Part shown: one piece after another, positions 1 to 64,000 of the stretch
Numbering within the stretch: the first letter of the stretch is position 1
How the letters are laid out: each line of letters starts with the position of its first letter
Assembly (NCBI GenBank): GCA_018819405.1
Contig: JAHJQF010000001.1
Coordinates: 817,469-881,468, forward strand
Length of the DNA: 64,000 nt
Direction of reading: 5' to 3'
DNA from: Patescibacteria group bacterium
Lineage (GTDB): Bacteria > Patescibacteriota > Patescibacteriia > UBA1558 > GWA2-36-10
Notes under the pieces: model-generated
Told to the model about the DNA's origin: nothing
The model's database searches: none
What the model saw: the letters and a program-made list of their open reading frames with translations, nothing else
Made by a program: the position numbers and the translations under genes

Positions 1-483
1 TAAATGATCAGAAGAGGCCTTGCTGGCTGAATAGGGACTGCGCGGATCATACTTGGTATTTTCAGAAAATTTTTCCTGATTATCTTTGAGCTCACCAAAT
101 ACCTCATCAGTAGAAACATGATGAAAGCGAATATTATTTTCCTTGGCAACTTTAAGCAGGGTATGAGTACCCAATACATTGGTAATAATAAATGGATCTG
201 GGCCGGTGATAGAATTGTCTACGTGGCTTTCAGCGGCAAAATTTATTATCAAGTCTACACTATCCTCTCTGGCTATTTTAGAAACTAAATCATAATCTCC
301 GATATCTCCTTTTACAAATTTGTAATTTGGATTATTTTCCAATGATTTTAAATTGGCCAAATTTCCGGCATAAGTCAAAACATCCAAATTAATTATTTTG
401 TAATCTGGATATTTTTTTATAATATAGTGTATGAAGTTGGAACCAATAAACCCCGCACCACCTGTCACCAAAATATTTTTCAT
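1..483 (-). CDS. rfbB: dTDP-glucose 4,6-dehydratase, N-terminal ~160 aa; 3' end lies beyond the window edge
   Basis: Reverse translation from ATG at 483 gives MKNILVTGGAGFIGSNF...YDPRSPYSASKASSDHL. It has the Rossmann GxxGxxG, the YxxxK SDR motif region and typical RfbB blocks (THTLLK, VSTDEVFG). Confidence 0.85.
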   Translation of the reverse strand, partial: MKNILVTGGAGFIGSNFIHYIIKKYPDYKIINLDVLTYAGNLANLKSLENNPNYKFVKGDIGDYDLVSKIAREDSVDLIINFAAESHVDNSITGPDPFIITNVLGTHTLLKVAKENNIRFHHVSTDEVFGELKDNQEKFSENTKYDPRSPYSASKASSDHL

Positions 484-565
484 AATTTTATCGTAATTTT
501 TATAGTTTTGTAACACATTTTTAAAAATAAATTTATTTTATAATAGGTTGCAATCTAAAAATTTT

Positions 566-597
566 GGATTGCCGCGCCCTTCGGGCTCGCAATGACG
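566..597 (+). repeat. GC-rich hairpin element, copy 1 of the GGATTSC-stem-loop-SAATGACG family
   Basis: Sequence ggattgccgcgcccttcgggctcgcaatgacg. Related copies at 1019-1043 (inverted) and 1367-1395. The stems differ but remain complementary. Confidence 0.5.
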
Positions 598-600
598 TTT

Positions 601-1023
601 TTAATTAATCTTAATTTTTTCTAATACTTCAGCTGCTTTGCCTTCTGGATATGGCTCCTGTGGCCACATCTTGATGCCGTCGTTTTCATGTCGTGGCACA
701 ACGTGAAAATGAATATGGGGAATCAATTGTCCAGCCACTGGATCATTATTTTCACAAACATTATAACCTTCAACTTCTAAACCATTTTTGATAGCCTGTC
801 CCACTTTTTTTACCGTAATTATCAATTGTTGTAATTCATTGGTTGGGATTTCTTCCAAATTGGCGTAGTGTTGTTTAGACACCACCAAAGTGTGCCCATG
901 ATTTACCGGACTAATATCTAAAAAAGCCATAGTAGTCTCATCTTCGTAAACTTTGTAACTAGGTATTTCTCCTTTGATAATTTTGCAAAAAATACAATCT
1001 TCCATAACATTACAGCTAGTCAT
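601..1023 (-). CDS. HIT-family (histidine triad) nucleotide hydrolase
   Basis: 140 aa with the HxHxHxx motif (IPHIHFHVVPR) near the C-terminus, typical of HIT/Hint proteins. Confidence 0.85.
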   Translation of the reverse strand: MTSCNVMEDCIFCKIIKGEIPSYKVYEDETTMAFLDISPVNHGHTLVVSKQHYANLEEIPTNELQQLIITVKKVGQAIKNGLEVEGYNVCENNDPVAGQLIPHIHFHVVPRHENDGIKMWPQEPYPEGKAAEVLEKIKIN

Positions 1024-1043
1024 TCCCGCGAAAGCGGGAATCT
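1019..1043 (-). repeat. GC-rich hairpin element copy 2 (tcattcccgcgaaagcgggaatc), inverted relative to copies 1 and 3
   Basis: Perfect 8-bp palindrome attcccgc/gcgggaat flanked by ga-tt and aatgac, between the HIT and GIY-YIG genes. Confidence 0.5.
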
Positions 1044-1055
1044 AGCAATTAAAAA

Positions 1056-1352
1056 TTAAATTATACGATAATAAAGATCGTCCCAATATGGATTTTCTTT
1101 TTCTATAAGCTCCAACTTCCACTTTCTATTCCATTTTTTAAGTTGTTTTTCTCTCATTATAGCCAAAGTTATATCATATATTATTTCATAATAAACTAAC
1201 TTGTGTATTCCATACCTTTTTGTAAATCCGTCGTGTAGCTTATTTTTATGCTCAAATACGCGCCTAACTATATCATTGGTAACGCCTATATATAATGTAC
1301 CATTTCTTTTATTTGCTAAAATATAAATATAATACTCTTTGTACATAATCAC
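1056..1352 (-). CDS. GIY-YIG nuclease-family small protein (YhbQ/UPF0213-like)
   Basis: 98 aa with YIYIL...GTLYIGVTNDIVRRVFEHK (GIY-YIG core with conserved R and E). Flanked by hairpin elements. Confidence 0.75.
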   Translation of the reverse strand: MIMYKEYYIYILANKRNGTLYIGVTNDIVRRVFEHKNKLHDGFTKRYGIHKLVYYEIIYDITLAIMREKQLKKWNRKWKLELIEKENPYWDDLYYRII

Positions 1353-1366
1353 TTTCCTTCTTTGCT

Positions 1367-1395
1367 GGATTCCCGGGTCAAGCCCGAGAATGACG
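1367..1395 (+). repeat. GC-rich hairpin element copy 3 (ggattcccgggtcaagcccgagaatgacg)
   Basis: Same GGATTCC...GAATGACG frame as copies 1 and 2 with a different stem sequence. Confidence 0.5.
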
Positions 1396-1397
1396 AA

Positions 1398-3026
1398 TTA
1401 TGGCATCTTTTGTACTTTATATAAGATAAAATTATCCCATATTTGGCTAGGCTCTGCTAAATCTAAGTTTAGCTCATTGGCTGCTTGCCGGTCAACTTGA
1501 ATTTTTTCCTCACTCTCATTGCTATAATAATAAACTGGCACTACATCTACAATATTTTTGACCCTCTCCCACAAAGGCAAATCACCCTGAAAAGCTATCA
1601 CTCTATATTTTGGGAAAAATACTTTATCAGATCTCTCTGAAATAATAACAGCATCATCCTCCACTAGAGAACTCACTCTCTCATATTGAGCATAATAATT
1701 ATTTAAGGTCTTACGATTTTCCAAGAGCCCATCATGCTCAGACATAAACGCCAACTTGAGAGATGAAACTACAATAATACTAACTACTACATAAGAGGCT
1801 ATCTTGTTTGTTGTACTACTACCCATAAACAATTCTTTGATAGCTAAAGCTACCAAAGGAAGTATCCAGATATATAAAGGCATAAAATATCTGACATAAG
1901 AAATAGAAATTGTGTTTAGCTCTTTGACCAATGGATCTGCCAAATTCCAAGAAGCATAATAAAGAAGTATTAAAATAAAAATAAAAGGACTAATCAATAA
2001 ATATTTTTTCCAGGCCAATGATCTTTTTTTGTACTTGCTGATCAAAAGTACAAATCCAGCTACCGCCAATACAAAATGTGGCAGTATTATATCAATATAA
2101 TACTTATAAAAATTCTTTAATATCAAAACAAAATTAAAACCAAAAGGAGCAATCAATAATTTTATATAAGAAAAAATACCCCTTGATTGAAGCTGTATCT
2201 CAGAATCAACCTGACCGGACTGTAAATTGAGATAACCAAATGTAAAATAGCCACCATAAGTAGCTTTATTAAGTGAAAAAAATCCAAATAAGACTGCCAC
2301 TAGTACCAAAAGACCAAAAACAATTTTTTTGGCACTCAAAATATCACGCTTAATATACAAAACAAATAAACTAATAAGAGCTAGCCAAACTACTTCGGTT
2401 GGCCTGACGACAACTGCCAAAGATAATAGAAAACTACCCAGTATCCACCATAGTTCGTGCTTGGACTTAAAACTTTTTACTATTGCCCACCAACCGCCAA
2501 GTACAAGAAATACAAACATGACCGTCGGCACCATGACAACATTGGCAAAAAATACCCATGGGGCTAAAGACAAAAATAATAATGTGCTAATAAAAGCAAT
2601 GTCCAAGTCTTTGAATAAATACAGTACTAATCTATAAACTAGCCAAGCGCTAAACATAGCCATCAAAGGAGTAATAAATAATACTCCATAAGCTCCTAAT
2701 ATTTTATAAAACAAGGAAAAAACCACTATGGATGGCAAAAAAGCCATCGGCACCAAAGAGCCCTCTAGTACATTGACACTTCTAGCGTGTAATAGATTAT
2801 TAGTTATTAGATTGAGCGGCTCATAGACAAATAGTAAACGGGTATTAGCATAGCTAGAAGCAAAAAAATGGTTGGCTGTTGCATCAGGCCAGTTAAAAAT
2901 CAAATGCTCAAATTGCATCCATTTGGGCCACCAAACAGTAATATTATTAAAATTATATATAATCAAAAATATCACTGATAAAAAAACCAGTAAAAATTGA
3001 TATCTTTGTTCTTTAGTTAGTTCCAC
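1398..3026 (-). CDS. Polytopic membrane glycosyltransferase, GT-C type (ArnT/PMT GT39/GT83-like)
   Basis: 542 aa with more than 10 predicted TM helices and an N-terminal GT-C-like region, adjacent to GT2/GT4 genes. No exact family match verified. Confidence 0.5.
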   Translation of the reverse strand: MELTKEQRYQFLLVFLSVIFLIIYNFNNITVWWPKWMQFEHLIFNWPDATANHFFASSYANTRLLFVYEPLNLITNNLLHARSVNVLEGSLVPMAFLPSIVVFSLFYKILGAYGVLFITPLMAMFSAWLVYRLVLYLFKDLDIAFISTLLFLSLAPWVFFANVVMVPTVMFVFLVLGGWWAIVKSFKSKHELWWILGSFLLSLAVVVRPTEVVWLALISLFVLYIKRDILSAKKIVFGLLVLVAVLFGFFSLNKATYGGYFTFGYLNLQSGQVDSEIQLQSRGIFSYIKLLIAPFGFNFVLILKNFYKYYIDIILPHFVLAVAGFVLLISKYKKRSLAWKKYLLISPFIFILILLYYASWNLADPLVKELNTISISYVRYFMPLYIWILPLVALAIKELFMGSSTTNKIASYVVVSIIVVSSLKLAFMSEHDGLLENRKTLNNYYAQYERVSSLVEDDAVIISERSDKVFFPKYRVIAFQGDLPLWERVKNIVDVVPVYYYSNESEEKIQVDRQAANELNLDLAEPSQIWDNFILYKVQKMP

Positions 3027-3046
3027 TACGTTAGAAATTTAATTTA

Positions 3047-4273
3047 TTAATGAGGTCTATTGATAAGTTCTAAAATTTTATTAATATAATTTTCTAAATT
3101 ATGTTGTTTTACACTAATCCGACAATTATCAGCCATTTTGGCAATTTTTTCTCTCTGCTTATAAAGGCCGACTATTTTTTTATTTAAAATATCAAAATCT
3201 CCCGCCGGAAAAGACCAGCCATTTATATTTTCTACTATCAGTTCACTAGCTCCGCCAATGTCCGATGCAATCACTGGCATACCCATAGATAGTGATTCGT
3301 AAATAACAGTTGGGGAATTTTCATAGCAAAGAGATGGCACCAGCATCACATCCATAGATGACAAAAGGGGCAATAATTTGTGATTGGGTAGCCAACCATG
3401 AAAAATAATTCTTTTATCATCTTTGGCTTTATGTTTTGCTCTGGGTAGATCTTCCCCTACTCCGACAATATGCAGGCGCATGTGTGGCAATTTTATTTTT
3501 ATAAAAGAGTCAATCAAATCCAATACTCCTTTGGCACGATGAATCTGACCCAGATATACCAATTCCAAATTTGGCGTTGGTGTCTTGGGCATTTTCATAA
3601 GTGAACGAATAGGGTTGGGAATAACTGCTTTTTTTGAATGCTTAAAAAACCCATTTTTAGTATAAAAATCCATCAAAAATTTGGAAGGAGAAACTACCAC
3701 ATCAGGGCTACCCATCAACTTTCTCATCAAAGCTACATAACCAATATATCGAAAAAAACGATGGCTAAAGGCATTTTCTTTGCCCTTGATAATCAAACCA
3801 GAGGGTGTGACTAGCTGTACATCATGGACAGTATGAAGATGTTTTATTTTTAAATTCCTAATAAGCATTGGTACCAAAAAACCAATACCCATCAGATTGT
3901 GAGTAATCACCACATCCGGCTTTTCTTTTAACAAAATCTTTTTTATTTTGAAATAAGAAAAAATATTGAAGATATCAAAAATATGCCAAAACAAACGTAA
4001 GAAAGATGGAAACTTAAAATCATCTAAATAATAATAAAGATTAACTGGATTGAAACGATAGACATCAACCTCTTCAAAAGTATCGACACTGGTTGTCCAA
4101 AGTCCCGTGCGAAAAATATGAGCGCCAATAAACTTTACTTTAGCTGGTCGAGTAGAAATTGCAAAGACATGCTGCCATGATTTTTTGAGCCCCTGAGCCT
4201 CCATAGCAGCCACTATCTCTGCCCCACCACGCACAAATGGCGGATATAAATTTGATATTACAGCAATTTTCAT
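3047..4273 (-). CDS. Glycosyltransferase family 4 (GT-B)
   Basis: 408 aa with a C-terminal EX7E-type region (GGASELIVENINGWSF) typical of GT4. Confidence 0.8.
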   Translation of the reverse strand: MKIAVISNLYPPFVRGGAEIVAAMEAQGLKKSWQHVFAISTRPAKVKFIGAHIFRTGLWTTSVDTFEEVDVYRFNPVNLYYYLDDFKFPSFLRLFWHIFDIFNIFSYFKIKKILLKEKPDVVITHNLMGIGFLVPMLIRNLKIKHLHTVHDVQLVTPSGLIIKGKENAFSHRFFRYIGYVALMRKLMGSPDVVVSPSKFLMDFYTKNGFFKHSKKAVIPNPIRSLMKMPKTPTPNLELVYLGQIHRAKGVLDLIDSFIKIKLPHMRLHIVGVGEDLPRAKHKAKDDKRIIFHGWLPNHKLLPLLSSMDVMLVPSLCYENSPTVIYESLSMGMPVIASDIGGASELIVENINGWSFPAGDFDILNKKIVGLYKQREKIAKMADNCRISVKQHNLENYINKILELINRPH

Positions 4274-5413
4274 TTAAATACTTCTTATAATATTATCCAA
4301 TTTATAGCCTATCTTTTCCCAAGTATATTGACGCAATACTTTTTCGCGACCAGCCTTACCATAGGCCTTGGCTTCTTTGGGATTTCTTAAAAGATAATCA
4401 ATCATAGAAGCCAGATTATCTACATTACCTGGTTTGATCAAAAGACCAGTCTTTCTTTTATCTACTACCGATCTGACTCCCGGCAAATCAGAAGCAATAA
4501 CCGGCACACCTGATGACATGGCTTCAAGAGATACTATACCAAAGGCTTCTGATCTATCAATAGACGGCAAGACAAAAATATCAGCCACACTATAAAACTT
4601 TGGCAAAAAATCATCTGGCACAAAACCAGTAAAAATAATCTTTTTGGACAAGCCCAGACTATCTACCATGCTCTCATAAGTAGAGCGCAAATTACCATCA
4701 CCAATAATTAATAACCTAAAATCATCACTACTGGCTATCTTGTTGATAGCCTGAATAAGCACATTTATGCCCTTAAAATAATGGGCTTTATCTAAGGCTC
4801 CGACAAACATTATTATTTTTTTGTCGTGCAAACCGTATTTATCTATTACTCCTTTATCTCTGATACGAGGCTTAAATAGAAGATGATTAACTCCACATGG
4901 TATTTCTACGAATTTTTCCGGCTCGGCCTGTAGACGCTCTTTCAAGCTGGAATTTTTGGCATAATCAAAAGAAGTAACAATAATCTTGTCAGCTGAATCC
5001 AAAATTCTTGGCGTGACATTATTGGTGTGCCAATTAAAAAACTTCGACAACAGCCCCCTGCCCTGAACATCCATATGATAAGTAACCAGTAAGCGCAGAT
5101 CCTTTATCTTATCCAAAAAATATATTATCTCTGCCCCACCAAAAAAAGGATAATGCAGATGAATAATATCATAAGCAGACAGCTTATAAAAAAGCTGGGG
5201 CAGGATACCGGCATTACCATATTTGAACCACGGCCTTAATCTCTGCACCTCAAAAGGATATTCATCACGATACGGAGTATTGATCTTGTAAAGAGGTGTA
5301 AAAACTGTGACATCATGACCAAGCGTACTAAGAGACCAAGCATTGTAGTAAGCAACATTGCCCATACCGGCCTTATATGGAGGAAAAGTAGATGTAACTT
5401 CTGCTATTTTCAT
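4274..5413 (-). CDS. Glycosyltransferase family 4 (GT-B)
   Basis: 379 aa with a GT4 C-terminal domain (SEAFGIVSLEAMSSGVPVIASD...TGLLIKP). Abuts the downstream GT4. Confidence 0.8.
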   Translation of the reverse strand: MKIAEVTSTFPPYKAGMGNVAYYNAWSLSTLGHDVTVFTPLYKINTPYRDEYPFEVQRLRPWFKYGNAGILPQLFYKLSAYDIIHLHYPFFGGAEIIYFLDKIKDLRLLVTYHMDVQGRGLLSKFFNWHTNNVTPRILDSADKIIVTSFDYAKNSSLKERLQAEPEKFVEIPCGVNHLLFKPRIRDKGVIDKYGLHDKKIIMFVGALDKAHYFKGINVLIQAINKIASSDDFRLLIIGDGNLRSTYESMVDSLGLSKKIIFTGFVPDDFLPKFYSVADIFVLPSIDRSEAFGIVSLEAMSSGVPVIASDLPGVRSVVDKRKTGLLIKPGNVDNLASMIDYLLRNPKEAKAYGKAGREKVLRQYTWEKIGYKLDNIIRSI

Positions 5414-5520
5414 CCCGTTATAAATTTATTTTGTTAATTTCTTTATATTTATTATTCATATTGTTTATTTGAAAATTATTTTTATTTTACTAAAAATTAA
5501 ATTTATTTAACGCGATGAAT

Positions 5521-6579
5521 TTACCAAAAAATAAATATTTTTATCAACTGCCAATAAATAAAAAATAAAACATTGGCCGTTTTAAGAGCCAGCGAATTGA
5601 GTGGCTGAAATAAAATCAATCCAGTAAACTTTGAAATTACTTGACGATCAGATCGAGTTCTTTTGGACTGTATATATTTTCTTTTGGTGGCTAGCATTTT
5701 CATATCACTGACTGAAAATAAAAATGAATACGCTTTTATTTTATCTTTTGTTCTTCTGTTTATCATGGCTAGCATCAATTGCCCAAATTCCATAATCAAC
5801 CAGGCTGGGAAAATAATTATCAAAGTGGCTATTTTATAATTTTTTAGCATTACCCAAAGACGATTTCTTTCAAAATAATAAAAATGCTTCATGCCTCTTT
5901 TGAATTCATACTTATGATAAATAACACTCTCTGGAATAAGATAATTATCATAACCCAACATAGACAAACTCCAACCCAAATCCAAATCCTCTAAATACAT
6001 AAACATAGTCTCATCAAACAAATATCCTAACTCTGCCAAAGCAGCCATAGACAAAAATTCACCAGCTCCGGAGGAATAATTTATTTTTTTTATTTTGTGA
6101 TCATTGCGATCAATTTTGCCGGATTCTGTACCATAACCAAATCCCAAAAAATGTATAGCATTACCCACCGTATTAATCCTATCCTTTTTGGACCATAATC
6201 TAAGTTTTGACTGCAGAGAACCAAATTTGTTTTGCTTGGCAAATTTATAAAGCGGCTCCAAAAAACCTGGACTGACTACAGTGTCCTGGTTCAAAAGATA
6301 TATATAATCCGCTCCTCTAGTCTTGGCCCAATCATAACCAATATTATTACCTCCGACAAAACCTGTATTTTCTTTATTAACAATAATATCAACACTGGGG
6401 AAATTATTTTTTATAAATTCTACTGAATCATCACTAGAATTATTATCTACCACCAAAATCTCCACATCAAAATCATGGTACTTTTCTTGTACCAAAGGTG
6501 GCATAAGGGCCGGTAGGTACTCACGACCATTATAAGAAACTATTATAACAACAACTTTATCACGCAGCATTTTTACCAT
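5521..6579 (-). CDS. Glycosyltransferase family 2 with C-terminal membrane segment
   Basis: 352 aa. The N-terminus has VVIIVSYNGREYL...VVDNNSSDDS and DXD-like motifs (GT-A fold). The C-terminus is hydrophobic. Confidence 0.75.
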   Translation of the reverse strand: MVKMLRDKVVVIIVSYNGREYLPALMPPLVQEKYHDFDVEILVVDNNSSDDSVEFIKNNFPSVDIIVNKENTGFVGGNNIGYDWAKTRGADYIYLLNQDTVVSPGFLEPLYKFAKQNKFGSLQSKLRLWSKKDRINTVGNAIHFLGFGYGTESGKIDRNDHKIKKINYSSGAGEFLSMAALAELGYLFDETMFMYLEDLDLGWSLSMLGYDNYLIPESVIYHKYEFKRGMKHFYYFERNRLWVMLKNYKIATLIIIFPAWLIMEFGQLMLAMINRRTKDKIKAYSFLFSVSDMKMLATKRKYIQSKRTRSDRQVISKFTGLILFQPLNSLALKTANVLFFIYWQLIKIFIFW

Positions 6580-6627
6580 ATATTAACTTTTACCCACACG
6601 ACATCCATAAATAAAATAGTACGGGAT

Positions 6628-6960
6628 TTATCTTTTTTCAGCATTTTTTATGGCGTCCTCTCTGACGGCTTTAGTAATTTCATTTTCAATTTTATTCAAT
6701 CGTACAAAAATTCTAAAGAGCATATAAAATATTACAACAATTGATATATAAACAACCAAATCTGCCCCTCTGCCTATACCCAAAACATTGGCCAAATAAG
6801 TAGTGGTATCAGGCTGCCAAAAAACGACTAATACTGCCAGCCAGAGCAAAAACCAAATAATAAAAGAAAAAAGTGATATTTTATTTTTTTGCTTTTGCAC
6901 AAAAAGCTTAAACAAAATAACCAAGACAAATAAAGTAATTATGATTTGTAAGTAAATCAT
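6628..6960 (-). CDS. Small membrane protein (DUF2304-like), typically paired with a GT2
   Basis: 110 aa with 3 TM helices. Overlaps the upstream GT2 by 4 nt (translational coupling). Confidence 0.5.
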   Translation of the reverse strand: MIYLQIIITLFVLVILFKLFVQKQKNKISLFSFIIWFLLWLAVLVVFWQPDTTTYLANVLGIGRGADLVVYISIVVIFYMLFRIFVRLNKIENEITKAVREDAIKNAEKR

Positions 6961-7628
6961 TTGCTTATTTTACTAAATAATAAATCTTTTATAATTCTCA
7001 CCCCACCACCTAATCCTTGACCAAAGTCACGGTAAATCACAGTAACTGGTATCTCTCTGATACGCATACGATAAGCAAAAGACTTGGCGATAATTTCTGA
7101 GCAATGAGCATATTCGTCATTTTCTATCCTGATCTTCTGGGCAGTTGATTTGGTCATGGCTCGAAAACCATTTTGAGGATCAGATGATTTTACTCCCAAA
7201 AGGATTCTATTTACCAGTCTAGCCATTGGCATATAGATTTTCTCTTTGAGCCATGGCATCTGTGACTTTTTACCTAAAAATCTAGAGCCAAACACAATAT
7301 CAGCTTGGCCGCCCAATAATGGATCAATTATATCTTTTATCTCTTCAGCCAAAAACTGACCATCACCATCGAAATGCACTATAATATCTGCTCCATTTCT
7401 GATGGCATATTGATTACCGGTTTCTAGGGCTGCCCCTTGTCCACGGTTTATTTTGTGCTTCAAAATATCTACTTTGTAATTTCTGACTATATCCAAAGTC
7501 TCATCTGTAGAGCCATCATCAACTACCACCAATTTATAAGGCAAAGCAGACAGGTCACTTAACACCTGTCCGATTCTTTTGGCTTCATTCCAAGTTGGTA
7601 TAATGACAAAAATATTCACCCAATTCAA
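6957..7628 (-). CDS. Glycosyltransferase family 2 (polyprenyl-phosphate sugar synthase-like)
   Basis: 223 aa with IIPTWNEAKRI...VVDDGSTDET...HFDGDGQ, typical of DPM1/GtrB-like GT2. Confidence 0.8.
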   Translation of the reverse strand: MNWVNIFVIIPTWNEAKRIGQVLSDLSALPYKLVVVDDGSTDETLDIVRNYKVDILKHKINRGQGAALETGNQYAIRNGADIIVHFDGDGQFLAEEIKDIIDPLLGGQADIVFGSRFLGKKSQMPWLKEKIYMPMARLVNRILLGVKSSDPQNGFRAMTKSTAQKIRIENDEYAHCSEIIAKSFAYRMRIREIPVTVIYRDFGQGLGGGVRIIKDLLFSKISK

Positions 7629-7634
7629 AATTAA

Positions 7635-8546
7635 TTATCTTTTTTCTTTAAACCAACGATAGGTTATTTCTAATCCTTGATGCAAATCATAATTGGGCTG
7701 CCAGCTTATCTCTCGACTAGCCTTGGAATAATCCAAGCAACTCCTTCTCACCTCGCCCACTACCGGATCACTGTGTTTGACCGACACTTTTTCTTTGGCA
7801 ATATTAGAAATAGTATCCACCAAATTCAGAATAGAAGTTTCTTGGCCGGTACCAATATTATAAATGCCTGTGACATTTTGATTTACCTTGAGCAAAGCAT
7901 CTACGGCATCAGCTACATACATAAAATCTCTGGTTTGCTCTCCATCACCGAAAATATTCAAATCTTTTCCTTTGATAGCATTATCCAAAAATATAGCTAT
8001 CACTCCGGCTTCACCATATGGATCTTGCCTTGGTCCGTAAATATTTGACAGCCTAACTGCTGACCACTTTATTTTTTCCTGACCTAAAATAGCCAGATAT
8101 TTTTCAAAAGTCAGTTTATTTAATATATATGGAGAAAGAGCCTGTTCTGGCCCAGTTTCAGTGGTAGGCAACTGATCAGTGTCACCATATATACCACAGG
8201 TTGAGACAAAGACAAAATGTTTTACTTTGTGCTTTATTGCTTGATCCAAAATATTTAGAGAGCCCAATATATTGATGCTGGCATCAAGCATTGGATTTTC
8301 CAAAGAAGTACGCACATTTTTTTGAGCAGCCAGATGATATATTATATCTGGCATAAAATCAGCTACAATATTACCCAATTTTTCATCCCGTACATCAAAC
8401 TGGACAAATCTAGCGTGTGGATTTATATATTCTTTTTTGCCAGTACTCAAATCATCCACCACCAATACCTGATGTTCGTCTTTAACCAAACTATCTACCA
8501 AATGTGAGCCAATAAACCCCGCACCGCCTGTGACCAATATTTTCAT
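7635..8546 (-). CDS. NAD-dependent epimerase/dehydratase (UDP-sugar 4-epimerase-like SDR)
   Basis: 303 aa with MKILVTGGAGFIGSHLVDSL and extended SDR catalytic YxxxK (SPYILNK). Confidence 0.8.
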   Translation of the reverse strand: MKILVTGGAGFIGSHLVDSLVKDEHQVLVVDDLSTGKKEYINPHARFVQFDVRDEKLGNIVADFMPDIIYHLAAQKNVRTSLENPMLDASINILGSLNILDQAIKHKVKHFVFVSTCGIYGDTDQLPTTETGPEQALSPYILNKLTFEKYLAILGQEKIKWSAVRLSNIYGPRQDPYGEAGVIAIFLDNAIKGKDLNIFGDGEQTRDFMYVADAVDALLKVNQNVTGIYNIGTGQETSILNLVDTISNIAKEKVSVKHSDPVVGEVRRSCLDYSKASREISWQPNYDLHQGLEITYRWFKEKR

Positions 8547-8556
8547 AAATTTTTAA

Positions 8557-9588
8557 TTATTCTTCTATTTTTCCTTCAAATACAGGGCGATGCAAAAATG
8601 CCGTAGCCTTGTAATAATCAATAGCTTCTTTGAGCCCGTCTTCTATTGATACCAGAGGAAACCAATTTAATTCTTCTTTGGCCTTACTAATATCTGGTAT
8701 AGCTGGCTGCATGGTATAGGCATATTTATTGGTATAAGTTATAGAAGAACTTGAGCCTACTAAATCAATAACTTTTTTGGCAACTTCTGTCATAGTGTAT
8801 TGTTGTTCGGTTCCTAAGTTTATTGGTTCAGATATTTCTGAGACCATCAAAGCAATGAGCCCCTCTACAATATCTTTGACATAACAAAAGCTAATAACCG
8901 AATTTTCATCACCGGCAATCTCTACATCTTTGTTGTCAACTGCACTCCTAATAAAATCCGGCACTTGACGACCGCTGTGTTGGAGCATCCTTGGTCCATA
9001 GGTGGAAAATATCCTAGCAATACTGGTATTTAGTTGGTAAACATCCCGATAAGTGACAACCAGTGTTTCGGCAAATCTCTTACCTTCATTATAGCAAGCA
9101 CGAGGACCCAAAAAATCTAGCAAACCATAATAGCTTTCTCTGACTGGTGTACCATCTTCGGGCGGCTTACCATAAACAGCTGAAGTGGAGGCTAATAAAT
9201 ATCTAGCCTTATATTTTCTGGCCATTTCTAAACTATTTACTACCACTACCGAATTGGCAATGGCTGTTTTGACAGGAAATTTTGTATAATCTTTCGGAGC
9301 AGTCGGACAAGCTAAATTGTAGATTTCCTGAAAACCCTGCACCTCGACTTTAAATTTGCCCAAACCAGGCTGAATAGAAAAATCTATTTGTTCTTCCAAA
9401 TCGTGTCTGATAAATTCGAAATTTGGGTATTCCAAAAGTGAACGTATATTTTCTACATCTGATGATATAAAATTATCCACGCAGACAACATTGTCTCCCC
9501 TTCTAACCAGCTCTTCACAAAGGTGCGATCCAATAAAACCGGCTCCACCCAAAACCAAAATGTTTTTATTTTCAATAAATGGTTTCAT
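8557..9588 (-). CDS. NAD-dependent epimerase/dehydratase (UDP-glucuronate decarboxylase / dTDP-glucose dehydratase-like)
   Basis: 343 aa with ILVLGGAGFIGSHLCEEL, SAVYG and extended SDR features. Confidence 0.75.
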   Translation of the reverse strand: MKPFIENKNILVLGGAGFIGSHLCEELVRRGDNVVCVDNFISSDVENIRSLLEYPNFEFIRHDLEEQIDFSIQPGLGKFKVEVQGFQEIYNLACPTAPKDYTKFPVKTAIANSVVVVNSLEMARKYKARYLLASTSAVYGKPPEDGTPVRESYYGLLDFLGPRACYNEGKRFAETLVVTYRDVYQLNTSIARIFSTYGPRMLQHSGRQVPDFIRSAVDNKDVEIAGDENSVISFCYVKDIVEGLIALMVSEISEPINLGTEQQYTMTEVAKKVIDLVGSSSSITYTNKYAYTMQPAIPDISKAKEELNWFPLVSIEDGLKEAIDYYKATAFLHRPVFEGKIEE

Positions 9589-9600
9589 AATATTTTTATC

Positions 9601-10299
9601 TTAATTGTATTTTCCAAACAAATTATTTAAATTAATTTTTATTATATCCATAAAAGTCTTGGGATAATCATGCCACTTCACCGTAGAATCAAAGTTATTT
9701 TCCCAAGTAATAGGCATTTCTTTTATTCTGAATTTATACTTTTTAGCTAAAAAAATCAACTCAAAGTCAAAGGAAAATCCTGAAATAGTCAGCTTTTCAA
9801 AAATAAACTTTAAATCTTTGCTAAAGAGCTTAAACCCACATTGGGTATCACCGATACTTTTGTGTATAAAAATCCGACTGACCAAATTGCCCAAACGCCC
9901 CAAAAATATCTTCAAAAAATTTTGTTTTATTTTTATATTAGAGTCTGCTAGGGCTCGAGAGGCAATCACCAAATCATATTCGGCTATTTGAGGCAAAAAA
10001 GAATCTAACTCTGATATTTGAGTGGAGTTGTCGGCATCCATAAACAGTATCAAATCTCCATGAGCTGCTTTTACTCCCTTGGCAACCGTATAACCCTTGC
10101 CGTGGTTCCTCAAATTTCTAATGATTCTAATCCCTTCAAAAGATTTTAAAATTTCCAAAGTACTATCACGAGAACAATCATCAACTACTATTATTTCAAA
10201 ACTAGAAAAATTTTTTTCCAAATAATCTTTGACTTGAGAAATGGTAAGTAAAATTACCTTGGCTTCGTTGTAAGCCGGTATAACTACACTGATTTTCAT
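9601..10299 (-). CDS. Glycosyltransferase family 2
   Basis: 232 aa with VVIPAYNEAKVI...VVDDCSRDST...FMDADN (GT-A DxD). Confidence 0.75.
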   Translation of the reverse strand: MKISVVIPAYNEAKVILLTISQVKDYLEKNFSSFEIIVVDDCSRDSTLEILKSFEGIRIIRNLRNHGKGYTVAKGVKAAHGDLILFMDADNSTQISELDSFLPQIAEYDLVIASRALADSNIKIKQNFLKIFLGRLGNLVSRIFIHKSIGDTQCGFKLFSKDLKFIFEKLTISGFSFDFELIFLAKKYKFRIKEMPITWENNFDSTVKWHDYPKTFMDIIKINLNNLFGKYN

Positions 10300-10300
10300 T

Positions 10301-12319
10301 TTATCTGGCTAAAATATCAAAATTGTAACCGGTCTTGTCGTTTTCATTTCTGAGATAAACATTACTCTTTTCAGTACCGTCACTGTCATAAATACGAAGT
10401 AGTGCGGAGCTACCCCGACCAGGTAAGACCAATATCTCCGGCAGATTATCTCCCGAAATATCTTTGGCCAAAACTTTTACCCCACTAAACAAATATTTAC
10501 TAAAAGATAAAAATTCACTCTTTAAGGTGCCCCTCATACTAAAAAGTTTTATCTGGGGAGGATACAACCTAGCTGGTGCGGTGACAATTTCCGGCCAATG
10601 ATCTGCATTGACGTCACCAATAGAAATATTTACACCCGCTGTCATATCTTTGTCGTAGGCTAAAAAGCTAGCTTTTTGTCTATTTTCATAATTGAAAACT
10701 TTTATTTCAGGTATATAATTGCTAGCTGGTGCGGTGACAATCTCATCCTTTTCGTCGTTGTTGACATCGCCCAAAGCGACATTGACCCCACCGGCAAAAG
10801 CAGCATCATAAGCAAAAAATTCGTAAAGCAAATTACCTTGATAATCAAAAACTCTGATGTGTGGCCCGCCACCAGCCATAGGCGCAGTGACAATTTCTAG
10901 TGTTCCATTACCATCTACATCTCCGGTAGCAATATTTACTCCCCCTGTAAAGTTGGCATCATAAGCAAAAAATTCTGACTGAACATTACCATGAATATCA
11001 AAAACTCTGATATGTGGCCCGCCACCAGCCATAGGCGCAGTGACAATATTTTCCAGACCATCACCTGTTACATCTGATACCAGCACATTTACACCTCCTC
11101 GAAAACCAGCATTATAAGCTAAAAACCAACTTTCTAAATTGCCCTCAGTATCCATTATCAAGACTTCCGGCGGCAAACCTTTCAAAGGAGTAACTACAAT
11201 TTTTATAGAATCATTATAATAATGATCAGCCAGATTAAGAGCAGCCCCTACATCGACTAAGCCGGCGCCCAAATCTATATGATGAAGTGGATTGGATTCG
11301 CGTAAATCTTGAGCACTAGCTAGAATAATACTATATATATCATAAGGCCTCAGATCAGGATACTGACTTTTTATCAAAGCTGCTGTTGCCGAAATAATCG
11401 GAGCAGCGACTGAAGTTCCACTCCAGCCTCCCTGATAGTTATGATAAAAATTTCTGTCTGAAGAATTATAATAAGTCGTAGAATAAAAATCTGTACCCGG
11501 AGCTGAAATATCAATACACTGTTCACCATAATTGGTAAATTCGGTCATCTGCTTATTTTCATCTACTGCCGCGACACCTAAAACACGGTTAACATCATCT
11601 ATATCACAGACTGGATAACGAGGATCAATATCTAAGCTTATTCCAACACTTTCCTCGTTGCCAGAAGCCGCTACTATCATTACACCTTTATTGTAAGCAT
11701 TAATGATAGAAGTATTGAGTGGCTCGCCCAAAAACTCGCCAACCAAACTAAGATTGATTATATCTGCACCATTTTCTACGGCATAATCAATGGCCTGAGA
11801 CAAAACCAGAGTATTACCTACTCCTTTGGCATCCAAAATGCGAAGCGGCATAATCTTAGCATTTGGAGCAATACCTACTATACCGGTATTATTTATTCCG
11901 GCCGCAATAATTCCTGCCACCACGGTGCCATGATTTATAGCTGTGTAGTCATAATCTTTATCCAAAGTTGGCTCTGGATCGTTGTCAGAAGAAACAAAAT
12001 CCCAGCCATGGACATCATCAATAAAGCTATTATTGTCATTGTCTATCCCATCACCAGGTATCTCACCCGGATTTATCCAGATATTATTTTTCAAATCAGG
12101 GTGCTCCAAATAAACACCTGAATCAAGAATTGCTACTACTACTTCTTTGTTAGTTTTTAGCTCATTAGACCAAGATGGGCCTATATTTATATAGTTCAAA
12201 TATGATTGATAAACCAAGTTGGGGTCTGTTGGTGTATAATCTTGAGTAAAAGCTTGCACTGTGTTGGCCAAAAATAACAAAAATATGGCAAAAACAGCAA
12301 TTTTTTTATTTGTTTTCAC
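10301..12319 (-). CDS. Secreted S8 (subtilisin-like) serine peptidase with C-terminal FG-GAP/beta-propeller-like repeats
   Basis: 672 aa with a signal peptide and the catalytic triad blocks AILDSGV (Asp), HGTVVAGI (His) and GTSVAAP (Ser). It ends with four or more repeats of GDVxGDGxxEIVTAPMAGGGPHIRVFD. Confidence 0.8.
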   Translation of the reverse strand: MKTNKKIAVFAIFLLFLANTVQAFTQDYTPTDPNLVYQSYLNYINIGPSWSNELKTNKEVVVAILDSGVYLEHPDLKNNIWINPGEIPGDGIDNDNNSFIDDVHGWDFVSSDNDPEPTLDKDYDYTAINHGTVVAGIIAAGINNTGIVGIAPNAKIMPLRILDAKGVGNTLVLSQAIDYAVENGADIINLSLVGEFLGEPLNTSIINAYNKGVMIVAASGNEESVGISLDIDPRYPVCDIDDVNRVLGVAAVDENKQMTEFTNYGEQCIDISAPGTDFYSTTYYNSSDRNFYHNYQGGWSGTSVAAPIISATAALIKSQYPDLRPYDIYSIILASAQDLRESNPLHHIDLGAGLVDVGAALNLADHYYNDSIKIVVTPLKGLPPEVLIMDTEGNLESWFLAYNAGFRGGVNVLVSDVTGDGLENIVTAPMAGGGPHIRVFDIHGNVQSEFFAYDANFTGGVNIATGDVDGNGTLEIVTAPMAGGGPHIRVFDYQGNLLYEFFAYDAAFAGGVNVALGDVNNDEKDEIVTAPASNYIPEIKVFNYENRQKASFLAYDKDMTAGVNISIGDVNADHWPEIVTAPARLYPPQIKLFSMRGTLKSEFLSFSKYLFSGVKVLAKDISGDNLPEILVLPGRGSSALLRIYDSDGTEKSNVYLRNENDKTGYNFDILAR
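10570..11160 (-). repeat. Intragenic tandem DNA repeats (~150 bp units) encoding the FG-GAP-like blades of the subtilase
   Basis: Recurring ggcgcagtgacaat... and ccagccataggcgcagtgacaat segments at ~10582, 10735, 10875 and 11033. Confidence 0.6.
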
Positions 12320-12511
12320 AAGTAAATTTTGATTAATTATTTTACCAAATTTAAAAATTTATGGTACTAAATATAGTAAAATATCACCATTTTTTTGAGT
12401 ATTATTTTTACTATAATTTCTAAATTGGCTTACTAAATTATAACAGAATTCAAATGTAATAACAAGATGATTTTTGTATTTATAAAGTCAAAAAATACTA
12501 GATTATTTGAT

Positions 12512-12540
12512 ATTGACAAAATCATAAATATATGATATAA
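12512..12540 (+). promoter_or_regulatory. Sigma70-like promoter (TTGACA-17-TATAAA) for GC-rich cassette A
   Basis: ttgacaaaatcataaatatatgatataaa lies ~55 nt upstream of the RBS AGGAGGA. Confidence 0.5.
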
Positions 12541-12598
12541 AAAATAGTCCCAAGTTGTCCTGAAACTCCCTACAACACACAACAGGAGGAAAATAATC

Positions 12599-12877
12599 GT
12601 GACAACTTCGAAGGTAAGACTGCTGCCACAGGGGCGGGTATTTCTGGAGGAGTTGATCCGACTCAGGATCAGCAAACGATACGACCTCGACGAAGTAGTC
12701 GAAAAGTTGAACGCCGCTATCAGCGGGCGCAAATTCAACGGCTGTTGGGCCTTCATCGAGTTCGGCATCGCCGCTACCGACCCCCAGGTGATCTGTCTGC
12801 AGTTCACGCAGGACGGACAACCGGGTACGTTCACGTTCTCACAAGAGAACATTGACAACATCCTGGCTGAATACTGA
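12599..12877 (+). CDS. Hypothetical 92-aa protein in GC-rich cassette A
   Basis: RBS caggaggaaaataatc, then a GTG start. Visibly GC-rich ORF with E. coli-like codons, followed by a hairpin terminator. No recognisable domain. Confidence 0.5.
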   Translation: MTTSKVRLLPQGRVFLEELIRLRISKRYDLDEVVEKLNAAISGRKFNGCWAFIEFGIAATDPQVICLQFTQDGQPGTFTFSQENIDNILAEY

Positions 12878-12912
12878 CATACGTCAGCCAGACAACTATG
12901 GCAACATGCCAA

Positions 12913-12944
12913 AAAGGACCACGCTTCAGCGAGGTCCTTTTCTT
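12913..12944 (+). terminator. Rho-independent terminator of cassette A
   Basis: aggaccacgcttcagcgaggtcc followed by ttttctt. Confidence 0.6.
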
Positions 12945-12955
12945 ATTTTAATTTT

Positions 12956-13996
12956 CTAAGCTGCCGCTTTCAAATTTTCTATTTCCCCTATAAAACTATC
13001 AATATCTAATAACTCCATTTTTCTTTTTATCTCCGCTTGCATAAAAGGAGTTTGTCCGGCAAAATCATCAGATTCTATATAAATATTCATTTGTTCTTTT
13101 ATCTCTTTCAAAACCTTGAGAGTCCTGTTTATCTGTTCTCTTTCCCCTTTTGGCAAAACTTGAGATATAGGAGCTAATCCATCATTTCGTTGGGATTTGG
13201 CATATTGATTAGGACTCTGGCCAGCTTGTCTGGCTTTTTGAGCTCTGATTTCCAAAAGTTTTTGCATATAACTCATACCTGACAACTTGTCTATATAATC
13301 ATCCAAATCTTCCTGAATAAAAACTCTAAAAATAGCGCCTGCCTCTGGATTTTCAGGAAAAAATCTAATCGGATCCTTAGTAATATGTCTTTTTTTATCA
13401 GAAAAAGATCTTTGAATACCAATTATTATTTTTTCTCCCTCTTCATCTCCTTGAGTGGATAAACTAGTAGAATCAAACTCCAATATTTCATCTATACCAT
13501 CCAAATAATCCTGCCTTGGTCTTGCCTCCTTAGCTTCCAAACCATCAATACCCAAATCATTGATTATTTTTGTAAACACAGGGCTATGGTTACGTGCTGT
13601 TTCCTGCTGAAGATTATCATACGAAGCCCCTTCATGAGTAAATTTCTGGTGTTGGCGTATAGAAGCTGCTGTGCGATTATCAACTGACTTTTGATGAAGA
13701 TCTCTCAAAAGATCCTGTAGATTTTTATCCGGCTCCTCTTTTTTGGTTTTAAAAAACCAATCGTACTTTACCCCGATACGTTGTAAATACTCACCAAAAG
13801 TCATAGTCTGATTTTTGGCGGACAAGACTACTTCCACTTCATCATTTTCACGTGGAATAGCAGAAAATTCCCCCAATATACGTGGATGTACAACTTCATG
13901 AAAACGACCTTTTATATCATGAAAATTTATTGTCTCAAAGGTTTTTTCTTGTTCTTGGGCATTTATTTCTTGAGATTTCATTTCTAAAGTTTCCAT
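12956..13996 (-). CDS. Hypothetical protein (346 aa), charged and partly coiled
   Basis: Long ORF with native AT-rich composition. No domain recognised. Confidence 0.4.
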   Translation of the reverse strand: METLEMKSQEINAQEQEKTFETINFHDIKGRFHEVVHPRILGEFSAIPRENDEVEVVLSAKNQTMTFGEYLQRIGVKYDWFFKTKKEEPDKNLQDLLRDLHQKSVDNRTAASIRQHQKFTHEGASYDNLQQETARNHSPVFTKIINDLGIDGLEAKEARPRQDYLDGIDEILEFDSTSLSTQGDEEGEKIIIGIQRSFSDKKRHITKDPIRFFPENPEAGAIFRVFIQEDLDDYIDKLSGMSYMQKLLEIRAQKARQAGQSPNQYAKSQRNDGLAPISQVLPKGEREQINRTLKVLKEIKEQMNIYIESDDFAGQTPFMQAEIKRKMELLDIDSFIGEIENLKAAA

Positions 13997-14069
13997 ATAT
14001 AAATATTATATTTTTAAAACTATCCATACTATATTATGGATAGACAAAATATTCAAGTGCTATATTTTA

Positions 14070-15086
14070 TTAATTAGCATTTCTAAATAAAGATCGGGCA
14101 AGATACCAATATTCTGAATGCCCTTTTTCTTTTTGGACATACCACCACTCCACTCCCCACAAATAAGCTTGCCTAAAATCTGTATTTATTGCAAATTGTA
14201 AGTTGGCTTCAAATTGCTCCACTGAAAAAGACTTGTTATATTCCTTGAAATCAAGATCAGCCAAAGTACCATTTGGTACCCATGGTTCAGTCTGAAGCTC
14301 GCTAATAATTGACGAATGCTTATTTATACCAAACAAATCAGCCTTAAAACCATAAAACCAGTCAGGAATTGGATACCTGACATATCTAAACCAGGGATTC
14401 CATACTACCCGATACATCGTAGTGGCAAATATATCAGCTAGCTGCCCTTCCTGACGCCAAGAGCTCAACTCGCCGGAGGCAGAGATAATGATTGGTCGGT
14501 CATCCAAACTTTTTACCAATTCTATTTCTTGTTTCAAAAACTGCTTATCACCTTTTGGGCATTTGCCAAACCAATCAAGCAAAGGTTCATTTTCTACTTG
14601 CCAAGCCACAATTTCCGGCCGGTCTTTGTATCTATTCACCAGCCTCTCAAGCAACAATAAAGTCTGCCCTTTGATATCATTTATTTCATCGTTGTTCAAC
14701 CAGACCGGATTATGACATTCCGGCCAACGTGGCAAACGCCAGCCGATATTGGCGATAAACTTTACATTTCTTTTGGCGCCCTCATCAAATATATAATCAT
14801 AATCATCAAAGACAAAGACACCCTCTTCTTTTTCTATCTGGTCCCAATATATAGGTATGCGTATATTTTTCACTTCCAAATCATCCAAAACTTCTACGTA
14901 TACCTCTTTCCAGTCCAAACCCAGCTCAGTAGCAAATTTTGGTGAATAAGTCAGCCCCCAATAATTTTCTTTGGCCTCCAAATCAATCTTAGTCGGATAA
15001 TGACTATCTATCTTAAAAGACCACAATAATATCAATATAATTACGAGTGGTATCCAATATCTTTTTTTTATTTTTATCTTTTTCAT
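14070..15086 (-). CDS. Membrane-anchored glycoside hydrolase, GH5-like TIM-barrel
   Basis: 338 aa with an N-terminal signal-anchor, a WQVENEP (NEP acid/base) block and a later QTEPW candidate nucleophile block. Confidence 0.5.
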   Translation of the reverse strand: MKKIKIKKRYWIPLVIILILLWSFKIDSHYPTKIDLEAKENYWGLTYSPKFATELGLDWKEVYVEVLDDLEVKNIRIPIYWDQIEKEEGVFVFDDYDYIFDEGAKRNVKFIANIGWRLPRWPECHNPVWLNNDEINDIKGQTLLLLERLVNRYKDRPEIVAWQVENEPLLDWFGKCPKGDKQFLKQEIELVKSLDDRPIIISASGELSSWRQEGQLADIFATTMYRVVWNPWFRYVRYPIPDWFYGFKADLFGINKHSSIISELQTEPWVPNGTLADLDFKEYNKSFSVEQFEANLQFAINTDFRQAYLWGVEWWYVQKEKGHSEYWYLARSLFRNAN

Positions 15087-15094
15087 TATAAAAA

Positions 15095-16033
15095 TTAAAT
15101 AGCCATAAAGTATAAACCCAAAGCTATAAAAATAATGGCTAGCACTTTTTTGGACAGACGCCCATGACCATAATCTTCTTTTGCTATCTTAGGATAAAAA
15201 AATGTAAGCAGACCACTAAATAGCAACACCAAAGCATATTGTAAACCTTGTAGGGATGTCACCAGAGCTACAGAACCCAGAGCTACAGCATAATTTTGTA
15301 AAACAGAGCCCAACGCTCCCATACCCTGCGTACCTACATAAATAAATTTATTATTTTTTTGTTTATTTGATTTTTTTATTTCTGAAAATATTTCCTGCCG
15401 AGAAGATTGTTTTATAAGTAAAAATAAAACCGTCAAAAATGTACCGATTCTGACCCAGATAAATCCACTGACAAATTCTTGAGTATTATAAACTTGCTTG
15501 GTACCAACCCAAAAAAGAGCAAAAAATAAAGCGGCTATAATAGTAGAAAAAATACTCGGTAGTTGATATGGATCTAAAATATTTAAAAACTTTCTAATAT
15601 TAAACCAAATATTATGATGAACCGAAGTCCTAGAAATTATTATAGTACCTGATATCAAAAATAAAATAGCCAGCCATTGATAATTGCTGAATTTTTCTGC
15701 AAACAAAAGTAGAGAAAATAACACTGTAAAAACCGGTACCATACCGCCTACCAAAGTAAAAATCCGACTGGCTTCACCACCTTTGAGACCACGGTACAAA
15801 AAAAACAAACCACCGGCAAAAAAAGATCCCACCAAACAGTCAAAGAAAAACAAACCCCAGCCCGGCCAAGTCAAAAACCAAGGTGCTAGCAAGACCACTG
15901 CTACTCCGGTAGCGCCCACCAAAAATGTATAAGTCTTCGGACCAGGTATGACATTTTCCAAAATAAATTTATCAGCCACATTGACCAAACCCAGTACAAA
16001 ATAAGCTAAAATGGCAACTAGCAGCCAACTCAT
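15095..16033 (-). CDS. Polytopic membrane protein (about 10 TM), possible DMT/EamA-like or flippase-like protein
   Basis: 312 aa, highly hydrophobic. Overlaps the upstream gene start by 4 nt. Confidence 0.3.
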   Translation of the reverse strand: MSWLLVAILAYFVLGLVNVADKFILENVIPGPKTYTFLVGATGVAVVLLAPWFLTWPGWGLFFFDCLVGSFFAGGLFFLYRGLKGGEASRIFTLVGGMVPVFTVLFSLLLFAEKFSNYQWLAILFLISGTIIISRTSVHHNIWFNIRKFLNILDPYQLPSIFSTIIAALFFALFWVGTKQVYNTQEFVSGFIWVRIGTFLTVLFLLIKQSSRQEIFSEIKKSNKQKNNKFIYVGTQGMGALGSVLQNYAVALGSVALVTSLQGLQYALVLLFSGLLTFFYPKIAKEDYGHGRLSKKVLAIIFIALGLYFMAI

Positions 16034-17361
16034 ATATTATCTATTACTTCTTTTAAATTTCGCATCACTTTAGAATCATATTCCTGCCAACTGATAAAAC
16101 TAGCCGCTTTGAGAGCACTGAGAGATTTACTGTCTTCATTTTGGTATTTGCGTGGATAATTATTTTCCAAATCCCCATTATCCAATACATAAATATCATA
16201 CTGCTTAAGTGCTCGAATTAGTTCTGTATCATGTAAAGGCGCCAATTTTATATTCAGATCTCTCATCAAATCTCTAAGGTGCTGGGTTTTCATGACGTCA
16301 CGATCCAAAACTACCATAAAAGGTATTTTAAAAGTAGTCAAAATATCTATATAAATTTGCATATTACCCTTGCCGTCAGTCTGGATTACTTTGACATCTT
16401 TGCTGCCCTGATAAAACTTATCTATCAAACCTCTAAAAAGCAAGCGATCTGATACTCCTTCTACTAAAATTACCTTATCCGTAAAAAACATCTCTAGATT
16501 ATCGGCATTGAGCTCCTGGATAAGACGCTTATAATTGTAATGCCCCTCTATAGTAAAAGCTCTGGTATGATTATTATTATCTTTTTCTACTCTGACAAGT
16601 TGGGGTAAAGTGGCCGGAGTTATAAACAAGGGACTATGGGTAGAAAAAATTATCTGTCCAGCATTGGCATTTTGAATAGCCCAAAGTAATTTTTTTACCA
16701 TAGCCGGATGAAGGTGAGTCTCCGGCTCATTTATCATTACCACTGAATATTTTGGATGAAAAATATAAAGCAAGATTGTAAAAATCTGCCGGAAACCGGA
16801 ACCAAGTCTATCAATAGTGGCTTTTCTCTTGCCTTCAATAATACCCTCATTTTCATAACGAACATCCATGGCATTTTTGGTGGCTGATATTTTGGGAAAA
16901 TGATGTTTAAGATAAGACCGAAAATTTTCCAGATTACTGGGGAAATTAAAAAGTGAATGATAATCCAATTCTATTTGCTGGTAGTCATGAAAATTAACAT
17001 AGTCCAATCTCTTGACCTGTGAAGACAACAAAACAGACAAAGCTTTATTGTAAGTTATTTCTTTGTCAACAAATCTTAGATGTCGCTGACCGTTTTTTAA
17101 AATAAATCTAGCTGACTTTTCCGGAAATTGATTTTTGATTTGCTCATCGCTGTCAAACTCCAAATCAAGCTCTATATCAGCTTTGTCGTAAACAAGATTT
17201 TTATCCGTAAATGCCCCATCAAAAACAAACTCAATAGCATCTAAAATATTACTCTTACCACTATTATTTTGCCCAATAAAAATAGCCACCTGATTAAAAT
17301 CTAAAATCATCGGCTCTTTGATGCTTTTATAATAATTGATGGTTATTTTTTTTATAGTCAT
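16030..17361 (-). CDS. OLD-family ATP-dependent endonuclease (ABC-type ATPase + Toprim)
   Basis: 443 aa with Walker A GQNNSGKSN, Walker B VVMINEPETHLHP, and a C-terminal Toprim with VILVEGVSD (Glu) and VVLDRD (DxD). Confidence 0.7.
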   Translation of the reverse strand: MTIKKITINYYKSIKEPMILDFNQVAIFIGQNNSGKSNILDAIEFVFDGAFTDKNLVYDKADIELDLEFDSDEQIKNQFPEKSARFILKNGQRHLRFVDKEITYNKALSVLLSSQVKRLDYVNFHDYQQIELDYHSLFNFPSNLENFRSYLKHHFPKISATKNAMDVRYENEGIIEGKRKATIDRLGSGFRQIFTILLYIFHPKYSVVMINEPETHLHPAMVKKLLWAIQNANAGQIIFSTHSPLFITPATLPQLVRVEKDNNNHTRAFTIEGHYNYKRLIQELNADNLEMFFTDKVILVEGVSDRLLFRGLIDKFYQGSKDVKVIQTDGKGNMQIYIDILTTFKIPFMVVLDRDVMKTQHLRDLMRDLNIKLAPLHDTELIRALKQYDIYVLDNGDLENNYPRKYQNEDSKSLSALKAASFISWQEYDSKVMRNLKEVIDNI

Positions 17362-17362
17362 A

Positions 17363-18709
17363 CTACAAGAGGTGTACTTCGTCTATCTCACTTATTTTAT
17401 TACGTAATACTATATTTTCTATATGATAGGTGCCCATTTTAGGAGCATCTAAAAATCCTTCCATAGCCGCTTCAGCCAGCCAGCCAGAGTTGAGCCAGTC
17501 AAACAGCCATTCATCCACATAATTTGGATCCATGCTGTCTACACCCGCCCCGATAGCCAACAACCAACCTCGATTGTACCTTTCCTGATAGCCAATCGGC
17601 TCAGTCATAATAATAGGCAATCCCAAAGCACTATAAAAAGTAAGCTCTGACGGTTTGGTCCACAAAATATCTGTCTTTCTCAAGAGTTTATTAAATATTT
17701 TAAAATAATCCATTTTGTCCTCAGCATAAATCAATTGGACATTTTCACAATTCCCTAGACCACAACTTTTGACTACACTCTGATAGTAAATATAAACATC
17801 ATTTCTAACTCCGGCAATGAGGTTTAGCCTTATTTCTCCTGCTTTGAGGTATTTGTGTAGCCTTTTTAAAATAATTACTCCAATATCACGCTGAGCACCA
17901 GCTCCACCGACAGCAAAAGTAATACTCAATGGCCGTTTGGGATTTTTTATATTTTTGACAGGACCAAGATAATCTTCTATCAATTTGGCATATTTTTTTC
18001 TATAAATACCCCTAGGGTCAAGTTTAAATATTCTGGCGCTCAAATCACTACGAAGTATCTTTTGAGCGCTGCCACCGATATTTTCTTTTGGCAAGGGAAA
18101 ACCTGTCACATAAATTTTTTCTGGACGCACACCATAGAGTTTTAATCTTTGCTTCACTCGCTTATTTGGAACCAAATATTTAATCCTACTTTTACCCGGA
18201 TAAAAAGGTGCCCAAGCACGAGCCACATCAGCATCGCAAACTATCAAATATATATCTCCTTTGTAACCATGATGCTCCGCAAAGTAAGCTGGTACAAAAA
18301 AAGTAGTTAAAAATGGCAATGGCTTGTCATAATTTTTGGGAATACGCTGATTGAGCTCTTCCACCAAATGACGCCCCAGTCCACCTTTGACTTGATTGAA
18401 AAAATATTTTTGTTGCTGAGAATTTTTGGACAAATCCCTTTGTGGATAAAGCGGCTCTATTTTTTGAAAATTATCCATTATTTTAAAAGCCGTAGTGCCC
18501 AAAAATGGTACTTTTTTGAAACGAGATATTATTTCATACCATCTGCGTCCGCTGTTCCACTGTTTTTCCTCGCTTCTACTAATACCCTGATAATGATTGG
18601 CATTAGTAATACCACGATAAGCACTCTCCAAAAAAGGATAAGCCGCGCGCTGATGACCGTAGCCCATATCAACTGCCACTACGTGCATCAATTCTTTTTG
18701 TTTTGACAT
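17363..18709 (-). CDS. Putative GT-B fold glycosyltransferase (MurG/UgtP/MGDG-synthase-like)
   Basis: 448 aa. The N-terminus has VAVDMGYGHQRAA. The C-terminal half has FAVGGAGAQ and LGLPIIMTEPIGYQERYNRGWLLAIGAGV, resembling a GT28 C-domain. Confidence 0.4.
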   Translation of the reverse strand: MSKQKELMHVVAVDMGYGHQRAAYPFLESAYRGITNANHYQGISRSEEKQWNSGRRWYEIISRFKKVPFLGTTAFKIMDNFQKIEPLYPQRDLSKNSQQQKYFFNQVKGGLGRHLVEELNQRIPKNYDKPLPFLTTFFVPAYFAEHHGYKGDIYLIVCDADVARAWAPFYPGKSRIKYLVPNKRVKQRLKLYGVRPEKIYVTGFPLPKENIGGSAQKILRSDLSARIFKLDPRGIYRKKYAKLIEDYLGPVKNIKNPKRPLSITFAVGGAGAQRDIGVIILKRLHKYLKAGEIRLNLIAGVRNDVYIYYQSVVKSCGLGNCENVQLIYAEDKMDYFKIFNKLLRKTDILWTKPSELTFYSALGLPIIMTEPIGYQERYNRGWLLAIGAGVDSMDPNYVDEWLFDWLNSGWLAEAAMEGFLDAPKMGTYHIENIVLRNKISEIDEVHLL

Positions 18710-18826
18710 TTTTATTTTTATTTACTCTCCTACTAAAAAGATTCGTCTAATTTCTAATATTAGATATTTCTTTACCAGCTTTGCGGCGGTGTTTTTTCTT
18801 GGCTAATTTCTTTTTCTTATTCACTT

Positions 18827-18855
18827 TGTTAGACCTGTTAAAAATTAATTAAAAG
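18827..18855 (-). promoter_or_regulatory. Copy of the conserved upstream motif (TTAATTAATTTTTAACAGGTCTAACAAA-GTG), degenerate
   Basis: On the minus strand it reads ttaattaatttttaacaggtctaacaaa directly 5' of a GTG-initiated 25-codon basic ORF. Confidence 0.4.
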
Positions 18856-18940
18856 GCGTTAAAAAATAGACTTCTAAGTAGCCCCTCTAAGGTTTATAGT
18901 ATTATTATACCACAAATTACTATCATAAACCAAAAAATTA

Positions 18941-19114
18941 TTTATCAGTTATCTTATTTAAAATATAAACAAAAATTAATCCATAAAAATAATATTCTAA
19001 ACTTATAAAACGATTTACCATACCAGTATTAAAAACTTCCATGAATAAAAGAATTATCCATGTAAAAAATGCTATCTGAAAAAAATCATTTAAAATAAGA
19101 TGTAAAGTTTTCAT
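18941..19114 (-). CDS. Small hydrophobic ORF (57 aa), hypothetical
   Basis: ATG directly preceded by ttaatttttaacgggtctaatggg (conserved motif). Encodes MKTLHLILNDFFQIAFFTWIILLFMEVF... Below the ORF-track cutoff. Confidence 0.3.
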
Positions 19115-19146
19115 CCCATTAGACCCGTTAAAAATTAATTAAATAA
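19115..19146 (-). promoter_or_regulatory. Copy of the conserved upstream motif (TTAATTAATTTTTAACGGGTCTAATGGG-ATG)
   Basis: The plus strand reads cccattagacccgttaaaaattaattaaataa. Confidence 0.5.
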
Positions 19147-19186
19147 GTATTTTTATATTTTAATTTATTTCTAAATTCAACAGAAA

Positions 19187-19702
19187 TTATCTTTTAAGTA
19201 TTATTTGCCAATTGTTTATTAGACTTACTACCGAAGTATCTGATATATTAGGTAAAGATAAAATAATCTCCAGTTGATTATTTTTTGTCAGAGCATCAGC
19301 TAGGGCAAAAGTCAAAGAAAAATTATTGTTGGCTATATTTTTCCATTGCCAAGATCCGTCTTTTTGGCGTAGACCAATATTTATTTCTGTCGCTTCATCA
19401 AAATAAAAACTACCCTCTATAGTCATCATATCAAAATCAACTGGTGTATAAATTTTCATATAAATTGGTTCGCCTAGGATATCAAAAGTTTGACCTTCCA
19501 AACGATCAAAAACTGGAGTCAATCTAGATTCCGGATACCAGCCTCTTATATCACGGCTAAGAGATTGCGAAAAATCCAAATGATATTTCAAATCACGCTT
19601 TGTATAAATCCCTTTATTCAATATAAACAAAAGTAAAAGAAGGGAAAAAATCAGCCAAATATAACGAAAAACCTTAACTATTGAATTTTTATCTAAAGTC
19701 AT
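19187..19702 (-). CDS. Hypothetical membrane-anchored protein (171 aa)
   Basis: N-terminal TM helix, AT-rich native ORF. Confidence 0.4.
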   Translation of the reverse strand: MTLDKNSIVKVFRYIWLIFSLLLLLFILNKGIYTKRDLKYHLDFSQSLSRDIRGWYPESRLTPVFDRLEGQTFDILGEPIYMKIYTPVDFDMMTIEGSFYFDEATEINIGLRQKDGSWQWKNIANNNFSLTFALADALTKNNQLEIILSLPNISDTSVVSLINNWQIILKR

Positions 19703-19766
19703 ATATATATATTTTAGCAGAAACTTTACTATTTACCAAAGTATTTGCTAAAATAAAGTCAAGATT

Positions 19767-21869
19767 ATGCTTAGTTTCAGTAGAATACAAAATATTTTTT
19801 CTCAACTTTTATTGGCTCTTGTTATATTGGGCAACGTTTTTTTATTCCACAATACTAAAATAGGCCTTATTTTTGGTCTATTTTATCTATGGCTAAACAG
19901 TAAAAAGATAGCCGATATGTATGCCTCCAATATCCACCAAGGCCTAAAAAATGTGATGGGGCTTTTGACTATCTTAGCTTATATATCACTTGTATACACC
20001 ATGGCCTACCACTTGTGGCAAATAAACATTTATATCTGGCTATTTGTCTTCTTATCTATACCACTAGCTGTTGAGATACTTTCTTACTACCAAAATAGCC
20101 GACACTATTTTTTGACCAATACTAATTTTGGTTTTCTCAAAATCAGTCATATCAGAAAAACTATTTTACCTTTAGCTGTAATTGTTTTGGATATAATACT
20201 TGTTTCAGCTCTATTTAAAAAAGCCAGTCTGGGCATTATACGATCCCCTTGGGAGCTAGTTGGATTTAGATTTTGGTTGGTGTTTGCCCTTTCAAACTTC
20301 AGTTTGGCCGCCAGTATTATTGACCAAAAATCTTATAAAAATATAATACTTATTTGTTGGCATTTTTTCCTTATTTCTAGTATTGGAATTATTTTATATC
20401 CCCTAGGCTATGGCTATGACTCTTTTATACATCTAGCTGTTTTAGAAAATATCAACCAGACAGGCACTATAGAACCACGTCTTTTTCTTTATATTGGACA
20501 ATATGCTTTGACATTTTTCCTTAGCAATATATTGCAAATATCTATTGCTACTGCCAACAAACTGTTGATGCCGGCTCTATTTAGTATTTTTTGGCCAACC
20601 AGTCTATATTATGGTTTACGATACGGATTTAACTGGTCATACAAAGCTAGCTACCTAGCAGTTTTATGGAGTCTATTTATTGGCTTCAACTTTGCTATCA
20701 TGACCACTCCCCAATCTTTGACTTTTTTACTGCTGGCTATTTTTGTTTTCATACTGCCGGAAATAAACAAAAAGACTATTAGTCTCTATTTTACCCTGTT
20801 ATTAAGTCTCATGGCTCTTACTATCCACCCCTTAGTGGGTATACCAATGCTTTTCTTTACGACTATTTTAGCTATCTGGAAATTAAAAAAACACAAAAAA
20901 ACAAACCTTATATTAAAAGTCATTGCCTACGGATCATCAATTATGATATTGCCAGTTTTGTTTGCAATATATCAAAAAATAAATCAATTTAGCTGGCAGG
21001 AAATAATAAAGATAAACTGGTGGCCAATCATAAATCTACCTCGTATTTTTTGGTTTAAAAGCTATAGCTTTCCCCTTGATATGATCCACAATATTGGAGC
21101 CAACCAGTTTTGGATATACTCTCTGATAGTATTATTGGGCGTTTATGCCATATTCAGAGAAAACAAATATATTTTTTTCAAAAGACTCCTGATATTTTCC
21201 GGTCTTATATTGGCTAATTATCTACTAGCTTCCATATTTTTGTCTTTTAATCTACAAATTAGCTATCAAAAACATGACTACATCAACAGAATAGTATTTA
21301 TGCTGGCTATTATGCTTTTACCTATATTTCTAACTGCTGTTTATTTTTGGTGGAGTTCTGTTTTGAAGAAAAACAAACTAAGCCAAAAAACTTTTATTGC
21401 TGTCTTAACTACTATGGTGATATCTGTCAGCACTTATTTTAGTTATCCTGTATATGACCAACATGCCAACAGCAAAAGTTTTAATATCACTTCTACTGAC
21501 CTAAAAACTGTCCAGGCTATAGAAAATGATGCTCAAGGTCAAAACTATATAGTACTAGCCAATCAAATGTTAGGAGCAGCGGCTATATACCAATATGGTT
21601 TCCGAAATTACTATAATGAAAATTTTTATTATTCTATGCCGCTTGGTTCAGATAATATTTACCAAAATTTTCTCAATATGATAGAAAATGAGGCTAGCGT
21701 AGAAGAAGTGGTTATGGCGATGGATAAAGCCGGTGTGGATAAAGTTTATTTTGTAGTCAACAACTATTGGCACAGCGCCAAACAAGCCATTAAGCAGGCC
21801 GAAGAGACTGCTGACAAGAAATTATCTATAGATAATGGAATAAATACTGTGTTTATCTATAATCGCTAA
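19767..21869 (+). CDS. Large polytopic membrane protein (700 aa), possible GT-C-type glycosyltransferase
   Basis: About 14 predicted TM helices over ~550 aa plus a soluble C-terminal domain. Confidence 0.35.
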   Translation: MLSFSRIQNIFSQLLLALVILGNVFLFHNTKIGLIFGLFYLWLNSKKIADMYASNIHQGLKNVMGLLTILAYISLVYTMAYHLWQINIYIWLFVFLSIPLAVEILSYYQNSRHYFLTNTNFGFLKISHIRKTILPLAVIVLDIILVSALFKKASLGIIRSPWELVGFRFWLVFALSNFSLAASIIDQKSYKNIILICWHFFLISSIGIILYPLGYGYDSFIHLAVLENINQTGTIEPRLFLYIGQYALTFFLSNILQISIATANKLLMPALFSIFWPTSLYYGLRYGFNWSYKASYLAVLWSLFIGFNFAIMTTPQSLTFLLLAIFVFILPEINKKTISLYFTLLLSLMALTIHPLVGIPMLFFTTILAIWKLKKHKKTNLILKVIAYGSSIMILPVLFAIYQKINQFSWQEIIKINWWPIINLPRIFWFKSYSFPLDMIHNIGANQFWIYSLIVLLGVYAIFRENKYIFFKRLLIFSGLILANYLLASIFLSFNLQISYQKHDYINRIVFMLAIMLLPIFLTAVYFWWSSVLKKNKLSQKTFIAVLTTMVISVSTYFSYPVYDQHANSKSFNITSTDLKTVQAIENDAQGQNYIVLANQMLGAAAIYQYGFRNYYNENFYYSMPLGSDNIYQNFLNMIENEASVEEVVMAMDKAGVDKVYFVVNNYWHSAKQAIKQAEETADKKLSIDNGINTVFIYNR

Positions 21870-21938
21870 AAAATATAGAAAACAAAAAAAGACTGTCCCA
21901 CTATGGGAAGCCTTTTTTTGTTTTAAGCTTTAGATGCT

Positions 21939-22220
21939 TTAAAGTACAGCGTCTTTACAAGCCTTAGCTACACGGAATTTTACTACAGTTTTAGCTGGGA
22001 TTCTGATAGTTTCGCCAGTAGCCGGATTGCGGCCGTCACGGGCAGCACGGTGTTTTTTTACTAGTTTACCCAAACCTGGGACAGTAAATTCACCACTTGT
22101 TTTGACCTCTTTGTAGGCTAACTCTCCTAATGTATCCATTAAACTGGTTACATCTTTTTTGCTTAGTCCAGTCTTTTCTGACAAGACATTAAACAATTGT
22201 GACTTGGTTAATTTTGCCAT
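21939..22220 (-). CDS. hup: DNA-binding protein HU
   Basis: 93 aa: MAKLTKSQLFNVLSEKTGLSKKDV...GRNPATGETIRIPAKTVVKFRVAK, the canonical HU/IHF fold signature. Confidence 0.9.
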   Translation of the reverse strand: MAKLTKSQLFNVLSEKTGLSKKDVTSLMDTLGELAYKEVKTSGEFTVPGLGKLVKKHRAARDGRNPATGETIRIPAKTVVKFRVAKACKDAVL

Positions 22221-22447
22221 AAGCGTAATATTAACTTATTAATTATTATTTTTCATCAATAAATATAGCACATTTAAAAAAGTTTGTGAATATTTGTCAA
22301 TAAAAATGGGGGAAAACTTATACACAGTTACAAAAATTTGTCAAATTACTGGGTTTTTTGCTTTTTATTTTTATTTCAAAGAAAGGCCCCGGAGTCAAAA
22401 AGACTACGGGGCCATCACCATCATCAATAACAGAGAGAAGTGCCAAT

Positions 22448-22615
22448 TCAGATCAGGTTGGCAATGTTGTAGCTGCACTTGCGTCTGTGCTGACCATCTG
22501 TGCATTTGCACTCCTGGCAGATGTCTCGTCTCGTATCTGCTGCCTGACGCTCCTCCTGAGTAACAGTAGTGTCCTCACGCTTGTCGCTCATATTGTACCT
22601 TCTTTCGTTGGACAT
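22448..22615 (-). CDS. GC-rich cassette B, gene 3: 55-aa Cys-containing mini-protein
   Basis: RBS ggaggtaggctg then ATG. MSNERRYNMSDKREDTTVTQEERQAADTRRDICQECKCTDGQHRRKCSYNIANLI, followed by hairpin ggccccg...cggggcc. Confidence 0.45.
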   Translation of the reverse strand: MSNERRYNMSDKREDTTVTQEERQAADTRRDICQECKCTDGQHRRKCSYNIANLI

Positions 22616-22626
22616 CAGCCTACCTC

Positions 22627-22830
22627 CTAAATATTTGCCGCATCCACAGATACCGCAGCGATTTTTGCTGCTTCCAGCTCCTCTTGTCTGAGTTTTTTGA
22701 GCCTCTCCAGGCAAGAAATTGGCGTGCAAAATTCCTGCCCGCAAAAATTACAACGCCATTTCCCTTTTGGCAGATTTCGATTGCCTTGGCAATCGTCCCC
22801 AGCTTCTGCTTCCTTGGACAAATCAGTCAT
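22627..22830 (-). CDS. GC-rich cassette B, gene 2: 67-aa Cys-rich mini-protein (zinc-ribbon-like)
   Basis: MTDLSKEAEAGDDCQGNRNLPKGKWRCNFCGQEFCTPISCLERL... The AAGGAGG directly abuts the ATG (suboptimal spacing), so the start is uncertain. Confidence 0.4.
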   Translation of the reverse strand: MTDLSKEAEAGDDCQGNRNLPKGKWRCNFCGQEFCTPISCLERLKKLRQEELEAAKIAAVSVDAANI

Positions 22831-22850
22831 CCTCCTTGATTGTTCTCCGA

Positions 22851-22931
22851 CTAACAGCCGAAGGTAGTGGGAAAGTAGCTGTCAAACAGCTCGTCGTCGC
22901 TGGCGTCATAGCCGAAAAAATTGTTGCTCAT
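22851..22931 (-). CDS. GC-rich cassette B, gene 1: 26-aa peptide MSNNFFGYDASDDELFDSYFPTTFGC
   Basis: RBS gaggag 8 nt before the ATG. First of three tandem small ORFs. Confidence 0.3.
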   Translation of the reverse strand: MSNNFFGYDASDDELFDSYFPTTFGC

Positions 22932-23217
22932 TGTCAGAACTCCTCTGTTTGATGGTTAGTGACTTGTGGTGGAATGTACACTTCTAAAACACCAAAAAAG
23001 CCGCCTTATTGGCGACCTGCATTTTTTGATGTTTAGAAGTTAAATAATTACTACTAGCAAAAAAGCAATCGCCTAAGGCGTCAACAAAATAATGCTAATA
23101 ATGATAATCAAACTTCTAAACATATATTTATATAAATAATAATATCACCACTAAAAAAGACTGTCAATATTTAGATGCGGCTGGTTTTCCTTTGGAAAAC
23201 CAGCCGCCAAAGCACTG

Positions 23218-23448
23218 CTAACCGCGCCAAAATCCCAGGGCAGGAGTATTGAGAATATTCTCGTTGGAAACCCCCAACACTGGATCTCCAGACTCAACAT
23301 CTAAGCTGGCCTGGCACTCGTGTTCTGCACAAGCATCAATAATGCTCCACCCTTTCTGGTAGCGAACCGTTGCCGGACGACTGACGCCCGATTGATCACA
23401 GATTGTACAGACTCCCTCTCCTGACCTAAGAGCCAGCCTCTTAGCCAT
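23218..23448 (-). CDS. GC-rich cassette C: 76-aa CxxC...CxxHxC mini-protein
   Basis: RBS cacggaggtgttgac then ATG. MAKRLALRSGEGVCTICDQ...DACAEHECQ, followed by hairpin gcggctggtttt...aaaaccagccgc. Confidence 0.45.
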   Translation of the reverse strand: MAKRLALRSGEGVCTICDQSGVSRPATVRYQKGWSIIDACAEHECQASLDVESGDPVLGVSNENILNTPALGFWRG

Positions 23449-23544
23449 GTCAACACCTCCGTGATTGTAATGATAGAGCTCATCTTGGAGCTCCCCCAGT
23501 TTTATCAGAGATTTCCTCCTATCCTAGTTTAGTAGTCAATAGTA

Positions 23545-23733
23545 TCAAAACCCATCCCCCTTTATCTGCCCGTTAGGCAAACTGGAATTGGAGACAATTT
23601 CCTGAGCAACTGTCGGCGCCTCTTTATCCGTATTTTCCAGATACAGACACTGATCATAGCGGCCACGCAGACAGTTTCGACAATAGCAGATTTCCATAAA
23701 TCCGCCGCTGGGATGTGGGATTTTCTGACGCAT
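23545..23733 (-). CDS. GC-rich cassette D: 62-aa Cys-containing mini-protein
   Basis: RBS aaaggagggtggtc then ATG. MRQKIPHPSGGFMEICYCRNCLRGRYDQCLY... A TTGACA lies upstream on the minus strand (-35 candidate). Confidence 0.45.
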   Translation of the reverse strand: MRQKIPHPSGGFMEICYCRNCLRGRYDQCLYLENTDKEAPTVAQEIVSNSSLPNGQIKGDGF

Positions 23734-23982
23734 GACCACCCTCCTTTGTGCACTAAGTGCGGTTGAATGCTTATGTCAATGAACTCTATCAAAAAAGGCC
23801 GCTGTTAGGCGACCTTTATTTTGTATAATTTATAAATTTTGAAATATATGATTACACAAAACTAGGTCGTCTGAGCGTCCAAAATAAATGAAATGCGAAT
23901 ATAGGTGTGATTTAGTTTTGTGAAATTTATTATCATATTGAATTTAGCTTATCATAGCTTAAAATATCTTGTCAAATGTTTT

Positions 23983-24996
23983 TTAATTTTTAACATCAAA
24001 ATCCAAGAAAAAACCATAATGAGCTCTTTTTCTAAATTGAGGGCTCCTCAAATTCAACTTTTCTATAATACCTTTAGGGGACAAATCATAACCTTCTATT
24101 TCTATGGACTTGCCGTCAACTAAAGCTGTGGCCATGACTGGTTGTGGGTGTCCGATGGCATAAGCTAATTTTACCAAGACCTCTTTGGCATTATATTTTT
24201 TGAGATACTCTACTGCCAAATAACGAGCCATATAAGCGGCGGATCTATCTACTTTGGTGGAATCTTTACCTGAAAAACAACCTCCACCAACTGGGATTTG
24301 AGGGCCATAGTTGTCAGCGGTTATTTTCCTACCGGTCAAGCCAGTATCAGCTTCAAAACCTCCTTGGACAAAAGGGCCAGCCGGATTGATAAATATATTT
24401 TTGTATTCTGGGATTATAGGTTTTACTACTTCTTCTTCTATTAATTGTTTTAGTTTTTCAAAATCAACATCAGCCTTGTGTTGAGTGGAAACTACTACTG
24501 TATCCACTACTTGATTGTCATTTAAAGTGACCTGAGCTTTAGCATCAGGCATAAGATATTGAGATAATTCTGTTTTAGCTTCATTGCGAATTTCTTCTAG
24601 TTTTCTGACTAGTTTTGTGGCTAAAACATGTTCTATAGGCAACATTTCAGGAGTTTCACTGGTAGCATAGCCGACCATAATACCCTGATCACCTGCTCCA
24701 CCGGTATCAACACCACGAGCAATATCTGGACTTTGTTTTACTATATTTACCAATATCTCTAATTCTTCTTTATAACCTATATCTTTATATACATCTCTGG
24801 CAATTTGAGCGGCATCAAATTTGGCAGTTGTAGTCACTTCTCCCATTATGACTAATTTTCCATGACCACCTAAAGCCTCCACTGCTACCCGACTAGTAGG
24901 ATCTTGACGCAAACATTCATCTAAAATAGCGTCCGATATTTGATCACATACTTTATCAGGATGTCCATAAGTAATTTGTTCTGCAGTTTTCAACAT
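23983..24996 (-). CDS. metK: S-adenosylmethionine synthetase (short form)
   Basis: 337 aa with GHPDKVCDQISDAILD, GGGCFSGKD and GDQGIMVGYA motifs. Confidence 0.9.
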   Translation of the reverse strand: MLKTAEQITYGHPDKVCDQISDAILDECLRQDPTSRVAVEALGGHGKLVIMGEVTTTAKFDAAQIARDVYKDIGYKEELEILVNIVKQSPDIARGVDTGGAGDQGIMVGYATSETPEMLPIEHVLATKLVRKLEEIRNEAKTELSQYLMPDAKAQVTLNDNQVVDTVVVSTQHKADVDFEKLKQLIEEEVVKPIIPEYKNIFINPAGPFVQGGFEADTGLTGRKITADNYGPQIPVGGGCFSGKDSTKVDRSAAYMARYLAVEYLKKYNAKEVLVKLAYAIGHPQPVMATALVDGKSIEIEGYDLSPKGIIEKLNLRSPQFRKRAHYGFFLDFDVKN

Positions 24997-25020
24997 TTTT
25001 GTATAATTAAATTATTAATT

Positions 25021-25155
25021 AAAAAACTCTCTTTTTATTATAGAGAGTAGATTCGTCATCTTTCCCTCCAAATAGGGTTGGACTTAGCACCTTTCTAAAA
25101 GTAGGTTGCTGACGGATCATAGAGCCAAATCTCTCCCCGTTCTCTTGATAATTTA
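25021..25155 (-). promoter_or_regulatory. SAM-I (S-box) riboswitch with intrinsic terminator, in the metK leader
   Basis: The minus strand reads TTATCAAGAG..GGGAGAGA..GGCTCTATGA..GTCAGCAACC..AAGGTGCTAAGTCC..GGAGGGAAAG, then hairpin actctct-ataataaaa-agagagt plus TTTTT. This matches the S-box consensus blocks. Confidence 0.7.
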
Positions 25156-25244
25156 TATTAAATTTTACTACAAGTAGTATAAGGCATTTTGCTAAAAATG
25201 GCAAATATGACTATAATATAATTATAAAAAGTAAAAAATAAAAT

Positions 25245-25478
25245 ATGTTTCATGAACATTATTCAAGAAGTCTACTAAAATCAATTACCTGGTTTATTTT
25301 GGCTTTTATAATTACTTTCGTTATCTTGTCTATATTGAATCAAGATTGGCGTACTGGCTTATGGGAGGCTATTTTTGTACAAATATTAAAAGCTCTTTTC
25401 TATTATATACACGAAAGGATGTGGAATAAAACAAATTATGGACAAAAATTAAAAAAACCATCCCTAGTAATAAAATAA
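25245..25478 (+). CDS. Hypothetical small membrane protein (77 aa)
   Basis: Two predicted TM helices, native composition. Confidence 0.35.
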   Translation: MFHEHYSRSLLKSITWFILAFIITFVILSILNQDWRTGLWEAIFVQILKALFYYIHERMWNKTNYGQKLKKPSLVIK

Positions 25479-25480
25479 AA

Positions 25481-25798
25481 GTGCAGCTGTCAATTTTACA
25501 AAAGTTTATCCTCATTAAAACTTGGGAAAATAAAAAAAATACAATTTCCCGACAAATTTTTGATTCGTTTTATAGTTCTAAAAAAAATCCACCAGCTGCC
25601 AAGATAAGAGCCAATATTATTACCAAGAGTATTGAAAGATTGATTGATCGCGGATTACTAATAGGACTCGGCGAAAAAACCCAACACAAATTGTTTATCA
25701 ACCAAGTCAGACTTACTCCAAAAGGAAAAAAAACGACCATCTCTCTCCTAGATCGTCAAGCTCAATTTCCTTTTATTAAAAAAATAAATAAAAAATAA
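25481..25798 (+). CDS. Hypothetical protein (105 aa), basic
   Basis: ORF immediately after the previous one. No domain recognised. Confidence 0.35.
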   Translation: MQLSILQKFILIKTWENKKNTISRQIFDSFYSSKKNPPAAKIRANIITKSIERLIDRGLLIGLGEKTQHKLFINQVRLTPKGKKTTISLLDRQAQFPFIKKINKK

Positions 25799-25799
25799 T

Positions 25800-26540
25800 T
25801 TACTCAATAACTATTTTTGTACCAACCTGGGACCACCAATATAGGGGTTCCATGTTTTCGTAGGCTACATTGACACAACCATGGCTCATCGGGTGACCAA
25901 AATTGTTGTGCCAATAAGCTCCGTGGATATAATATCCGTAGATACGCTTGGTAAAAAGCAAATTCCATTTGGTATTGGGATAATCATAGCCTATACCTCC
26001 ATAATGTTTGGTGGGAAATTTTTGCATAACCTCAAAATCTCCAACTGGAGTATCCATCCCTCTTACTCCGGACGATATCTTAAATGAATCCATCATCTTA
26101 TCACCAAAATAATAAGATAGACTTTGGTCTTTTATATTTACTTTGATAAGCTTCTCTATCTGTATTGGACGCATATCTAAAGGATCGTAAGCGTTGAGTA
26201 CTTCCTGTCCATCACTATAGCCGTCATGGTCAGTATCAGTGTCCATCAAATCAGTGCCCAATAAAAGCTCCCAATTATCATTGAGATTATCACCATCTGA
26301 GTCAATCTGCATCAAACGAGCGCCATCGCCTTTGAGAGGCGAATAACCATACTTTATCTCTTCACCGTCAGAAAAACCATCTCCATCAGTATCTGGATTT
26401 TTGTGATCAGTATAATATATCTGGATTTCATATAAATCATTTAAACCATCACCGTCACTATCCGCCAAAACTTGAGCCAAACATAAACCAGGAAAAAATA
26501 AAAAAAGGCCAGCTGTAAATATAAATACTTTTATATTCAT
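25800..26540 (-). CDS. L,D-transpeptidase (YkuD fold) with N-terminal Asp-rich calcium-binding-like repeats
   Basis: Signal peptide. DSDGDGLNDLYE, DTDGDGFSDGEE and DTDHDGYSDGQE repeats (thrombospondin-type-3-like). C-terminal HGxxxxxxGxSHGCV catalytic block (YIHGAYWHNNFGHPMSHGCVNV). Confidence 0.75.
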   Translation of the reverse strand: MNIKVFIFTAGLFLFFPGLCLAQVLADSDGDGLNDLYEIQIYYTDHKNPDTDGDGFSDGEEIKYGYSPLKGDGARLMQIDSDGDNLNDNWELLLGTDLMDTDTDHDGYSDGQEVLNAYDPLDMRPIQIEKLIKVNIKDQSLSYYFGDKMMDSFKISSGVRGMDTPVGDFEVMQKFPTKHYGGIGYDYPNTKWNLLFTKRIYGYYIHGAYWHNNFGHPMSHGCVNVAYENMEPLYWWSQVGTKIVIE

Positions 26541-26728
26541 AATTAAATTATAACATATTTTACAGATAAATATAATAAATATTGACTAAAGGTGGTTTTT
26601 AGGTTACATTATTTAAATAATCTCGGCCCTTTTCATTTGCAACATAGAAAGGAGGTTTTGACAGTTCAAGGATGAACGCTAGCTCTTGAAGCTAGCACAA
26701 AACAAACCCTAGGAACAGGAGTTCCAAA

Positions 26729-27067
26729 ATGCAAGCAAGTGCTGCTATTTTCAATCAGCTCCTCGACACGCTGGGAGTGCCGAGCCGACAGAGGCCGCTC
26801 AACAATGAGCAGGCCGAAAGACTCGGTATGCAACTGGTCCACGTCTGGCAAAAAAACAGCAAACTGCTGGCAGCTGCCCATCGCAACTTGCCAGCAAGTC
26901 GCCACGAAGCTGGGCGCTTGGCTCGGATGAATGGTGACCATTGTCACCATTTGGCAACAGCCATGGTCGCCAAGATGGACCAGATCGCTCCCGACAACGA
27001 TCCGATACTCTCCTCAGTCGTGAGGTCTCTCAACGAATCACTTGCTCACAATCAGGCCTCGGCCTGA
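26729..27067 (+). CDS. GC-rich cassette E: hypothetical 112-aa helical protein
   Basis: RBS aggag 7 nt before the ATG. An upstream leader holds a 5-codon mini-ORF (ATGAACGCTAGCTCTTGA) embedded in the hairpin gctagct-cttga-agctagc. Confidence 0.5.
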   Translation: MQASAAIFNQLLDTLGVPSRQRPLNNEQAERLGMQLVHVWQKNSKLLAAAHRNLPASRHEAGRLARMNGDHCHHLATAMVAKMDQIAPDNDPILSSVVRSLNESLAHNQASA

Positions 27068-27085
27068 TTCTCGCCAACTCCTTTC

Positions 27086-27128
27086 GACCCCGTCGCGCAA
27101 ACTTGTACGACGGGGTCTTCTTTTTTTA
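27086..27128 (+). terminator. Rho-independent terminator of cassette E
   Basis: gaccccgtcgcgcaaacttgtacgacggggtc followed by ttcttttttt. Confidence 0.7.
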
Positions 27129-27134
27129 TACCCG

Positions 27135-28289
27135 TCAATATTTATTGCGACGACGACGGCCGGCTGACAAAGCAAATCTATGGGCTTCTTCCCTTACTTT
27201 AAGTAAGGTATTTTTTATATTTTCAGTCATCTCTTTAAATTCTTTTTTAGTTCCTTTTGGATACACCAATTTATCACCAGAAAATTTGGAAATACCAACA
27301 ATAGGAATATTTATATTTTGAGCCTTAAAAACTTTATCAACATAATCTATTTGCGGACGACCGCCATCAATCATCATTAGGTCAGGCCGAGTCCACTCCT
27401 TATGAGTAAGTCTTCTTAGCAAGGCCTCTTCCAAAGAACGCAAATCATCATTAGCCGGAGAATTTTTTATTTTAAAAAGCCTATATTGATTTTTGTCAGC
27501 CACCCCGGCAGAAAATACTACCATAGAGGCATAAGTTTCTTTGCCCGAAAAATGAGAAATATCATAACCCTCTATTCTATTGATGCCACCCAGCACAGAA
27601 TCTTCATTGGTCAAAAGCGACACATCCTGCAAATGCCTTAAGCTGTTTGCCTGCTCCGGATTTTCTTTGGCCAGCTTAGCCATCAACCTTGTCTTTTGAC
27701 CGGACAAAAGCAAAATAATATTATTTATATTTTTTTGATAATCTTTTTTGCTAATTTTCCCTACACATACTCCTGGACACAAGCCAATCTGGTGATCAAA
27801 ACATGGCCTAGTCTGATCAGGACGGCATTTACTGTAAGGAAAAATACGCCTGATAATCTTCAGAGCATTATTGAGTAATGCCGCGGCCTGGTATGGCCCA
27901 AAAACTCTGACACTGCCTTGGGGAAACTTTTTTAAATCCCGACCACGGATAAGTATAGGATGTGGATAATCAGTCTTGGCTATTACCAGATACAAAAACG
28001 ACTTATCGTCACGCTGAATGACATTGTACTTTGGCCAATATTTTTTTATATCATTAGCCTCCAAAACAACTGAATCCAAAATACTGTCAGTTTTTTGATA
28101 TTCTATATCACTAGCCAGATTTACCATCTCGGCAATTCTATTTTCTATATCTTTTCTAAAATACTGTGCCACTCTTTTTTTCAAAGATGCAGCTCGACCG
28201 ACATAAAGAATGTGACCCTTATCATCAAGCCAATGGTAAACTCCGGGACTATCAGGAAATTTTTTAATTTTTTCTTTTAACTTTATCAT
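27135..28289 (-). CDS. uvrC: Excinuclease ABC subunit C, short form lacking the C-terminal HhH domain
   Basis: 384 aa. N-terminal GIY-YIG (GVYHWLDDKGHILYVGRAASLKKRVAQY), Cys cluster CFDHQIGLCPGVC, and C-terminal RNase-H-like block (DISHFSGKETYASMVVF). Confidence 0.85.
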   Translation of the reverse strand: MIKLKEKIKKFPDSPGVYHWLDDKGHILYVGRAASLKKRVAQYFRKDIENRIAEMVNLASDIEYQKTDSILDSVVLEANDIKKYWPKYNVIQRDDKSFLYLVIAKTDYPHPILIRGRDLKKFPQGSVRVFGPYQAAALLNNALKIIRRIFPYSKCRPDQTRPCFDHQIGLCPGVCVGKISKKDYQKNINNIILLLSGQKTRLMAKLAKENPEQANSLRHLQDVSLLTNEDSVLGGINRIEGYDISHFSGKETYASMVVFSAGVADKNQYRLFKIKNSPANDDLRSLEEALLRRLTHKEWTRPDLMMIDGGRPQIDYVDKVFKAQNINIPIVGISKFSGDKLVYPKGTKKEFKEMTENIKNTLLKVREEAHRFALSAGRRRRNKY

Positions 28290-30891
28290 TTTTTATTTGC
28301 TCTTTCAAATAATAACCCGTCACTGATTTTTGATTATTAGCTACTTCCTCAGGTGTACCAGAGGCCACTAATTTTCCACCTTCATCGCCACCCTCTGGAC
28401 CCAAATCCAACAAATAATCCATAGATTTTAACATATGAAGATTATGTTCAATTACTACTACGGTATTTTGTCTGACCACCAACTTATTTAGCACCTGAAG
28501 TAACATCTCCACATCATGATAATGTAAACCCACCGTTGGCTCATCCAGAAGATATAGACTGCGTTTACCTAAAGTATGAGTCAGCTCACGAGCTAATTTG
28601 ATACGCTGAGCCTCACCGCCAGAAAGAGTAGTGGCACTTTGTCCTAGCTGTAGATAACCCAAACCCACCTCTTGCAAAACTTTGAGTTTGTCGGCGATAC
28701 GATAGTTAGCATCAAAATAATCTATAGCTTCATCAATTGTCAGGGCTAGCACTTCGGCAATATTTTTACCTTTGTATTTTACCTGCAAAGTCTCACGGTT
28801 GAATCTTTTACCACGACAGACATCACACTCTACATAAACTGCCGGCAGAAAATGCATTTCTATCAATTTGGCACCCGCTCCGTCACAGGCCTCACACCGT
28901 CCACCCGGACGATTAAAAGAAAATCTGGAAAGTGAATATCCCCTTTCTCTAGCTTCTGGCAGCAGGGCAAAAAAATCTCTAATTGGTGTAAAAATTCCAG
29001 TATAAGTTGCTGGATTAGACCGCGGCGTCCTGCCAATTGGTGATTGATCTATCACTATGACTTTACTGATATATTCACTACCCTCTATCCTAGTTACATC
29101 TTGGAGCTTAAATTTGCCAGGACGATTTTTGATAGCACTGAGATTTTTGTAAAGCACATCATAAAGTAAGCTTGATTTGCCAGAACCAGACACACCACTA
29201 ATGCCCACTAGTTTACGCAAAGGTATCTCTACTTGCAAATTTTTTAGATTATTGGCTCTAGCACCTATCAATTTTAGACTCTCGGTACTTTTTTCCCGAC
29301 GCTTATCAGGAATGTGAATTCGCCTCTTGCCGACCAAATAGTCAACGGTTAATGATTTTTTACTATTGGCCACATTTATAATCTTATTAGTCTCACCAGC
29401 TATCATGACTTCACCGCCGTGTATTCCGGCCATCGGTCCAAGATCCACAAGATAATCTGATGACATGATAGTCTGTTCATCGTGCTCTACTATTATTACT
29501 GAGTTGTTTTTGCTTTGCAAAGATCTTAGAGTTTCAATCAATCTAGAAGTGTCTCTTTCATGAAGGCCGATAGTTGGCTCATCAAGAACATACAAAGTGC
29601 GGGATAAATGTGATCCGATCTGGGATGACAGTCTGATACGCTGTGCCTCGCCGCCAGATAATGTATGAGCTCGTCTGTCTAAAGTAAGATAATTTAAACC
29701 AACTTTGAGTAAAAATTCCAAACGACTAATAATCTCAACCACTACCGGCTCAGCAATAACCCGATGATTATCCGGCATATTAGTAAAATAATCTTCAAAA
29801 AATTTGTGCGCCTTATCAATTGACCAAGCACTAATCTCGGCAATATTAACCTTGTTTATTCTGATTGATAAAGTCTCGGGTCTAAGCCTCAGACCATGAC
29901 AATCACCGCAAGTATCTTCATCTTCCCAAGATACCATACCTAGGCCATGACAAGTTGGACAAGCACCGTGTGGACTGTTGAAAGAAAAGAGTCTTGGCTC
30001 TATTTCCGGAAAAGAAAAATTGTCTTTGGGACAAGTCCAATTGGCTGATAAAAGCATTTCTTCGGATTTTTTCTTTTGACTGTCAAACAGGATTGTAATT
30101 ACTCCTTGACCATAGTCCAAAGCACTTTCTACTGCCTCATAAAGACGGGTACGATCACTGAGCATTATTTTATCTACTACAATATCAATATCATGTTTTT
30201 TGTACCTAGCCAGATTTATTTTGTCGTGCAAATTATGAAGTTTGCCATCTACTCTAGCCTGAGAATAACCCAAAGACAAGTAATCATACAAAAGTTGGTA
30301 ATATTCTCCTTTTCTGCCACGAACTACTGGAGCTAGGATGGTAATATACTTATCACCTCGGTCTTTAGCTTTTTTACTTATTATGTCTATCATCTCATCC
30401 ACCGACAGTTTTTCTATCTTGGTCTTACAAATTGGACAATATACCTCACCCAACCTAGCAAATAAGACACGCAAATAATCATATATTTCAGTCAATGTAC
30501 CGACTGTAGAGCGCGGATTGTGACTCAATGATTTTTGATCTATAGAAATAGATGGAGCTAGACCAATTATCTCATCAACCTCGGCCGGCTTCATCTGTCC
30601 CAAAAATTGCCGAGCATAAGGGGAAAGAGATTCAATATATCTGCGTTGCCCCTCGGCAAAGATAGTATCAAAAGCCAAAGATGACTTACCACTGCCTGAC
30701 ACACCAGTAATAACAACCAGCTTATTGTGCGGTATAGTTAAATTTATATTTTTCAAATTGTGCATGCGCGCACCTTTGATTATTATATTTTCATCCATAT
30801 TATTTTCTTTGTTTATTCTCAATATCCAAAAATCTGGAAATTTCTTTTTTAATTGTCTTTGGCTTGATGCCGTGCTTTCTATTGTAGGCAA
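28264..30891 (-). CDS. uvrA: Excinuclease ABC subunit A
   Basis: 875 aa with two ABC ATPase modules (GVSGSGKSSL twice), zinc-finger Cys clusters and signature LSGGEAQRI twice. Overlaps the uvrC start by 26 nt. Confidence 0.95.
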   Translation of the reverse strand: MPTIESTASSQRQLKKKFPDFWILRINKENNMDENIIIKGARMHNLKNINLTIPHNKLVVITGVSGSGKSSLAFDTIFAEGQRRYIESLSPYARQFLGQMKPAEVDEIIGLAPSISIDQKSLSHNPRSTVGTLTEIYDYLRVLFARLGEVYCPICKTKIEKLSVDEMIDIISKKAKDRGDKYITILAPVVRGRKGEYYQLLYDYLSLGYSQARVDGKLHNLHDKINLARYKKHDIDIVVDKIMLSDRTRLYEAVESALDYGQGVITILFDSQKKKSEEMLLSANWTCPKDNFSFPEIEPRLFSFNSPHGACPTCHGLGMVSWEDEDTCGDCHGLRLRPETLSIRINKVNIAEISAWSIDKAHKFFEDYFTNMPDNHRVIAEPVVVEIISRLEFLLKVGLNYLTLDRRAHTLSGGEAQRIRLSSQIGSHLSRTLYVLDEPTIGLHERDTSRLIETLRSLQSKNNSVIIVEHDEQTIMSSDYLVDLGPMAGIHGGEVMIAGETNKIINVANSKKSLTVDYLVGKRRIHIPDKRREKSTESLKLIGARANNLKNLQVEIPLRKLVGISGVSGSGKSSLLYDVLYKNLSAIKNRPGKFKLQDVTRIEGSEYISKVIVIDQSPIGRTPRSNPATYTGIFTPIRDFFALLPEARERGYSLSRFSFNRPGGRCEACDGAGAKLIEMHFLPAVYVECDVCRGKRFNRETLQVKYKGKNIAEVLALTIDEAIDYFDANYRIADKLKVLQEVGLGYLQLGQSATTLSGGEAQRIKLARELTHTLGKRSLYLLDEPTVGLHYHDVEMLLQVLNKLVVRQNTVVVIEHNLHMLKSMDYLLDLGPEGGDEGGKLVASGTPEEVANNQKSVTGYYLKEQIKNDKVKRKN

Positions 30892-32635
30892 TTTGTTTTT
30901 CCCGTCTTCTCTCCACTTCAGCCATAGCCCTTTTTATAGAACCAGTTTTTTTATCAGCGTACAAAATGACCTTGCCATTTACATTTCTGGCTGCTCTACC
31001 CATAATTTGCATCAAAGATGTCTCACTCCTCAAAAATCCTTCACGATCAGCATCAAGAATGGCCACCAAGCTAACCTCCGGCAAATCTAATCCTTCTCTT
31101 AGCAAATTAACGCCAACTAATACATCAAATTTTCCGCTCCTAAAATCCATCAAAATATCGGCTCTTTCTACGGTTTTTATATCAGAATGAAGAAAATTTG
31201 ACTTAATTTTCTTAGATTTTAAATAACTGTGTAAATCTTCGGCCTGCTTCTTGGTCAAAGTATTTACTATTGTCCTGTCATGGCTTTTTACCAATATTCC
31301 TATCTCGGATACTATATCATCTATCTGGGTGCGATTTTTCTTTTTATCAAAAATTGGTCGCACTTCTACTGGTGGATCAATCAAGCCAGTGGGTCGGATA
31401 AGCTGCTGGACAATCTGTTTGGAGTGTTCTATTTCCCAATTACCGGGAGTAGCCGAAGTAAAAATAACCTGCCCCACTCTATCCAAAAATTCTTCAAAAC
31501 GGAGTGGTCTATTATCCAAAGCTGACGGCAAACGCCAGCCATATTGAGATAATATTTCCTTACGACTTTTATCCCCCATATACATACCCCTGATTTGTGG
31601 CAAAGCAATGTGTGATTCATCAATAATTGTCAAAAAATCTTTTTTATCAAAATAAGCCAAAAGTGTATCCGGTGCTTGCCCAAGCAACTTACCAGTCAGA
31701 TGCCTAGAATAATTTTCTATACCATGACAGTAGCCCAAAGATTTCATCATCTCCATATCAAAACGTGTACGACGCTCTAGTCTTTCAGCTTCTAGATAAA
31801 GCTTCTTTTTATTAAAATATTTTAAACGTTCTTGGAGCTCATCTTTTATCTCTTTGATAGCCTGTTCAATCTCGGGCTGAGAAGAAACAAAATGTTTAGG
31901 CGGAAAAACTACTATCTCTTTTAGGCTACTAGATATTTTTCTGCTCAATTTTTCCAACAAATCTATTGAACTAATTTTTTGTTCAATAAATTCTATACGA
32001 TAGACAGTCTCCTCAGAGGCCGGCATTATCTCAAATACATCACCTCGTACTCTAAATTTACCTCGACCAAGTTCTCCGGGTGTGCGTTCAAATTGCATTT
32101 TGATAAGTTGCCTAATAAGATCACCACGGACAATAGGCTGACCAACCGCCAGACGCAAAGCGTGCTCCAAATAATTTAGTGGTATTCCCAAATTATAAAT
32201 ACAAGAAACCGAAGCCACTATAATCACATCTTTTCTAGTCAGAAGCGCACTAGTAGCCTGATGGCGCAATCTATCAATCTCATCATTTATCATTGCCTCT
32301 TTTTCAATGTAAGTGTCAGTAATCGGCATATAAGCTTCCGGCTGATAATAATCATAATAAGAAACAAAATAATTCACTGAATTTTCAGGGAAAAACATTT
32401 TGTATTCATGATAAAGCTGAGCGGCCAGTGCTTTGTTGGGAGCAATCACCAAAACAGGCCGATTGAATTTTTGAATTACATTGGCCATGGTAAAAGTCTT
32501 ACCAGATCCAGTCACTCCCAAAAGTGTCTGAAAGTCGTGACCTCTTTCTAAGCCACCGGCCAACTTGGTTATAGCTTGTGGTTGATCACCAGCCGGTTCA
32601 AATTTTGACTTTATTTTAAATATTTTATCCTTCAT
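30800..32635 (-). CDS. uvrB: Excinuclease ABC subunit B (start placed at the internal ATG, MKDKIFKIK...)
   Basis: Helicase motifs GVTGSGKTF and DESH, a beta-hairpin region and a C-terminal UVR domain. The track ORF starts 21 codons upstream in AT-rich sequence. Confidence 0.9.
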   Translation of the reverse strand: MKDKIFKIKSKFEPAGDQPQAITKLAGGLERGHDFQTLLGVTGSGKTFTMANVIQKFNRPVLVIAPNKALAAQLYHEYKMFFPENSVNYFVSYYDYYQPEAYMPITDTYIEKEAMINDEIDRLRHQATSALLTRKDVIIVASVSCIYNLGIPLNYLEHALRLAVGQPIVRGDLIRQLIKMQFERTPGELGRGKFRVRGDVFEIMPASEETVYRIEFIEQKISSIDLLEKLSRKISSSLKEIVVFPPKHFVSSQPEIEQAIKEIKDELQERLKYFNKKKLYLEAERLERRTRFDMEMMKSLGYCHGIENYSRHLTGKLLGQAPDTLLAYFDKKDFLTIIDESHIALPQIRGMYMGDKSRKEILSQYGWRLPSALDNRPLRFEEFLDRVGQVIFTSATPGNWEIEHSKQIVQQLIRPTGLIDPPVEVRPIFDKKKNRTQIDDIVSEIGILVKSHDRTIVNTLTKKQAEDLHSYLKSKKIKSNFLHSDIKTVERADILMDFRSGKFDVLVGVNLLREGLDLPEVSLVAILDADREGFLRSETSLMQIMGRAARNVNGKVILYADKKTGSIKRAMAEVERRREKQIAYNRKHGIKPKTIKKEISRFLDIENKQRK

Positions 32636-32743
32636 AAATTTATATAAATAGCACAAAGGCCCCAAGTTTTTTTGGGGTGAGTATATATAATAATACAAGA
32701 CACAAAAATATGCAAAATATAAATAATTAGTTTCCCAATGCTA

Positions 32744-32772
32744 TTGACAAAAAACTAAATATATGTTAATAT
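32744..32772 (+). promoter_or_regulatory. Consensus sigma70 promoter (TTGACA-17-TAATAT) driving the ncRNA candidate
   Basis: ttgacaaaaaactaaatatatgttaatat. Confidence 0.6.
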
Positions 32773-32778
32773 AGCAAG

Positions 32779-33030
32779 GTTCAACTAATAATAACTTTTC
32801 TTTCAATTCGCAGGAGAAAAATTTAGGTGATAGATTGCCGCGCGGCTCTCGCTAGCGCTGTCCAATTCTTAAGTGCTCAAACACTGCGGGATTGTTGACA
32901 CCTCGCGCAGCAAATCAGGTCACCTGGGATAGCTATTTGAACTAGCACATCGCCTGTTCAAGTCCCCGCTCCTGCTTGGAGCCCGATACTACACAATGGA
33001 ACAAAACGTGTGGGTCGGGCTCTTTTTTTT
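32779..33030 (+). ncRNA. Unclassified GC-rich structured small RNA candidate (~250 nt), stand-alone between uvrB and rlmN
   Basis: Promoter upstream, then a GC-rich noncoding stretch with multiple palindromes (cgctagcg, agtgctcaaacact, ccgcgcgg...cgcgcag). Ends in a strong terminator gagcccga...tcgggctc plus T8. No ORF with an RBS. Confidence 0.5.
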
Positions 33031-33060
33031 GTCAAAAGAAAAACCCTTTTTGTGTTGGAA

Positions 33061-34053
33061 TTATTTTTTATCAGTAGCCAGCTGTCCACAAGCTGCCTCT
33101 ATATCTCTACCAAAACTATAACGCTGAGTAACTGATATTCCTTCTCTTTCCAAAAGATGACGAAATTTTTGTATGTCTTTGACGTCACTGGCTTTGAAGA
33201 CATCTGTCGGATTATAAGAAATAAGATTGACCATATACAAAGGTTTTTTCATTAACCGAGCCAATTCTTCAGCATGTTTTGGCTGATCATTTACTCCTTT
33301 GATCATCAAATATTCAAACATAACCCGACGACCGGTTTTGGCAATATATTCGTCAACCTCTTTTAGTAGTTTAGTAATATTAAAACCACGATTTATAGGC
33401 ATGAGTTCACTTCTCAATTTGTCATTTGGTGCATGAAGCGACACTGCCAAATTGACTTGAAAATTTTCACTAGCTAATTTTTTGATACCATGAATTACAC
33501 CACTGGTAGAAATAGAAATGCGTCTGGCTCCAATGTGCAAATCTTCATTAAGATACTTGATAGCCTTGATCACATTTTCATAATTTAAAAATGGCTCCCC
33601 CATCCCCATAAATACCACATTGGAAACACGATCATTACTTTTGGCCAAATATCTGCTAAAAAATAAAACCTGCTCTATGATTTCATTATAATCAAGATTT
33701 CTTTTTAAACCCATTTTACCGGTAGCACAAAAAGTACAGCCCAAAGGACAGCCAACTTGAGTAGACACACAGACTGTAAAGCGCCCGTCTTTGTGCCCCA
33801 AAAGTACAGTCTCTATTTTCAAACCATCAGACAAAGTAATCAAAGCTTTGGTAGATTGAGTGTTTTTGGAAGCAAAAATTTGCCCATCAATTTCTAAAGG
33901 ACAAACTTCATTTAATTTTTCCTTCAAATCCTTGGGTATATTACTAGCCTCAGACCAATTGGTGACCATTTTCTCAAAAATAGCCTCTTTGGCCTGTTTT
34001 ACCCTATATTTAGGCTGTTCTGCCAAGACTTCATATAAATTTTCTAAATTCAT
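33061..34053 (-). CDS. rlmN: 23S rRNA (adenine2503-C2)-methyltransferase, radical SAM
   Basis: 330 aa with the CPLGCTFCATG radical-SAM Cys motif and the MGMGEP block. Confidence 0.85.
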   Translation of the reverse strand: MNLENLYEVLAEQPKYRVKQAKEAIFEKMVTNWSEASNIPKDLKEKLNEVCPLEIDGQIFASKNTQSTKALITLSDGLKIETVLLGHKDGRFTVCVSTQVGCPLGCTFCATGKMGLKRNLDYNEIIEQVLFFSRYLAKSNDRVSNVVFMGMGEPFLNYENVIKAIKYLNEDLHIGARRISISTSGVIHGIKKLASENFQVNLAVSLHAPNDKLRSELMPINRGFNITKLLKEVDEYIAKTGRRVMFEYLMIKGVNDQPKHAEELARLMKKPLYMVNLISYNPTDVFKASDVKDIQKFRHLLEREGISVTQRYSFGRDIEAACGQLATDKK

Positions 34054-34132
34054 AATTGTATTATATCAAAAGTCCTAGTAAATACTAGGACTTAATTGAA
34101 TAGACTAGTTGATAAAAGCTTATCTGTCAAAC

Positions 34133-35860
34133 CTAAGCTCTCTTTCTTTTAAAAATAAATCCAGCAACCACCAACAAAATAATTACTATTCCCCAAATCA
34201 TATTTTTATTATTACTTGAAGAATTATCTTCCAAAAAAATACTATCAGTATTTTGATTATCTATTGGCGTATTATCTACAAGCTGCTCTGGCTCAGTAAT
34301 GCTTTTTATGTTTTCATCTTTATCAAACTCCACATAAGTATCTGGCTGACCGTCACCTGTAGTATCATGAGCCTCGGTCATAAGATACAAATCATCATCA
34401 AATCTAAGCCAAGTATCATCCTGACTATTACTGTCGCTATCGTAGACTGCCAAAAGCAATTTATCACCATTATAATACAATTTACTACCGTCCTCTTCTT
34501 CCAATCTATCATAATTTATATTGGAGCTGGCAAAGACAATTGTCTGTTCCGGATTTTCTTCAGTCTGAGCCAAAGCACTATTTAGAAAATGCCAAGAAGT
34601 ATCTTTGTCCTTTTGCCAATTAGCTTTTTGCTCATTACACTGACTTTCCAAAATATCTTTTATTCTGGTCTTTTCTTTGGCTTCCCAACCAGTTGCTTCG
34701 GCTTGCAATCTAGCTATTTCTTTTTCATTGGCCAAAAGCTCTGCCCGACGGGCGGCATTTTCCCGATAACTATCAGCGATAGCCTCGGTCAAAAACTGAT
34801 TGGTAATACGCTGGTCACGCAAAATATCAAATTCCTCCTGACTAATATCAGCTGATGGCAAAATTGCATTGCGAGAATCAGTGGCTATTTGTTTTACTAC
34901 TGACGTAGGATCACCTATGCTCTCTAGAGCTTCTAAGGCGGCATTGACTCCTATAGAAGCTACTTTACCTTTGGCATCACTAGTGTCTATTGCTAGTTTG
35001 GAATTAGCCGGAACACTGGCTTGAAATACCTTTAATGCCGCTCCAATTCTTTCAATCTGTTCAGTACCAGACAATACCTTACTATATGACTGACCAGTGC
35101 CAATGCCAGACTTGATTGTAGTATAAGTAATATAAGCCAAACGGGTAGTGGCTTTTATCAAATTGTTTCTCATATTTTGCACCAAAGCCATTTTATATTC
35201 CCGCAAAGCTAGGCGCATCTCCCTATCAATTTCCATATCTCTTTCAAGCTCAGCATTTCTAGCCATCAATTCAATTATTTTTTCATAAGTAGCTGTGTGT
35301 TGTTGCACTTCCCAGCTTCTGACACCTGGCTCTAGACGATAATCAAAATCAGAATACTTTTTCCAATCAGTATCAAATTGTCCTTCTATCAGATTGCAAT
35401 CACTATCAAATGGACCGTCTGGGACAAAACCAGCTGTATCAGCATCTGGGGGTTCTTTGGAATCATTTTCTTCTGGTTTTACACATTTGTCTCCTTGTTT
35501 GATATAAGGATCTTCACAGTAATTACACTGTTTATTTTTGTAAATACCGCCAGCTAGCTCACAATTGTCGGCAAAAGTATCAAGTAGACCCTGTGCCCAT
35601 TTGTCGTATTCATCTTGGACATAGCTATTGGCTGCTGACTTATCCAAGCCAATATTGTCACAATATTCATTGTGAAAAGCACACTTACAATACTGAAAAT
35701 TCATCACCACCCCGCAAAAATCATCTTTGATATCTGGTTTTTGAAATTTTTCTATTTTTCCTTTGCTGCAGCCGGAAAAAACAAAAAGGGCCAAAAATAA
35801 GGTGCCCATTAAAACAAAAGATTTGTTATTTTTCATATATTTAAAGCAATTGTTAGCCAA
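34133..35860 (-). CDS. Hypothetical lipoprotein / coiled-coil surface protein with C-terminal TM anchor
   Basis: 575 aa. Signal peptide with a lipobox-like FSGC, Cys-rich N-domain, long coiled coil, Asp-rich C-terminal region and a terminal hydrophobic helix. Confidence 0.4.
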   Translation of the reverse strand: MANNCFKYMKNNKSFVLMGTLFLALFVFSGCSKGKIEKFQKPDIKDDFCGVVMNFQYCKCAFHNEYCDNIGLDKSAANSYVQDEYDKWAQGLLDTFADNCELAGGIYKNKQCNYCEDPYIKQGDKCVKPEENDSKEPPDADTAGFVPDGPFDSDCNLIEGQFDTDWKKYSDFDYRLEPGVRSWEVQQHTATYEKIIELMARNAELERDMEIDREMRLALREYKMALVQNMRNNLIKATTRLAYITYTTIKSGIGTGQSYSKVLSGTEQIERIGAALKVFQASVPANSKLAIDTSDAKGKVASIGVNAALEALESIGDPTSVVKQIATDSRNAILPSADISQEEFDILRDQRITNQFLTEAIADSYRENAARRAELLANEKEIARLQAEATGWEAKEKTRIKDILESQCNEQKANWQKDKDTSWHFLNSALAQTEENPEQTIVFASSNINYDRLEEEDGSKLYYNGDKLLLAVYDSDSNSQDDTWLRFDDDLYLMTEAHDTTGDGQPDTYVEFDKDENIKSITEPEQLVDNTPIDNQNTDSIFLEDNSSSNNKNMIWGIVIILLVVAGFIFKRKRA

Positions 35861-36014
35861 ATATATCTAAATTATAACCTGCTATATAAAATATTGTCAA
35901 AAATCTCATATATTGACAAAAAATCTAAAAAATTATACTATATATTGTTTTCCAAGCGCAAGAAAGCTATATGCTAACTTGCTAAATTGTTCACACAAGC
36001 CTGGAGGAAAGTAC

Positions 36015-36470
36015 ATGGAACGGAAATACCTGACTTTTGAAATGTCCGGACAGATCATTGCACTATGGGTTCTGCAAATTAAAGAAATCTCTGATATGCA
36101 AAATATTCATCTGGTACCCAACGCTGGCGACGGTCTGCTGGGCGTGTTCGCATTGCGAGGTCGCAACATACCGGTCTTTGAATTCCGCACTGGCGAGCCG
36201 CGAATCAGCGAATGCATCATCGTCATCAAAGTGGATGCACCCAATCTGCATAGTTTCGCGCTGATCGTGGATAGACCCGAAGAGGTCTTGAGTATTCCGG
36301 ATGATTTGCCTCGCTCGCCGATCGAAGAAAAAACTCTGCGTCAAGCAGTGACGCCGGCTTGTCAAGGTATCAAATACCAGGTCTCCCACGATGACCGCCA
36401 ATTCTGGCTGATGGATCCTGAGAACATCCTGAGCAAAGAGCAGTTGGCCAGAGCCGCCTCACTGCTCTAG
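36015..36470 (+). CDS. GC-rich cassette F, gene 1: CheW-like domain protein (151 aa)
   Basis: TTGACA-17-TACTAT promoter, RBS ctggaggaaagtac then ATG. Core LTFEMSGQIIALWVLQIKEISDMQNIHLVPNAGDGLLGVFALRGRNIPVFEFR matches the CheW fold (hhxFxhxxxxYxhxhxxVxEIxxxxxIxxVPxxPxxhxGhhNLRGxxhPVhDLR). Confidence 0.65.
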   Translation: MERKYLTFEMSGQIIALWVLQIKEISDMQNIHLVPNAGDGLLGVFALRGRNIPVFEFRTGEPRISECIIVIKVDAPNLHSFALIVDRPEEVLSIPDDLPRSPIEEKTLRQAVTPACQGIKYQVSHDDRQFWLMDPENILSKEQLARAASLL

Positions 36471-36521
36471 AGCCTTAGCCATTACAACAGGCCAAAAAAG
36501 GTCTAAAACAAGGAGTCTGCC

Positions 36522-36830
36522 ATGATTCACTTTGAGCTGCACCTGCTGGCGTCCAGTCTCGGCCATTTCAAATCAGAAATACAGTTCAAAATAACCGACG
36601 TCGCCGAAAAACTGGAACTTCGCGAGGCTACTCTGGAGATCATCGAGGTCAAGTGCCTAATCAATTTGAACAACGCCTCGGCCTACCCTCACGATTGGGG
36701 GCGCCTGATCATTCAATGTGATGATAGCCACATGATCCAGGAAATCATAAAGGCACTGCAGGAGTCTGACTTCGGTATGATGATCAGCACCACAACCGAT
36801 GTTTTTGTCCCATCCCGACCCACGACATGA
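36522..36830 (+). CDS. GC-rich cassette F, gene 2: hypothetical 102-aa protein (possible ACT/ferredoxin-like fold)
   Basis: RBS acaaggagtctgcc then ATG, co-oriented 50 nt after the CheW-like gene, followed by terminator gccggggtccca-catatg-ggactccggc plus T6. Confidence 0.5.
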   Translation: MIHFELHLLASSLGHFKSEIQFKITDVAEKLELREATLEIIEVKCLINLNNASAYPHDWGRLIIQCDDSHMIQEIIKALQESDFGMMISTTTDVFVPSRPTT

Positions 36831-36896
36831 TGGACTCCTATCCGTTCGTCGATGAACACATCTAGAACCTCGACTGATGGAGTTCATACCTAGACA

Positions 36897-36935
36897 GCCG
36901 GGGTCCCACATATGGGACTCCGGCCTACTTTTTTA
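36897..36935 (+). terminator. Rho-independent terminator of cassette F
   Basis: gccggggtcccacatatgggactccggcctactttttt. Confidence 0.65.
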
Positions 36936-36952
36936 TATAAACACAATAAACA

Positions 36953-36981
36953 TTGACATTTGCAGCCTTTTTGTTTATAAT
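36953..36981 (+). promoter_or_regulatory. Consensus sigma70 promoter (TTGACA-17-TATAAT) for the tRNA-Thr/rpmG island
   Basis: ttgacatttgcagcctttttgtttataat, about 22 nt before the tRNA 5' end. Confidence 0.65.
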
Positions 36982-37003
36982 TTACCCCGTATTTAAAAAA
37001 TCC

Positions 37004-37079
37004 GCCGGGATAGCTCAGTTGGTAGAGCAACGGTTTTGTAAACCGTGGGTCGGGGGTTCAAATCCTCTTCCCGGCTCCA
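37004..37079 (+). tRNA. tRNA-Thr (anticodon TGT)
   Basis: gccgggatagctcagttggtagagcaacggttttgtaaaccgtgggtcgggggttcaaatcctcttcccggctcca. Cloverleaf with acceptor gccggga/tcccggc, anticodon loop tttgtaa and encoded CCA. Confidence 0.85.
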
Positions 37080-37181
37080 TATAATAATTGCCTAATAGTA
37101 TAATTGTTTAATTGAATAATTGATATTAGACAAAAAACTATTATACTATTAACCTATTAATCAATTAACCTAATAATTTTT

Positions 37182-37337
37182 ATGTCACAAGATAATCTAG
37201 CCAAACTGGAATGCACTGATTGCAAAACTATCAATTATCACAGTCATCGTAACAAAAAAACAGTCAAAGAAAGACTGGAAATGAAAAAGTATTGCAAAAA
37301 GTGCAAGAAACATACTATGCACAAAGAGACTAAATAA
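37182..37337 (+). CDS. rpmG: 50S ribosomal protein L33 (zinc-ribbon type)
   Basis: 51 aa: [51 protein letters not shown], the CxxC...CxxC L33 pattern. Below the ORF-track length cutoff. Confidence 0.7.
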
Positions 37338-37350
37338 TTTGGTCTTTTGA

Positions 37351-37473
37351 GGGGGAGTAGTATAGTGGTAGTCCACCCAGCCGCTCGCGAGCAGCTGGGA
37401 CAGGGGTCTCCACCCAGCCCTTCGCGAAGGGCTGGGTCCACCACAGCCACCATTGTTGGCTGGGTCCAAAACC
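37351..37473 (+). pseudogene. 5' portion of a split tRNA-like gene (acceptor + D-arm + CCA-type anticodon-stem region) interrupted by three GC-rich hairpin elements
   Basis: gggggagtagtatagtggtag, then hairpins tccacccagccgctcgcgagcagctggg, acccagcccttcgcgaagggctgggtcc and accacagccaccattgttggctgggtcc between ggtctcc and aaaacc. No T-arm. Its acceptor is complementary to the 3' piece at 37933-37939. Confidence 0.45.
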
Positions 37474-37515
37474 TAAAAAAGCATAATTAAAACAAGAAAA
37501 GCGATTATTTATTAT

Positions 37516-37752
37516 GTGTATATTTTAAAATTAAATAGCGGCAGATTTTATATAGGTTATACGAAAAATATAAAAAGAAGATTATCTGAACACAAAAGAA
37601 AAAAATCTTACATAACTGGCCGAGAAAAATGTTTTGAATTAATCTACTTTGAAGCTTATAATGAGATATACCCAGCTCAAGAAAGAGAGAAAAAACTCAA
37701 ACAATACGGATCAGCTTATCATGGATTATTAAAAAGGTTAAAAATTCGCTAA
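37516..37752 (+). CDS. GIY-YIG nuclease-family small protein (78 aa), second copy in the window
   Basis: MYILKLNSGRFYIGYTKNIKRRLSEHK...E..K. Sits between the two halves of the split tRNA-like gene. Confidence 0.7.
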   Translation: MYILKLNSGRFYIGYTKNIKRRLSEHKRKKSYITGREKCFELIYFEAYNEIYPAQEREKKLKQYGSAYHGLLKRLKIR

Positions 37753-37760
37753 CAGTTGGA

Positions 37761-37836
37761 GGGGGTGTAGTGTCAATGGCTAGCACGTCGGTCTCCAAAA
37801 CCGTAAGTCTGGGTTCGAATCCTAGCACCCCTGCCA
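37761..37836 (+). tRNA. tRNA-Trp (anticodon CCA), intact
   Basis: gggggtgtagtgtcaatggctagcacgtcggtctccaaaaccgtaagtctgggttcgaatcctagcacccctgcca. U8 and T-loop ttcgaat are present, with a G-U closing pair in the acceptor. Confidence 0.85.
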
Positions 37837-37866
37837 TTTGTTAGTGAATTTTTTAATTAAAAATTT

Positions 37867-37943
37867 CTGGTCTCCACCCAGCCGCTCGCGAGAGGCTGGG
37901 TCCAAAACCTCTAGCGTGGGTTCGATTCCTACCTCCCCTGCCA
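37867..37943 (+). pseudogene. 3' portion of the split tRNA-like gene (anticodon-loop region with one inserted hairpin, T-arm, acceptor 3' strand, CCA)
   Basis: ctggtctcc[acccagccgctcgcgagaggctgggtcc]aaaacctctagcgtgggttcgattcctacctcccctgcca. Removing the bracketed 28 nt gives ggtctccaaaacc, identical to the tRNA-Trp anticodon loop. Confidence 0.45.
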
Positions 37944-38022
37944 GCTTAAGATCATCTTTTGAGATGGTTTTTTTGTTTGCAAAAGAAAAGGAGACTCACG
38001 AATTTTGAATTCATAAATCTCC

Positions 38023-38502
38023 TTAATCATCATCATTGTAAATGCGACATTGATATTCGCATTCATCACACCAGCCATCACTATCTAACTTTGTTGCTGG
38101 ATTGCCACAGTTTAGACATATACCCTTCTCTCTTGCTTCATTTACCTTCCTTTCTTTTCTTAAGGCTATTTCTTTTGCTTCTCTCTGAGCTTTTAATGAC
38201 TCTTTATTTATCCTTTCCATTTCTAATCTATAACGCTCTTCTCTGTTTACTTCCCGTTCTTTTGTTATTATGTCATATTTCTTTACTTCTTCACTAAGCT
38301 GTTTGTCAAAACATTTAGGGCATAGTTTTTTCCCGTGAAAATTGGTGAAGATTGTTTCTTTTTTCTTTTTGCATTTATCACAAATGCCTTTACTACAAAG
38401 TGTGATGTTTTTGCCCTGTCTAGATGAGGCGCCTCTCTTACTATCCAAAACAATACCCACCCAAACCACGAACATAAGCAGGGCTAAGACGATGATTCCC
38501 AT
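38023..38502 (-). CDS. Hypothetical membrane-anchored protein with two zinc-ribbon-like Cys clusters and a coiled coil
   Basis: 159 aa. N-terminal TM, CxxC...CxxC pairs (CDKCKKK...CPKCF and CLNCGN...CDEC). Confidence 0.4.
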   Translation of the reverse strand: MGIIVLALLMFVVWVGIVLDSKRGASSRQGKNITLCSKGICDKCKKKKETIFTNFHGKKLCPKCFDKQLSEEVKKYDIITKEREVNREERYRLEMERINKESLKAQREAKEIALRKERKVNEAREKGICLNCGNPATKLDSDGWCDECEYQCRIYNDDD

Positions 38503-38718
38503 TCTTGTACCTCCAGAAAGGGTTGATGGTCAACGTACGAACAAATCATATTATATTAATATACTTTACTGTTTTTGTCAATCCTTATTATCAAAAAAAG
38601 TTCAAACACCAACCCACAGTCCCTGCCAAAAAACACCGATTACAAAAATTGGTGTTTTTTGATTAAAAAAAGACCGTCTCTTGAAGGTGGACGGCCTTAC
38701 CCGGCTCGTGGAGCCAAA

Positions 38719-38910
38719 CTAGTGATAGATCCCCGCATGGACACCAGCGATACCGAGGAGGACCCCCATGATCACGTAAGTGACCTTGTAGAGCGGCTGA
38801 TGCCACTCCGGATGCTCGTCCCAGTTGATCTGGACGATCTTCCTGTCGATGATGTTGGTGACCAAAGGGCAGATCAACAACGCGAGAATGAACTGCAACA
38901 TACCAGACAT
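38719..38910 (-). CDS. GC-rich cassette G: 63-aa two-helix membrane peptide
   Basis: Minus-strand promoter TTGACA-17-TATATT. RBS caaggaaggatgcc then ATG. MSGMLQFILALLICPLVTNII...GVLLGIAGVHAGIYH. Terminator ccgtc...gacgg plus T7. Confidence 0.45.
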   Translation of the reverse strand: MSGMLQFILALLICPLVTNIIDRKIVQINWDEHPEWHQPLYKVTYVIMGVLLGIAGVHAGIYH

Positions 38911-39067
38911 GGCATCCTTCCTTGTTTGTGTACAGCTATTAGCCGGAATTGGCTATTTTTAGCATTAAATTAATATAGCATAAAATAGCTTTTTTGTCAA
39001 TAATATTAATTTGACCTAAATTCTCAATATAGTATAATTAACAAACTATTATTAAACTAAAGCAAAT

Positions 39068-39745
39068 ATGAACAAAAATATCATCATTGTGGTATTAGCT
39101 GTAATCTCAGCTGCTCTGGCTGTATATGTTGGATTTATCAGTTCACAAAATAAAGGTATTGGTTTGGAAAATGCTAGTACCAGAACTGGCAAACTAGTCA
39201 ACGAGATTTTACTACAACCGGGCATTAGCGCCGAAATCGGCCAAGCTGTGGAAGAAAACGGGATGTATAAAATACCAATCTCTCTGCCAGATGGCACTAA
39301 CATAAATACTTATCTGACCAGAGATGGTAAGCTATTTTTCCCAGAAGCCATAGATGTTGATGAGCTGACTGAAAAATTAGCTCAGGAAAACTCAGGAACT
39401 AATAACCAAAACAACATGGAACTAAAAACAGAAATTTTAAACGAGGGTAGCGGTGATCAACTAGTCGCCCCCGGTGACAATATCACTGTGGATTATACCG
39501 GCACTTTAGAAGATGGCACACAGTTTGATTCTAGTGTTGGCAAAGATCCATTTACCTTTACTATTGGCGAGGGTCAAGTTATCCAAGGTTGGGATCAAGG
39601 CTTGATTGGTATGAAAGTTGGCGAAGAAAGAAAGCTCACTATCCCCTCTGATCTAGCGTACGGTTCATACGGTAGCGGTTCGATACCACCTAATGCAACT
39701 TTGATCTTTACTGTCAAACTTATTTCTATAAATTCAGGCAACTAA
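39068..39745 (+). CDS. FKBP-type peptidyl-prolyl cis-trans isomerase, membrane-anchored/secreted
   Basis: 225 aa with an N-terminal TM/signal and the C-terminal FKBP domain DYTGTLEDGTQFDSS...GEGQVIQGWDQGLIGMKVGE...IPPNATLIFTVKLI. Confidence 0.85.
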   Translation: MNKNIIIVVLAVISAALAVYVGFISSQNKGIGLENASTRTGKLVNEILLQPGISAEIGQAVEENGMYKIPISLPDGTNINTYLTRDGKLFFPEAIDVDELTEKLAQENSGTNNQNNMELKTEILNEGSGDQLVAPGDNITVDYTGTLEDGTQFDSSVGKDPFTFTIGEGQVIQGWDQGLIGMKVGEERKLTIPSDLAYGSYGSGSIPPNATLIFTVKLISINSGN

Positions 39746-39804
39746 ATTAAAAAACAGCCTCTTTTGGCTGTTTTTTAATTCCCAAAATCTGCTATAATAA
39801 AAAC

Positions 39805-40842
39805 ATGGAAATACATAAATATTTGGAAAGTAAGCTAAAAAACTGTTCACAATATGCACTAACAAAAGAAGACCAAGAGTATATTGAAAAATACTCATTA
39901 AAAGATTTTCTTTTCAAAGAAATAAGTCGAAAAAAATTTAGGCGTTGGAAATTGTCTGATCCAGCTCGTGAAAAAATAGACAAAGCGCTTGACTATTGTC
40001 TGGCTGAAAATAAGCCAATAATTTTTCGTTCTCGTTTCGGTGGCTACAAATTATGGCGTTTTCCGACTACTCCCGAAGTAGATTGGGCAGAATTTTTTAT
40101 GCTCTGCCACTATATTGAGTATCTAGCTCCTATCATAGCCGCCTACAAGCCTGGTATAAAACTTTATTTTGCTTCAGATGATGTATTTGTAGAACGCCTA
40201 GACAACATACCCAAATCACACACTGAAGCTTACTATCAAAGTTTTCAAAAATTACTAAATCAATTCAGAAAATATATTCCCAAAAATTTTGAAGTGGATA
40301 TGATAAGGCATAGTTCGCTGTTTAAATCCAGAAAAGAATTTGAGCTTGAATTTGATCAATCTGTCAAAAATGCAGCCAAAAAAGAAAATTGGGACATCAA
40401 ACGCCAAAGCCAACCTCTAGAAGCCGCCCTCAAAACATCCGAAATGAATATAAATTGGAACGGCGTAGAAGATTTGACCAAACTGTCAGATTCTGAAAAA
40501 GAAGAAAAGATAAAACAGAGTGTCCTCTATCACGATGCCCTGGTACAAATGCCCACTATAAGGCAATGGTCATCTACTCCTGATAAAATAGCTATCTTTA
40601 CTACACCGCTTTCTGCAGTAGTCCCTATAGGAGTCACTAAAAATTCTGTAGTCAGATTTTGGGTTGGTACAGGAGTGCTAGAAAAAAGAAATGATAAATA
40701 TATAGAACATGTATTGTCTATCAGCCAATATGAATCAATCAAAAATATTCCTTTTGAAGAAATAAAAATAAATTTTATTCCTTTGCATAATTTTTCCAAT
40801 ATTCGATTGTATAAACAAATGCTTAACTTTTCCAACAAATAA
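39805..40842 (+). CDS. Hypothetical protein (345 aa)
   Basis: Native AT-rich ORF. No domain recognised. Confidence 0.35.
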   Translation: MEIHKYLESKLKNCSQYALTKEDQEYIEKYSLKDFLFKEISRKKFRRWKLSDPAREKIDKALDYCLAENKPIIFRSRFGGYKLWRFPTTPEVDWAEFFMLCHYIEYLAPIIAAYKPGIKLYFASDDVFVERLDNIPKSHTEAYYQSFQKLLNQFRKYIPKNFEVDMIRHSSLFKSRKEFELEFDQSVKNAAKKENWDIKRQSQPLEAALKTSEMNINWNGVEDLTKLSDSEKEEKIKQSVLYHDALVQMPTIRQWSSTPDKIAIFTTPLSAVVPIGVTKNSVVRFWVGTGVLEKRNDKYIEHVLSISQYESIKNIPFEEIKINFIPLHNFSNIRLYKQMLNFSNK

Positions 40843-40848
40843 TCTGAT

Positions 40849-41610
40849 ATGAAAAAAATAATTATATTTTTGCTAGCTATATTTTTATACGGTTGCCAAA
40901 TAATAGAAGCCCCTATTAATGACACCCAAAATATAACGGTAATTAATACTAATACTGCCAACGACAATCAAACAAATACTACACCAGAAAAAAATAATGA
41001 GCCAAAAAATGAAGATATTGTCTGCACTATGGATGCGATGCTTTGTCCGGACGGTACTTATGTTTCTAGAGTTGCGCCTGATTGTAATTTTGCTCCCTGT
41101 CCTGAAATAGGCAAACTCATCCAGCCAATAGCTGAGTTTGACAAAAGAATTAGCAAAAAACCATTTAGCATATATATCACACCAAAAGATTCGCCTGTTC
41201 AGCCAGAAAAATTCACTGGCTATCATACGGGAGCTGATGTAGAATATTCAGATATGCCAGATGCTGACATAACAGTCCATGCCATAGCTGACGGCCAAGT
41301 TGTCCGCTCCGGCTGGGTCAGTGGCTATGGTGGTATGATTGCTATCAGGCACAATATAGAAGGGAAAGATTATATAGTTATTTATGGACACCTCAAGCCA
41401 GATACTTTAGAAAAAAATGAATCTGATATAAAATCAAACCAAGTGATTGGTCTATTAGGCCAGGGATACAGCTATGATACTGATGGCGAAAGAAAACACC
41501 TTCATTTTGCCATTTATACCGGCACTGATATCAATGTCCAAGGCTACGCACAAAGCCAGGATGAATTAAAAAAATGGCTTGATCCTCAAAAATTTTTATT
41601 AAATAAATAA
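40849..41610 (+). CDS. M23-family (LytM-like) metallopeptidase lipoprotein
   Basis: Lipoprotein signal (LLAIFLYGCQ). HTGADVEY (HxxxD), GYGGMIAIRHN and HLHFAIY (HxH) blocks. Confidence 0.8.
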   Translation: MKKIIIFLLAIFLYGCQIIEAPINDTQNITVINTNTANDNQTNTTPEKNNEPKNEDIVCTMDAMLCPDGTYVSRVAPDCNFAPCPEIGKLIQPIAEFDKRISKKPFSIYITPKDSPVQPEKFTGYHTGADVEYSDMPDADITVHAIADGQVVRSGWVSGYGGMIAIRHNIEGKDYIVIYGHLKPDTLEKNESDIKSNQVIGLLGQGYSYDTDGERKHLHFAIYTGTDINVQGYAQSQDELKKWLDPQKFLLNK

Positions 41611-41614
41611 TTTA

Positions 41615-41647
41615 ACACCCTCGCTACTAGAACGAGGGTGTTTTTTC
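41615..41647. terminator. Bidirectional hairpin terminator between the M23 gene and cassette H
   Basis: caccctcg-ctactagaa-cgagggtg followed by tttttt. Confidence 0.6.
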
Positions 41648-41651
41648 ATGC

Positions 41652-41855
41652 CTATTTGGCATGATTTGTCTCCAAAGCCTTGACCAAAAGATCTTTGTAG
41701 TCGGCATCAAAAAAGCCGACGATGGTCACCTGACCCTGGATTGTGTTGTCCACTTCGCGTTTGAGACGCGCTCCTAAGTCACCGTTGATGGGTCCCAAAC
41801 TACTGAAAACGAAATCTCCGGACATGGTCTTGACGACTTTTTGCCAGTTGGACAT
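41652..41855 (-). CDS. GC-rich cassette H: hypothetical 67-aa protein
   Basis: RBS cataaaggagcaggtc then ATG. MSNWQKVVKTMSGDFVFSSLGPINGDLGARLKREVDNTIQGQVTIVGFFDADYKDLLVKALETNHAK. TTGACA lies upstream on the minus strand. Confidence 0.45.
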   Translation of the reverse strand: MSNWQKVVKTMSGDFVFSSLGPINGDLGARLKREVDNTIQGQVTIVGFFDADYKDLLVKALETNHAK

Positions 41856-42002
41856 GACCTGCTCCTTTATGAAAAGTGTACACCAGCAACCTCTAACTAG
41901 TCAGGATACTATGTAATAGCTTCATTGTCAATATAAATATAGATATTTGCAAATTCCAAAAAAGTGCTATAATAATATTATTAACAAACCTAAACTAAGA
42001 AA

Positions 42003-43328
42003 ATGAATAACGAAAAGCCTCCATCGGCGCCCTTTGAAAAGAAAAGATTTCTTTTTGTTTCTTTTGATGCGCTGATAAGTGACGTGGCCTGGCAAGTCCT
42101 AAAAGAGGGTCATGAAGCTAAATATTTTATAAAAAATCAAGCTATCAAAGATGTAGCCGACGGCTTTGTGCCAAAAAGCGATGATTGGGAAAAAGACCTA
42201 GACTGGGCAGACATTGTTGTTTTTGATGATGTCCTTGGTATGGGAACTATGGCTGAAAAAGTCAGAAAGCGCGGTATTCCAGTCATTGGTGGCACACCAT
42301 ATACCGACCAATTAGAAGACGACCGTTCTTTTGGTCAGGAGGAATTAAAAAAGGCTGGCATTCCTATAATCCCTTACGAAACATTTACTGATTTTGATGC
42401 TGCCATTGATTATGTCAAAAAAAATGAAAATCGTTATGTTATCAAACCTAGCGGCGAAGCTCAAAATACCAAACATTTTCTTTTTGTCGGTCAAGAAGAA
42501 GACGGTAAAGACGTCATCCAGATGCTAGAGGCTTACAAAAAAGTTTGGAGTCAGAAGATAAAAGAATTTCAACTACAAAGAAGAATGTCAGGAGTAGAAG
42601 TAGCCGTCGGAGCATTTTTTAACGGTTATGAATTTGTCTTTCCAATAAATATCAACTTTGAGCACAAAAAAATGTTTCCTGGCAATATTGGCCCATCTAC
42701 TGGGGAAATGGGTACATCTATGTTTTGGTCAGGCCAAAATAAAATATTTAATAATACTCTGAAAAAAATGGAGCCGATTCTGCGTCGTGAAAAATACACC
42801 GGCTATATTGATCTCAATTGTATTGTAAATGGTAATGGTATTTATCCCCTAGAATTTACTGCTCGCTTTGGCTATCCAACTATCCAGATACAAATGGATG
42901 GCATACTTATGCCTATTGGACAATGGCTCTATGAAATGGCTACTGGCACACTAAAAAATTTCAAAACAAAAACCGGCTTTCAAGTCGGAGTCAGACTGGT
43001 AGTCCCTCCTTATCCCTATGGCTCAAGCATCAAAACTGAGCTAGCTGAATACAAAAATGCCCTTATAATATTTAAAAAACCAGCTTCGGAAGGTATTCAC
43101 ATTGTAGAGACCAAATTGATAAACGGAGAATGGATAGTAACTGGCGATCACGGAGTGGCTTTGATAGTAGTCGGCACTGGTTCTACTATGAAGCAAGCCC
43201 AGCAACAGGTCTATCATAGAATTCAAAATATATTAATACCAAATATGTTTTACCGGGATGATATAGGCGACCGCTGGTTTGAAGACAGCGACAAACTGCA
43301 CAACTGGGGCTACCTCAGAGAATCCTAA
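42003..43328 (+). CDS. ATP-grasp enzyme, phosphoribosylamine--glycine ligase (PurD)-like
   Basis: 441 aa with blocks parallel to PurD: IKPSGEA (cf IKADGLAAGKG), HKKMFPGNIGPSTGEMG (cf HKRVGDKDTGPNTGGMG), PLEFTARFGYPTIQIQM (cf VIEFNCRFGDPETQPIM). The N-domain is divergent. Confidence 0.55.
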   Translation: MNNEKPPSAPFEKKRFLFVSFDALISDVAWQVLKEGHEAKYFIKNQAIKDVADGFVPKSDDWEKDLDWADIVVFDDVLGMGTMAEKVRKRGIPVIGGTPYTDQLEDDRSFGQEELKKAGIPIIPYETFTDFDAAIDYVKKNENRYVIKPSGEAQNTKHFLFVGQEEDGKDVIQMLEAYKKVWSQKIKEFQLQRRMSGVEVAVGAFFNGYEFVFPININFEHKKMFPGNIGPSTGEMGTSMFWSGQNKIFNNTLKKMEPILRREKYTGYIDLNCIVNGNGIYPLEFTARFGYPTIQIQMDGILMPIGQWLYEMATGTLKNFKTKTGFQVGVRLVVPPYPYGSSIKTELAEYKNALIIFKKPASEGIHIVETKLINGEWIVTGDHGVALIVVGTGSTMKQAQQQVYHRIQNILIPNMFYRDDIGDRWFEDSDKLHNWGYLRES

Positions 43329-43825
43329 AAATATTTAGAAATAATTATCTTAAACCAGTCAGTATATATATCAGGCTGGTTTTTGATTTGATCTTTTATA
43401 GTTTTGATATCAAGCCATTTGATATCAGATATTTCATTTTTGTCAAAATCAACTGGGTCATCATAGTATCCAAAAAACACATGGTCATATTCATGTTCCG
43501 TCAGACCGTTGTCAAACTCGGCTTTATAAATAAAAGAAAATTTTTCTTCCAAATCACAATCAAACCCCAGCTCTTCTTTGAGACGACGATGAGCTGCTGA
43601 CAAAGTATCTTCCTCTGGCTTGGGATGGCTACAACAAGTATTTGTCCACATACCAGGACAATGATATTTGCTGTCTACTCTTTTTTGTAAAAGCAGTTGA
43701 CCAAATCTGTTGAAAATCAAAATAGAGAAAGCTCGATGAAGCTGACCTTTTTTGTGTACTTCCATCTTCTGACCAGTACCAATTGGCTGATCATTTTTAT
43801 CTACGAGTATTATATCGTCTGGCAT
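43325..43825 (-). CDS. idi: Isopentenyl-diphosphate delta-isomerase, type 1 (Nudix)
   Basis: 166 aa with LHRAFSILIFNRFGQLLLQKRVDSKYHCPGMWTNTCCSHP, matching the IDI-1 signature (LHRAFSVFLFN...LLLQRRA..K.TWPGVWTNSCCGHP). Confidence 0.85.
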   Translation of the reverse strand: MPDDIILVDKNDQPIGTGQKMEVHKKGQLHRAFSILIFNRFGQLLLQKRVDSKYHCPGMWTNTCCSHPKPEEDTLSAAHRRLKEELGFDCDLEEKFSFIYKAEFDNGLTEHEYDHVFFGYYDDPVDFDKNEISDIKWLDIKTIKDQIKNQPDIYTDWFKIIISKYF

Positions 43826-43896
43826 ACCAAAATTATAACAAATATAAAATAAAAAGACACCCCCACTTTCCGCAAAGTGAGGGTGCGCTATTAGCC

Positions 43897-44115
43897 TTAC
43901 AGGCCGGTAGAGGCCTTGGGATGTCTGAGCTTGGGATCAAAGGCACTCAAGCCGTGTGCACCATGATCTATACACTCGCAGACTACTTGGGCCCCCTCAC
44001 CGATGTTGTGTTTGGGGTCCTTGTAGATAATCTTCAACCTCTGGCCATGCAGACGATGACCTGCCTGATCGACCACAACAACTTCACCGCAGATAGTGCC
44101 CCTAATTGTTTCCAC
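43897..44115 (-). CDS. GC-rich cassette I: hypothetical 72-aa Cys/His-containing protein
   Basis: RBS ctcaggaggaagtc then a GTG start. METIRGTICGEVVVVDQAGHRLHGQRL...VVCECIDHGAHG. Terminator cacttt-ccgc-aaagtg within a longer GC stem plus a T-run. Confidence 0.45.
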   Translation of the reverse strand: METIRGTICGEVVVVDQAGHRLHGQRLKIIYKDPKHNIGEGAQVVCECIDHGAHGLSAFDPKLRHPKASTGL

Positions 44116-44302
44116 GACTTCCTCCTGAGGCTATGGTTATTAGTGACAGGGAACTTATTTTTAAAACTTATAAATTAGCAATACCATAAAAATTATTTTT
44201 AGTCAATAAAACCAAAATTTATTTTAGTAAATTTTTCATTTAACTCTTCCAAAAAGCGATCTGAACAAAATAAGTAAGCCAAAGGATATATCTCTTAAAG
44301 CA

Positions 44303-45400
44303 TTACAATTTACTATCAAATTCCTTGTCTAATTCCTCTAACAATTTCCTCTGTTTTTTGGTCAATTTACTCGGTACATCTACATTGACTATTACTATTT
44401 GGTCTCCTCTACCCCTAGCTTTGAGGTGAGCCACACCTTTATCTGACAAAACAAATTTTTTGCCACTAGGTGTACCAGACGGAATTTTTAGTTTGACTTT
44501 ACCATCTATAGTCCTAGCTTCTATTTGTCCGCCTAGAGCTGCCATGGTAAAGGGAATATCATATTCAGTTATCAAATCATCACCCTGACGCTCAAAACCT
44601 TTCTCCGGCAATACATGGACTACGACATACAAATCTCCAGACACAGCTCCATTTTTACCAGCATTTCCCTGCCCAGACAGACGGATAGATTGTCCATCAT
44701 CAATACCGGCTGGAATTTCTACTTTGATATCTACATTTTCAGTATCAAAGCCCTGACCATGGCAGGCTCCACACTTATTTTTTATGGATTTACCTTTACC
44801 CCGACAATCCGGACAAACTGTCTGAGTGCGAAATGTGCCAAGTACTGTACTAGTAATATGCCCACTACCACCACAAGTTCTACACTCCTCAAAAGATGTA
44901 CCTTTGTCAGCACCAGTGCCTTCACAAGACTGACACTTTATTTTTTTTCGCAAAGATAGGCTCTCAGATAATCCAAAAACAGCATCTTTGAGGCTAATAT
45001 TTATATCAACTTGAATATCCTCGCCTCTTTGATTACGACCAGACCTAAAAGGGCTGTCGCCACCAAAAAAACTACCAAAAATATCTCCCAGATCAAAATC
45101 CATATTTTGCCCGCCAGAAAAATCAAAACCACCAAAACCCTGTCCGCCGCCAAAAGGATTTCCGCCGGAAAATCCACCGGTTTGATCAAAGTTGGCGCCA
45201 AACTGGTCATACTGCTGACGTTTTTCTTTGTTGGACAGTACCTGATAAGCTTCGTTTATTTCCTTAAACTTTTTTAGATTTTCTTCACCACCGTTTTTAT
45301 CGGGATGATATTGGTGAGCCAATTTACGAAAGGCGCGCTTGATCTCAGAATCAGTCGCACCTTTCTCTACTCCCAATGTTTTATAGTAATCTTTGGGCAT
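44303..45400 (-). CDS. dnaJ: Chaperone DnaJ
   Basis: 365 aa with J-domain HPD (YHPDKN), G/F-rich linker and four CxxCxGxG zinc-finger repeats. Confidence 0.95.
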   Translation of the reverse strand: MPKDYYKTLGVEKGATDSEIKRAFRKLAHQYHPDKNGGEENLKKFKEINEAYQVLSNKEKRQQYDQFGANFDQTGGFSGGNPFGGGQGFGGFDFSGGQNMDFDLGDIFGSFFGGDSPFRSGRNQRGEDIQVDINISLKDAVFGLSESLSLRKKIKCQSCEGTGADKGTSFEECRTCGGSGHITSTVLGTFRTQTVCPDCRGKGKSIKNKCGACHGQGFDTENVDIKVEIPAGIDDGQSIRLSGQGNAGKNGAVSGDLYVVVHVLPEKGFERQGDDLITEYDIPFTMAALGGQIEARTIDGKVKLKIPSGTPSGKKFVLSDKGVAHLKARGRGDQIVIVNVDVPSKLTKKQRKLLEELDKEFDSKL

Positions 45401-47307
45401 TATTTATCTTTTTTTTCGTCGTCTTTTACCTCTTCAAAATCTCCTTCAACTGGACCTTTATCTTTTTTTGGTTCATCATTTTGCTGCGCGTCCGCCGAAG
45501 CGTTAGCGGAGGCGGAATACATAGCTGCCCCAATTGCCTGGACAGTATCTTCCATTTCTTTGATAGCCGATTTGACAGCTTCAATATCGGCAGAATCTTT
45601 GACTTTTTTCAAAGCTTCCATTTTCTCTTCCATTTTTTTCTTATCTTCATCTTTGAGTTTAGCTTCACTCTCTTTGATGAATTTCTCTGTATGAGCAATG
45701 ATATTATCAGCGTTGTTTCTGACTTCTACTTCTTCTTTTTTCTTTTTATCTTCTTCAGCATGAAGATCAGCATCTTTTTTCATTTTTTCTATTTCTTCTT
45801 CTGAAAGTCCTGAAGAAGACTTGATAGTGATAGATTGTTCTTTACTAGTAGCCTTATCTACTGCTTTGACATTTAAAATACCGTTGGCGTCAATATCAAA
45901 AGAAACCTCAATCTGTGGTACACCACGGGGAGCTGGCGGGATACCTGATAGTGTAAATCTGCCAAGCGTCTTATTGTCTTGAGCCATTGGACGCTCACCC
46001 TGAAGTACATGAATTTCTACAGAATCCTGATGATCAGCTGCGGTAGAAAAAACCTGAGTCTTGGAAGCCGGAATAGTAGTGTTTCTCTCAATAAGCGGTG
46101 TTCGTACGCCACCTAAAGTCTCAATCCCCAAAGTAAGCGGAGTGACATCAAGTAGCAAAACATCTTTGACATCCCCTTGCAATACTCCAGCTTGGACAGC
46201 TGCTCCAAGAGCCACTACTTCATCTGGATTGACAGATATATTTGGTTTTTTGCCAAAAAATTCTTCTACTTTCTTTTGTACCAAAGGCATCCTAGTCATA
46301 CCACCGACCATTATCACCTCTTCAATATCAGTGACAGACAATTTGGCATCAGTCAGAGCTTTTTTGCATGGTTCCAAAGTCTTGGCTACCAAATCGCCTA
46401 CTAATTCTTCTAGTTTGGCCCTGGTCATTTTCATGACTAAATGTTTTGGGCCTGATTCATCAGTAGTAATAAATGGCTGATTGATTTCTGTTTCCATTGA
46501 TGAAGAAAGTTCTACTTTAGCTTTTTCAGCAGACTCTTTGAGCCTTTGCATAGCCAAAGCGTCTTTGCTCAAATCAATGCCTTCTTGCTTTTTGAATTCA
46601 TCCAATATCCAATTGATAAGCACCTGATCAAAATCATCACCACCCAAGTGAGTGTCACCGTTGGTGGCTTTTACTTCTACTGTGTCAGCGGAAACATCCA
46701 AAATAGATATATCAAAAGTACCACCACCCAGATCATAGACCGCTATTTGCTGATCTTTTTTCTTGTCAAAGCCATAAGCTAAGGCTGCGGCTGTTGGCTC
46801 GTTGATAATACGCTTTACTTCCAATCCGGCAATTTTACCGGCATCTTTTGTAGCCTGACGCTGAGAGTCATCAAAATAAGCTGGTACAGTGATAACTGCT
46901 TCAGTGACTTCTTCGCCCAATCTTTCACTGGCGTCAGCTTTTATCTTTTGTAAAATCATAGCAGATATTTCTTGCGGACTGTACTGCTTGTCCCCCATTT
47001 TGACTTTTACACCTTCGCCTGATTGACTAATTTCATAAGGCACGGTATCAATATCTTTTTTGATTTCACCGTCACTATATTTTCGGCCAATCAAACGCTT
47101 GACCGAAAAAATTGTATTTTTTGGATTGGTGACTGCCTGTCTTTTGGCTGGCAAACCGACCAATCTCTCTCCATTTTTTGACAGGGCTACTATAGAAGGA
47201 GTAGTACGATTACCTTCTTTGTTTTCCAAAATTTTTGGCTTACCCCCTTCGACAATAGCTACTGCTGAGTTGGTTGTACCCAAATCAATTCCTATAATTT
47301 TTGACAT
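45400..47307 (-). CDS. dnaK: Chaperone DnaK (Hsp70)
   Basis: 635 aa with [18 protein letters not shown] and [11 protein letters not shown] signatures and an acidic C-terminus. Confidence 0.97.
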
Positions 47308-47327
47308 GTTATTTTATTCCTCTATAT

Positions 47328-47395
47328 TGTCATTCTGAATTTATTTCAGAATCTCACCTCCTCATTAGAGATCCTGAAACTAGTTCAGGATGACA
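47328..47395. promoter_or_regulatory. Pair of related hairpins in inverted orientation immediately upstream of dnaK
   Basis: tgtcattctgaatttatttcagaatctc (47328-47355) and agatcctgaaactagttcaggatgaca (47369-47395); the second is the near reverse complement of the first. Confidence 0.4.
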
Positions 47396-47407
47396 AATTA
47401 TTATTTA

Positions 47408-47743
47408 TTATATTAATTTCTTTAAATTATTTATTAATTCTTTTTTTGACAAGAGATGTTGGATATCTAAGACATCATCTGCATCCATATCGTCTAACAA
47501 AGCAAAATCCATTACTTCCTGCGGACTCAAATCTGTCAAAATTGCGTTGCCTATCACTCCTTGTGGCAAGCCGGCAAATTTTGTCAAAAGGTTTGCTCCA
47601 CAACTATGGCAACTGGCATAAGTCAAAACACTATATTCTGACTCATCCAAAACCTGTATATTTGGTTGCCTATACTCTGACGAACAAATTGGACAGTTTT
47701 TTATCAGCCGCAGATTGAGAGGCGAATTTAGGTTATTTATCAT
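47408..47743 (-). CDS. Hypothetical zinc-ribbon protein (111 aa) within the heat-shock operon
   Basis: CPIC...CHSC pair, acidic C-terminus. Located between hsp20 and dnaK. Confidence 0.4.
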   Translation of the reverse strand: MINNLNSPLNLRLIKNCPICSSEYRQPNIQVLDESEYSVLTYASCHSCGANLLTKFAGLPQGVIGNAILTDLSPQEVMDFALLDDMDADDVLDIQHLLSKKELINNLKKLI

Positions 47744-48145
47744 TTATTTTTTATTATTTACATTTATTTTGATACTTTTTGCTCTAGCATCAATCTCTTT
47801 TGGCAGACTGATTTTTAAGAGACCATTTTCAAAATCAGCCTGTGCCTTGTCAGCTTTGACAGAGCTTGGCAAAACTATACTGCGATGAAAGGATCCACTC
47901 CTAACTTCTTTGCGGTAATAATTTTTTTCATCAATTTCTGAAGAAGTCTCGCGTCTGCCCTCAATGGTCAAAACATCATCGTGGACGTTTATCTCCACAT
48001 CCTGAGGCTTAATGCCGGCCAGTGTTGCCTCAACTACAACATTGTCTTTTTCTTCATACACATCAATGGCTGGTACAAAATTTTGGAAATTATTTTCCAA
48101 ATTTTCAAAAGTGTCTAATAATGGACTCCATGGTATTAATGTCAT
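47744..48145 (-). CDS. Small heat-shock protein, Hsp20/alpha-crystallin family
   Basis: 133 aa with an alpha-crystallin domain (AIDVYEEKDNVVVEATLAGIKPQDVEINVHDDVLTIEGRR...GSFHRSIVLP...ADFENGLLKISLPK). Confidence 0.85.
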   Translation of the reverse strand: MTLIPWSPLLDTFENLENNFQNFVPAIDVYEEKDNVVVEATLAGIKPQDVEINVHDDVLTIEGRRETSSEIDEKNYYRKEVRSGSFHRSIVLPSSVKADKAQADFENGLLKISLPKEIDARAKSIKINVNNKK

Positions 48146-48163
48146 AATTATCTTCTCCTTCCT

Positions 48164-48196
48164 AACCCGTTGTTATATTTGTATAATTTACGGGTT
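48164..48196. promoter_or_regulatory. Inverted repeat aacccgt-N19-acgggtt upstream of hsp20 (candidate operator)
   Basis: ctaacccgttgttatatttgtataatttacgggttctt. Shares the ACGGGT core with the conserved TAACGGG motif. Confidence 0.4.
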
Positions 48197-48217
48197 CTTA
48201 ATTTATTATTAAATTAA

Positions 48218-48688
48218 TTATATATTATTGATAATCACTTTGGCTGGTCTGATGACCATATTATCTATTTTATAACCTATTTGCTTTTCTTCCACTATTA
48301 TGTGATCTTCATTTTTGTCATCACTTACTTGTCCGACTGATTCGTGTAAATTGGCGTCAAATTTTTCTCCGACAGCCTTTATTTTTTTAACGTTGCGTTC
48401 GTTTAGAAAGCCGTCCCACATCCTCAGGATATGTTCTAGGCCTACTGCCCATGATTCATTTTTTTGATCCTTCGGAATATGATTGATAGCTGTCTGATAA
48501 TTATCAAATATGGGCAAAAGCTGCAAAATAATATCTGATCTGACAAATATACTTAAATCTTTTAGGCGCTTATCTGTCTCTTTCTGAAGGTTCTGATAAT
48601 CAGCCAGAGCTTTTTGCCAGCCAGCTAGATTCTCATCAGCCATCAATTTGTAGTCTATTTTTTCATGTTTATGTTTTTTGTCTTTCAT
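48218..48688 (-). CDS. grpE: Nucleotide exchange factor GrpE
   Basis: 156 aa with ILQLLPIFDNYQTAINH and C-terminal GYKIDNMVIRPAKVII blocks typical of GrpE. Confidence 0.8.
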   Translation of the reverse strand: MKDKKHKHEKIDYKLMADENLAGWQKALADYQNLQKETDKRLKDLSIFVRSDIILQLLPIFDNYQTAINHIPKDQKNESWAVGLEHILRMWDGFLNERNVKKIKAVGEKFDANLHESVGQVSDDKNEDHIIVEEKQIGYKIDNMVIRPAKVIINNI

Positions 48689-48720
48689 CCCGTTAGACCC
48701 ATTAAAAATTAATTAAATAA
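48689..48720 (-). promoter_or_regulatory. Copy of the conserved upstream motif (TTAATTAATTTTTAATGGGTCTAACGGG-ATG) abutting the grpE start codon
   Basis: The plus strand reads cccgttagacccattaaaaattaattaaataa immediately after the grpE start codon complement (cat at 48686-48688). Confidence 0.5.
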
Positions 48721-48769
48721 ATATTTTTATCTTTCAATTTATATCCAAACCCAAGTTATAGTAAATTTT

Positions 48770-49456
48770 TTACTTGATAATTTTTACTGTTTGTTCCAAT
48801 AATCCCAATACTCTATTATAATCCATCCTAGTTGGTCCCAAAATAGCTAAAAGCATATTATCCGGCAAGGGTGCAATGGCCACTGAGCAGTCTTCACTAA
48901 ATGGGTTGTCAGGGCCAATCAATATCTCTGGAGCAGTTATATTGTTATAAATTTCTGAAATAGCTTTTTCCAAACTGTCTACTACCTGACTCATAGACAA
49001 TACCATTTTGTAATCTTCAAATTCTGGTTGAGAAAACAAATTGAAAAGACCAGTAAAATAATAATCATTCGGAGCTAGTCCTACGATAGTAGCTAGATTT
49101 GTCTTATCTACCAAAAGCTTGGCCAAATCTCTAATATCCTTTTTATAAGCTTTTTCCAATTCCTTTTGTTCATTGCTATTTGGAGATTTTATAGACAACA
49201 AATTGTCCAGATAATACCTATATCCAGAAATAGTAGGAATACGTCCGGCAGACGTATGAGGTTGTGCAATATAACCCTGAGACTCCAATTCATACATATC
49301 ATTTCTGATAGTAGCCGATGACACCTCAAAGCTCTCCTCGTCACACAAAGTTTTTGATGCTACCGGACGGGCAGTTTTTATATATATATCAATAATTGCC
49401 TTGAGCAGTTTTTGACTTCTATTTTCCATCCCGTACAAAAATTTAATATTATTCAT
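48770..49456 (-). CDS. hrcA: Heat-inducible transcription repressor HrcA (short form)
   Basis: 228 aa with an N-terminal wHTH: RSQKLLKAIIDIYIKTARPVASKTL...VSSATIRNDMYELESQGYIAQPHTSAGRIPTISGYRYYLDNLL. Confidence 0.85.
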   Translation of the reverse strand: MNNIKFLYGMENRSQKLLKAIIDIYIKTARPVASKTLCDEESFEVSSATIRNDMYELESQGYIAQPHTSAGRIPTISGYRYYLDNLLSIKSPNSNEQKELEKAYKKDIRDLAKLLVDKTNLATIVGLAPNDYYFTGLFNLFSQPEFEDYKMVLSMSQVVDSLEKAISEIYNNITAPEILIGPDNPFSEDCSVAIAPLPDNMLLAILGPTRMDYNRVLGLLEQTVKIIK

Positions 49457-49526
49457 TAACTCTACTTTTATCCCGAAAAATTTTATTAAATTTTATACGG
49501 GACACGTACAATACATTATAAACAAA

Positions 49527-49553
49527 TTAGCACTCGCCGTCAAGGAGTGCTAA
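49527..49553. promoter_or_regulatory. CIRCE operator (TTAGCACTC-N9-GAGTGCTAA) upstream of hrcA
   Basis: Exact match to consensus: ttagcactcgccgtcaaggagtgctaa. Confidence 0.9.
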
Positions 49554-49584
49554 CAAATAAATAAATTTTATCTAATTTTAGCTA

Positions 49585-50820
49585 TTATTCTCTTCTTAAA
49601 GCTGTGATTGGATCAAGGTCAGCTGCTCGCTTGGCTGGATAAAGGCCAAAAATCAGACCAACTATTACTGAAAATCCAAGCGCCAAAAATATACCTGGTA
49701 TAGAAAGAGAAAATGCCCAATCAAAATTATAATAATTGGCTACCAAATAAACAAAATAAATTAAAACAATACCAAAAATTACCCCATAAAATCCGCCTTG
49801 AACAGTAATTACCACTGCCTCAGCTAAAAACTGTTTTAAGATACTAGATTTACTGGCACCAACTGCTTTTCTCAATCCTATTTCAAAAGTACGCTCAGCT
49901 ACTGTAGCATACATAATATTCATAATGCCCACTCCTCCCACTACCAGTGATACAGCGGCTAAAGCAATCAAAAGTAAAGTAACACCACCAATGATAGTAT
50001 TTAAAAGATCTTGAGTATCAGCCATAGACATTACTTCAAAGTCATCCCTATCTGGATCACTAATGTCATGATTTTCTCTAAAAATTTTCTGTATAGTATC
50101 TACGGCTTCATCCTCACGATTGGGATCAGTCAGATGGGAAGTAATAGACATCACATGGTCAATGCCCAAAAGTTTCTTTTGTGTGGTCTGTAGTGGTATA
50201 TAAACCAATTCATCCATATTAAAGAAAAACACAGTGCCTCGTGGTGCGGCTACTCCAATTACTTTGTAATTCTGTTTATTTATTTTTATGTTTTCGCCCA
50301 CTGATGGTGAAACACCAAATAATTTTTCTTTGACCTCACTACCTAAAACTACTACTTGAGACAAATTGTCATCTTCCTCCTGAGTAAAAAATCTTCCCTC
50401 AGCTATTTCAGTAGCATCAATATCAATGAAATCTTCGGTCACTCCGTATATCAAAGATTTTTTGATATTACCTTGCCAAGAGACAATTTCTTGTGCCGTC
50501 ACTGCAGAATAAGCCTTGTCTATATACGGTAAATCCAAAATATCCCAACGATCTTTTTCAGTCATAGTGGTAATCACCACTCCCTGAGCTTGGCTAAAAC
50601 TGCCACCTCCTGATTTTGGAACCCTGACTTCAGATTGTATAAAATCAGCACCAAAGCTAGCTACCTGATCATAAACAAAAGATTTTATACTATCACCAGC
50701 CGAAACTATGACCGTAACTGAAGTAATACCTATCATCACACCCAAAATAGTCAAAAAAGTCCTAAGCCTATTTTTGCTCAGTGCGTTGGTTGCAATATAA
50801 ATAGCACCTAAAAATTTCAT
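49585..50820 (-). CDS. ABC transporter permease, MacB/FtsX-like
   Basis: 411 aa with an N-terminal TM, large periplasmic domain and C-terminal FtsX 4-TM module. Confidence 0.8.
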   Translation of the reverse strand: MKFLGAIYIATNALSKNRLRTFLTILGVMIGITSVTVIVSAGDSIKSFVYDQVASFGADFIQSEVRVPKSGGGSFSQAQGVVITTMTEKDRWDILDLPYIDKAYSAVTAQEIVSWQGNIKKSLIYGVTEDFIDIDATEIAEGRFFTQEEDDNLSQVVVLGSEVKEKLFGVSPSVGENIKINKQNYKVIGVAAPRGTVFFFNMDELVYIPLQTTQKKLLGIDHVMSITSHLTDPNREDEAVDTIQKIFRENHDISDPDRDDFEVMSMADTQDLLNTIIGGVTLLLIALAAVSLVVGGVGIMNIMYATVAERTFEIGLRKAVGASKSSILKQFLAEAVVITVQGGFYGVIFGIVLIYFVYLVANYYNFDWAFSLSIPGIFLALGFSVIVGLIFGLYPAKRAADLDPITALRRE

Positions 50821-50823
50821 AAT

Positions 50824-52068
50824 TTATTCATAACGCAAAGCTTCTACTGGTTGCAAAGAAGCTGCCTTTTTAGCTGGATACCAACCAAAAGTCAAAGCCA
50901 CTAAAACCGTAAAAAATACTGACAATAATATTGATGATACTGGTATCACAAAATCCCAATCATAGCCCAAAGTATTGGCTACAATACTTATTAAAAATGA
51001 TATAAAAACACCCCAAATAAGGCCTATTAGACCACCTAAAAAAGTCAAAATAATAGTCTGAATCAGAAAATGCATACTAATATCTCGCCGAGTGGCACCG
51101 ACTGCTTTCCTCAGTCCTATTTCTTTGGTACTTTCAGTAACAGAAACAAGCATAATATTCATAATACCAATACCCCCTACTATCAGAGATATGCCCGCCA
51201 CCAAACCCAAAAAATAATTTAAAGCATTTGTAATGTCAGTCAAAGTATTAAGATTTTCTTCAGAACTACGCACCGAAAAATCATCCTGCTCAGGATCATC
51301 TATATTGTGCTGACTACGAAGTACTGATTTGACTTCTTCCATCACATAGTTTACATCAGCTCCTGGGTCTACCTTGGCTCTAGCAAAACTGAGATAATTA
51401 ATACCCAACATCAATTTTTGAGCGGTCAAAAGGGGAATAAAGATTTGATTATCCTGATCTTGAAATCCTACCGTGCCCCTCTCCTTCATGACTCCTATTA
51501 CCCTAAAAGACTCTTTATTTACTTTTATACGCTGGTCAATTGGATTAGATGTACCACCAAAAAGATCATCGGCTACTTTGCTTCCTAATACTGCCACTCT
51601 ACTTATGGTCTTATCATCCTCGGCTGTAAAAAAATGACCAGAGACAATCTCTGCTCCTGTTTCTACAGATAAATAATTTGATGTTGTGCCTAAAAAACTA
51701 GTGTCTGATGTTTTGCTTTGCCAAGAAGTAGTGCAGACTCCTCTGACATAAGAGGCAGCCGCTATCACACTATCAACTTGCTCCTCTATAGCCTCTATAT
51801 CGGCTTGGACCAAAGTAGTGATATTAATACCCATCACTGAAGCAGGTGGCTCATCTTCATCACTACCACCTGGTAAAATACCTAGAAGGTCACTGCCAAT
51901 ACCATTAATTTGATTGGTAATAAGACTTTGTGCACCAGCCCCACCTGACATAATAATAATTACTGAAGAAATACCAATTACAATTCCCAAAGACGTCAAA
52001 AAAGAGCGCATCTTGTTTACCTTCAGCGCAGCAATAGTACCTAAATAAGTTTTGAAATCAATGCGCAT
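50824..52068 (-). CDS. ABC transporter permease, MacB/FtsX-like (second copy)
   Basis: 414 aa with the same architecture. The start codon sits inside a conserved cccgttag motif. Confidence 0.8.
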   Translation of the reverse strand: MRIDFKTYLGTIAALKVNKMRSFLTSLGIVIGISSVIIIMSGGAGAQSLITNQINGIGSDLLGILPGGSDEDEPPASVMGINITTLVQADIEAIEEQVDSVIAAASYVRGVCTTSWQSKTSDTSFLGTTSNYLSVETGAEIVSGHFFTAEDDKTISRVAVLGSKVADDLFGGTSNPIDQRIKVNKESFRVIGVMKERGTVGFQDQDNQIFIPLLTAQKLMLGINYLSFARAKVDPGADVNYVMEEVKSVLRSQHNIDDPEQDDFSVRSSEENLNTLTDITNALNYFLGLVAGISLIVGGIGIMNIMLVSVTESTKEIGLRKAVGATRRDISMHFLIQTIILTFLGGLIGLIWGVFISFLISIVANTLGYDWDFVIPVSSILLSVFFTVLVALTFGWYPAKKAASLQPVEALRYE

Positions 52069-52150
52069 CCCGTTAGAAATTAGGGCAAAAATTATTTATT
52101 AATTATTTTACAATCCCGCAGAAGATTTTAAATTCCTAACGGGACGCATT
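52062..52150. promoter_or_regulatory. 14-nt inverted repeat (gcgcatcccgttag / ctaacgggacgcat) bracketing a 60-nt AT-rich spacer and the permease start codon
   Basis: Seen directly: atgcgcatcccgttag ... ctaacgggacgcatt, between the ABC ATPase gene end and the permease gene start. Confidence 0.4.
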
Positions 52151-52861
52151 TTATTTTAATTGACCATGTATAGATTCGGCTCTTACAACATCTTTGTTTT
52201 TTTCATCAGTGGTAATTTTACCATCCATCATAGTAATAATACGTCTGGCATAACGGGCTGTATTTGATTCATGAGTTACCAATACTACTGTCTTACCTAT
52301 TCTATTTAGCTCCGCCAAAATAGACATAATCTGTATGCCTGATTTTGAATCCAAATTTCCAGTCGGCTCATCGGCAAAAATAATATCTGGTTTGTTGACC
52401 AAAGCTCTAGCAATGGCCACGCGTTGTTTTTCGCCACCTGAAAGCTGGTTGGATAAATAATCACGCCTATGTTCCAAACCGACACTTTTGATTGCCTCTT
52501 CTACCACATGAGTGTCTCTGCTACTATTACTATAAAGCAAAGGGAGTTTGACATTATCCCAGACAGAAGTCTTGGGCAACAGGTTAAAACTTTGAAAAAT
52601 AAAACCAACTCGTTTATTTCTATAATTTGCCAAAGTGTCATCATCCAAAATACTGACATCTTTGTTGTCAAAATAATATTTACCACTGGTCAGAGTATCC
52701 AAAAACCCTAGGATATGCATCAAAGTTGATTTACCAGATCCAGAGGGACCCATAATAGCAATAAACTCGCCACGGTCAATCTTGAGACTTACACCGTGTA
52801 GGACTTTGGTTTTTACTTCGTCATTTACAAACTCTTTATATATGTCTTTTAATTCTATCAT
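52151..52861 (-). CDS. ABC transporter ATP-binding protein (MacB/LolD-type)
   Basis: 236 aa with Walker [10 protein letters not shown], signature [15 protein letters not shown] and Walker [13 protein letters not shown]. Confidence 0.9.
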
Positions 52862-52864
52862 AGT

Positions 52865-54526
52865 TTATTGACCATTTTTTATATAAGTTACTACCTGGTC
52901 ACCGTCATTTAAACCAGAAGTTATTTCTATCAAGCCTCCATCTCCCCTCAATCCTGTCTCAACTTCTACTTCTGACAGACTCTTGCCGTCAAATATCTGG
53001 ACATATTTTTTGCCTTCACGGTAGATCACTGCTCTTGAAGGCACAATGAGCACACCCTCACGACTATCTGTACCAATCGCCAAATCAGCGGTCATACCAG
53101 ATTTTATCCTTTCATCTTTTTCATTAAAAAAAATTTTTACTTGATAATAAACCACTCCGTCAATAATTGTAGAGGCCGGATCTATAAAAGTAACCGTACC
53201 AGAAAATTTGTCTTCTGAAGAAAAAGCATCTAAAGTTACATCTACTTGGTGCCCGACTGCCAATTTTACAATATCTGACTCCGGCACATCTACCTGAATC
53301 TGCATATTACTCATACCTATCATAGAAATAACCGGCGTAGACATTGCTGTCTGCTCACCCACATCAAAATTTACTTTGGTAACTAGGCCATCTACCGGTG
53401 CCTTGATGACAGTCTCTGACCAATCACTAAGATATCTATTTAAAGTTGCTTCAGCTCTTTTGATTCTAGCCTTGGTAGCTTCTATCTCAAAATCACGCGG
53501 TGGCGCTTTTTTGAAATCTAGCTTAGCCTCGGCTAAATTGAGACTAGCTTGAGCGCTAGAAAGTGCATTATTAGCATCTACAATCTGATTTTGATAATAC
53601 AAGCTTCTGGTTCTAATATCAGATGCGGCACTCTGAATCACAGCTATACCAGTATTAATAGCTGTACTTTTGGTACTAATATTTGATTTATAAGCGTCAA
53701 TATTGGTGTCTGAGTAGTGCCCATAAATCAAAGCGGCTACCATAGAATCAAATGATTTGTTGAGTGCATCAAGGGTCAAAGACAAAGTGCTTTGTAAATG
53801 ATCCAAAGACGCTAAAATATCTTCATCACTACTAGTCTCTTCAGCCTGAGCAATCAAATCTACATCTTCATCATAGCTTGCTTTGGCAATATAATAATTA
53901 TTTTTGGCTTCAGTCAAAGCCACAATATCACTGACATAAAGATCACGATCTGCATCGTCATCTAAAATAGCGTCATAAACCGTTTCCAAAGAATACAAGA
54001 TAATAGAATATTTATCATTTAAGGCATTGATGGCAATCTGTCTCAAACTTTTTAGCTCGTTGTCTCTGGTTGATTCTAGATTTGCCAAATTATCAATAGC
54101 TGTATTATAGCTAACTTGAGCTGTAGCTACTTCCTCTTCGGTAACTTTGAGATCCTGATGACTGGCTCCAGCCAAAAGCTCGTCCAGCTCCAACTGTGCT
54201 ATCTCTAAGCTGGCTCTGGCATCAGATACTTGGGATGACACATTTCCGGCAAATAATCTAGCCAGAGTCTGCCCAGATCTCACTTCATCGCCCGCCTTTA
54301 CCAACATTTCCTGCAAAGTGCCGGCTGTCTTAAAATTTAGGTCAATATCATCTGCTGCTTCAACCGAGCCAGTCACTTCTACAGTCTGCCTAATATCACC
54401 TATATAGGCCGTTTCGGTCACATAATTAACCTCGGTTTTGGATAAACGGCTAAAAACTACAACTGCTACGATAATTAAAACAACAATTATAGCCCAAAAC
54501 CATTTTTTCTTTACTAATTTAAGCAT
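52865..54526 (-). CDS. Periplasmic adaptor (HlyD/MacA-like membrane fusion protein)
   Basis: 553 aa with an N-terminal TM, long coiled-coil region and C-terminal beta-barrel blocks. Confidence 0.75.
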   Translation of the reverse strand: MLKLVKKKWFWAIIVVLIIVAVVVFSRLSKTEVNYVTETAYIGDIRQTVEVTGSVEAADDIDLNFKTAGTLQEMLVKAGDEVRSGQTLARLFAGNVSSQVSDARASLEIAQLELDELLAGASHQDLKVTEEEVATAQVSYNTAIDNLANLESTRDNELKSLRQIAINALNDKYSIILYSLETVYDAILDDDADRDLYVSDIVALTEAKNNYYIAKASYDEDVDLIAQAEETSSDEDILASLDHLQSTLSLTLDALNKSFDSMVAALIYGHYSDTNIDAYKSNISTKSTAINTGIAVIQSAASDIRTRSLYYQNQIVDANNALSSAQASLNLAEAKLDFKKAPPRDFEIEATKARIKRAEATLNRYLSDWSETVIKAPVDGLVTKVNFDVGEQTAMSTPVISMIGMSNMQIQVDVPESDIVKLAVGHQVDVTLDAFSSEDKFSGTVTFIDPASTIIDGVVYYQVKIFFNEKDERIKSGMTADLAIGTDSREGVLIVPSRAVIYREGKKYVQIFDGKSLSEVEVETGLRGDGGLIEITSGLNDGDQVVTYIKNGQ

Positions 54527-54652
54527 AATTTTAAAATTATTTTTCTTTACCTTATATTATAATTATACCTCAAAAACAAATGTTTTCCAAACAACAAAAA
54601 AGCCTGGCTCAAAAAAATTTTGAGTAGGCTTTTTTTCTAAAAAATATCAAAC

Positions 54653-55138
54653 TTACCTCAAAACCTTGATTGTCTGGCTGTTGTAAGTTTCGCAAGCTCC
54701 CACATGCAGAGCACCATTAGCATCCTTCATAAGATAATACCCCGTATTGGTAGTAGCCGCACTACTTGATTTTGGATCATAAGGTATGGCTGGCAAATAT
54801 CCAGCGGTCACCAAAGGATCTAACCAAATTAGCCCATTGGTAGTGGTAGCTGAAGCAGAACAATCATAGCCTGTATCAGTACCTGCATAATTAGCAACCA
54901 TACATGGAGTTGGCCCATCAATACAAGTAGCTGAACTGGTAGGATTTGTACCATTGTTATCAGCAACATAAGTATTCCAGGCATCGGCAATAGCTGTGAC
55001 ATCAGCCCAACGCTGAGCATTGTAAGCTTCACCAATTCTCTTGGCAGGATTTAAAGCTACAAAGGTAGCGGCCGCTAGTAGAGCAATAATGGCTACTACG
55101 ATGATGAGCTCTACCAGAGTAAAACCTTTTTGTCTCAT
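54653..55138 (-). CDS. Type IV pilin (prepilin-type N-terminal methylation/cleavage domain)
   Basis: MRQKGFTLVELIIVVAIIALLAA (class III signal G-F-T-L-V-E) followed by a Thr/Ser-rich globular domain. Confidence 0.85.
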   Translation of the reverse strand: MRQKGFTLVELIIVVAIIALLAAATFVALNPAKRIGEAYNAQRWADVTAIADAWNTYVADNNGTNPTSSATCIDGPTPCMVANYAGTDTGYDCSASATTTNGLIWLDPLVTAGYLPAIPYDPKSSSAATTNTGYYLMKDANGALHVGACETYNSQTIKVLR

Positions 55139-55244
55139 AATTTTATTTATTAATATTTTATATTAATATTATTATAGCATACTTTCGCCAAAAAAAATAG
55201 GAAATATCAACAGCTTATATTATATCATAAATATTTAGATTTCT

Positions 55245-57020
55245 CTATATACCCTGAAATTTGACATTTATATCAAATAAATCAGCACCGTTTTCTATGG
55301 TGTAACTAAAAATTTGGTAGCCCTGAAGTTGTATTTTTTCTTTATCTATTTGGCTAATATTAGATAAAATATTTAATATATACTCATCTTTAGCCATCAA
55401 AAATATAAATTTTATAGTAGCTTTTAGTGTGTCTCCTGGCACAAACTCCTCGGCCGGAGGGTCAGCTGATATAAGTGAGGAGGACAATACCTGAGGGATA
55501 ATATAATACCCTTCTCTGGCATATTGCTGGTTTAGATAAGGCAGTATTGCCTCGCCAGCTTGGTTTTCCAATGAGTCCAAAGAGCTCTCATAATCAGCGT
55601 CAGTAAGTATTTCATATTCAAAATCTATATTAAAATATTCACCTAAAACAAAATTGTCAATATCACCTCTACTAGCATTACTGACGAAAATATGACGGGT
55701 CATACTTTCTGTCTGCTGAATATTGTCTACTGGACTAGCCTGCTCTGTTGGCACAACCGATATTTCTTCAACTGGCTTGGAAAAATAACCAGAGATATTA
55801 TCTTTGAAAATATATATAGCCAAAGCACCAACAATCAACAAGGCCATTAGCAAAAACAGCCAAATCTTTTTGAAGTTAAATTTTAATTTTTTTGCTTGTT
55901 TTTTTCCAGAATCTTTACTACTATCTTCTGATTTATTATTTTTGCTTGTTTTATCATTTTCAGATGATTTATCTTTTGGCAAATTACTATAAAAGTCTAT
56001 TTCTGTATTTTCCTGAGCTAACCTAGCTAGACCAATAGCATTGATATATTTACTTGGTGATATTCCTTGCTTAAATAGATTACTATGCACAAAAGGCTGG
56101 CCTATATATGCCGGCAAATTTAAATTCTGGCCAAAGTATTGATCAATGCCCTTCATTTGAGCCAGACCGCCAACCAAGACAACTTGCTCTATCTTTTTAC
56201 CAGAATTATCCTCAAAATGCGTAATAAATCTTTTTAGCTCATCTATCAGCGGTTGAAATTGACCCTGAATAATAAGCATAATTTCCCCATTGCCATCTGG
56301 AGTTAAGCCAATGTCTCTTTTCTTTTCTTCAGCAGTGCTATGAGATATATTGAGTTTTTTGGCAATAGCGCTGGTCAGATTATTTCCGGCAATATTTATG
56401 TTTATACTGGAATAAATACCATTATCATCAAAGACAGAAGCAATGGTTGTCCTGGCGCCAATATCCAAAAGTAAAGTGATATTTTTTTTGAACTCATCAT
56501 CTAATCCAGCAAATGAACTGACAGCCTCTGAAGTAATAAATTGAATATCAATACCAAGCTCTGAAAAAACTTTTACCAAATCATAAACTATATCTATCTC
56601 AGCCGCCGAATAAAAAACCTCTCTCTGTTCTCCATTTGATTTGAGAATTTTGGCTGCTGATACCAAACTAGCCCTATTCTCTGGAAATAATTCTTCAGCT
56701 TTATTGCTAGCTGCTCTTATCAAATCCTTGTCTTTGAGATTTTTTGGCAAGGTAAAAACTTTGGAATAGATTTTTGATTCTGGAACAGACAGTGCCACTT
56801 TTTTGTAACTTTCCATTGAATGTGGCTGCCCGTTTTTGAGCATTTTTAAGATGGCCTCTTTCAATCTATTTTTATCCAAAATCCTACCATCATCTACAAT
56901 CTCAGGAGAAAGACGAAAACGAGAATAAGCATCTATATCAAAATGCCCTCGGGACTTGTCTATTGCCACAGCCTCAATAGAAAAATCTGAAATATCTATA
57001 CCTATTGTATTTTTTGCCAT
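55245..57020 (-). CDS. pilM: Type IV pilus assembly protein PilM fused to a PilN/PilO-like membrane segment
   Basis: 591 aa. N-terminal actin-like ATPase fold (IGIDISDFSIEAVAID ... DIGARTTIASVF), central Lys/Ser-rich linker, TM helix and C-terminal periplasmic domain. Confidence 0.7.
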   Translation of the reverse strand: MAKNTIGIDISDFSIEAVAIDKSRGHFDIDAYSRFRLSPEIVDDGRILDKNRLKEAILKMLKNGQPHSMESYKKVALSVPESKIYSKVFTLPKNLKDKDLIRAASNKAEELFPENRASLVSAAKILKSNGEQREVFYSAAEIDIVYDLVKVFSELGIDIQFITSEAVSSFAGLDDEFKKNITLLLDIGARTTIASVFDDNGIYSSININIAGNNLTSAIAKKLNISHSTAEEKKRDIGLTPDGNGEIMLIIQGQFQPLIDELKRFITHFEDNSGKKIEQVVLVGGLAQMKGIDQYFGQNLNLPAYIGQPFVHSNLFKQGISPSKYINAIGLARLAQENTEIDFYSNLPKDKSSENDKTSKNNKSEDSSKDSGKKQAKKLKFNFKKIWLFLLMALLIVGALAIYIFKDNISGYFSKPVEEISVVPTEQASPVDNIQQTESMTRHIFVSNASRGDIDNFVLGEYFNIDFEYEILTDADYESSLDSLENQAGEAILPYLNQQYAREGYYIIPQVLSSSLISADPPAEEFVPGDTLKATIKFIFLMAKDEYILNILSNISQIDKEKIQLQGYQIFSYTIENGADLFDINVKFQGI

Positions 57021-57037
57021 ATTAAAAATTTATTTTA

Positions 57038-57895
57038 TTACAAACACTCCGAAACACAGCTACCACAATCAACGGCGCAATATGGATTTCTTGTACACCC
57101 AACCGGAGAGGTAAAAGTCAGATTAGAACCACCGCAACTTACTCCAGTATAATCACAGGCCTCCCCGCCAGCATAAGCAGCGCTACAGGTAGCATTACAA
57201 TAGCCACTTCCTGATTGTAGCGTACCATCACCGCAACTTTCTGTCACTACATTGCCGTCATCGCAAGTTTCATTGAGACCCAAACTGGCACTACAGTCGG
57301 CACTACAACCACCTACAGTAGTATCACCATCACCACAGCTCTCTGTCACTGTATTACTATCATCACAAGCCTCATCGCCTTCTATAGTACCATTGCCACA
57401 GACTGCACAAACTCCACAATCAGCTCCACAGGTTGAACAAGTCTCAATACCATTACAAGAGCTGTCGCCACAATAAGTAAAAGAATTATAAGACATGTTT
57501 GAATTTTTGTAAGAATATATAGAAACAGGTGTAGTAGAAACATTGACCATTACAATCACCGTATCTTCCCAATAACCCACGTCAGAGGTGGTACTGGCAG
57601 TCGACGTCACAGTTTTTAAGCCTCCATCTATAACCGAGCTTATTTCATAATAACATTTTGTACCAAGCTCAGACAAATAATAAGTGCCTGTGGCATCAGT
57701 ACTTGATGCTATCCTATATAGTGCATCATCAATACAAGCATTGTTTTCTACTGATACCTGCTCTGATTCACTGACATGATAGCTGGAAGTCAAATCAGAA
57801 ATATTCAATAATGATACAGTCAAACCAGCTACAATCGTCAAAGTAGTAATCATTATCACAAATATCAAGGCTATAGCTCCTTTATTATTTATCAT
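57038..57895 (-). CDS. Secreted Cys-rich repeat protein (pilus-associated?), hypothetical
   Basis: 285 aa with an N-terminal hydrophobic anchor and a C-terminal half of CGDG/CDDGN-type Cys-rich repeats. Confidence 0.4.
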   Translation of the reverse strand: MINNKGAIALIFVIMITTLTIVAGLTVSLLNISDLTSSYHVSESEQVSVENNACIDDALYRIASSTDATGTYYLSELGTKCYYEISSVIDGGLKTVTSTASTTSDVGYWEDTVIVMVNVSTTPVSIYSYKNSNMSYNSFTYCGDSSCNGIETCSTCGADCGVCAVCGNGTIEGDEACDDSNTVTESCGDGDTTVGGCSADCSASLGLNETCDDGNVVTESCGDGTLQSGSGYCNATCSAAYAGGEACDYTGVSCGGSNLTFTSPVGCTRNPYCAVDCGSCVSECL

Positions 57896-57904
57896 GAATT
57901 TTTA

Positions 57905-59200
57905 TTAATAATCCCCTTGTGATTGCAGAGCCCAGATTTCTGCTTCACTAAGTGCCCGGTTATAAATACGCAAGTCGTCTATGATACCGTCAAAAGCTGC
58001 ACTACCTAGTGATACATTGAAATCTCCCGAATCATTTACCAAGTTTAACACTGTACCTGGTGAAGTGGAAGTAGCCACGCCACTGTTGGCTTTTTTGTAA
58101 ACATAAACCTGAAAACGATTGTTGGGATAATCATACACACAAGTCACCAAATATATACTACCATCGGCTGCTACAGTAGCTGAAGTATTTGTATCTTGAG
58201 AAGCAGTACTGTCATAAACCCGACAATAAACATCCCCTGAACTATTTATCCAAAGCTTGTAGCCCAGATTGCTAGCGCCGGTTTCTTTGGCTACAATGTC
58301 TCCTTCAGTTGGTAATGATTCCGGTTTCATCCAGGATGAAATAGTAAACTGGTCGGAAAAATTAAGATTGTTAGGATTAGTCGGACTAGTTGGTGTGCAA
58401 AGATTGCTATTGGTTGCTTCAAAATCAAGACCATAACTGCTTCCGTCTACAATACCGGTAATATAAGCTGCCTCGCTTCCACCAGGCGCACAAGTCAAAT
58501 CGTTGCTATCCTGATAATCAGTCGGCGTAGTGCCACTACCTTCTTCAAAAGACCAAAAAGACACCAGCCCACTTGGCGGTTCACTGTACATAACTACTGT
58601 ACTAGAGGCCGTGGAAGTAGCTCGTTTATTTATTTGTCCGCCAGATAAAGTACCAACTGATAATAAAGTGGTAACACTTGTATAGGGATTGGAGGTTGAG
58701 GTAGCTGTAGAGCTAGAAAATACCAAGCTGCCATTTAATATATCCACATCCATTGATGTCAGATAATAAGTGTTTACTGCCGGATACACAGTAGTGTCAC
58801 AATTTTTGTGATGGCCGTTGCCGTTCATATTGGGATAGCAAGTCATAGCTAGACGTCTGTCATCTACCGTAATTCTCACTCCCCCGCCAGTTTCTACACA
58901 ATTGCCTGGTAGATAATTATCATTATTAAAATAAAGAGCCAAGCTAGGCGGCGAAGCTCCAAAGTCCGAACAATAGCCATCAGTATCCTTGAGTAGGCCA
59001 TCTGAATTGGCCATCAGATAATCAACCGCACTAAGAGCCACTCGACGATTGCGTGACACATCAACATTGGCCGCTAGCTTGGAAGAAGTATTGGCCAAAG
59101 TCAAATAAAAATTTACCACTGCAGTCAAAAGTATCCCCACAATAGCCAAATAAATAATTGTCTCAATAATTGATATTCCTTTTTGATTTTTTATTATCAT
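57905..59200 (-). CDS. Minor pilin-like protein with C-terminal LamG/ConA-like lectin domain
   Basis: 431 aa. Prepilin-like N-terminus (KGISIIETIIYLAIVGILL) and C-terminal LamG_3 ending DDLRIYNRALSEAEI. Confidence 0.6.
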   Translation of the reverse strand: MIIKNQKGISIIETIIYLAIVGILLTAVVNFYLTLANTSSKLAANVDVSRNRRVALSAVDYLMANSDGLLKDTDGYCSDFGASPPSLALYFNNDNYLPGNCVETGGGVRITVDDRRLAMTCYPNMNGNGHHKNCDTTVYPAVNTYYLTSMDVDILNGSLVFSSSTATSTSNPYTSVTTLLSVGTLSGGQINKRATSTASSTVVMYSEPPSGLVSFWSFEEGSGTTPTDYQDSNDLTCAPGGSEAAYITGIVDGSSYGLDFEATNSNLCTPTSPTNPNNLNFSDQFTISSWMKPESLPTEGDIVAKETGASNLGYKLWINSSGDVYCRVYDSTASQDTNTSATVAADGSIYLVTCVYDYPNNRFQVYVYKKANSGVATSTSPGTVLNLVNDSGDFNVSLGSAAFDGIIDDLRIYNRALSEAEIWALQSQGDY

Positions 59201-62200
59201 TAGCGATAATTAAATTTTGCTCCATATAAAGTAGGCGTTTCCGTGTTGCTATTGCAAGCTGTCATATCAACTTTGTAGCGCAAATATCTTTTGCCATTTA
59301 AAGTAGCATCCGTACTACTGGTATAGTAGCTTACGCTAGTATCACTATATACTTCGCTGATGACATTGCCAGAGGCAAAAGTAGAATCATCACTCACCTC
59401 AGCTGTAATTTGCAAAGCGCAGCCAGTAGGCAAATTTTGCTCTACTGTAATACTCTTGAGTTCTTTATCAGATGACCCCAAATCTAAAATAGAAGAATAT
59501 AGACTACCTGGGCTCTCATAACCACTGGCCAAAGCTTGACTGCCAATACTATAAAAAGTGGAAGTAGTATTTTCGTTATTATAAGCAGTTTCTACCCAGC
59601 CGGCAGTTTTGGCAGTATTAGCCAGCCTAACTTCATCAAGTAAGCCGTTCATCCAATACGCATTTGTCTGAATAGTTCCCGTGATAATACCGCCTGTGGT
59701 ATTTAATAAATTATAATCAGTAGCATATTCAGTAAGATATGATCCATTTTTATAAACTGTAGTAACAGGTCTATCAAAAACCACATCTATTTTTGTCCAC
59801 TCTCCCCAATTAAATACATTATTATAAGGACCATAACTATTAAGAGTATTAGTATCATCCCATATTTGTAATCTTAAATAAGAGGGGTCTGCTTCGCTAG
59901 CAAAAAATCTACTACCAGCTATACTTACTAAACCATTCAAAGTACTAGCACTAACACCACTTATATTTACCCAAAAAGACCAAGTAAACTGATCAACAAA
60001 ACCAAAATTATCAGAATGGACAGCATAGCCATAATCAGCATCCCCATCATAAGAAAAAGCTGTACCAATTTTACCAGAAGTATTCTCTGCGACATTGTTA
60101 TAATTGGTCAAATAATTATGAAAAGCCGAACTGTCTCCTTGTTTATTTAATAATTCATGGTGCTTTTGCATGTGATTTACATATTTATAATCATTATTAT
60201 TCCAAACGCCCTCCATCCTTTCTTGGGTGTTCTCTATATTACTATTGCCATAAAACATATAAATATCTTTATTAGTACTTAGGATTGGTACTTCTACCCA
60301 AGCAACAAATTCGCCTGTGCTGGAGCTATATTTTTCTATTTCATGATCCAAGATTGTAGTCCCAGCTGAATCAGAGGTAAATATAATATCATAACCCTTA
60401 TCACTTTCTACATTACCGCCATTGGTAGTTGTTTTTAGATAATCCTGTGTCTCGGCAAACAAAAACGGAAAATTGCTGTGAGGACCGCTGATTACTTTGG
60501 TACCACCAGAATCAATAGTAATAGTTCTTTTATAATCATAACCAGAACCAGTATTTCTGGTTTCTGGACGGGGCAACCAGCTAATACCGTCAGCTACTGC
60601 CGCTTGCCCATAATCTTGGAAAAGATAGCCCCCTTTGGAAGAAACATATTGTAAAAAATGATGAGGCAAAGTACTAAGTATACTTTCAATAGTAGTAGAA
60701 TCCTCGGTCAAACTTTGGCTTAGATTTGAAACATCAGATACGTCAATAATAGCCAGATTACCAGATGTTTTGGCTAACACCAAAACCTCACCATCGCCAT
60801 CATATTCTAATTCAGCTGTATCATTGAAAGTACCCGGATCAATAGTATCCAATACAGTCAAAGCACTACCTGTATCTCTTATTGTTTTTATTTCAGATGT
60901 CGAGTCAGCGCAAACTATGACAAATTCATTTCCACTGCCATTATCACCCAAAGATTCTAGGTCATCACAATCCCCCGAGCCTTCATAAGCATATGACAAG
61001 CTTGGTACTGTACTTGATGAGATATCCCATTTAGCTAGAGCATAAGATGCATAATCAGTCACAATATACATATAAGGAGTAGCTCCCGAATCATCTAGCC
61101 ACATTCTATTTGGTGCAGTGCCCCACTGATTCCAAGATGGTACAACCAGACTATCGTCTCCACCACCGCCATCTCTTTTGGCAGTCAAGGTAGAGCCATC
61201 TGCCGATACCTCATAAGCATAAAATCCGCCATAACTACTGATAGCATAAAGCATGCTAGCATCTGAGCTCAATATTATATCCTTACCAACTAGACTATCA
61301 CCAGACATATAATCATCAGATAACTCAGAATCTACTATGCTACCATCGCTAGTATCTATTACCCATACAAAAGGTATTGTAGCGATTTCAGCATTATCAA
61401 GATCATAATTTAAAGCATAAAGATACCTACCATTTGGGTTTATGGTCATAGCTCCTACCTGCTCAGGCATAGCATTTTCCCATAATAAAGCATTGAATAT
61501 ATTTTCTCTTATATTTGTAATATCCAAAGCTTTTATATCAACATTTGTTTGACCAAAAGAATACAGAGTATCACCGTCTGGTGATTCTACATATCCATGC
61601 ATTTGCCGCCAAGCTCCCAAATCATACTGAGTAGTAGTAGCAAAGCTTGTCAAATTTCCATATATAGCCCCCGGAGCAGCTGTCTGTGACAAAACCAATT
61701 CTCCAACAGTTGTAGTGCTGACATTACTATATGATGAAGAAGCCATAGTCAAACTTGACCAAAACTCCCTATCTCCCACTCCTGACCAATCTGATTGCTC
61801 CCAAGTCTTGTATGACCAATTGGTAATATAAGTAGTAAGTACATAATCAGCCATTCCCGTAGCCGAGACTGTGACTATAATTTTTTTGGTGTTGGGATCT
61901 ACTGTGCCTCCGGAATCAACTATTTCCCAAGTGCTATTTCTCTCAACATCACTTATCACAATAGTCCTAGTCAAATCTCCCAAAGTATTACTGGTACCGC
62001 TAAATTCCCAATAACCATTGGCGTTTTGAGCTACGCCTTGATTGCCAGTGCCCGAGACTGTCTCAATCTTCTGCCAGCTATTGTCACGAATTGCTTTGGT
62101 TATTTCTATACCTTCTTGAGCAAACTCAACCACAGTCTGCTTGTCACCCTTACCAGAATAATTACGATAAGAATTGGTCACCACTGAAAAAACACCAGAA

Positions 62201-62280
62201 GCTAAAATTACAAAAATACCAACAGCCAGTATGACTTCTACCAGATTAAAACCTTTTTTATTTTTGTATATTTTATTCAT
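59200..62280 (-). CDS. Giant pilin-like protein (1026 aa) with beta-propeller-like region and LamG domain
   Basis: N-terminus KGFNLVEVILAVGIFVILASG (prepilin type). C-terminal LamG block LLDEVRLANTAKTAGWV. Confidence 0.6.
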   Translation of the reverse strand: MNKIYKNKKGFNLVEVILAVGIFVILASGVFSVVTNSYRNYSGKGDKQTVVEFAQEGIEITKAIRDNSWQKIETVSGTGNQGVAQNANGYWEFSGTSNTLGDLTRTIVISDVERNSTWEIVDSGGTVDPNTKKIIVTVSATGMADYVLTTYITNWSYKTWEQSDWSGVGDREFWSSLTMASSSYSNVSTTTVGELVLSQTAAPGAIYGNLTSFATTTQYDLGAWRQMHGYVESPDGDTLYSFGQTNVDIKALDITNIRENIFNALLWENAMPEQVGAMTINPNGRYLYALNYDLDNAEIATIPFVWVIDTSDGSIVDSELSDDYMSGDSLVGKDIILSSDASMLYAISSYGGFYAYEVSADGSTLTAKRDGGGGDDSLVVPSWNQWGTAPNRMWLDDSGATPYMYIVTDYASYALAKWDISSSTVPSLSYAYEGSGDCDDLESLGDNGSGNEFVIVCADSTSEIKTIRDTGSALTVLDTIDPGTFNDTAELEYDGDGEVLVLAKTSGNLAIIDVSDVSNLSQSLTEDSTTIESILSTLPHHFLQYVSSKGGYLFQDYGQAAVADGISWLPRPETRNTGSGYDYKRTITIDSGGTKVISGPHSNFPFLFAETQDYLKTTTNGGNVESDKGYDIIFTSDSAGTTILDHEIEKYSSSTGEFVAWVEVPILSTNKDIYMFYGNSNIENTQERMEGVWNNNDYKYVNHMQKHHELLNKQGDSSAFHNYLTNYNNVAENTSGKIGTAFSYDGDADYGYAVHSDNFGFVDQFTWSFWVNISGVSASTLNGLVSIAGSRFFASEADPSYLRLQIWDDTNTLNSYGPYNNVFNWGEWTKIDVVFDRPVTTVYKNGSYLTEYATDYNLLNTTGGIITGTIQTNAYWMNGLLDEVRLANTAKTAGWVETAYNNENTTSTFYSIGSQALASGYESPGSLYSSILDLGSSDKELKSITVEQNLPTGCALQITAEVSDDSTFASGNVISEVYSDTSVSYYTSSTDATLNGKRYLRYKVDMTACNSNTETPTLYGAKFNYR

Positions 62281-62281
62281 T

Positions 62282-63358
62282 TTAATAGTTTTTTAAACAC
62301 CTGATTGAAAAACCCCAGGCCTGACTATTACTAGTCTCATCCATAGTAGCTGTCAAAGTATCAGTATAATGTACATAAGCTTCTGTGGGCGCGGCATCAT
62401 TATCAGTCGAGCTCCAAAGCGCACTTATATCAGCATCGTCATAAGTATCGGTAACAGTATTCATTTCATTTGATTCCAATAGATTAAATCCTGAACTACC
62501 ACCAATTTTTAATTCCGTACCGTCAGACGCAGACGAATAATTTGCCTCAAGAATATCTAACTGAGAATCAGAAGGGATATGCCAGCCAGCCGGACAAATA
62601 CCCCGCGCTCCTTCAGTAGTAACATAGCCCATGGCCTCATCCCAATGATACAAACCACCTGTCACAGCACAATTAGCACTTGAATCTCCATTGCACCATT
62701 TTTCTATCAAGCCATTGTCAGTTGGATCAGTAGCTGCACTGGCCAACATTGTACCAATATTAAGATTTTGTGCCATCCAACACTGACTGCCAATTTTAAC
62801 TGTATCATAGGCATTACCCTGATCATCAAACATTTGACTTTCTCCACAGCTAAATATTGATGTGACTCCGCTAGTATTTACTACTACTGATTTTTGATCT
62901 CCAAAATTACTCTTCAAAACTATCCACTGGTCAGTAGAAGTGCCAGTCGTAGTCGCTAACCAGCCTGATGAAGGCGCAAAATAAAATTCATTTACCTGAC
63001 TAGCCTCAAGATATACTCCCGTAGTACCTGACAATTCTACCACCTGATCAAAACTAGCGTCTCTATCCGAATAAATAACCCCTTTATACATCACCACACA
63101 ATCAGCACTATCAGCACAGTGAGAGTCTGAATCAAGCACCTTGATGCCCCAGACATCGTCACGATAACCGGTCATAGAATAATTCTGTGCTTTGGCTACC
63201 ATATCAGCTACTTGCTTAACTTTGTAAGTCAAATCCTCCTGGTTTACTCTATTATTTACCAAAGAAACCGATCCAGCCAAAAGAATCACAAATACAGCTA
63301 CTATAAGTAGAACTTCAATAAGTGTAAATCCATTTTTTTCTTTTTTCTTTATATCCAC
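62282..63358 (-). CDS. Minor pilin-like protein (358 aa)
   Basis: N-terminus NGFTLIEVLLIVAVFVILLAG (prepilin signal). Confidence 0.55.
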   Translation of the reverse strand: MDIKKKEKNGFTLIEVLLIVAVFVILLAGSVSLVNNRVNQEDLTYKVKQVADMVAKAQNYSMTGYRDDVWGIKVLDSDSHCADSADCVVMYKGVIYSDRDASFDQVVELSGTTGVYLEASQVNEFYFAPSSGWLATTTGTSTDQWIVLKSNFGDQKSVVVNTSGVTSIFSCGESQMFDDQGNAYDTVKIGSQCWMAQNLNIGTMLASAATDPTDNGLIEKWCNGDSSANCAVTGGLYHWDEAMGYVTTEGARGICPAGWHIPSDSQLDILEANYSSASDGTELKIGGSSGFNLLESNEMNTVTDTYDDADISALWSSTDNDAAPTEAYVHYTDTLTATMDETSNSQAWGFSIRCLKNY

Positions 63359-63374
63359 TTTTTATTTAAAAAAA

Positions 63375-64000
63375 TTATCTGCCAACTTGGCTAGTCAAAT
63401 CATAGATTGGATTGATAATAGCCATAGCTACAAAACCAACACCCAAACCAATCACTACCAAAAGTATTGGTTCCAAAAGAGTAGAAAGATTTTTGGTGTC
63501 AGTATCAACCTCTAGTTCATAAAAATCCGCTAAATAGTCTAAAACTTCACCCAAATTACCGGATTCTTCGCCTACTTTGGTCATGCGCGATACAATACTA
63601 GGAAAATGACTTTTACTTCGCAGAGCATCAGCCAGTGAATTTCCCTTTAACACTTTATGATAAAGAGCAATTGTTTCATTTTTGAAAACATCATTGGTCA
63701 AAGTCTCAGCTACAATTTGCAAAGATTGATCAATAGTAATACCACTACTAAGTAGTGATGATAATGTCCTACAAAAAAGAGCCAAATTCATATTCTTTGT
63801 AATTTTGCCAGTAATTGGCAAGCTTATTATTATTTTATGTAAAAATAAACGACTAGGTCGGATTTTTAACATAAAATTCCATATAAGCATTAAAATAACA
63901 AGACCTAAAATCACCCAGATCCAATAATTGGCAAAAAAACTGGCCACGGCCATCAATATTTTAGTGGTTGTCGGCAGATCTATCCTCAAGCTGTCAAAAA
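63375..64000 (-). CDS. pilC: Type IV pilus/T2SS platform protein PilC/GspF, C-terminal part; gene continues beyond the window
   Basis: GspF-domain blocks (LSSGITIDQSLQIV, KVGEESGNLGEVLD, ILLVVIGLGVGFVAMAIINPIY). The ORF is open to the window edge. Confidence 0.75.
   Translation of the reverse strand, partial: FDSLRIDLPTTTKILMAVASFFANYWIWVILGLVILMLIWNFMLKIRPSRLFLHKIIISLPITGKITKNMNLALFCRTLSSLLSSGITIDQSLQIVAETLTNDVFKNETIALYHKVLKGNSLADALRSKSHFPSIVSRMTKVGEESGNLGEVLDYLADFYELEVDTDTKNLSTLLEPILLVVIGLGVGFVAMAIINPIYDLTSQVGR

Follow-up and report, generated by a model that had tools for sequence, protein, structure and literature searches.

GC-rich small-protein units between the housekeeping genes of an AT-rich CPR chromosome: a probable second gene class

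Short GC-rich blocks interrupt the tiny, AT-rich chromosome of a Patescibacteria group bacterium, and the question is what they encode and whether they are recent arrivals or long-term residents. We analyzed a 64,000-nucleotide stretch of contig JAHJQF010000001.1 (the window), in which a preliminary description had listed eight such islands as cassettes for small proteins. Windowed GC confirms the contrast: all eight listed blocks peak at 0.49-0.575 GC over 200 bp (z = 2.5-4.1), against a baseline outside islands of 0.362 +/- 0.052 in windows of the same size. Outside islands a single 200-bp window, within a long native ORF, reaches at least 0.50. Two further GC-rich intergenic blocks, absent from the earlier list, were found at 32.79-33.04 kb (Ix) and 37.34-37.48 kb (Iy); no comparable block occurs at 1-12.5 kb, at 44.2-64 kb or within 10 kb past the window end. 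The islands are not assembly joins: the window sequence recurs at 100% identity in three independent assemblies, namely ENA contig k141_591135 (1,035,872 bp) over 20.2 kb and Logan contigs from SRR6514730 and SRR10598174 over 12.9 and 1.0 kb, the shared stretches spanning I5, I6, I7, I8 and Ix. Unit I2 also exists as a strain variant (L094, 92.5% identical).

The GC boundary of the islands is sharp and transcript-sized. Island ORFs and 3' UTR/terminators have a GC content of about 0.47-0.56, the 5' leaders are lower (about 0.41-0.43 where measured), and promoters within the units are at 0.2-0.3. The genome-foreign, GC-rich codon usage described earlier is real: GC3 is 0.44-0.81 in island ORFs and 0.24-0.37 in native genes, and annotated island frames follow the order GC3 > GC1 > GC2. 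Relative synonymous codon usage of the window islands correlates with that of the islands of a related genome, L089 (r = 0.66), while islands and native genes give r = -0.1 to -0.4 and native genes among themselves r = 0.90. All island ORFs (KKH39_04290 to KKH39_04450) are annotated 'hypothetical protein', and standard annotation indeed does not group them.

Each of the eight listed units has a sigma70-like promoter with strong -35/-10 elements, a leader, a strong ribosome-binding site, one to three ORFs and an intrinsic terminator. I1 (12513..12949, plus strand) has a TTGACA promoter (12513-12518) with an extended -10 TGATATAAA (12533-12541), a leader carrying the Shine-Dalgarno (SD) motif AGGAGG, a GTG-initiated ORF of 92 aa (12599-12877, MBU1203230.1) and a terminator hairpin (12916-12949). 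Its GC is 0.54 and its GC3 0.71; the product, annotated as a hypothetical protein, forms a singleton cluster and found no match in family searches (Pfam, PADLOC, PHROGs, NCBIfam). In I2 (22376..23167, minus strand) a promoter (23167-23139) is followed by an AT-rich leader of about 200 nt. Within this leader are an inverted repeat of 31 nt (23029-23059 / 23093-23123) and, as a possible attenuator, a terminator-like hairpin (23018-22998); SD-led ORFs of 26 aa (22851-22931), 67 aa (22627-22830, CxxC, zinc-ribbon-like) and 55 aa (22448-22615, Cys-rich) precede a terminator at 22376-22413. The adjacent I3 (23170..23779, minus strand; TTGACA at 23779-23774, terminator 23170-23208) contains two Cys-rich ORFs of 62 aa (23545-23733) and 76 aa (23218-23448) with the strong SDs AAGGAGG and GGAGGTG, whose exact proteins occur in public collections as singleton clusters. 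In I4 (26582..27127, plus strand) the promoter (TTGACT 26582-26587, TACATT 26605-26610) is followed by a conserved leader with a 5-codon uORF (26672-26689) and a hairpin, an ORF of 112 aa (26729-27067) and a terminator (27086-27127). I5 (35913..36934, plus strand) consists of a promoter (35913-35941), a leader, ORFs of 151 aa (36015-36470, CheW domain) and 102 aa (36522-36830, I5b) and a terminator (36897-36934).

Three units on the minus strand carry a single ORF each. I6 (38664..39000; promoter 39000-38972, leader hairpin TAGCC..GGCTA, terminator 38664-38698) encodes a hydrophobic protein of 63 aa (38719-38910), probably with two transmembrane segments. I7 (41614..41931; promoter 41931-41903) encodes 67 aa (41652-41855), the exact protein being present in four contigs of independent samples, and its terminator (41614-41642) lies back-to-back with, and is common to, the M23 peptidase gene. 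I8 (43857..44206, GC 0.525) has a promoter with TTGACT (44206-44201) and TGgTATTGC, an SD AGGAGG, a GTG-initiated ORF of 72 aa (43897-44115) and a terminator at 43857-43886. On the plus strand lies Ix (32744..33030), in which a promoter (32744-32772) precedes about 200 nt of GC-rich transcript and a terminator (32979-33030); its sole ORF is an SD-led frame of 23 codons starting with GTG near 32827, and it is probably a small RNA or micro-protein unit. The expression-cassette anatomy proposed earlier thus stands on reading of the sequence, and a consensus scan recovers part of its signals: promoters of I1, I5, I6, I7 and Ix and terminators of I5, I7 and I8, those of the remaining units having been recognised by eye. 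The reported ORF sizes of 26-151 aa are correct; a TTGACA promoter for every unit is not found, since in I2 the nearest one lies about 200 nt upstream of the first ORF (23167-23139, minus strand).

GC-rich intergenic regions of AT-rich genomes are usually structured non-coding RNAs, and the islands could be such RNAs, or dual-function ones, with incidental ORFs. Whole units indeed fold with z-scores of -2.6 to -6.3, the I4 ORF alone reaches -4.7, and the leaders of I4 and I6 are strongly conserved. However, the strong whole-unit values are mostly due to the terminators: ORFs alone average about -1.3, mostly between +0.5 and -2.2, with I4 the exception. No island, nor Ix, matches Rfam, even at E <= 5 for the islands. 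Substitutions follow the codon: identity at the three codon positions is 0.58/0.73/0.36 between I4 homologues and 0.64/0.70/0.38 between CheW homologues. ORF lengths are kept (63 aa for I6 in both the window and L089), and in the L094 variant of I2 all three ORFs are intact: a 3-nt indel is in frame, and of the codon changes across 150 codons 14 are synonymous and 16 non-synonymous (dN/dS roughly 0.4, by a rough site count). Together with a correctly spaced SD and start codon in 12 of 12 ORFs and a full-length Pfam domain, these patterns indicate that the eight listed blocks are compact, self-contained protein-coding units, as first described, rather than structured RNAs, a reading we consider very improbable for them. 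It suits the two additional blocks better: Ix (folding z-score -5.0) has no convincing ORF, and Iy (37345..37480, plus strand; -3.3) is an RNA remnant. Iy is not a protein cassette: it aligns with an intact tRNA-Trp found directly after L33 in L089 and L004, and on this alignment is a disrupted ancestral tRNA-Trp, whose 5' part is kept and followed by three CCCAGC..GCTGGG hairpin repeats (repeat family D1).

Islands and native genes also differ in their translation-initiation signals. An SD match of 4-7 nt at correct spacing precedes all 12 island ORFs (at least 5 nt in 11), which bears out the correctly spaced ribosome-binding sites claimed for them. The weak or missing sites claimed for native genes are likewise observed: the match is at most 3 nt in 40 of 44 large ORFs, and several native genes look leaderless. 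Three of the four SD-bearing large ORFs are the island CheW, the accessory p159 and dnaK. The same split recurs in L089 and L005. The anti-SD is absent from the 16S rRNA of some Parcubacteria (PMC9297842). An SD can also occur without GC richness, as in the SD-led but AT-rich accessory gene at 38023-38502, so the coupling of the two is not strict.

The functions encoded by the islands look heterogeneous: a CheW-like protein, Cys-rich zinc-ribbon-like proteins, a small membrane peptide and orphans. The CheW fold recognised earlier in I5 is a full-length match to Pfam PF01584: it scores 56.8 bits (E 2.4e-15; cut-off 23.5) and covers positions 1-137 of the 138-position profile. A native chemosensory operon lies just past the window end, and the island protein probably plugs into this MCP-CheW-CheA-CheY array, which adjoins type IV pilus genes. 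Searches of the island proteins against PADLOC, PHROGs and NCBIfam lend no support to a dedicated anti-defence or toxin system, a role that orphan proteins such as these may still have.

The term 'family', used in the preliminary description, does not hold: mutual comparison reveals no similarity among island proteins, and the window contains no shared repeat or attC-like boundary. Relatives carry homologues of I4, CheW, I5b and I6, three of which keep their slot, at 34-50% amino-acid identity compared with 68-96% for neighbouring genes. The I4 homologue of L004 adjoins the same YkuD gene; promoter and leader are 85.5% identical, 3'UTR and terminator 80%, the ORF 56-65%, and the sole further relative is P0011 (73%). 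In L089 an I6 homologue (34% identical) occupies the corresponding slot, upstream of the FKBP gene as in the window; promoter and 5'UTR are 87% identical, 3'UTR and terminator 85% and the ORF 60%. CheW has a 50% identical homologue in the same rlmN-L33 slot of L089, and an exhaustive search gave a single relative above 35% identity; I5b has a 34% identical homologue in L089, in a different gene order. A GC-rich counterpart of Ix lies downstream of rlmN in L004 and L089, with conserved promoter and terminator and a diverged middle. Judged from gene content, the cargo of these conserved slots turns over between relatives. Between rlmN and L33 there are two genes in the window and four in L089, but L004 lacks the entire I5 block and has none. 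Between uvrC and YkuD, the window and L004 both carry I4, whereas L005 carries two unrelated GC-rich ORFs; the I7 slot of L089 contains a different GC-rich ORF of 71 aa. Island proteins are confined to a narrow Komeilibacteria-like clade, outside which they are orphans.

These homologues have kept their composition. Their GC3 is 0.54-0.85, against about 0.3 in native genes, and 0.61-0.85 in both genomes for I4, I5b and I6. Synonymous sites between the window and its relatives are close to saturated: at conserved A/G/P/T/V/L/R/S codons (approximately fourfold sites), third-position identity with L089 is 0.35-0.46 in four large native genes and 0.33 in CheW, the one island gene in this codon-by-codon test, and 0.79 in the short L33 gene (14 sites). 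The GC3 of CheW is nevertheless 0.57 and 0.54 in the window and L089, versus 0.23-0.36 in the four large native genes (L33: 0.37 and 0.49). A recent, un-ameliorated transfer therefore fits poorly. The four homologue pairs, drawn from the two to four related genomes with comparable loci, suggest that island composition is maintained, not merely un-ameliorated, so that the islands would not be simply fresh foreign DNA.

The origin first proposed was repeated acquisition of foreign mini-genes, possibly from a GC-richer host. Read as fairly recent transfer from such a host, a phage or a plasmid, with GC richness persisting for want of time to ameliorate, or as continual re-seeding from an external reservoir, it nonetheless has points in its favour. 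Composition, amino-acid usage and SDs resemble those of an SD-using genome of about 50-55% GC, slot cargo differs between relatives, and mobile elements typically carry orphan small proteins. In L089 a terminator-plus-promoter module is repeated on either side of the cassettes and could act as a recombination substrate. The pattern attributed to maintenance would also arise if diverged homologues from an unsampled GC-rich reservoir replaced the resident genes time and again. Against it, no donor or out-of-clade relative of CheW or I4 was found among billions of proteins, and no extra-chromosomal copy; each has one relative, which comes from the chromosome or the read set of a sister CPR bacterium. 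Three scans of viral contigs returned no relatives of CheW, I1 or I5b, PHROGs gave no match for island proteins, and the gene tables show no integrase or transposase adjoining any unit. The AT-rich promoters resemble those of native genes, and same-slot homologues retain conserved promoters and terminators, with GC3 unchanged at near-saturated synonymous divergence. We consider this origin unlikely. GC-biased gene conversion, in which the slots are recombination hot spots and strain-to-strain conversion drives both GC and fast protein evolution, would account for the turnover of slot cargo and for what is its classic signature, fast amino-acid divergence together with raised GC at every codon position; GARP amino acids make up 0.24 of island and 0.205 of native residues, FYMINK 0.24 and 0.32. 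But there is no spill-over into genes less than 150 bp away (GC3 of 0.297 in the 50 native codons nearest an island, 0.303 in the remainder of the same genes), promoters inside the units stay AT-rich, and weak-to-strong and strong-to-weak changes are balanced (20 vs 22) in a close strain pair, which makes conversion an improbable cause.

On balance it appears probable that the islands are separately transcribed small-protein genes, long-resident foreign cassettes with maintained composition, and that they make up a second class of genes on this Komeilibacteria-like CPR chromosome, with 12 ORFs distributed over eight units and one further unit for a micro-ORF or sRNA. The units would be moron-like accessory cassettes of foreign ancestry, and an active process at the locus may keep their composition as it is. 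Selection on the transcript is the likeliest candidate: the cell would translate these structured, GC-rich mRNAs in an SD-dependent manner and its other, AT-rich messages without an SD. Two observations weigh against this explanation: RNA structure in the ORFs, except I4, is only weakly above shuffled controls, and the 5' leaders are only moderately GC-rich.

Several known systems resemble the islands in part. Horizontally acquired atypical or ORFan genes, exemplified by the atypical gene class of GeneMarkS-2 (PMC6028130), and genomic islets share with them atypical codons, lineage restriction, short length and hypothetical annotation. The islands differ in that no donors or mobility genes were found, in being GC-richer than the host and not AT-richer, and in homologues that hold the same slots and composition without amelioration. 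Like integron gene cassettes they are small, mostly single-ORF and variable in cargo at fixed positions, with a repeated junction separating cassettes in L089; unlike them, they have their own promoters, are dispersed rather than arrayed, and in the window lack an attC-like repeat family or an adjoining integrase. GC-rich ncRNA islands (riboswitches, large ncRNAs) are also GC-rich intergenic blocks between promoter and terminator; in the window this category includes Ix, Iy and the SAM riboswitch at 25053-25154, but not the eight listed blocks, which bear the marks of coding sequence and match nothing in Rfam. An SD-bearing exception in an SD-blind lineage is known for rpsU in Flavobacterium, an autoregulated ribosomal-protein gene (PMC7797042, PMC13000453). 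Both cases have strong SDs in a small minority of genes of an otherwise SD-less genome, but the islands are a set of unrelated accessory genes that differ also in base composition. A parallel in layout is offered by phage morons, reportedly described by Hendrix and Juhala as autonomous promoter-ORF-terminator units between conserved genes of lambdoid prophages. Like morons, the islands have their own promoter and terminator, sit between two conserved genes, differ from their neighbours in base composition, encode a small accessory protein and are present or absent among relatives. Unlike morons, they are flanked by chromosomal housekeeping genes of a bacterium and not by prophage genes, keep their compositional difference in homologues across near-saturated divergence, and differ from native genes in the signal for translation initiation.

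Base composition was analyzed along the window, which belongs to a Patescibacteria (CPR) chromosome of about 1.035 Mb whose nearest relatives, found through rlmN, include a Candidatus Komeilibacteria MAG. The overall GC content is 0.368. The preliminary description had listed eight GC-rich blocks encoding small proteins (here I1 to I8, in which 12 ORFs were counted), and these islands were confirmed: all eight blocks are GC peaks, with a peak GC content over 200 bp of 0.49-0.575 compared to 0.362 +/- 0.052 outside the islands (z = 2.5-4.1). Outside the islands, a single 200-bp segment reaches 0.50, within a long native ORF. Two additional GC-rich intergenic blocks, absent from the list, were found at 32.79-33.04 kb (Ix) and 37.34-37.48 kb (Iy). 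Comparable blocks are lacking from 1-12.5 kb, from 44.2-64 kb and from the 10 kb that follow the window end, so that the units are concentrated in about 32 kb. The small ORFs correspond exactly to NCBI proteins MBU1203230 to MBU1203260 (locus tags KKH39_04290 to KKH39_04450), which are annotated "hypothetical" throughout. An ENA assembly, and two Logan assemblies built from other runs, match the window at 100% identity over 20.2, 12.9 and 1.0 kb; chimeric assembly is thereby ruled out, and assembly joins at the island boundaries are excluded. A strain variant of the I2 unit is also known (92.5% identity).

Islands and native genes differ in their translation signals. The Shine-Dalgarno (SD) core match is at most 3 nt in 40 of the 44 large ORFs of the window, the four exceptions including the island gene with a CheW domain, an accessory 159-aa gene and dnaK. 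By comparison, the match extends over 4-7 nt in every one of the 12 island ORFs, and over at least 5 nt in 11 of them. The same split is observed in two loci of relatives, L089 and L005 (a Komeilibacteria MAG). Several native genes begin 6-8 nt past a TGnTATAAT motif (e.g. starts at 26540(-), 34053(-), 39805(+) and 43825(-)) and their mRNAs are therefore read as leaderless, a pattern which suggests that leaderless mRNAs are widespread in this CPR genome. According to a published survey, the anti-SD motif is even missing in a subgroup of Parcubacteria (PMC9297842). The accessory 159-aa gene (window 38023-38502, minus strand) is Cys-rich and Lys-rich and has no copy in L089. A TTGACA promoter of its own, a leader and a GGAGGT SD precede its coding sequence, which is AT-rich; as an SD-led gene that lacks the GC signature, it could represent a different or older type of cassette.

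Compact expression cassettes had been proposed for these small proteins, and the anatomy of the units, together with their coding signature, bears this out. Each unit comprises a promoter and a 40-110 nt 5' leader, then one to three ORFs encoding 26-151 aa, all preceded by a correctly spaced SD, and an intrinsic terminator. Promoters and leaders were identified by reading the sequence; the promoters are AT-rich and of sigma70 type, typically ATTGACAAAA followed by a 17-nt spacer and a TATAAT-like -10 element. Five of the promoters (I1, I5, I6, I7 and Ix) and three of the terminators (I5, I7 and I8) were also recovered independently by a consensus scan. One exception concerns I2, for which the closest consensus promoter lies about 200 nt upstream. 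This I2 leader region (window 22932-23167, minus strand) contains the promoter (23167-23139), then an AT-rich leader of about 200 nt with a 31-nt inverted repeat and a terminator-like hairpin (23018-22998); it could act as an attenuator or a small RNA. The I4 leader (window 26615-26728) contains a 5-codon uORF (26672-26689) and a hairpin. Because the I4 promoter and leader (26583-26728) are 85.5% identical to those of L004, another locus of a relative, and thus far more conserved than the ORF, the I4 leader may be a cis-regulatory element. No boundary repeat common to the units was found in the window, where all terminators differ, and the sole resemblance across unit boundaries lies in promoters of the form TTGACAAAAA.

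The relationships between the encoded proteins were then considered. The preliminary description had spoken of a dispersed family. All-against-all BLASTP of the 12 island proteins revealed no similarity to one another, and a homologous family is rejected on this ground, as well as for want of a boundary repeat in common within the window. The units have a style in common rather than an ancestry. In codon usage (RSCU), the window islands correlate with those of L089 (r = 0.66) and not with native genes (r = -0.1 to -0.4), the native genes of the window and of L089 being correlated at r = 0.90. Island proteins are enriched in G, A, R and P, and contain about five times as much Cys as native ones (3.1% vs 0.6% in the window). 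The I2 and I3 proteins are Cys-rich and zinc-ribbon-like, I6 is a hydrophobic peptide of 63 aa, and the others are orphans. When the small proteins were compared to Pfam, PHROGs, NCBIfam and PADLOC, CheW was the sole match: there was no PHROG match below E = 0.04, and PADLOC gave just a partial, chance-level match of I4 to Cas12f (E 0.0026, 40 residues). No PADLOC or PHROG model places them among known anti-phage defence or anti-defence proteins. AlphaFold2 models from single sequences (pLDDT 54 for I5b and 50 for I1) were too poor to use for fold searches. No description of this phenomenon was found in the literature.

To characterize the evolution of the units we examined the corresponding slots, i.e. 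conserved intergenic positions between native genes, in relatives whose rlmN is 85% (L089) and 77% (L004) identical to that of the window. In L089, the closest relative, a CheW homologue (50% identity) occupies the same slot between rlmN and the L33 gene, which also holds an I5b homologue (34%) in a changed gene order, and a 63-aa I6 homologue (34%) occupies the same slot upstream of an FKBP gene; neighbouring native genes are 68-96% identical to those of the window. In L004, an I4 homologue (42-58%) adjoins the same YkuD gene and the CheW block is wholly absent. Identity in promoters, leaders and terminators is 80-87% for I4 and I6, and 70% in the promoter plus leader of I5 (CheW), compared to 73-91% for native intergenic regions and about 60% at the nucleotide level for island ORFs. 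The island flanks thus evolve in the manner of native regulatory DNA. Third-position identity at conserved A/G/P/T/V/L/R/S codons (approximately fourfold sites) is 0.35-0.46 in four large native genes, 0.33 in CheW, which is close to random, and 0.79 in the short L33 gene (14 sites). Even so, the GC content of third codon positions (GC3) amounts to 0.57 and 0.54 in CheW and lies at 0.61-0.85 in the homologues of I4, I5b and I6, against 0.23-0.36 for the compared native genes (0.37 and 0.49 for L33). The cargo of the slots is variable. The uvrC-YkuD slot contains I4 in the window and in L004, whereas in L005 it is filled by two unrelated ORFs (127 and 140 aa) that are GC-rich and SD-led; the rlmN-L33 slot, which has no GC-rich gene in L004, has two in the window and four in L089; and the ORFs following the M23 peptidase gene are non-homologous between the window and L089. 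Between the cassettes of the rlmN-L33 slot, L089 carries a repeated terminator-plus-promoter module of 76-95 nt (positions 9898-9992, 10526-10618 and 11140-11179, 87-93% identical), which could serve as a substrate for cassette shuffling. More distant CPR loci seldom carry such islands. Five loci were retrieved when metagenomes were scanned with the neighbouring YkuD protein; none has an island in the slot, and in one the slot is empty.

GC-rich islands could also be structured non-coding RNAs. Whole units are predicted to fold far more stably than shuffled sequences (z = -2.6 to -6.3), the bulk of the excess being located in terminators and 3' UTRs (z = -5 to -6); for ORFs alone z is mostly +0.5 to -2.2 and mostly not significant, with I4 standing out at -4.7. 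No listed island matches an Rfam family, at gathering score or at E <= 5. Conservation instead tracks codon position (2 > 1 > 3), with identities at positions 1/2/3 of 0.58/0.73/0.36 for I4 vs L004 and 0.64/0.70/0.38 for CheW vs L089. The annotated island frames have a GC3 of 0.44-0.81 and a low GC2, and the I6 homologue has exactly the 63 aa of the window copy. In the I2 strain variant all three ORFs are open and the sole indel is in frame, with 14 synonymous and 16 non-synonymous changes in 150 codons (dN/dS roughly 0.4, from a rough site count). As the GC3 frames, the CheW domain, codon-position conservation, kept lengths and the in-frame indel all agree, the listed blocks are small-protein genes and the RNA explanation does not apply to them; GC-rich intergenic islands of AT-rich genomes are not always RNAs.

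The origin of these small-protein genes is a separate matter. Acquisition from a GC-richer host, as initially suggested, or from a phage would, if recent, account for the atypical composition and codon usage and for the different cargo found between relatives in some slots. However, a search of 5.8 billion proteins with CheW and I4 returned one relative each, in a sister CPR chromosome or read set, and none outside the clade that would indicate a donor lineage. With CheW as query, an exhaustive HMMER search retrieved a single relative of 52% identity, the remainder being multi-CheW proteins of about 30% identity; no public-contig record was found for P0011 (the sole other I4 relative) or for the first window ORF. 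Scans of viral contigs with CheW, I1 and I5b gave no relatives, and no mobility gene lies beside the units, recombinases being absent from the gene tables for 31.6-51.8 kb and 52-74 kb. These results leave a recent host or phage donor unsupported. Moreover, the I4, CheW and I6 homologues hold the same slots in L004 and L089, and they are GC-rich across near-saturated divergence. A foreign gene exposed to the AT-biased mutation of this genome would be expected, over such divergence, to reach native composition at its synonymous sites; this did not happen, so simple decay is unsupported. An unsampled reservoir is a possible source. GC-biased gene conversion at recombination hot spots is unlikely: no spill-over is seen in the 50 native codons closest to each island (GC3 0.297 vs 0.303 for the rest of those genes), and the close strain pair shows a balance of weak-to-strong and strong-to-weak differences (20 vs 22). 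Since the compositional boundary is that of the transcription unit, we infer a constraint on the transcript or its translation.

These results indicate that the units are a lineage-specific class of unrelated accessory small-protein genes diverging much faster than their neighbours. What sets the class apart is its GC-rich codon usage and its SD-led, leadered expression within a genome otherwise AT-rich and SD-less, and both features persist in homologues across near-saturated divergence while the cargo turns over. An unusual base composition is commonly taken to date a horizontal transfer as recent; as diverged homologues keep GC-rich codons and a different initiation signal against an AT-rich, SD-less background, composition here appears to be maintained as a trait of a whole gene class. 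If so, CPR bacteria would possess a two-tier expression system, and a set of small, fast-evolving proteins would be indicated, among them a spare CheW adaptor close to a pilus-linked chemosensory system; these would be prime candidates for functions in host interaction or conflict. One proposal, which we consider improbable, is that the GC-rich SD-led cassettes constitute a separate expression channel, written in a different dialect (GC-rich codons, structured mRNA, canonical SD) and translated only under a particular ribosome state or condition. The cell's own genes being SD-less, often leaderless and AT-rich, this dialect would serve a set of fast-evolving accessory proteins; in a more radical version, ribosomes of an SD-using host cell, with the episymbiont attached to it, would efficiently decode the cassettes. 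Such a channel, if selected for, would explain the persistence of composition and SD sites across saturated divergence.

The CheW fold recognized initially in I5 is well established: ORF 36015-36470 matches the CheW profile PF01584 over positions 1-137 of 138 (56.8 bits for a cut-off of 23.5, E 2.4e-15) and weakly PDB 2qdl. The gene lies outside any CheA/MCP operon. A native MCP-CheW-CheA-CheY operon is located about 30 kb away, and its AT-rich CheW is 19% identical to the island protein. This operon, AT-rich and SD-less, lies beside pilB, pilC and pilin genes in a locus running past the window end (L093 2339-9999, about 62.3-69.9 kb), and further type IV pilus genes are present at 52-64 kb of the window. 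This CPR bacterium thus has a type IV pilus-linked chemosensory system, and a reasonable hypothesis is that the island CheW is a spare adaptor modulating this pilus-linked array.

The two unlisted blocks are different in kind from the listed ones. Ix (window 32744-33030, plus strand) is a GC-rich transcription unit with a promoter, a terminator and only a 23-codon ORF. Its counterparts downstream of rlmN in L004 and L089 have conserved ends and a diverged middle, and it may be an sRNA or a micro-protein gene. Iy (37345-37480) is a broken tRNA-Trp: the 5' part is kept and followed by GC-rich hairpin repeats (CCCAGC..GCTGGG, each ending in TCCA), and the 3' half is missing. In L089 and L004 the ancestral tRNA-Trp is intact, immediately after the L33 gene. 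In the window, a 78-aa GIY-YIG gene (37516-37752) is followed by a tRNA-Trp of different sequence (37761-37836) and a further copy of the hairpin repeat (37869-37904). The locus looks like a tRNA gene replacement tied to a GIY-YIG element and a small palindromic repeat. Elsewhere in the window, a SAM riboswitch (RF00162, 66.7 bits) is present upstream of metK (25053-25154, minus strand), and a conserved 345-aa gene (39805-40842, plus strand) belongs to a DIT1/PvcA isonitrile-synthase-like family widespread in CPR genomes. PF05141 is on record for several of its homologues, and synteny is lost around the more distant ones.

The units were finally compared with known systems. Integron cassettes form promoterless arrays adjacent to IntI and carry an attC family at their 3' ends, whereas every unit here has its own promoter, the window terminators are all different and a repeated module is found in L089 only; no recombinase appears in the gene tables covering 31.6-51.8 kb and 52-74 kb. 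Phage morons are located in phages or prophages, whereas these units adjoin HU, metK, uvrB, uvrC, rlmN, L33, tRNAs, dnaJ and dnaK, and a phage context is indicated neither by PHROG matches nor, for CheW, I1 and I5b, by relatives on viral contigs. By analogy, the class nevertheless resembles phage morons in its architecture, i.e. an autonomous promoter and terminator around an extra ORF of deviant base composition.

What the first reader, a model, noticed from the sequence alone, without database searches (positions are those of the whole stretch)
22380..23830. Five tandem Cys-rich mini-protein genes with stacked terminators/leader hairpins between HU and metK
Five co-oriented GC-rich small ORFs sit on the minus strand: 26 aa ending FGC, 67 aa with a CNFCGQEFC...C cluster, 55 aa with CQECKC, 76 aa with CTIC...CAEHEC, and 62 aa with CYCRNC. 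They form two groups, D+C and B1-3. The promoter-like TTGACA-17-TATTAT for group B at about 23138-23168 is followed by two terminator-like hairpins (23056-23081 and 22992-23020) before the first ORF. This looks like an attenuator or riboregulated leader rather than simple termination. The combination of a tiny peptide with several zinc-ribbon-like partners could be a RiPP-like or toxin/immunity/metal-sensing module, but no modifying enzyme is nearby.
Basis: seen in the sequence. Interest (0 to 1): 0.7.

Follow-up and report, generated by a model that had tools for sequence, protein, structure and literature searches.

The report
Attenuator-gated mini zinc-protein operons
Between two housekeeping genes of a tiny symbiotic (CPR) bacterium sit two small operons of fast-evolving cysteine-rich mini-proteins, and each is preceded by a conserved leader that looks like a classic ribosome-sensing on/off switch not described before in these bacteria.

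Summary
All five minus-strand ORFs exist at the stated places. Each has a strong Shine-Dalgarno site, whereas 36 of 37 long host genes have none. GC3 is 0.44-0.74 against 0.24-0.37 for host genes. Four of the five (A62, B76, D67, E55) have homologues at the same metK-HU locus in related Komeilibacteria-like genomes. More distant relatives have only 91-246 bp between the two genes.

The main new result concerns the "stacked hairpins". They belong to a conserved AT-rich leader that precedes both cassettes. There are 11 copies in the window and five relatives. Each copy has:
- an extended -10 promoter;
- a short SD-less leader ORF, Ile-rich (MFRSLIIIISIILLTP) or Phe/Tyr/Ile-rich;
- a weak hairpin at the leader stop codon;
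- a U-tailed terminator.

An extended alternative pairing of -14 to -23 kcal/mol excludes the terminator, which is only -7 to -13.5 kcal/mol. Substitutions in the leader ORF are mostly synonymous.

The best reading is two trp-type, leader-peptide transcription attenuators that gate hypervariable small, probably zinc-binding, proteins. The function of these proteins is unknown. The RiPP, toxin-immunity and metal-sensing ideas find no support. All evidence is computational.

The parts
23946..23975 (-). Promoter of the type I leader: -35 TTGACA (23975-23970) and extended -10 TGaTAAGCT (23954-23946). It starts 8 nt after the metK stop codon.
   Evidence: Sequence. TTGACA and TGnTAnnnT are conserved in the type I alignment A4.
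23862..23936 (-). Type I leader ORF, MIINFTKLNHTYIRISFILDAQTT (24 codons plus TAG). It has no SD. The ATG lies 9 nt after the -10 element, so the mRNA is probably near-leaderless.
   Evidence: The orthologue in L007 is MIIKNTKLTHTYIRISFILDVSAT. An in-frame ATG...TAG is present in 7 of 7 type I leaders. pN/pS is 0.10-0.21 in frame against 0.62-0.77 out of frame for the three closest paralogues.
23862..23880 (-). Segments 1 and 2 of the type I leader: weak hairpin GGACG/CGACC, with the leader stop codon TAG directly after segment 2, followed by a T-run.
   Evidence: helix 1 is 77% paired across 7 leaders.
23809..23869 (-). Type I antiterminator. Segment 2, the stop codon and the T-rich stretch (23869-23846) pair with the A-rich stretch and segment 3 (23832-23809). 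This fold excludes the terminator.
   Evidence: The duplex is -20.0 kcal/mol against -8.9 for the terminator hairpin; 0 of 200 shuffles do as well. The 13-bp helix is 87.9% paired across 7 leaders, with covariation at the UA/UG/CG pair.
23791..23815 (-). Hairpin X1 (segments 3 and 4): GGTCGC-CTAACA-GCGGCC followed by TTTTTT. This is the attenuator terminator of cassette 1, and it probably also ends metK read-through.
   Evidence: 93.8% paired across 7 leaders. It is absent from the metK-HU spacer of relatives that lack the island.
23545..23733 (-). A62: a 62-aa protein with core IPHPxGGxMEICYCxxCLRGxYDQC and a disordered tail. SD is AGGAGG at 6 nt.
   Evidence: Homologues P0004, P0005, P0006, P0008 and P0010. 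Where enough of the contig is held (L007, L008, L009, L015) they lie directly downstream of metK or next to HU; the P0008 contigs (L011/L012) are too short to show either gene. AlphaFold2 models residues 1-30 at pLDDT 82-85. NCBI annotates it as hypothetical protein KKH39_04340.
23218..23448 (-). B76: a 76-aa protein with GEGVCxxC...TVRY...IDxCxxH(EC). SD is GGAGGTG at 5 nt.
   Evidence: 38% identical to a 72-aa ORF in L008. No other protein was found among 5.8 billion clusters by the word-index search. AlphaFold2 models residues 10-45 at pLDDT about 80.
23177..23207 (-). Perfect 14-bp hairpin at the end of cassette 1 (GCGGCTGGTTTTCC/GGAAAACCAGCCGC). It has no T-run and lies about 10 nt upstream of the next promoter.
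   Evidence: I13. Relatives have analogous GC-rich hairpins at the same place.
23139..23167 (-). Promoter of the type II leader: TTGACA-17-TATTAT with a TG extension.
   Evidence: 11/12. Conserved in alignment A3. About 74% similar to the HU promoter at 22250-22295 (D1).
23073..23123 (-). Type II leader ORF, MFRSLIIIISIILLTP (16 codons plus TAG). Six codons are Ile. It has no SD. The stop codon lies in the loop of the segment 1:2 hairpin.
   Evidence: The same ORF occurs in L015, L008 and L011 as MFR[SGN]LIIIISIILL[TA]P.
23029..23123 (-). Long helix S1 of the type II leader (arms 23123-23093 and 23059-23029). It encloses the 4-bp segment 1:2 hairpin CGCC/GGCG (23080-23070) and its T-run. It acts as an anti-antiterminator that holds the leader start codon.
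   Evidence: I1; minimum-free-energy and consensus folds. Of 28 pairs, 99.1% of cells are paired across 4 sequences. Seven pairs vary on one side only and stay paired, and one pair is compensatory. Slid controls reach at most 56%.
23009..23073 (-). Type II antiterminator. GGCGATTGCTTTTTTG (23073-23058) pairs with CAAAAAATGCAGGTCGCC (23028-23011). This fold excludes both S1 and the terminator.
   Evidence: -16.5 kcal/mol against -8.9 for X4; 1 of 200 shuffles does as well. The linker covaries among the four leaders: TTGC/GCA, TCG/CGG, CTAC/GTAG. This fold appears when a ribosome is placed on the Ile run.
22993..23018 (-). Hairpin X4 (segments 3 and 4): AGGTCGCC-AATAA-GGCGGCTT followed by a T-run. 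This is the attenuator terminator of cassette 2.
22851..22931 (-). C26: an acidic, aromatic 26-aa ORF, MSNNFFGYDASDDELFDSYFPTTFGC. SD is GAGGAG at 8 nt. This slot is variable among relatives.
   Evidence: At this position L015 has a 79-aa ORF, L011 has an 88-aa ORF and L008 has none.
22627..22830 (-). D67: Cys cluster CxFCGQxFCxPISCLExL followed by a helical tail. The probable start is TTG at 22821 (64 aa).
   Evidence: Homologous to the 71-aa ORF of L015 and the N-terminal part of the L008 ORF. NCBI annotates it as hypothetical protein KKH39_04335.
22448..22615 (-). E55: a charged N-terminal half followed by a C-terminal CxxCxC...C-[ST]-Y-x-[IV]-x-N-L motif. SD is AGGAGGT at 6 nt.
   Evidence: Homologous to the last ORF of the L015 cassette.
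22378..22412 (-). Terminator of cassette 2: GGCCCCGTAGTC/GACTCCGGGGCC followed by a T-rich tail. It lies upstream of the HU promoter (22290-22262).

Best explanation
**What it is.** The 1.76-kb metK-HU spacer is a lineage-specific variable island. It holds two tandem operons, A62-B76 and C26-D67-E55. They encode GC-rich, Shine-Dalgarno-dependent mini-proteins that are probably zinc-binding. Each operon is transcribed from a host-type extended -10 promoter, through a homologous AT-rich leader that works as a ribosome-mediated (trp-type) transcription attenuator.

**Proposed mechanism (inferred).**
- A short SD-less leader ORF is translated while RNA polymerase transcribes the leader.
- If the ribosome runs to the leader stop codon, it covers segment 2, because that codon lies in or next to segment 2. 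The same outcome follows if the leader is not translated: the 1:2 hairpin forms, and in type II the 28-bp helix S1 forms as well.
- In either case the segment 3:4 hairpin and its U-tract form, and transcription ends before the first cassette gene.
- If the ribosome stalls on the Ile run (type II) or the Phe/Tyr/Ile run (type I) just upstream, segment 1 is covered or S1 is melted.
- The much more stable extended segment 2:3 helix then forms, the terminator cannot form, and the cassette is transcribed.
- The switch therefore reports poor supply of charged tRNA, or translation stress in general. This organism has a roughly 1-Mb genome and is likely to depend on imported amino acids; that dependence is my inference and was not tested here.

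**The cargo.** The proteins are 50-80 aa. Each has a module of about 30 residues carrying four Cys (or Cys/His) and a disordered tail that is often acidic. They evolve or are exchanged far faster than the flanking housekeeping genes. Their molecular role is not shown. My guess is that they are stress-induced small regulators or effectors that bind nucleic acid or protein.

**Shown versus inferred.**
- Shown: the anatomy, the conservation, the alternative pairings, the coding signatures and the synteny.
- Inferred: coupling to translation, the signal sensed, zinc binding and the function of the cargo.
For: **The island is an insertion.**
- Three relatives have only 91-246 bp between metK and HU, and no X-type hairpin.
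- Closer relatives (L006, L007/L015, L008, L009) carry GC-rich cassettes at the same place.

**The ORFs are coding.**
- All five have a strong SD, against 1 of 37 host genes.
- GC3 is 0.44-0.74 against 0.24-0.37.
- Families exist for A, B, D and E.

**The leader is a family.**
- There are 11 copies of two subtypes (alignments A3 and A4).
- The type I HMM hits the 3' half of type II at E = 7.5e-9.
- Only two copies lie in the 64-kb window, and both precede the cassettes.

**The leader ORF is real.**
- The ATG and TAG are conserved and in frame in 11 of 11 copies. One indel is 3 nt long.
- pN/pS is 0.10-0.21 in frame against 0.62-0.77 out of frame.
- Codons -8 to -6 before the stop are FFF, FFF, FFF, YFI, FII, FIL and FIL in type I.
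- Type II has 6 Ile in 16 codons.

**The switch is present.**
- The terminator X is 93.8% paired and followed by 5-7 U in every copy.
- The alternative 2:3 helix is 87.9% paired over 13 bp.
- The 2:3 duplex is -17 to -23 kcal/mol in type I and -14.5 to -19 in type II, against -7 to -13.5 for X. Shuffles match it in 0-4 of 200 trials.
- S1 is 99% paired, with changes that preserve wobble pairs or are compensatory.
- Folding with a ribosome footprint on the Ile run switches win2, L015 and L011_2 to the antiterminator. With a footprint on the stop codon, or with no ribosome, these type II leaders keep the terminator; unmasked, three type I leaders (win1, L008_1, L009_1) fold instead into the extended 1:4 + 2:3 hairpin.

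**Other points.**
- No promoter-like site lies between X and the first cassette ORF.
- The leader core is nearly identical between the window and L015. The cargo DNA shows no detectable similarity, although metK is 91% and HU 95% identical at the protein level.
Against: - There are no expression data of any kind.
- The comparison rests on 11 leader copies from about 6 closely related genomes. Covariation counts are therefore small, and shuffle controls are only moderately significant (9-21 of 500).
- The simple ribosome-mask folding gave the antiterminator in 5 of 11 leaders and only for one stall position.
- In three type I leaders the unconstrained minimum-free-energy fold is a long 1:4 + 2:3 hairpin. 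That hairpin still ends at the U-tract and might itself terminate.
- The 1:2 hairpin is weak (4-5 bp, 77% paired).
- The leader peptides are conserved beyond the putative regulatory codons. This fits an arrest peptide or a functional micro-protein as well as a starvation sensor.
- The controlled genes have no link to Ile or Phe metabolism, unlike classical attenuators.
- Zinc binding rests only on Cys spacing and medium-confidence AlphaFold2 models.
Confidence: 0.6

Rival explanations
1. The leaders are riboregulators that switch between the same terminator and antiterminator folds, but a trans factor sets the switch rather than a translating ribosome. The factor could be a small ligand, an RNA-binding protein (possibly one of the cassette's own zinc-knuckle proteins, giving autoregulation), or a nascent arrest peptide that senses a metabolite.
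For: - The alternative folds are conserved.
- The leader peptide sequence is conserved beyond the Ile/Phe codons, for example SKQL and SRQAT.
- A conserved GATGGAGTTC box follows the U-tract.
- The cargo proteins look like small nucleic-acid-binding knuckles.
Against: - The stop codon is always placed in or next to segment 2, and hydrophobic or aromatic codons sit exactly where a stalled ribosome would free segment 2. The ribosome model explains both without an extra factor.
- There is no Rfam riboswitch match.
- The sequence outside the stems is AT-rich and variable in length. This is unlike a ligand pocket.
Confidence: 0.15
2. The AT-rich units are independent small genes with their own terminators. 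They would be type I-toxin-like hydrophobic peptides (Ibs-like) or small RNAs. The GC-rich cassettes would merely sit downstream and be expressed by leaky read-through or by unrecognised promoters.
For: - Each unit has a promoter, a short ORF and a strong terminator.
- MFRSLIIIISIILLTP is hydrophobic. Its start codon is sequestered in a 28-bp helix, as in many type I toxin mRNAs.
- The leader ORFs are under purifying selection.
Against: - The hydrophobic core is only about 10 residues, and the type I leader peptides are not membrane-like.
- No conserved antisense promoter or gene was seen.
- All 11 units are followed, on the same strand and within 45-130 nt, by an SD-led cassette that has no promoter of its own.
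- The extended segment 2:3 complementarity has no role in a stand-alone gene.
Confidence: 0.12
3. The cassettes are decaying horizontally acquired DNA (moron-like or integron-like cargo, or uptake of foreign DNA) with no function in this genome. The hairpins are ordinary terminators that insulate metK and HU.
For: - GC content and GC3 are foreign, and the SD sites are unlike host genes.
- At least six further GC-rich ORFs with strong SD motifs lie in five other places in the window. One encodes a CheW-like domain.
- Presence among relatives is patchy.
Against: - The ORFs are intact. The A, B, D and E families persist at the same locus across genomes whose metK is only 77-91% identical.
- The leaders are conserved.
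- No phage, plasmid or viral-contig similarity was found.
- There are no attC-like sites, no integrase and no direct repeats at the borders.
Confidence: 0.08
4. This is the first reader's reading: a RiPP-like, toxin/immunity or metal-sensing module in which the 26-aa peptide is a precursor or partner of the zinc-ribbon proteins.
For: - C26 is short, acidic and aromatic, and ends in FGC.
- Several small cassette ORFs in relatives end in similar aromatic-Gly-Cys/Phe tails..WPFWGGC..WPIGF..IWNGF.
- The partners are Cys-rich.
Against: - C26 is not conserved at its position.
- No modifying enzyme, transporter or protease lies near it. The neighbours on the metK side are metK, DUF2061, a 105-aa ORF, YkuD and UvrABC; on the HU side they are HU and a 700-aa membrane protein. 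The nearest radical SAM gene is about 10 kb away, next to uvrB.
- Pfam, PHROGs, PADLOC and NCBIfam gave no hits.
Confidence: 0.05

Closest known systems
Classical leader-peptide transcription attenuators of amino-acid operons (trpL, pheL, ilvL/ivbL, thrL, hisL; Rfam RF00513, RF01859, RF00506)
   Same: - A short upstream ORF enriched in one class of codons (Ile, or Phe/Tyr).
- Four segments that pair 1:2 and 3:4, or alternatively 2:3.
- An intrinsic terminator directly before the structural genes.
- A leader stop codon placed so that a terminating ribosome masks segment 2.
   Different: - There is no sequence or covariance-model membership. Rfam scores are 17-23 bits against gathering scores of 41-55.
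- The host is a CPR/Patescibacteria bacterium.
- The genes controlled are function-unknown Cys-rich mini-proteins (each family found in at most a handful of related genomes) rather than biosynthetic enzymes.
- The leader mRNA is probably near-leaderless.
- Type II adds a 28-bp anti-antiterminator helix that holds the start codon.
- The peptide sequence is conserved beyond the regulatory codons.
Leader-peptide (uORF) attenuators that sense ribosome stalling and control resistance or toxin genes (ermC/ermK, bmrB-bmrCD, vmlR, topAI-yjhQ/toiL). These are recalled from the literature and were not tested here.
   Same: A conserved short peptide whose translation state decides whether downstream non-biosynthetic genes are expressed. 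The cargo genes are unrelated to amino-acid synthesis.
   Different: There is no homology to any of these leaders or cargo genes. No resistance or toxin domain was detected. The inducing signal is unknown.
Type I toxin-antitoxin loci with very small hydrophobic toxins (Ibs/Sib, ShoB/OhsC)
   Same: A 16-aa hydrophobic ORF whose start codon is buried in a long helix, followed by a strong terminator.
   Different: No antisense RNA gene is evident. The peptide is too short for a membrane span. The type I variant is not hydrophobic. Each unit is always followed by a co-oriented cassette and carries an antiterminator.
Phage morons and integron gene cassettes (small GC-deviant accessory ORFs at a fixed expression site)
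   Same: Small, compositionally foreign ORFs with few or no known relatives, which vary between close relatives while their flanks are conserved.
   Different: There are no attC sites and no integrase. No phage context or similarity was found. Expression appears to be gated by an attenuator rather than driven by a constitutive cassette promoter.

Membership tests
Ribosome-mediated (trp-type) transcription attenuator | A short translated ORF lies within the leader. | tested here: met
   An in-frame ATG...TAG is present in 11 of 11 leaders, and one indel is 3 nt long. pN/pS is 0.10-0.21 in frame against 0.62-0.77 out of frame. Translation itself has not been shown.
Ribosome-mediated (trp-type) transcription attenuator | A run of regulatory codons is placed so that a stalled ribosome covers segment 1 and leaves segment 2 free. 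| tested here: met
   Type II has 6 Ile in 16 codons, lying in the 5' arm of S1. In type I, codons -8 to -6 are FFF, YFI, FII or FIL, directly upstream of segment 1.
Ribosome-mediated (trp-type) transcription attenuator | Terminator (3:4) and antiterminator (2:3) structures are mutually exclusive and both are conserved. | tested here: met
   Searches give the pair counts. Searches show that the 2:3 duplex is about twice as stable as X, with 0-4 of 200 shuffles doing as well. One search shows the switch for stalls on the Ile run in 3 of 4 type II leaders and 2 of 7 type I leaders.
Ribosome-mediated (trp-type) transcription attenuator | An intrinsic terminator with a U-tract lies directly upstream of the regulated genes, with no promoter in between. 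| tested here: met
   X is followed by 5-7 T in every copy. No promoter-like site lies between X and the first ORF.
Ribosome-mediated (trp-type) transcription attenuator | The regulated genes belong to the pathway of the sensed amino acid. | tested here: not met
   The cargo proteins match no family and show no metabolic domain.
Ribosome-mediated (trp-type) transcription attenuator | Read-through responds to translation of the leader. | not testable with these tools
   This needs Term-seq, reporter assays or coupled in vitro assays.
Rfam Trp_leader / Phe_leader / Thr_leader | The covariance-model score reaches the family's gathering threshold. | tested here: not met
   Scores are 17.3-23.2 bits against thresholds of 41-55.
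RiPP biosynthetic cluster | A precursor peptide lies next to a modifying enzyme, protease or transporter, and the precursor family is conserved. | tested here: not met
   No enzyme gene lies in the island or its flanks. C26 is replaced by unrelated ORFs in relatives.
Type I toxin-antitoxin | A hydrophobic membrane toxin of about 19 aa or more, with an overlapping or adjacent antisense RNA. | tested here: inconclusive
   The type II peptide has only 16 aa with a 10-residue hydrophobic core, and the type I peptides are not hydrophobic. Only weak plus-strand promoter-like sites were seen. No antisense gene was identified.
Integron cassette array | attC recombination sites (R''-L''...L'-R', at least about 57 nt) bound each cassette, and an IntI integrase is nearby or an attC cluster is present. 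| tested here: not met
   The hairpins are 21-31 nt with no paired core sites. The inverted and direct repeats listed show no attC architecture. No integrase is present in the window.
Zinc-ribbon / zinc-knuckle mini-proteins | Four conserved metal ligands lie on a beta-hairpin/helix scaffold. | tested here: inconclusive
   Three Cys of A (C16, C18, C21) are invariant; the fourth (C29) is Ser in P0010. D and E each have three invariant Cys; in the three-sequence B alignment only one Cys (C41) and His44 are invariant, and the CxxC pair is shared only with the L008 homologue. AlphaFold2 gives a beta-hairpin plus helix at pLDDT about 80. There is no Pfam, PDB or Foldseek match. Metal binding was not tested.

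The most novel reading that the evidence does not exclude
The metK-HU island may be a dedicated expression platform in Komeilibacteria-like CPR symbionts. In this reading, a conserved host-type attenuator senses starvation for imported amino acids, or translation stress. It then switches on interchangeable, rapidly diversifying GC-rich cassettes of zinc-knuckle mini-proteins. The conserved leaders and flanks would serve as homology arms for cassette exchange, and the cargo would act in conflict or host interaction, for example against phage or on the host cell. If true, this would be the first leader-peptide attenuator family described in the CPR and a new way to couple nutrient sensing to a hypervariable effector locus.
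Probability: 0.2. Interest if true: 0.8.

Novelty: new variant of a known kind. Interest (0 to 1): 0.62.

Why it matters
CPR/Patescibacteria make up a large share of bacterial diversity, yet their gene regulation is almost unexplored because few can be grown.

- A conserved, easily recognised leader with a translated mini-ORF and a terminator/antiterminator switch would be a testable example of attenuation control in this group. It could be assayed in surrogate hosts or in vitro.
- It points to what these reduced symbionts may monitor: supply of Ile and Phe/Tyr, or ribosome stalling.
- The cargo defines at least four new families of cysteine-rich mini-proteins. Standard annotation mostly misses them. 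One pipeline called only B76; NCBI called D67 and A62, and the adjacent locus tags suggest nothing else.
- These proteins diverge far faster than neighbouring housekeeping genes, which is typical of conflict or interaction genes.
- The contrast is also useful for gene finding in such genomes. Accessory genes are GC-rich and SD-dependent, whereas 36 of 37 core genes lack an SD.

Tried and rejected
- **Structured non-coding RNA.** GC-rich islands in an AT-rich genome suggested this. Rfam gave nothing at gathering or E-value thresholds. Five of five ORFs have well-spaced SD sites, and four have protein homologues. Rejected.
- **Family assignment of the five proteins and five relatives.** Pfam, PHROGs, PADLOC and NCBIfam gave no significant hit. 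PDB profile searches gave nothing. Foldseek of the A62 model against the PDB gave nothing at E <= 0.001.
- **Phage or plasmid origin.** tblastn and blastn against phages, tblastn against plasmids, and scans of viral contigs with B76 and with both leader motifs were all empty.
- **Word-index protein searches.** B76 and D67 found only themselves. The genome-contig scan with B76 found nothing.
- **Metagenome scan with the A-family profile.** It returned only two spurious loci of 68% GC (L013, L014).
- **Integron attC sites or target-site duplication.** The 46-nt similarity between the HU promoter and the type II promoter (D1) is promoter-consensus similarity, not a duplication. The hairpins are too short for attC.
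- **X1 as the native metK terminator.** Relatives without the island have no such hairpin.
- **Homology among the five proteins, or to other GC-rich ORFs of the window and L006.** None was found.
- **Alternative 60-aa ORF overlapping B76 (23483-23301).** Rejected, because B76 has a homologue in L008.
- **Exact look-ups of A62 and E55 in the contig index.** Not on record.
- **Literature searches for CPR attenuators or Cys-rich mini-proteins.** Nothing relevant.

Full report
**1. Observation**

The window is an AT-rich genome of about 35% GC. It comes from a 1.04-Mb contig of a Komeilibacteria-like Patescibacteria (CPR) bacterium.

HU lies at 21939-22220 on the minus strand and metK at 23983-24996 on the minus strand. 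Between them are two blocks of about 50% GC (22400-22950 and 23200-23780), separated by an AT-rich spacer.

- A62, 23733-23545
- B76, 23448-23218
- C26, 22931-22851
- D67, 22830-22627
- E55, 22615-22448

The promoter-like TTGACA-17-TATTAT (23167-23139) and the hairpin with T-run at 23018-22998 are recovered by the consensus scan.

**2. The ORFs are genes, and they differ from host genes**

- Each ORF has a strong Shine-Dalgarno motif (AGGAGG, GGAGGTG or GAGGAG) 5-9 nt before its start. For D67 this points to the TTG at 22821 rather than the ATG.
- Only 1 of 37 host ORFs of at least 200 aa has any SD-like motif.
- GC3 is 0.44-0.74, against 0.24-0.37 for HU, metK and their neighbours.
- There is no Rfam match, so the GC-rich blocks are not a known structured RNA.

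**3. The island is lineage-specific but sits at a conserved locus**

Three relatives (L002-L004) are 55-57% identical in the neighbouring 700-aa protein. They have only 246, 91 and 112 bp between metK and HU, and no hairpin of this type.

A full HMMER search with A62 found a small family: P0004, P0005, P0006 and P0008, sharing the core R-x-IPHPxGGxMEVCYCxxCLxGxxDxC. A profile search added P0010 and showed that A62 is NCBI hypothetical protein KKH39_04340.

Every member whose contig is long enough to show its neighbours lies just after metK or just before HU, in Komeilibacteria-like contigs (L007, L008, L009/L010, L015). The P0008 contigs (L011/L012, about 1 kb) show neither gene. These contigs have the same AT/GC mosaic.

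The other families are as follows.
- B76 is 38% identical to a 72-aa ORF in L008.
- D67 shares CxFCGQxFCxPISCLExL with a 71-aa ORF of L015.
- E55 shares its C-terminal Cys motif and the ...Y-x-[IV]-x-N-L end with the last ORF of L015.
- C26 has no counterpart. Its slot holds a 79-aa ORF in L015, an 88-aa ORF in L011 and nothing in L008.
- A further relative, L006, has two other Cys-rich SD-led ORFs upstream of HU.

In the closest relative (L007/L015), metK is 91% and HU 95% identical at the protein level. The A proteins are only about 53% identical and D and E about 33%. The cargo DNA shows no detectable similarity.

**4. The leaders**

Reading the relatives showed that both cassettes are preceded by a conserved AT-rich leader, in the window and in every relative. 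There are 11 copies in two subtypes (alignments A3 and A4). The subtypes are homologous in their 3' halves (nhmmer E = 7.5e-9). The window holds exactly two copies: type I at 23975-23791 and type II at 23167-22993.

Each leader contains the following elements in order:
- a TTGACA box and an extended -10 (TGnTAnnnT);
- an ATG 9-15 nt after the -10, with no SD;
- a short ORF;
- a weak hairpin (segments 1:2), with the ORF's TAG inside or next to segment 2;
- a T-run;
- 30-45 AT-rich nucleotides ending in an A-run;
- a GC hairpin X (segments 3:4) followed by 5-7 T;
- 45-130 nt with no promoter-like site;
- the SD of the first cassette gene.

The hairpin at 23815-23791 is X of the type I leader and is a near-copy.

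**5. The leader ORFs**

Type II encodes MFR[SGN]LIIIISIILL[TA]P in four genomes.

Type I encodes:
- MIINFTKLNHTYIRISFILDAQTT in the window;
- MIIKNTKLTHTYIRISFILDVSAT;
- MQDKSKQLSQNYFSFYFFFFSRQAT;
- MQDISKQLNQNYFGFYFFFSRQAT;
- MNNISKQLNRNFFGFYFFFSRQAT;
- MNINQPKLSSIYFRFYFISRQAA;
- MNKQIEQSNFLKVYFIIGRLTT.

The start and stop are in frame in all 11 copies, and one indel is 3 nt long. Among the three closest copies, pN/pS is 0.10-0.21 in frame against 0.62-0.77 in the other frames. The counts behind these ratios are small.

**6. Alternative structures**

Type II:
- A 28-bp helix S1 pairs the 5' part of the leader ORF, including its ATG, with the stretch before X.
- Across four sequences, 99% of its cells pair. 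All seven one-sided changes keep pairing, and one pair is compensatory.
- Slid controls give at most 56%.

Type I:
- X is 93.8% paired.
- An alternative 13-bp helix between segment 2 plus the T-run and the A-run plus segment 3 is 87.9% paired, with covariation.

Energies:
- The 2:3 duplex is -17 to -23 kcal/mol in type I and -14.5 to -19 kcal/mol in type II.
- X is -7 to -13.5 kcal/mol.
- Shuffled partners reach the observed duplex value in 0-4 of 200 trials.
- In type II the linker next to segment 2 covaries with the linker next to segment 3: TTGC/GCA, TCG/CGG, CTAC/GTAG.

Folding with a 30-nt ribosome footprint gave these results:
- With a ribosome on the stop codon, the terminator forms in every leader. 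With no ribosome it also forms in most; the unconstrained fold of win1, L008_1 and L009_1 is instead the extended 1:4 + 2:3 hairpin.
- With a ribosome on the Ile run, the antiterminator forms in win2, L015 and L011_2.
- The antiterminator also forms in two of the seven type I leaders at the corresponding position.

**7. Mechanism**

The simplest model that uses every conserved element is a trp-type attenuator.
- A terminating ribosome masks segment 2, or the untranslated leader folds into 1:2 and S1. Either way X terminates.
- A ribosome stalled on the Ile or Phe/Tyr/Ile codons covers segment 1 or melts S1. The stronger 2:3 helix then forms, X cannot form, and the cassette is transcribed.
- In type I the codons at -8 to -6 from the stop are FFF, FFF, FFF, YFI, FII, FIL and FIL. 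At that position the leading edge of a stalled ribosome would lie between segments 1 and 2.

This model is an inference and there are no expression data. The weak matches to the Trp, Phe and Thr leader models (17-23 bits, below threshold) reflect shared architecture, not family membership.

**8. The cargo**

- AlphaFold2 on the six-member A alignment gives a beta-hairpin plus short helix for residues 1-30 (pLDDT 82-85) and a disordered tail.
- B76 predicted alone gives a similar hairpin plus helix for residues 10-45 (pLDDT about 80) and a disordered C-terminal half.
- The conserved Cys residues lie in these ordered parts.
- No fold or sequence relative is known.
- I therefore describe them as small, probably zinc-binding modules with disordered tails, of unknown function.
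- Their extreme divergence next to near-identical leaders and housekeeping genes suggests cassette exchange or diversifying selection.

**9. Rivals**

I considered four alternatives. Each is listed under rival explanations with its evidence and a refuting result.
- A switch set by a trans factor or an arrest peptide.
- Stand-alone small genes or type I toxins.
- Non-functional foreign DNA.

**10. Verdict**

The RiPP-type reading is not supported.

The element is a new family of leader-peptide attenuator-like switches in a CPR lineage. It gates hypervariable Cys-rich mini-protein operons. The mechanism is of a known kind, while the setting and the cargo are new.

Confidence in the architecture is high. 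Confidence that the ribosome is the sensor is moderate. Confidence about cargo function is low.

Noticed in passing
window 12599-12877 (+), 26729-27067 (+), 36015-36470 (+), 36522-36830 (+), 41855-41652 (-), 44115-43897 (-): At least six further GC-rich ORFs (GC 0.48-0.56, GC3 0.56-0.71), in five other places in the window, have strong SD motifs. On reading, most of these places show a host-like TTGACA/-10 promoter upstream and a GC-rich terminator hairpin downstream. The ORF at 36015 has a CheW-like domain (Pfam E = 2.4e-15). The others match nothing. None has the leader found at the metK-HU locus.
   Followed up: partly
window, all ORFs of at least 200 aa: 36 of 37 long host ORFs have no Shine-Dalgarno-like motif within 20 nt of the start. 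The GC-rich accessory ORFs almost all have AGGAGG-type sites. The genome thus appears to have two classes of translation-initiation signal.
   Followed up: partly
window 25053-25154 (-): A SAM (S-box) riboswitch lies directly upstream of metK (Rfam RF00162, 66.7 bits). This is ordinary.
   Followed up: no
window 37345-37485 (+): A GC-rich segment of about 140 nt lies between rpmG (L33, 37182-37337) and a GIY-YIG-like ORF, near tRNA-Trp. It folds into nested GC hairpins (-62 kcal/mol, z = -3.35, 0 of 200 shuffles as stable) and has no Rfam match. It may be an undescribed structured RNA or a repeat element.
   Followed up: partly
L009 2228-2731 and window 26650-27130: The UvrC-YkuD spacer holds a GC-rich insert both in the window (112-aa ORF on the plus strand, GC 0.56) and in relative L009 (60-67% GC). 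No sequence similarity links the two inserts. This may be a second hot spot for foreign cassettes.
   Followed up: partly
L004 1141-3000 and 18201-21780: A more distant relative carries multi-kilobase blocks of 47-51% GC with SD-led genes of 62-388 aa. One ORF has a C-terminus that looks TonB-like by eye, and another looks LemA-like. The record is labelled Gammaproteobacteria, but its synteny is Komeilibacteria-like.
   Followed up: no
cassette ORFs in window, L008, L011, L015: Several small acidic cassette proteins end in similar aromatic-Gly tails: C26 ..FPTTFGC, L008 ..WPFWGGC, L015 ..GWPIGF, L011 ..GIWNGF and A62 ..KGDGF. This may be a shared C-terminal recognition motif.
   Followed up: no
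window 23786-23775 and the same position in relatives: A conserved box GAT(A/G)GAGTTC(A/T)TT directly follows the U-tract of hairpin X in most type I leaders. Its role is unknown.
   Followed up: no

Follow-up and report, generated by a model that had tools for sequence, protein, structure and literature searches.

The window analyzed here is a 64,000-nt stretch of DNA from a Patescibacteria/Parcubacteria MAG, on a metagenome-assembled contig of 1.04 Mb (ENA ERZ27247117; Logan SRR6514730). In its uvrB-rlmN intergenic region, at 32744-33030 on the plus strand, lies a probable small RNA (sRNA) gene with a body of about 250 nt. The rlmN stop codon is 30 nt from the T tract at the end of this gene, and the source record of the window's RlmN carries the label Patescibacteria/Parcubacteria. 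A preliminary description of this DNA had reported a GC-rich transcript, free of ORFs and followed by no protein gene on its strand. All three statements hold: the GC fraction is 0.48 to 0.54 over 32800-32999, against 0.21 to 0.32 in the flanks and 0.37 in the whole window; the sense-strand ORFs have at most 23 codons, none of them kept in the homologues; and the next plus-strand gene is found only at 35913. The window has other GC-rich sequence. On the minus strand, 22745-23982 is a 1.2-kb segment whose GC fraction rises to 0.57 and in which an ORF scan gave none of at least 90 amino acids; it looks like a group of small genes that have Shine-Dalgarno sequences and hairpin terminators, one of them for a CxxC protein of about 77 amino acids that ends near 23217. 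A small GC-rich ORF with a Shine-Dalgarno sequence also occurs at 41650-41860, on the minus strand of an AT-rich intergenic region.

The gene begins with a sigma-70-type promoter (Table 1) whose boxes are separated by a 17-nt spacer ending in TG(T). It had been called a perfect TTGACA-17-TAATAT promoter, which is accurate for the -35 box; the -10 box shares only 4 of 6 positions with TATAAT, though it has the extended TG. A single match of this quality is at chance level, given that the surrounding 3 kb held 12 promoter-like sites where 10.0 ± 2.8 were expected. The promoter is significant because CTATTGACAAA-N-ATATGnTAnnnT is kept at equal distance in all four homologues (the window and the three relatives described below), and not by virtue of the lone match. 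All four sRNA loci have in common TTGACA-17-TAnnnT with TG.

At the 3' end, the terminal hairpin of the preliminary description (gagcccga...tcgggctc plus T8) is present as GGAGCCCGAU...GUCGGGCUCU followed directly by eight T residues. This hairpin, P4, together with the T8 tract is the predicted intrinsic terminator of the sRNA. It was overlooked by the terminator scanner because its loop exceeds the scanner's limit of 8 nt. P4 with a U run was found in three of the four homologues: the U run comes straight after P4 in L003 and is weaker in L083, while a further terminator hairpin is present in L111. The ends of the transcript, including the start of transcription, are positions that we infer from these signals.

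Table 1. Positions of the sRNA gene parts, of the genes on either side, and of the genes that occupy the slot downstream of rlmN in relatives
Feature	Position	Strand	Description and basis
uvrB	30800..32635	-	Pfam UvrB_inter, Helicase_C, UvrB; divergent from sRNA gene
sigma-70-type promoter	32744..32772	+	-35 box TTGACA 32744-32749, -10 box TAATAT 32767-32772; 10/12 consensus positions matched (consensus scan), TG extension; shared, with identical placement, by L083, L111, and L003
5' leader	32779..32809	+	AU-/pyrimidine-rich, about 31 nt, predicted unpaired (MFE structure)
P1, 5' strand	32810..32816	+	GCAGGAG, includes invariant AGGAG; predicted to pair with 32969-32975 (MFE structure)
J12	32817..32824	+	linker AAAAAUUU (MFE structure, homologue folds)
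Arm A	32825..32925	+	predicted long irregular hairpin of about 100 nt, closed by P2 (MFE structure)
P2	32825-32831 with 32919-32925	+	AGGUGAU with GUCACCU (MFE structure, compensatory changes)
Arm B	32926..32966	+	predicted hairpin closed by P3 (GGGAU with GUCCC); inner stems UUGAAC/GUUCAA and GC/GC (MFE structure)
P1, 3' strand	32969..32975	+	CUCCUGC, includes invariant CUCCU; preceded by junction nucleotides CG (MFE structure, alignment)
P4	32978..33023	+	hairpin GGAGCCCGAU-A-CUACAC-loop-GUGUGG-GUCGGGCUCU (MFE structure, descriptor)
T8 tract	33023..33030	+	read in the sequence
rlmN	33061..34053	-	Pfam Radical_SAM, RlmN_N; named RlmN in source records; convergent with sRNA gene
Slot genes of relatives	L083:4994-5401, 6095-6330; L111:2140-2425; L087:6366-6743; L003:3195-3640	against flanking genes	each with a consensus promoter

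Lack of conservation in relatives had been named in the preliminary description as one result that would refute the RNA call, and the sRNA, with its promoter and its fold, is kept in three of them. In the closest relative, L083 (ENA ERZ23510489; RlmN 85% identical), the homologue is 73% identical over 314 nt (E = 1e-34); it is flanked by genes for a cupredoxin and an ABC transporter, at a distance of 1.4 kb from rlmN. The L111 homologue (Logan SRR22388165; RlmN 78%) is located between rlmN and uvrB, and that of L003 (GenBank JAUYFP010000084.1; RlmN 77%) is immediately downstream of rlmN. These last two are 60% identical to each other and only 41 to 47% identical to the window/L083 pair, and the sole method that recovered them was a structure descriptor, which asked for AGGAG ... 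CUCCU and then a GC-rich hairpin.

Wider searches indicated a narrow distribution. In 80 GTDB species loci around rlmN, nhmmer and blastn gave no sRNA match, and addition of the descriptor and a covariance model found the sRNA in L003 only. A four-sequence nhmmer profile, the descriptor, and covariance model R1 yielded no further homologue; over the window and 71 loci (573 kb), R1 scored its training sequences at 181 to 218 bits and the next best sequence at 13 bits. The sRNA was not found near rlmN in four comparably distant relatives (L086, L087, L089, and L112), and it is thus either dispensable or relocating. Matches in L087 and L089 proved to be a GC-rich gene for a 125-amino-acid protein and not the sRNA. 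A JGI metagenome scan with GGCTCTCGCTAG-N25-55-TTGACACC, a pattern whose blocks are specific to the window/L083 pair, returned 14 matches, all due to chance and on contigs of 51 to 72% GC. Three patterns run against IMG/VR gave 0, 1, and 59 matches, again all due to chance, and no sRNA match turned up when phage and plasmid collections were searched by blastn. No second copy of the sRNA was found within the window, and a reading of it as a DGR template or repeat was rejected for that reason; what looked like another match, at 23241-23436, is a minus-strand gene for a small protein and is GC-rich itself.

The plus strand of the window sRNA folds with a minimum free energy (MFE) of -88.1 kcal/mol (z = -5.2), a value equaled by none of 200 shuffles, and the antisense strand gave z = -2.85. 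The L083 and L111 homologues also fold better than shuffles (z = -4.0 and -4.2, respectively); L003 by itself does not (z = -1.6). The architecture predicted in common for the four homologues is a leader, a three-way junction in which P1 encloses two arms, A with P2 as its closing helix and B with P3, and the 3' hairpin P4. The leaders are 31 to 38 nt long in all four, and the leader sequence UUUCUUUC is common only to the window and L083. J12 varies in length, from 8 nt in the window and 18 nt in L083 to about 4 to 5 nt, UAGU(C), in L111 and L003. Arm B directly abuts arm A, one or two junction nucleotides precede the 3' strand of P1, and P4 starts 1 to 3 nt after P1.

In this fold, the GGG/CCC base of P3, GGG(A) with (U)CCC, is conserved, and the outer stem of P4, G[A/G]GCCCG / CGGGC[U/C]C, is nearly invariant, while its inner stem is variable. 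Inside both arms, the stems differ wholly in sequence from one homologue to another, and hairpins are formed all the same. For arm B, they are UUGAAC/GUUCAA in the window, CUAGCAG/CUGCUAG in L083, GCAC/GUGC in L111, and GGCGU/ACGCC in L003. In arm A, blocks GCCGCGCGGCUCUCGCUAG and UUGACACCUCGCGC are identical between the window and L083, and the interior in L111 and L003 is another hairpin sequence, which covaries between these two (CUUCC-GGC/GCCGGAAG versus GUUUUGG/CCAAAAC). A pseudoknot of 4 to 5 bp between the leader and the P4 loop can be drawn in each (UUCA/UGGA in the window, UCCG/CGGA in L083, UUCCA/UGGAA in L111, and GUUA/UAAU in L003) and is too prone to chance to be claimed.

Covariation, which the preliminary description had proposed as a check, was examined in an alignment of the four sequences from which the arm A interior was spliced out so that the helices were in register. 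Over 27 consensus pairs, 88.8% of the cells were paired, compared with 42 to 56% in controls whose 3' partners were slid by 1 to 3 columns, and five pairs (seven cells) had changed on both sides. Compensatory changes fell in P1 (GC to AU and CG to UA in L003; GC to GU in L111), in P2 (UA to GC and AU to GC), and in P4 (AU to GC in L111 and L003), and the G-U pairs of these three helices are consistent with the plus strand only. The covariation score was 0.228, against 0.144 ± 0.031 in shuffles, and was reached by 5 of 500 of them; the number of pairs changed on both sides was reached by 61 of 500. With RNAalifold, a full-length alignment of the four had a compensatory change in 9 of 27 pairs. 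These statistics are modest because there are only four distinct sequences, which form two close pairs.

We then compared the surroundings of the sRNA gene. Its upstream neighbor is a divergent uvrB in the window and in L111 and a divergent ABC-transporter gene in L083; in L003, the sRNA is positioned behind another GC-rich ORF. On the downstream side is a convergent rlmN in the window and L003. In L083 and L111, it is a gene on the same strand for a single-transmembrane protein of 48 to 49 amino acids, which has its own TTGACA-17-TATAAT promoter 3' of the sRNA terminator. That small gene is absent from the entire 64-kb window and from the vicinity of the sRNA in L003. Equivalent sites can also be empty: rlmN and uvrB are 78 bp apart in L089, and in L106 the cupredoxin and ABC genes are separated by 150 bp, the empty site that relatives showed when the ABC-transporter neighbor of L083 was used as a search anchor. 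Thus, the sRNA gene is tied to no particular neighbor, and its genomic position is variable. The contents of the slot downstream of rlmN differ by relative and comprise 48- to 55-amino-acid membrane proteins, a 125-amino-acid acidic protein, a cupredoxin, and the sRNA. The slot genes are small and GC-rich, and those for the 48- to 55-amino-acid membrane proteins have near-identical terminators. The sRNA is one item of the variable cargo in this small hot spot.

The window has two further features. A CCCCAA...UUGGGG hairpin lies between the uvrB promoter region and the start codon (32660-32677, minus strand) and is kept in four genomes, namely, the window, L111 (~2905-2925), L089 (~11040-11060), and L087 (~6860-6880); it could be a uvrB leader element or an rlmN terminator. 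At 16030-18709 on the minus strand, an OLD-family ATPase/TOPRIM protein (AAA_15/AAA_21 plus OLD-like_TOPRIM) is encoded beside a DUF6938 protein, a pair that looks like an anti-phage defense system. Separately, a guide-RNA-like reading of the sRNA was considered, and no RNA-guided nuclease was identified by Pfam among the 14 window proteins scanned.

We consider it likely that 32744-33030 is a genuine gene for a noncoding, structured sRNA of about 250 nt, predicted to be transcribed independently, and that it represents an undescribed family restricted so far to a narrow Patescibacteria/Parcubacteria clade. Of the two candidates put forward in the preliminary description, a 6S RNA and a novel structured RNA, the second agrees with the lack of an Rfam match, the three homologues, the conserved promoter, the shared fold, and the compensatory changes. 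The gene resembles stand-alone trans-acting sRNAs, with their sigma-70 promoters and Rho-independent terminators, in being an intergenic unit of about 250 nt that ends in a GC-rich hairpin and a U run, in having no conserved ORF, and in its variable neighbors and narrow phylogenetic range. The sRNA would be a new family within a well-known kind, the stand-alone structured sRNAs of bacteria.

As to function, the most likely reading, which we hold tentatively and from the pattern of conservation only, is that the sRNA would be a stable, trans-acting scaffold. Its conserved junction and the P1 and P4 helices would be recognized by a protein or a small ligand, and the RNA might serve to sequester its partner or as a sensor. 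We arrive at this reading because the invariant nucleotides are in the junction and in P1 and P4, while the leader and the loops, where seed sites would be, vary.

For that reason, the scaffold reading is ranked over a trans-acting antisense sRNA, in which the leader or a loop would pair with purine-rich ribosome-binding sites and the junction and terminator hairpin would give stability only. The antisense reading is possible, if somewhat doubtful. It fits a gene that stands alone between a strong promoter and an intrinsic terminator, and it fits a leader that is predicted to be unpaired; this leader includes UUUCUUUC in the window/L083 pair and either UUCC or UUCUCU in the L111/L003 pair. However, the leader sequence is not kept across the four homologues, as P1, P4, and the junction are. 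Compared with typical seed-pairing sRNAs, the present RNA is far more structured, having a three-way junction and some 27 or more pairs that are conserved, and the positions it conserves belong to the helices and the junction, not to a single-stranded seed.

An orphan riboswitch or cis-acting leader is an unlikely explanation. Here the junction would be an aptamer and P4 with its U run an expression platform; the gene once under its control would be the one for the small membrane protein, since lost from the window. A terminator hairpin 1 to 3 nt past a three-way junction, as in the sRNA, is an arrangement typical of riboswitches. As in three-way-junction aptamers and riboswitch-derived trans RNAs, P1 closes a two-arm junction with the terminator hairpin right after it, and the junction-proximal nucleotides are conserved while the outer arm sequences vary. 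In L083 and L111, moreover, the transmembrane-protein gene follows the sRNA on the same strand. That gene, however, has its own consensus promoter past the sRNA terminator at both loci, with a second terminator in between in L111, and the window and L003 have no downstream gene at all. No convincing conserved antiterminator was found, the sole option being a 4-bp CUCC/GGAG pairing that is lost in L003, and no Rfam 15 riboswitch model matched. The key trait of a cis regulator, a consistent downstream gene, was not seen in the four loci.

The same neighbor invites comparison with type I antitoxins, in which case the adjoining small hydrophobic protein would be the toxin, and this we regard as very improbable. 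The adjacency of the sRNA to a gene for a small single-transmembrane protein does recall such systems, yet it occurs in two of four loci only. Both genes are read from one strand, in tandem, which leaves no antisense overlap, and their complementarity is no better than chance: the best predicted RNA-mRNA duplex is -34.6 for L083, compared with -33.2 ± 3.7 for shuffled sequences, and -30.4 for L111, compared with -34.1 ± 3.2.

It is scarcely credible that the sRNA is a diverged housekeeping RNA (6S, SRP, RNase P, or tmRNA) overlooked by the Rfam models in Patescibacteria. RNAs of Patescibacteria are frequently atypical, the sequence of 6S RNA is poorly conserved, and the gene has a strong promoter. 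Against this, the Rfam scan that had been suggested at the outset, run at the gathering threshold and at an E value of ≤10, found no family for the sRNA. At the gathering threshold, Rfam 15 reported only two tRNAs and one SAM riboswitch in the window. At an E value of ≤10, the 501 nt of 32600-33100 gave noise only, with a best score of 18.7 bits against a threshold of 50; that match, to the "toxic sRNA" model, was rejected because it covers the terminator alone. Permissive scans of the L111 and L084 loci likewise returned nothing on the sRNA. Universal RNAs would not be expected to diverge to 41 to 47% identity inside one narrow clade, nor to be missing, as the sRNA is, from the rlmN slots of L086, L087, L089, and L112 and, by model search, from the rest of the 573 kb.

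Individual families were rejected as follows. 6S RNA (RF00013), the other candidate of the preliminary description, had no model match at either threshold. It is like the sRNA in its size class, in fast sequence change with kept structure, and in having 5' and 3' parts that are paired in a closing helix; given its strong promoter, the sRNA is probably abundant too. However, the 6S fold is a rod with a large central bubble and one apical stem, whereas the sRNA has a closing helix (P1) of just 7 to 9 bp, a two-arm junction in which the variable J12 of 4 to 18 nt is the only single-stranded strand, and a separate 3' hairpin. The earlier exclusion by eye of SRP RNA, tmRNA, and RNase P RNA was borne out by model searches. 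SRP RNA (RF00169/RF01854) had no match at an E value of ≤10, and a motif like SRP domain IV/helix 8 is absent from the blocks conserved in the four sRNAs. For tmRNA (RF00023), both ARAGORN, run on the window, and Rfam were negative. RNase P RNA (RF00010/RF00011) had no model match, and an RNase P-like AAGUCC...GCUCC in the window is not kept in L083, L111, or L003.

Among other RNA elements of the window, the SAM riboswitch is of type SAM-I (25053-25154, minus strand; 66.7 bits) and is upstream of a 337-amino-acid ORF at 23983-24996. On the plus strand, 37349-37474 and 37869-37945 contain tRNA-like pieces that neither ARAGORN nor Rfam called. After the 5' piece, GGGGGAGTAGTATAGTGGTAGTCC, come three hairpins that are GC-rich and of the form CCCAGCC-N8-GGCTGGG, and a fourth hairpin of this form runs into ...GGGTCCAAAACC...GGGTTCGATTCC...CTCCCCTGCCA, which comprises a T arm, an acceptor strand that would pair with the 5' piece, and CCA. 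Between the pieces are a small GIY-YIG-like ORF and a normal tRNA-Trp (37515-37752 and 37761-37836). The two pieces may belong to one tRNA gene that an insertion has divided.

As far-fetched as a diverged housekeeping RNA is a small protein gene, for which AGGAG would be a Shine-Dalgarno sequence and GTG 32827 the start of a 23-codon ORF: the GTG does lie 9 nt downstream of AGGAG in the window, but the ORF is not conserved (L083 uses another frame for the shared block, and no start codon is suitably placed in L111 or L003), indels of 1 to 2 nt break the frame within conserved blocks, and AGGAG is predicted to be base paired in P1 in all four sequences. On the opposite strand, the antisense ORFs of L083, L111, and L003 are broken in the window.

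Returning to the scaffold reading, its most far-reaching form is that the sRNA would be the first known example of a class of sensor or scaffold RNAs that act in trans and are specific to Patescibacteria, carried as cargo of the hot spot downstream of rlmN, with an aptamer-like core that binds a protein or ligand. This core would consist of the invariant AGGAG:CUCCU, the junction nucleotides CCU|GGGA and CCCC(A/G), and the GCCCG:CGGGC hairpin. In that full form, the proposal is speculative and rather unlikely.

A literature search found no relevant report of such an sRNA, and a published screen of GC-rich intergenic regions does not mention these phyla. The significance of the sRNA is limited because its distribution is narrow, with four organisms so far. 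To our knowledge, the Patescibacteria (CPR) have minimal genomes and few recognizable regulators, and almost no regulatory RNAs have been described in them. The case of this sRNA shows that present RNA family libraries undercover the Patescibacteria, and a conserved, strongly promoted, and highly structured sRNA with no Rfam family is a concrete handle on RNA-based regulation in these bacteria.
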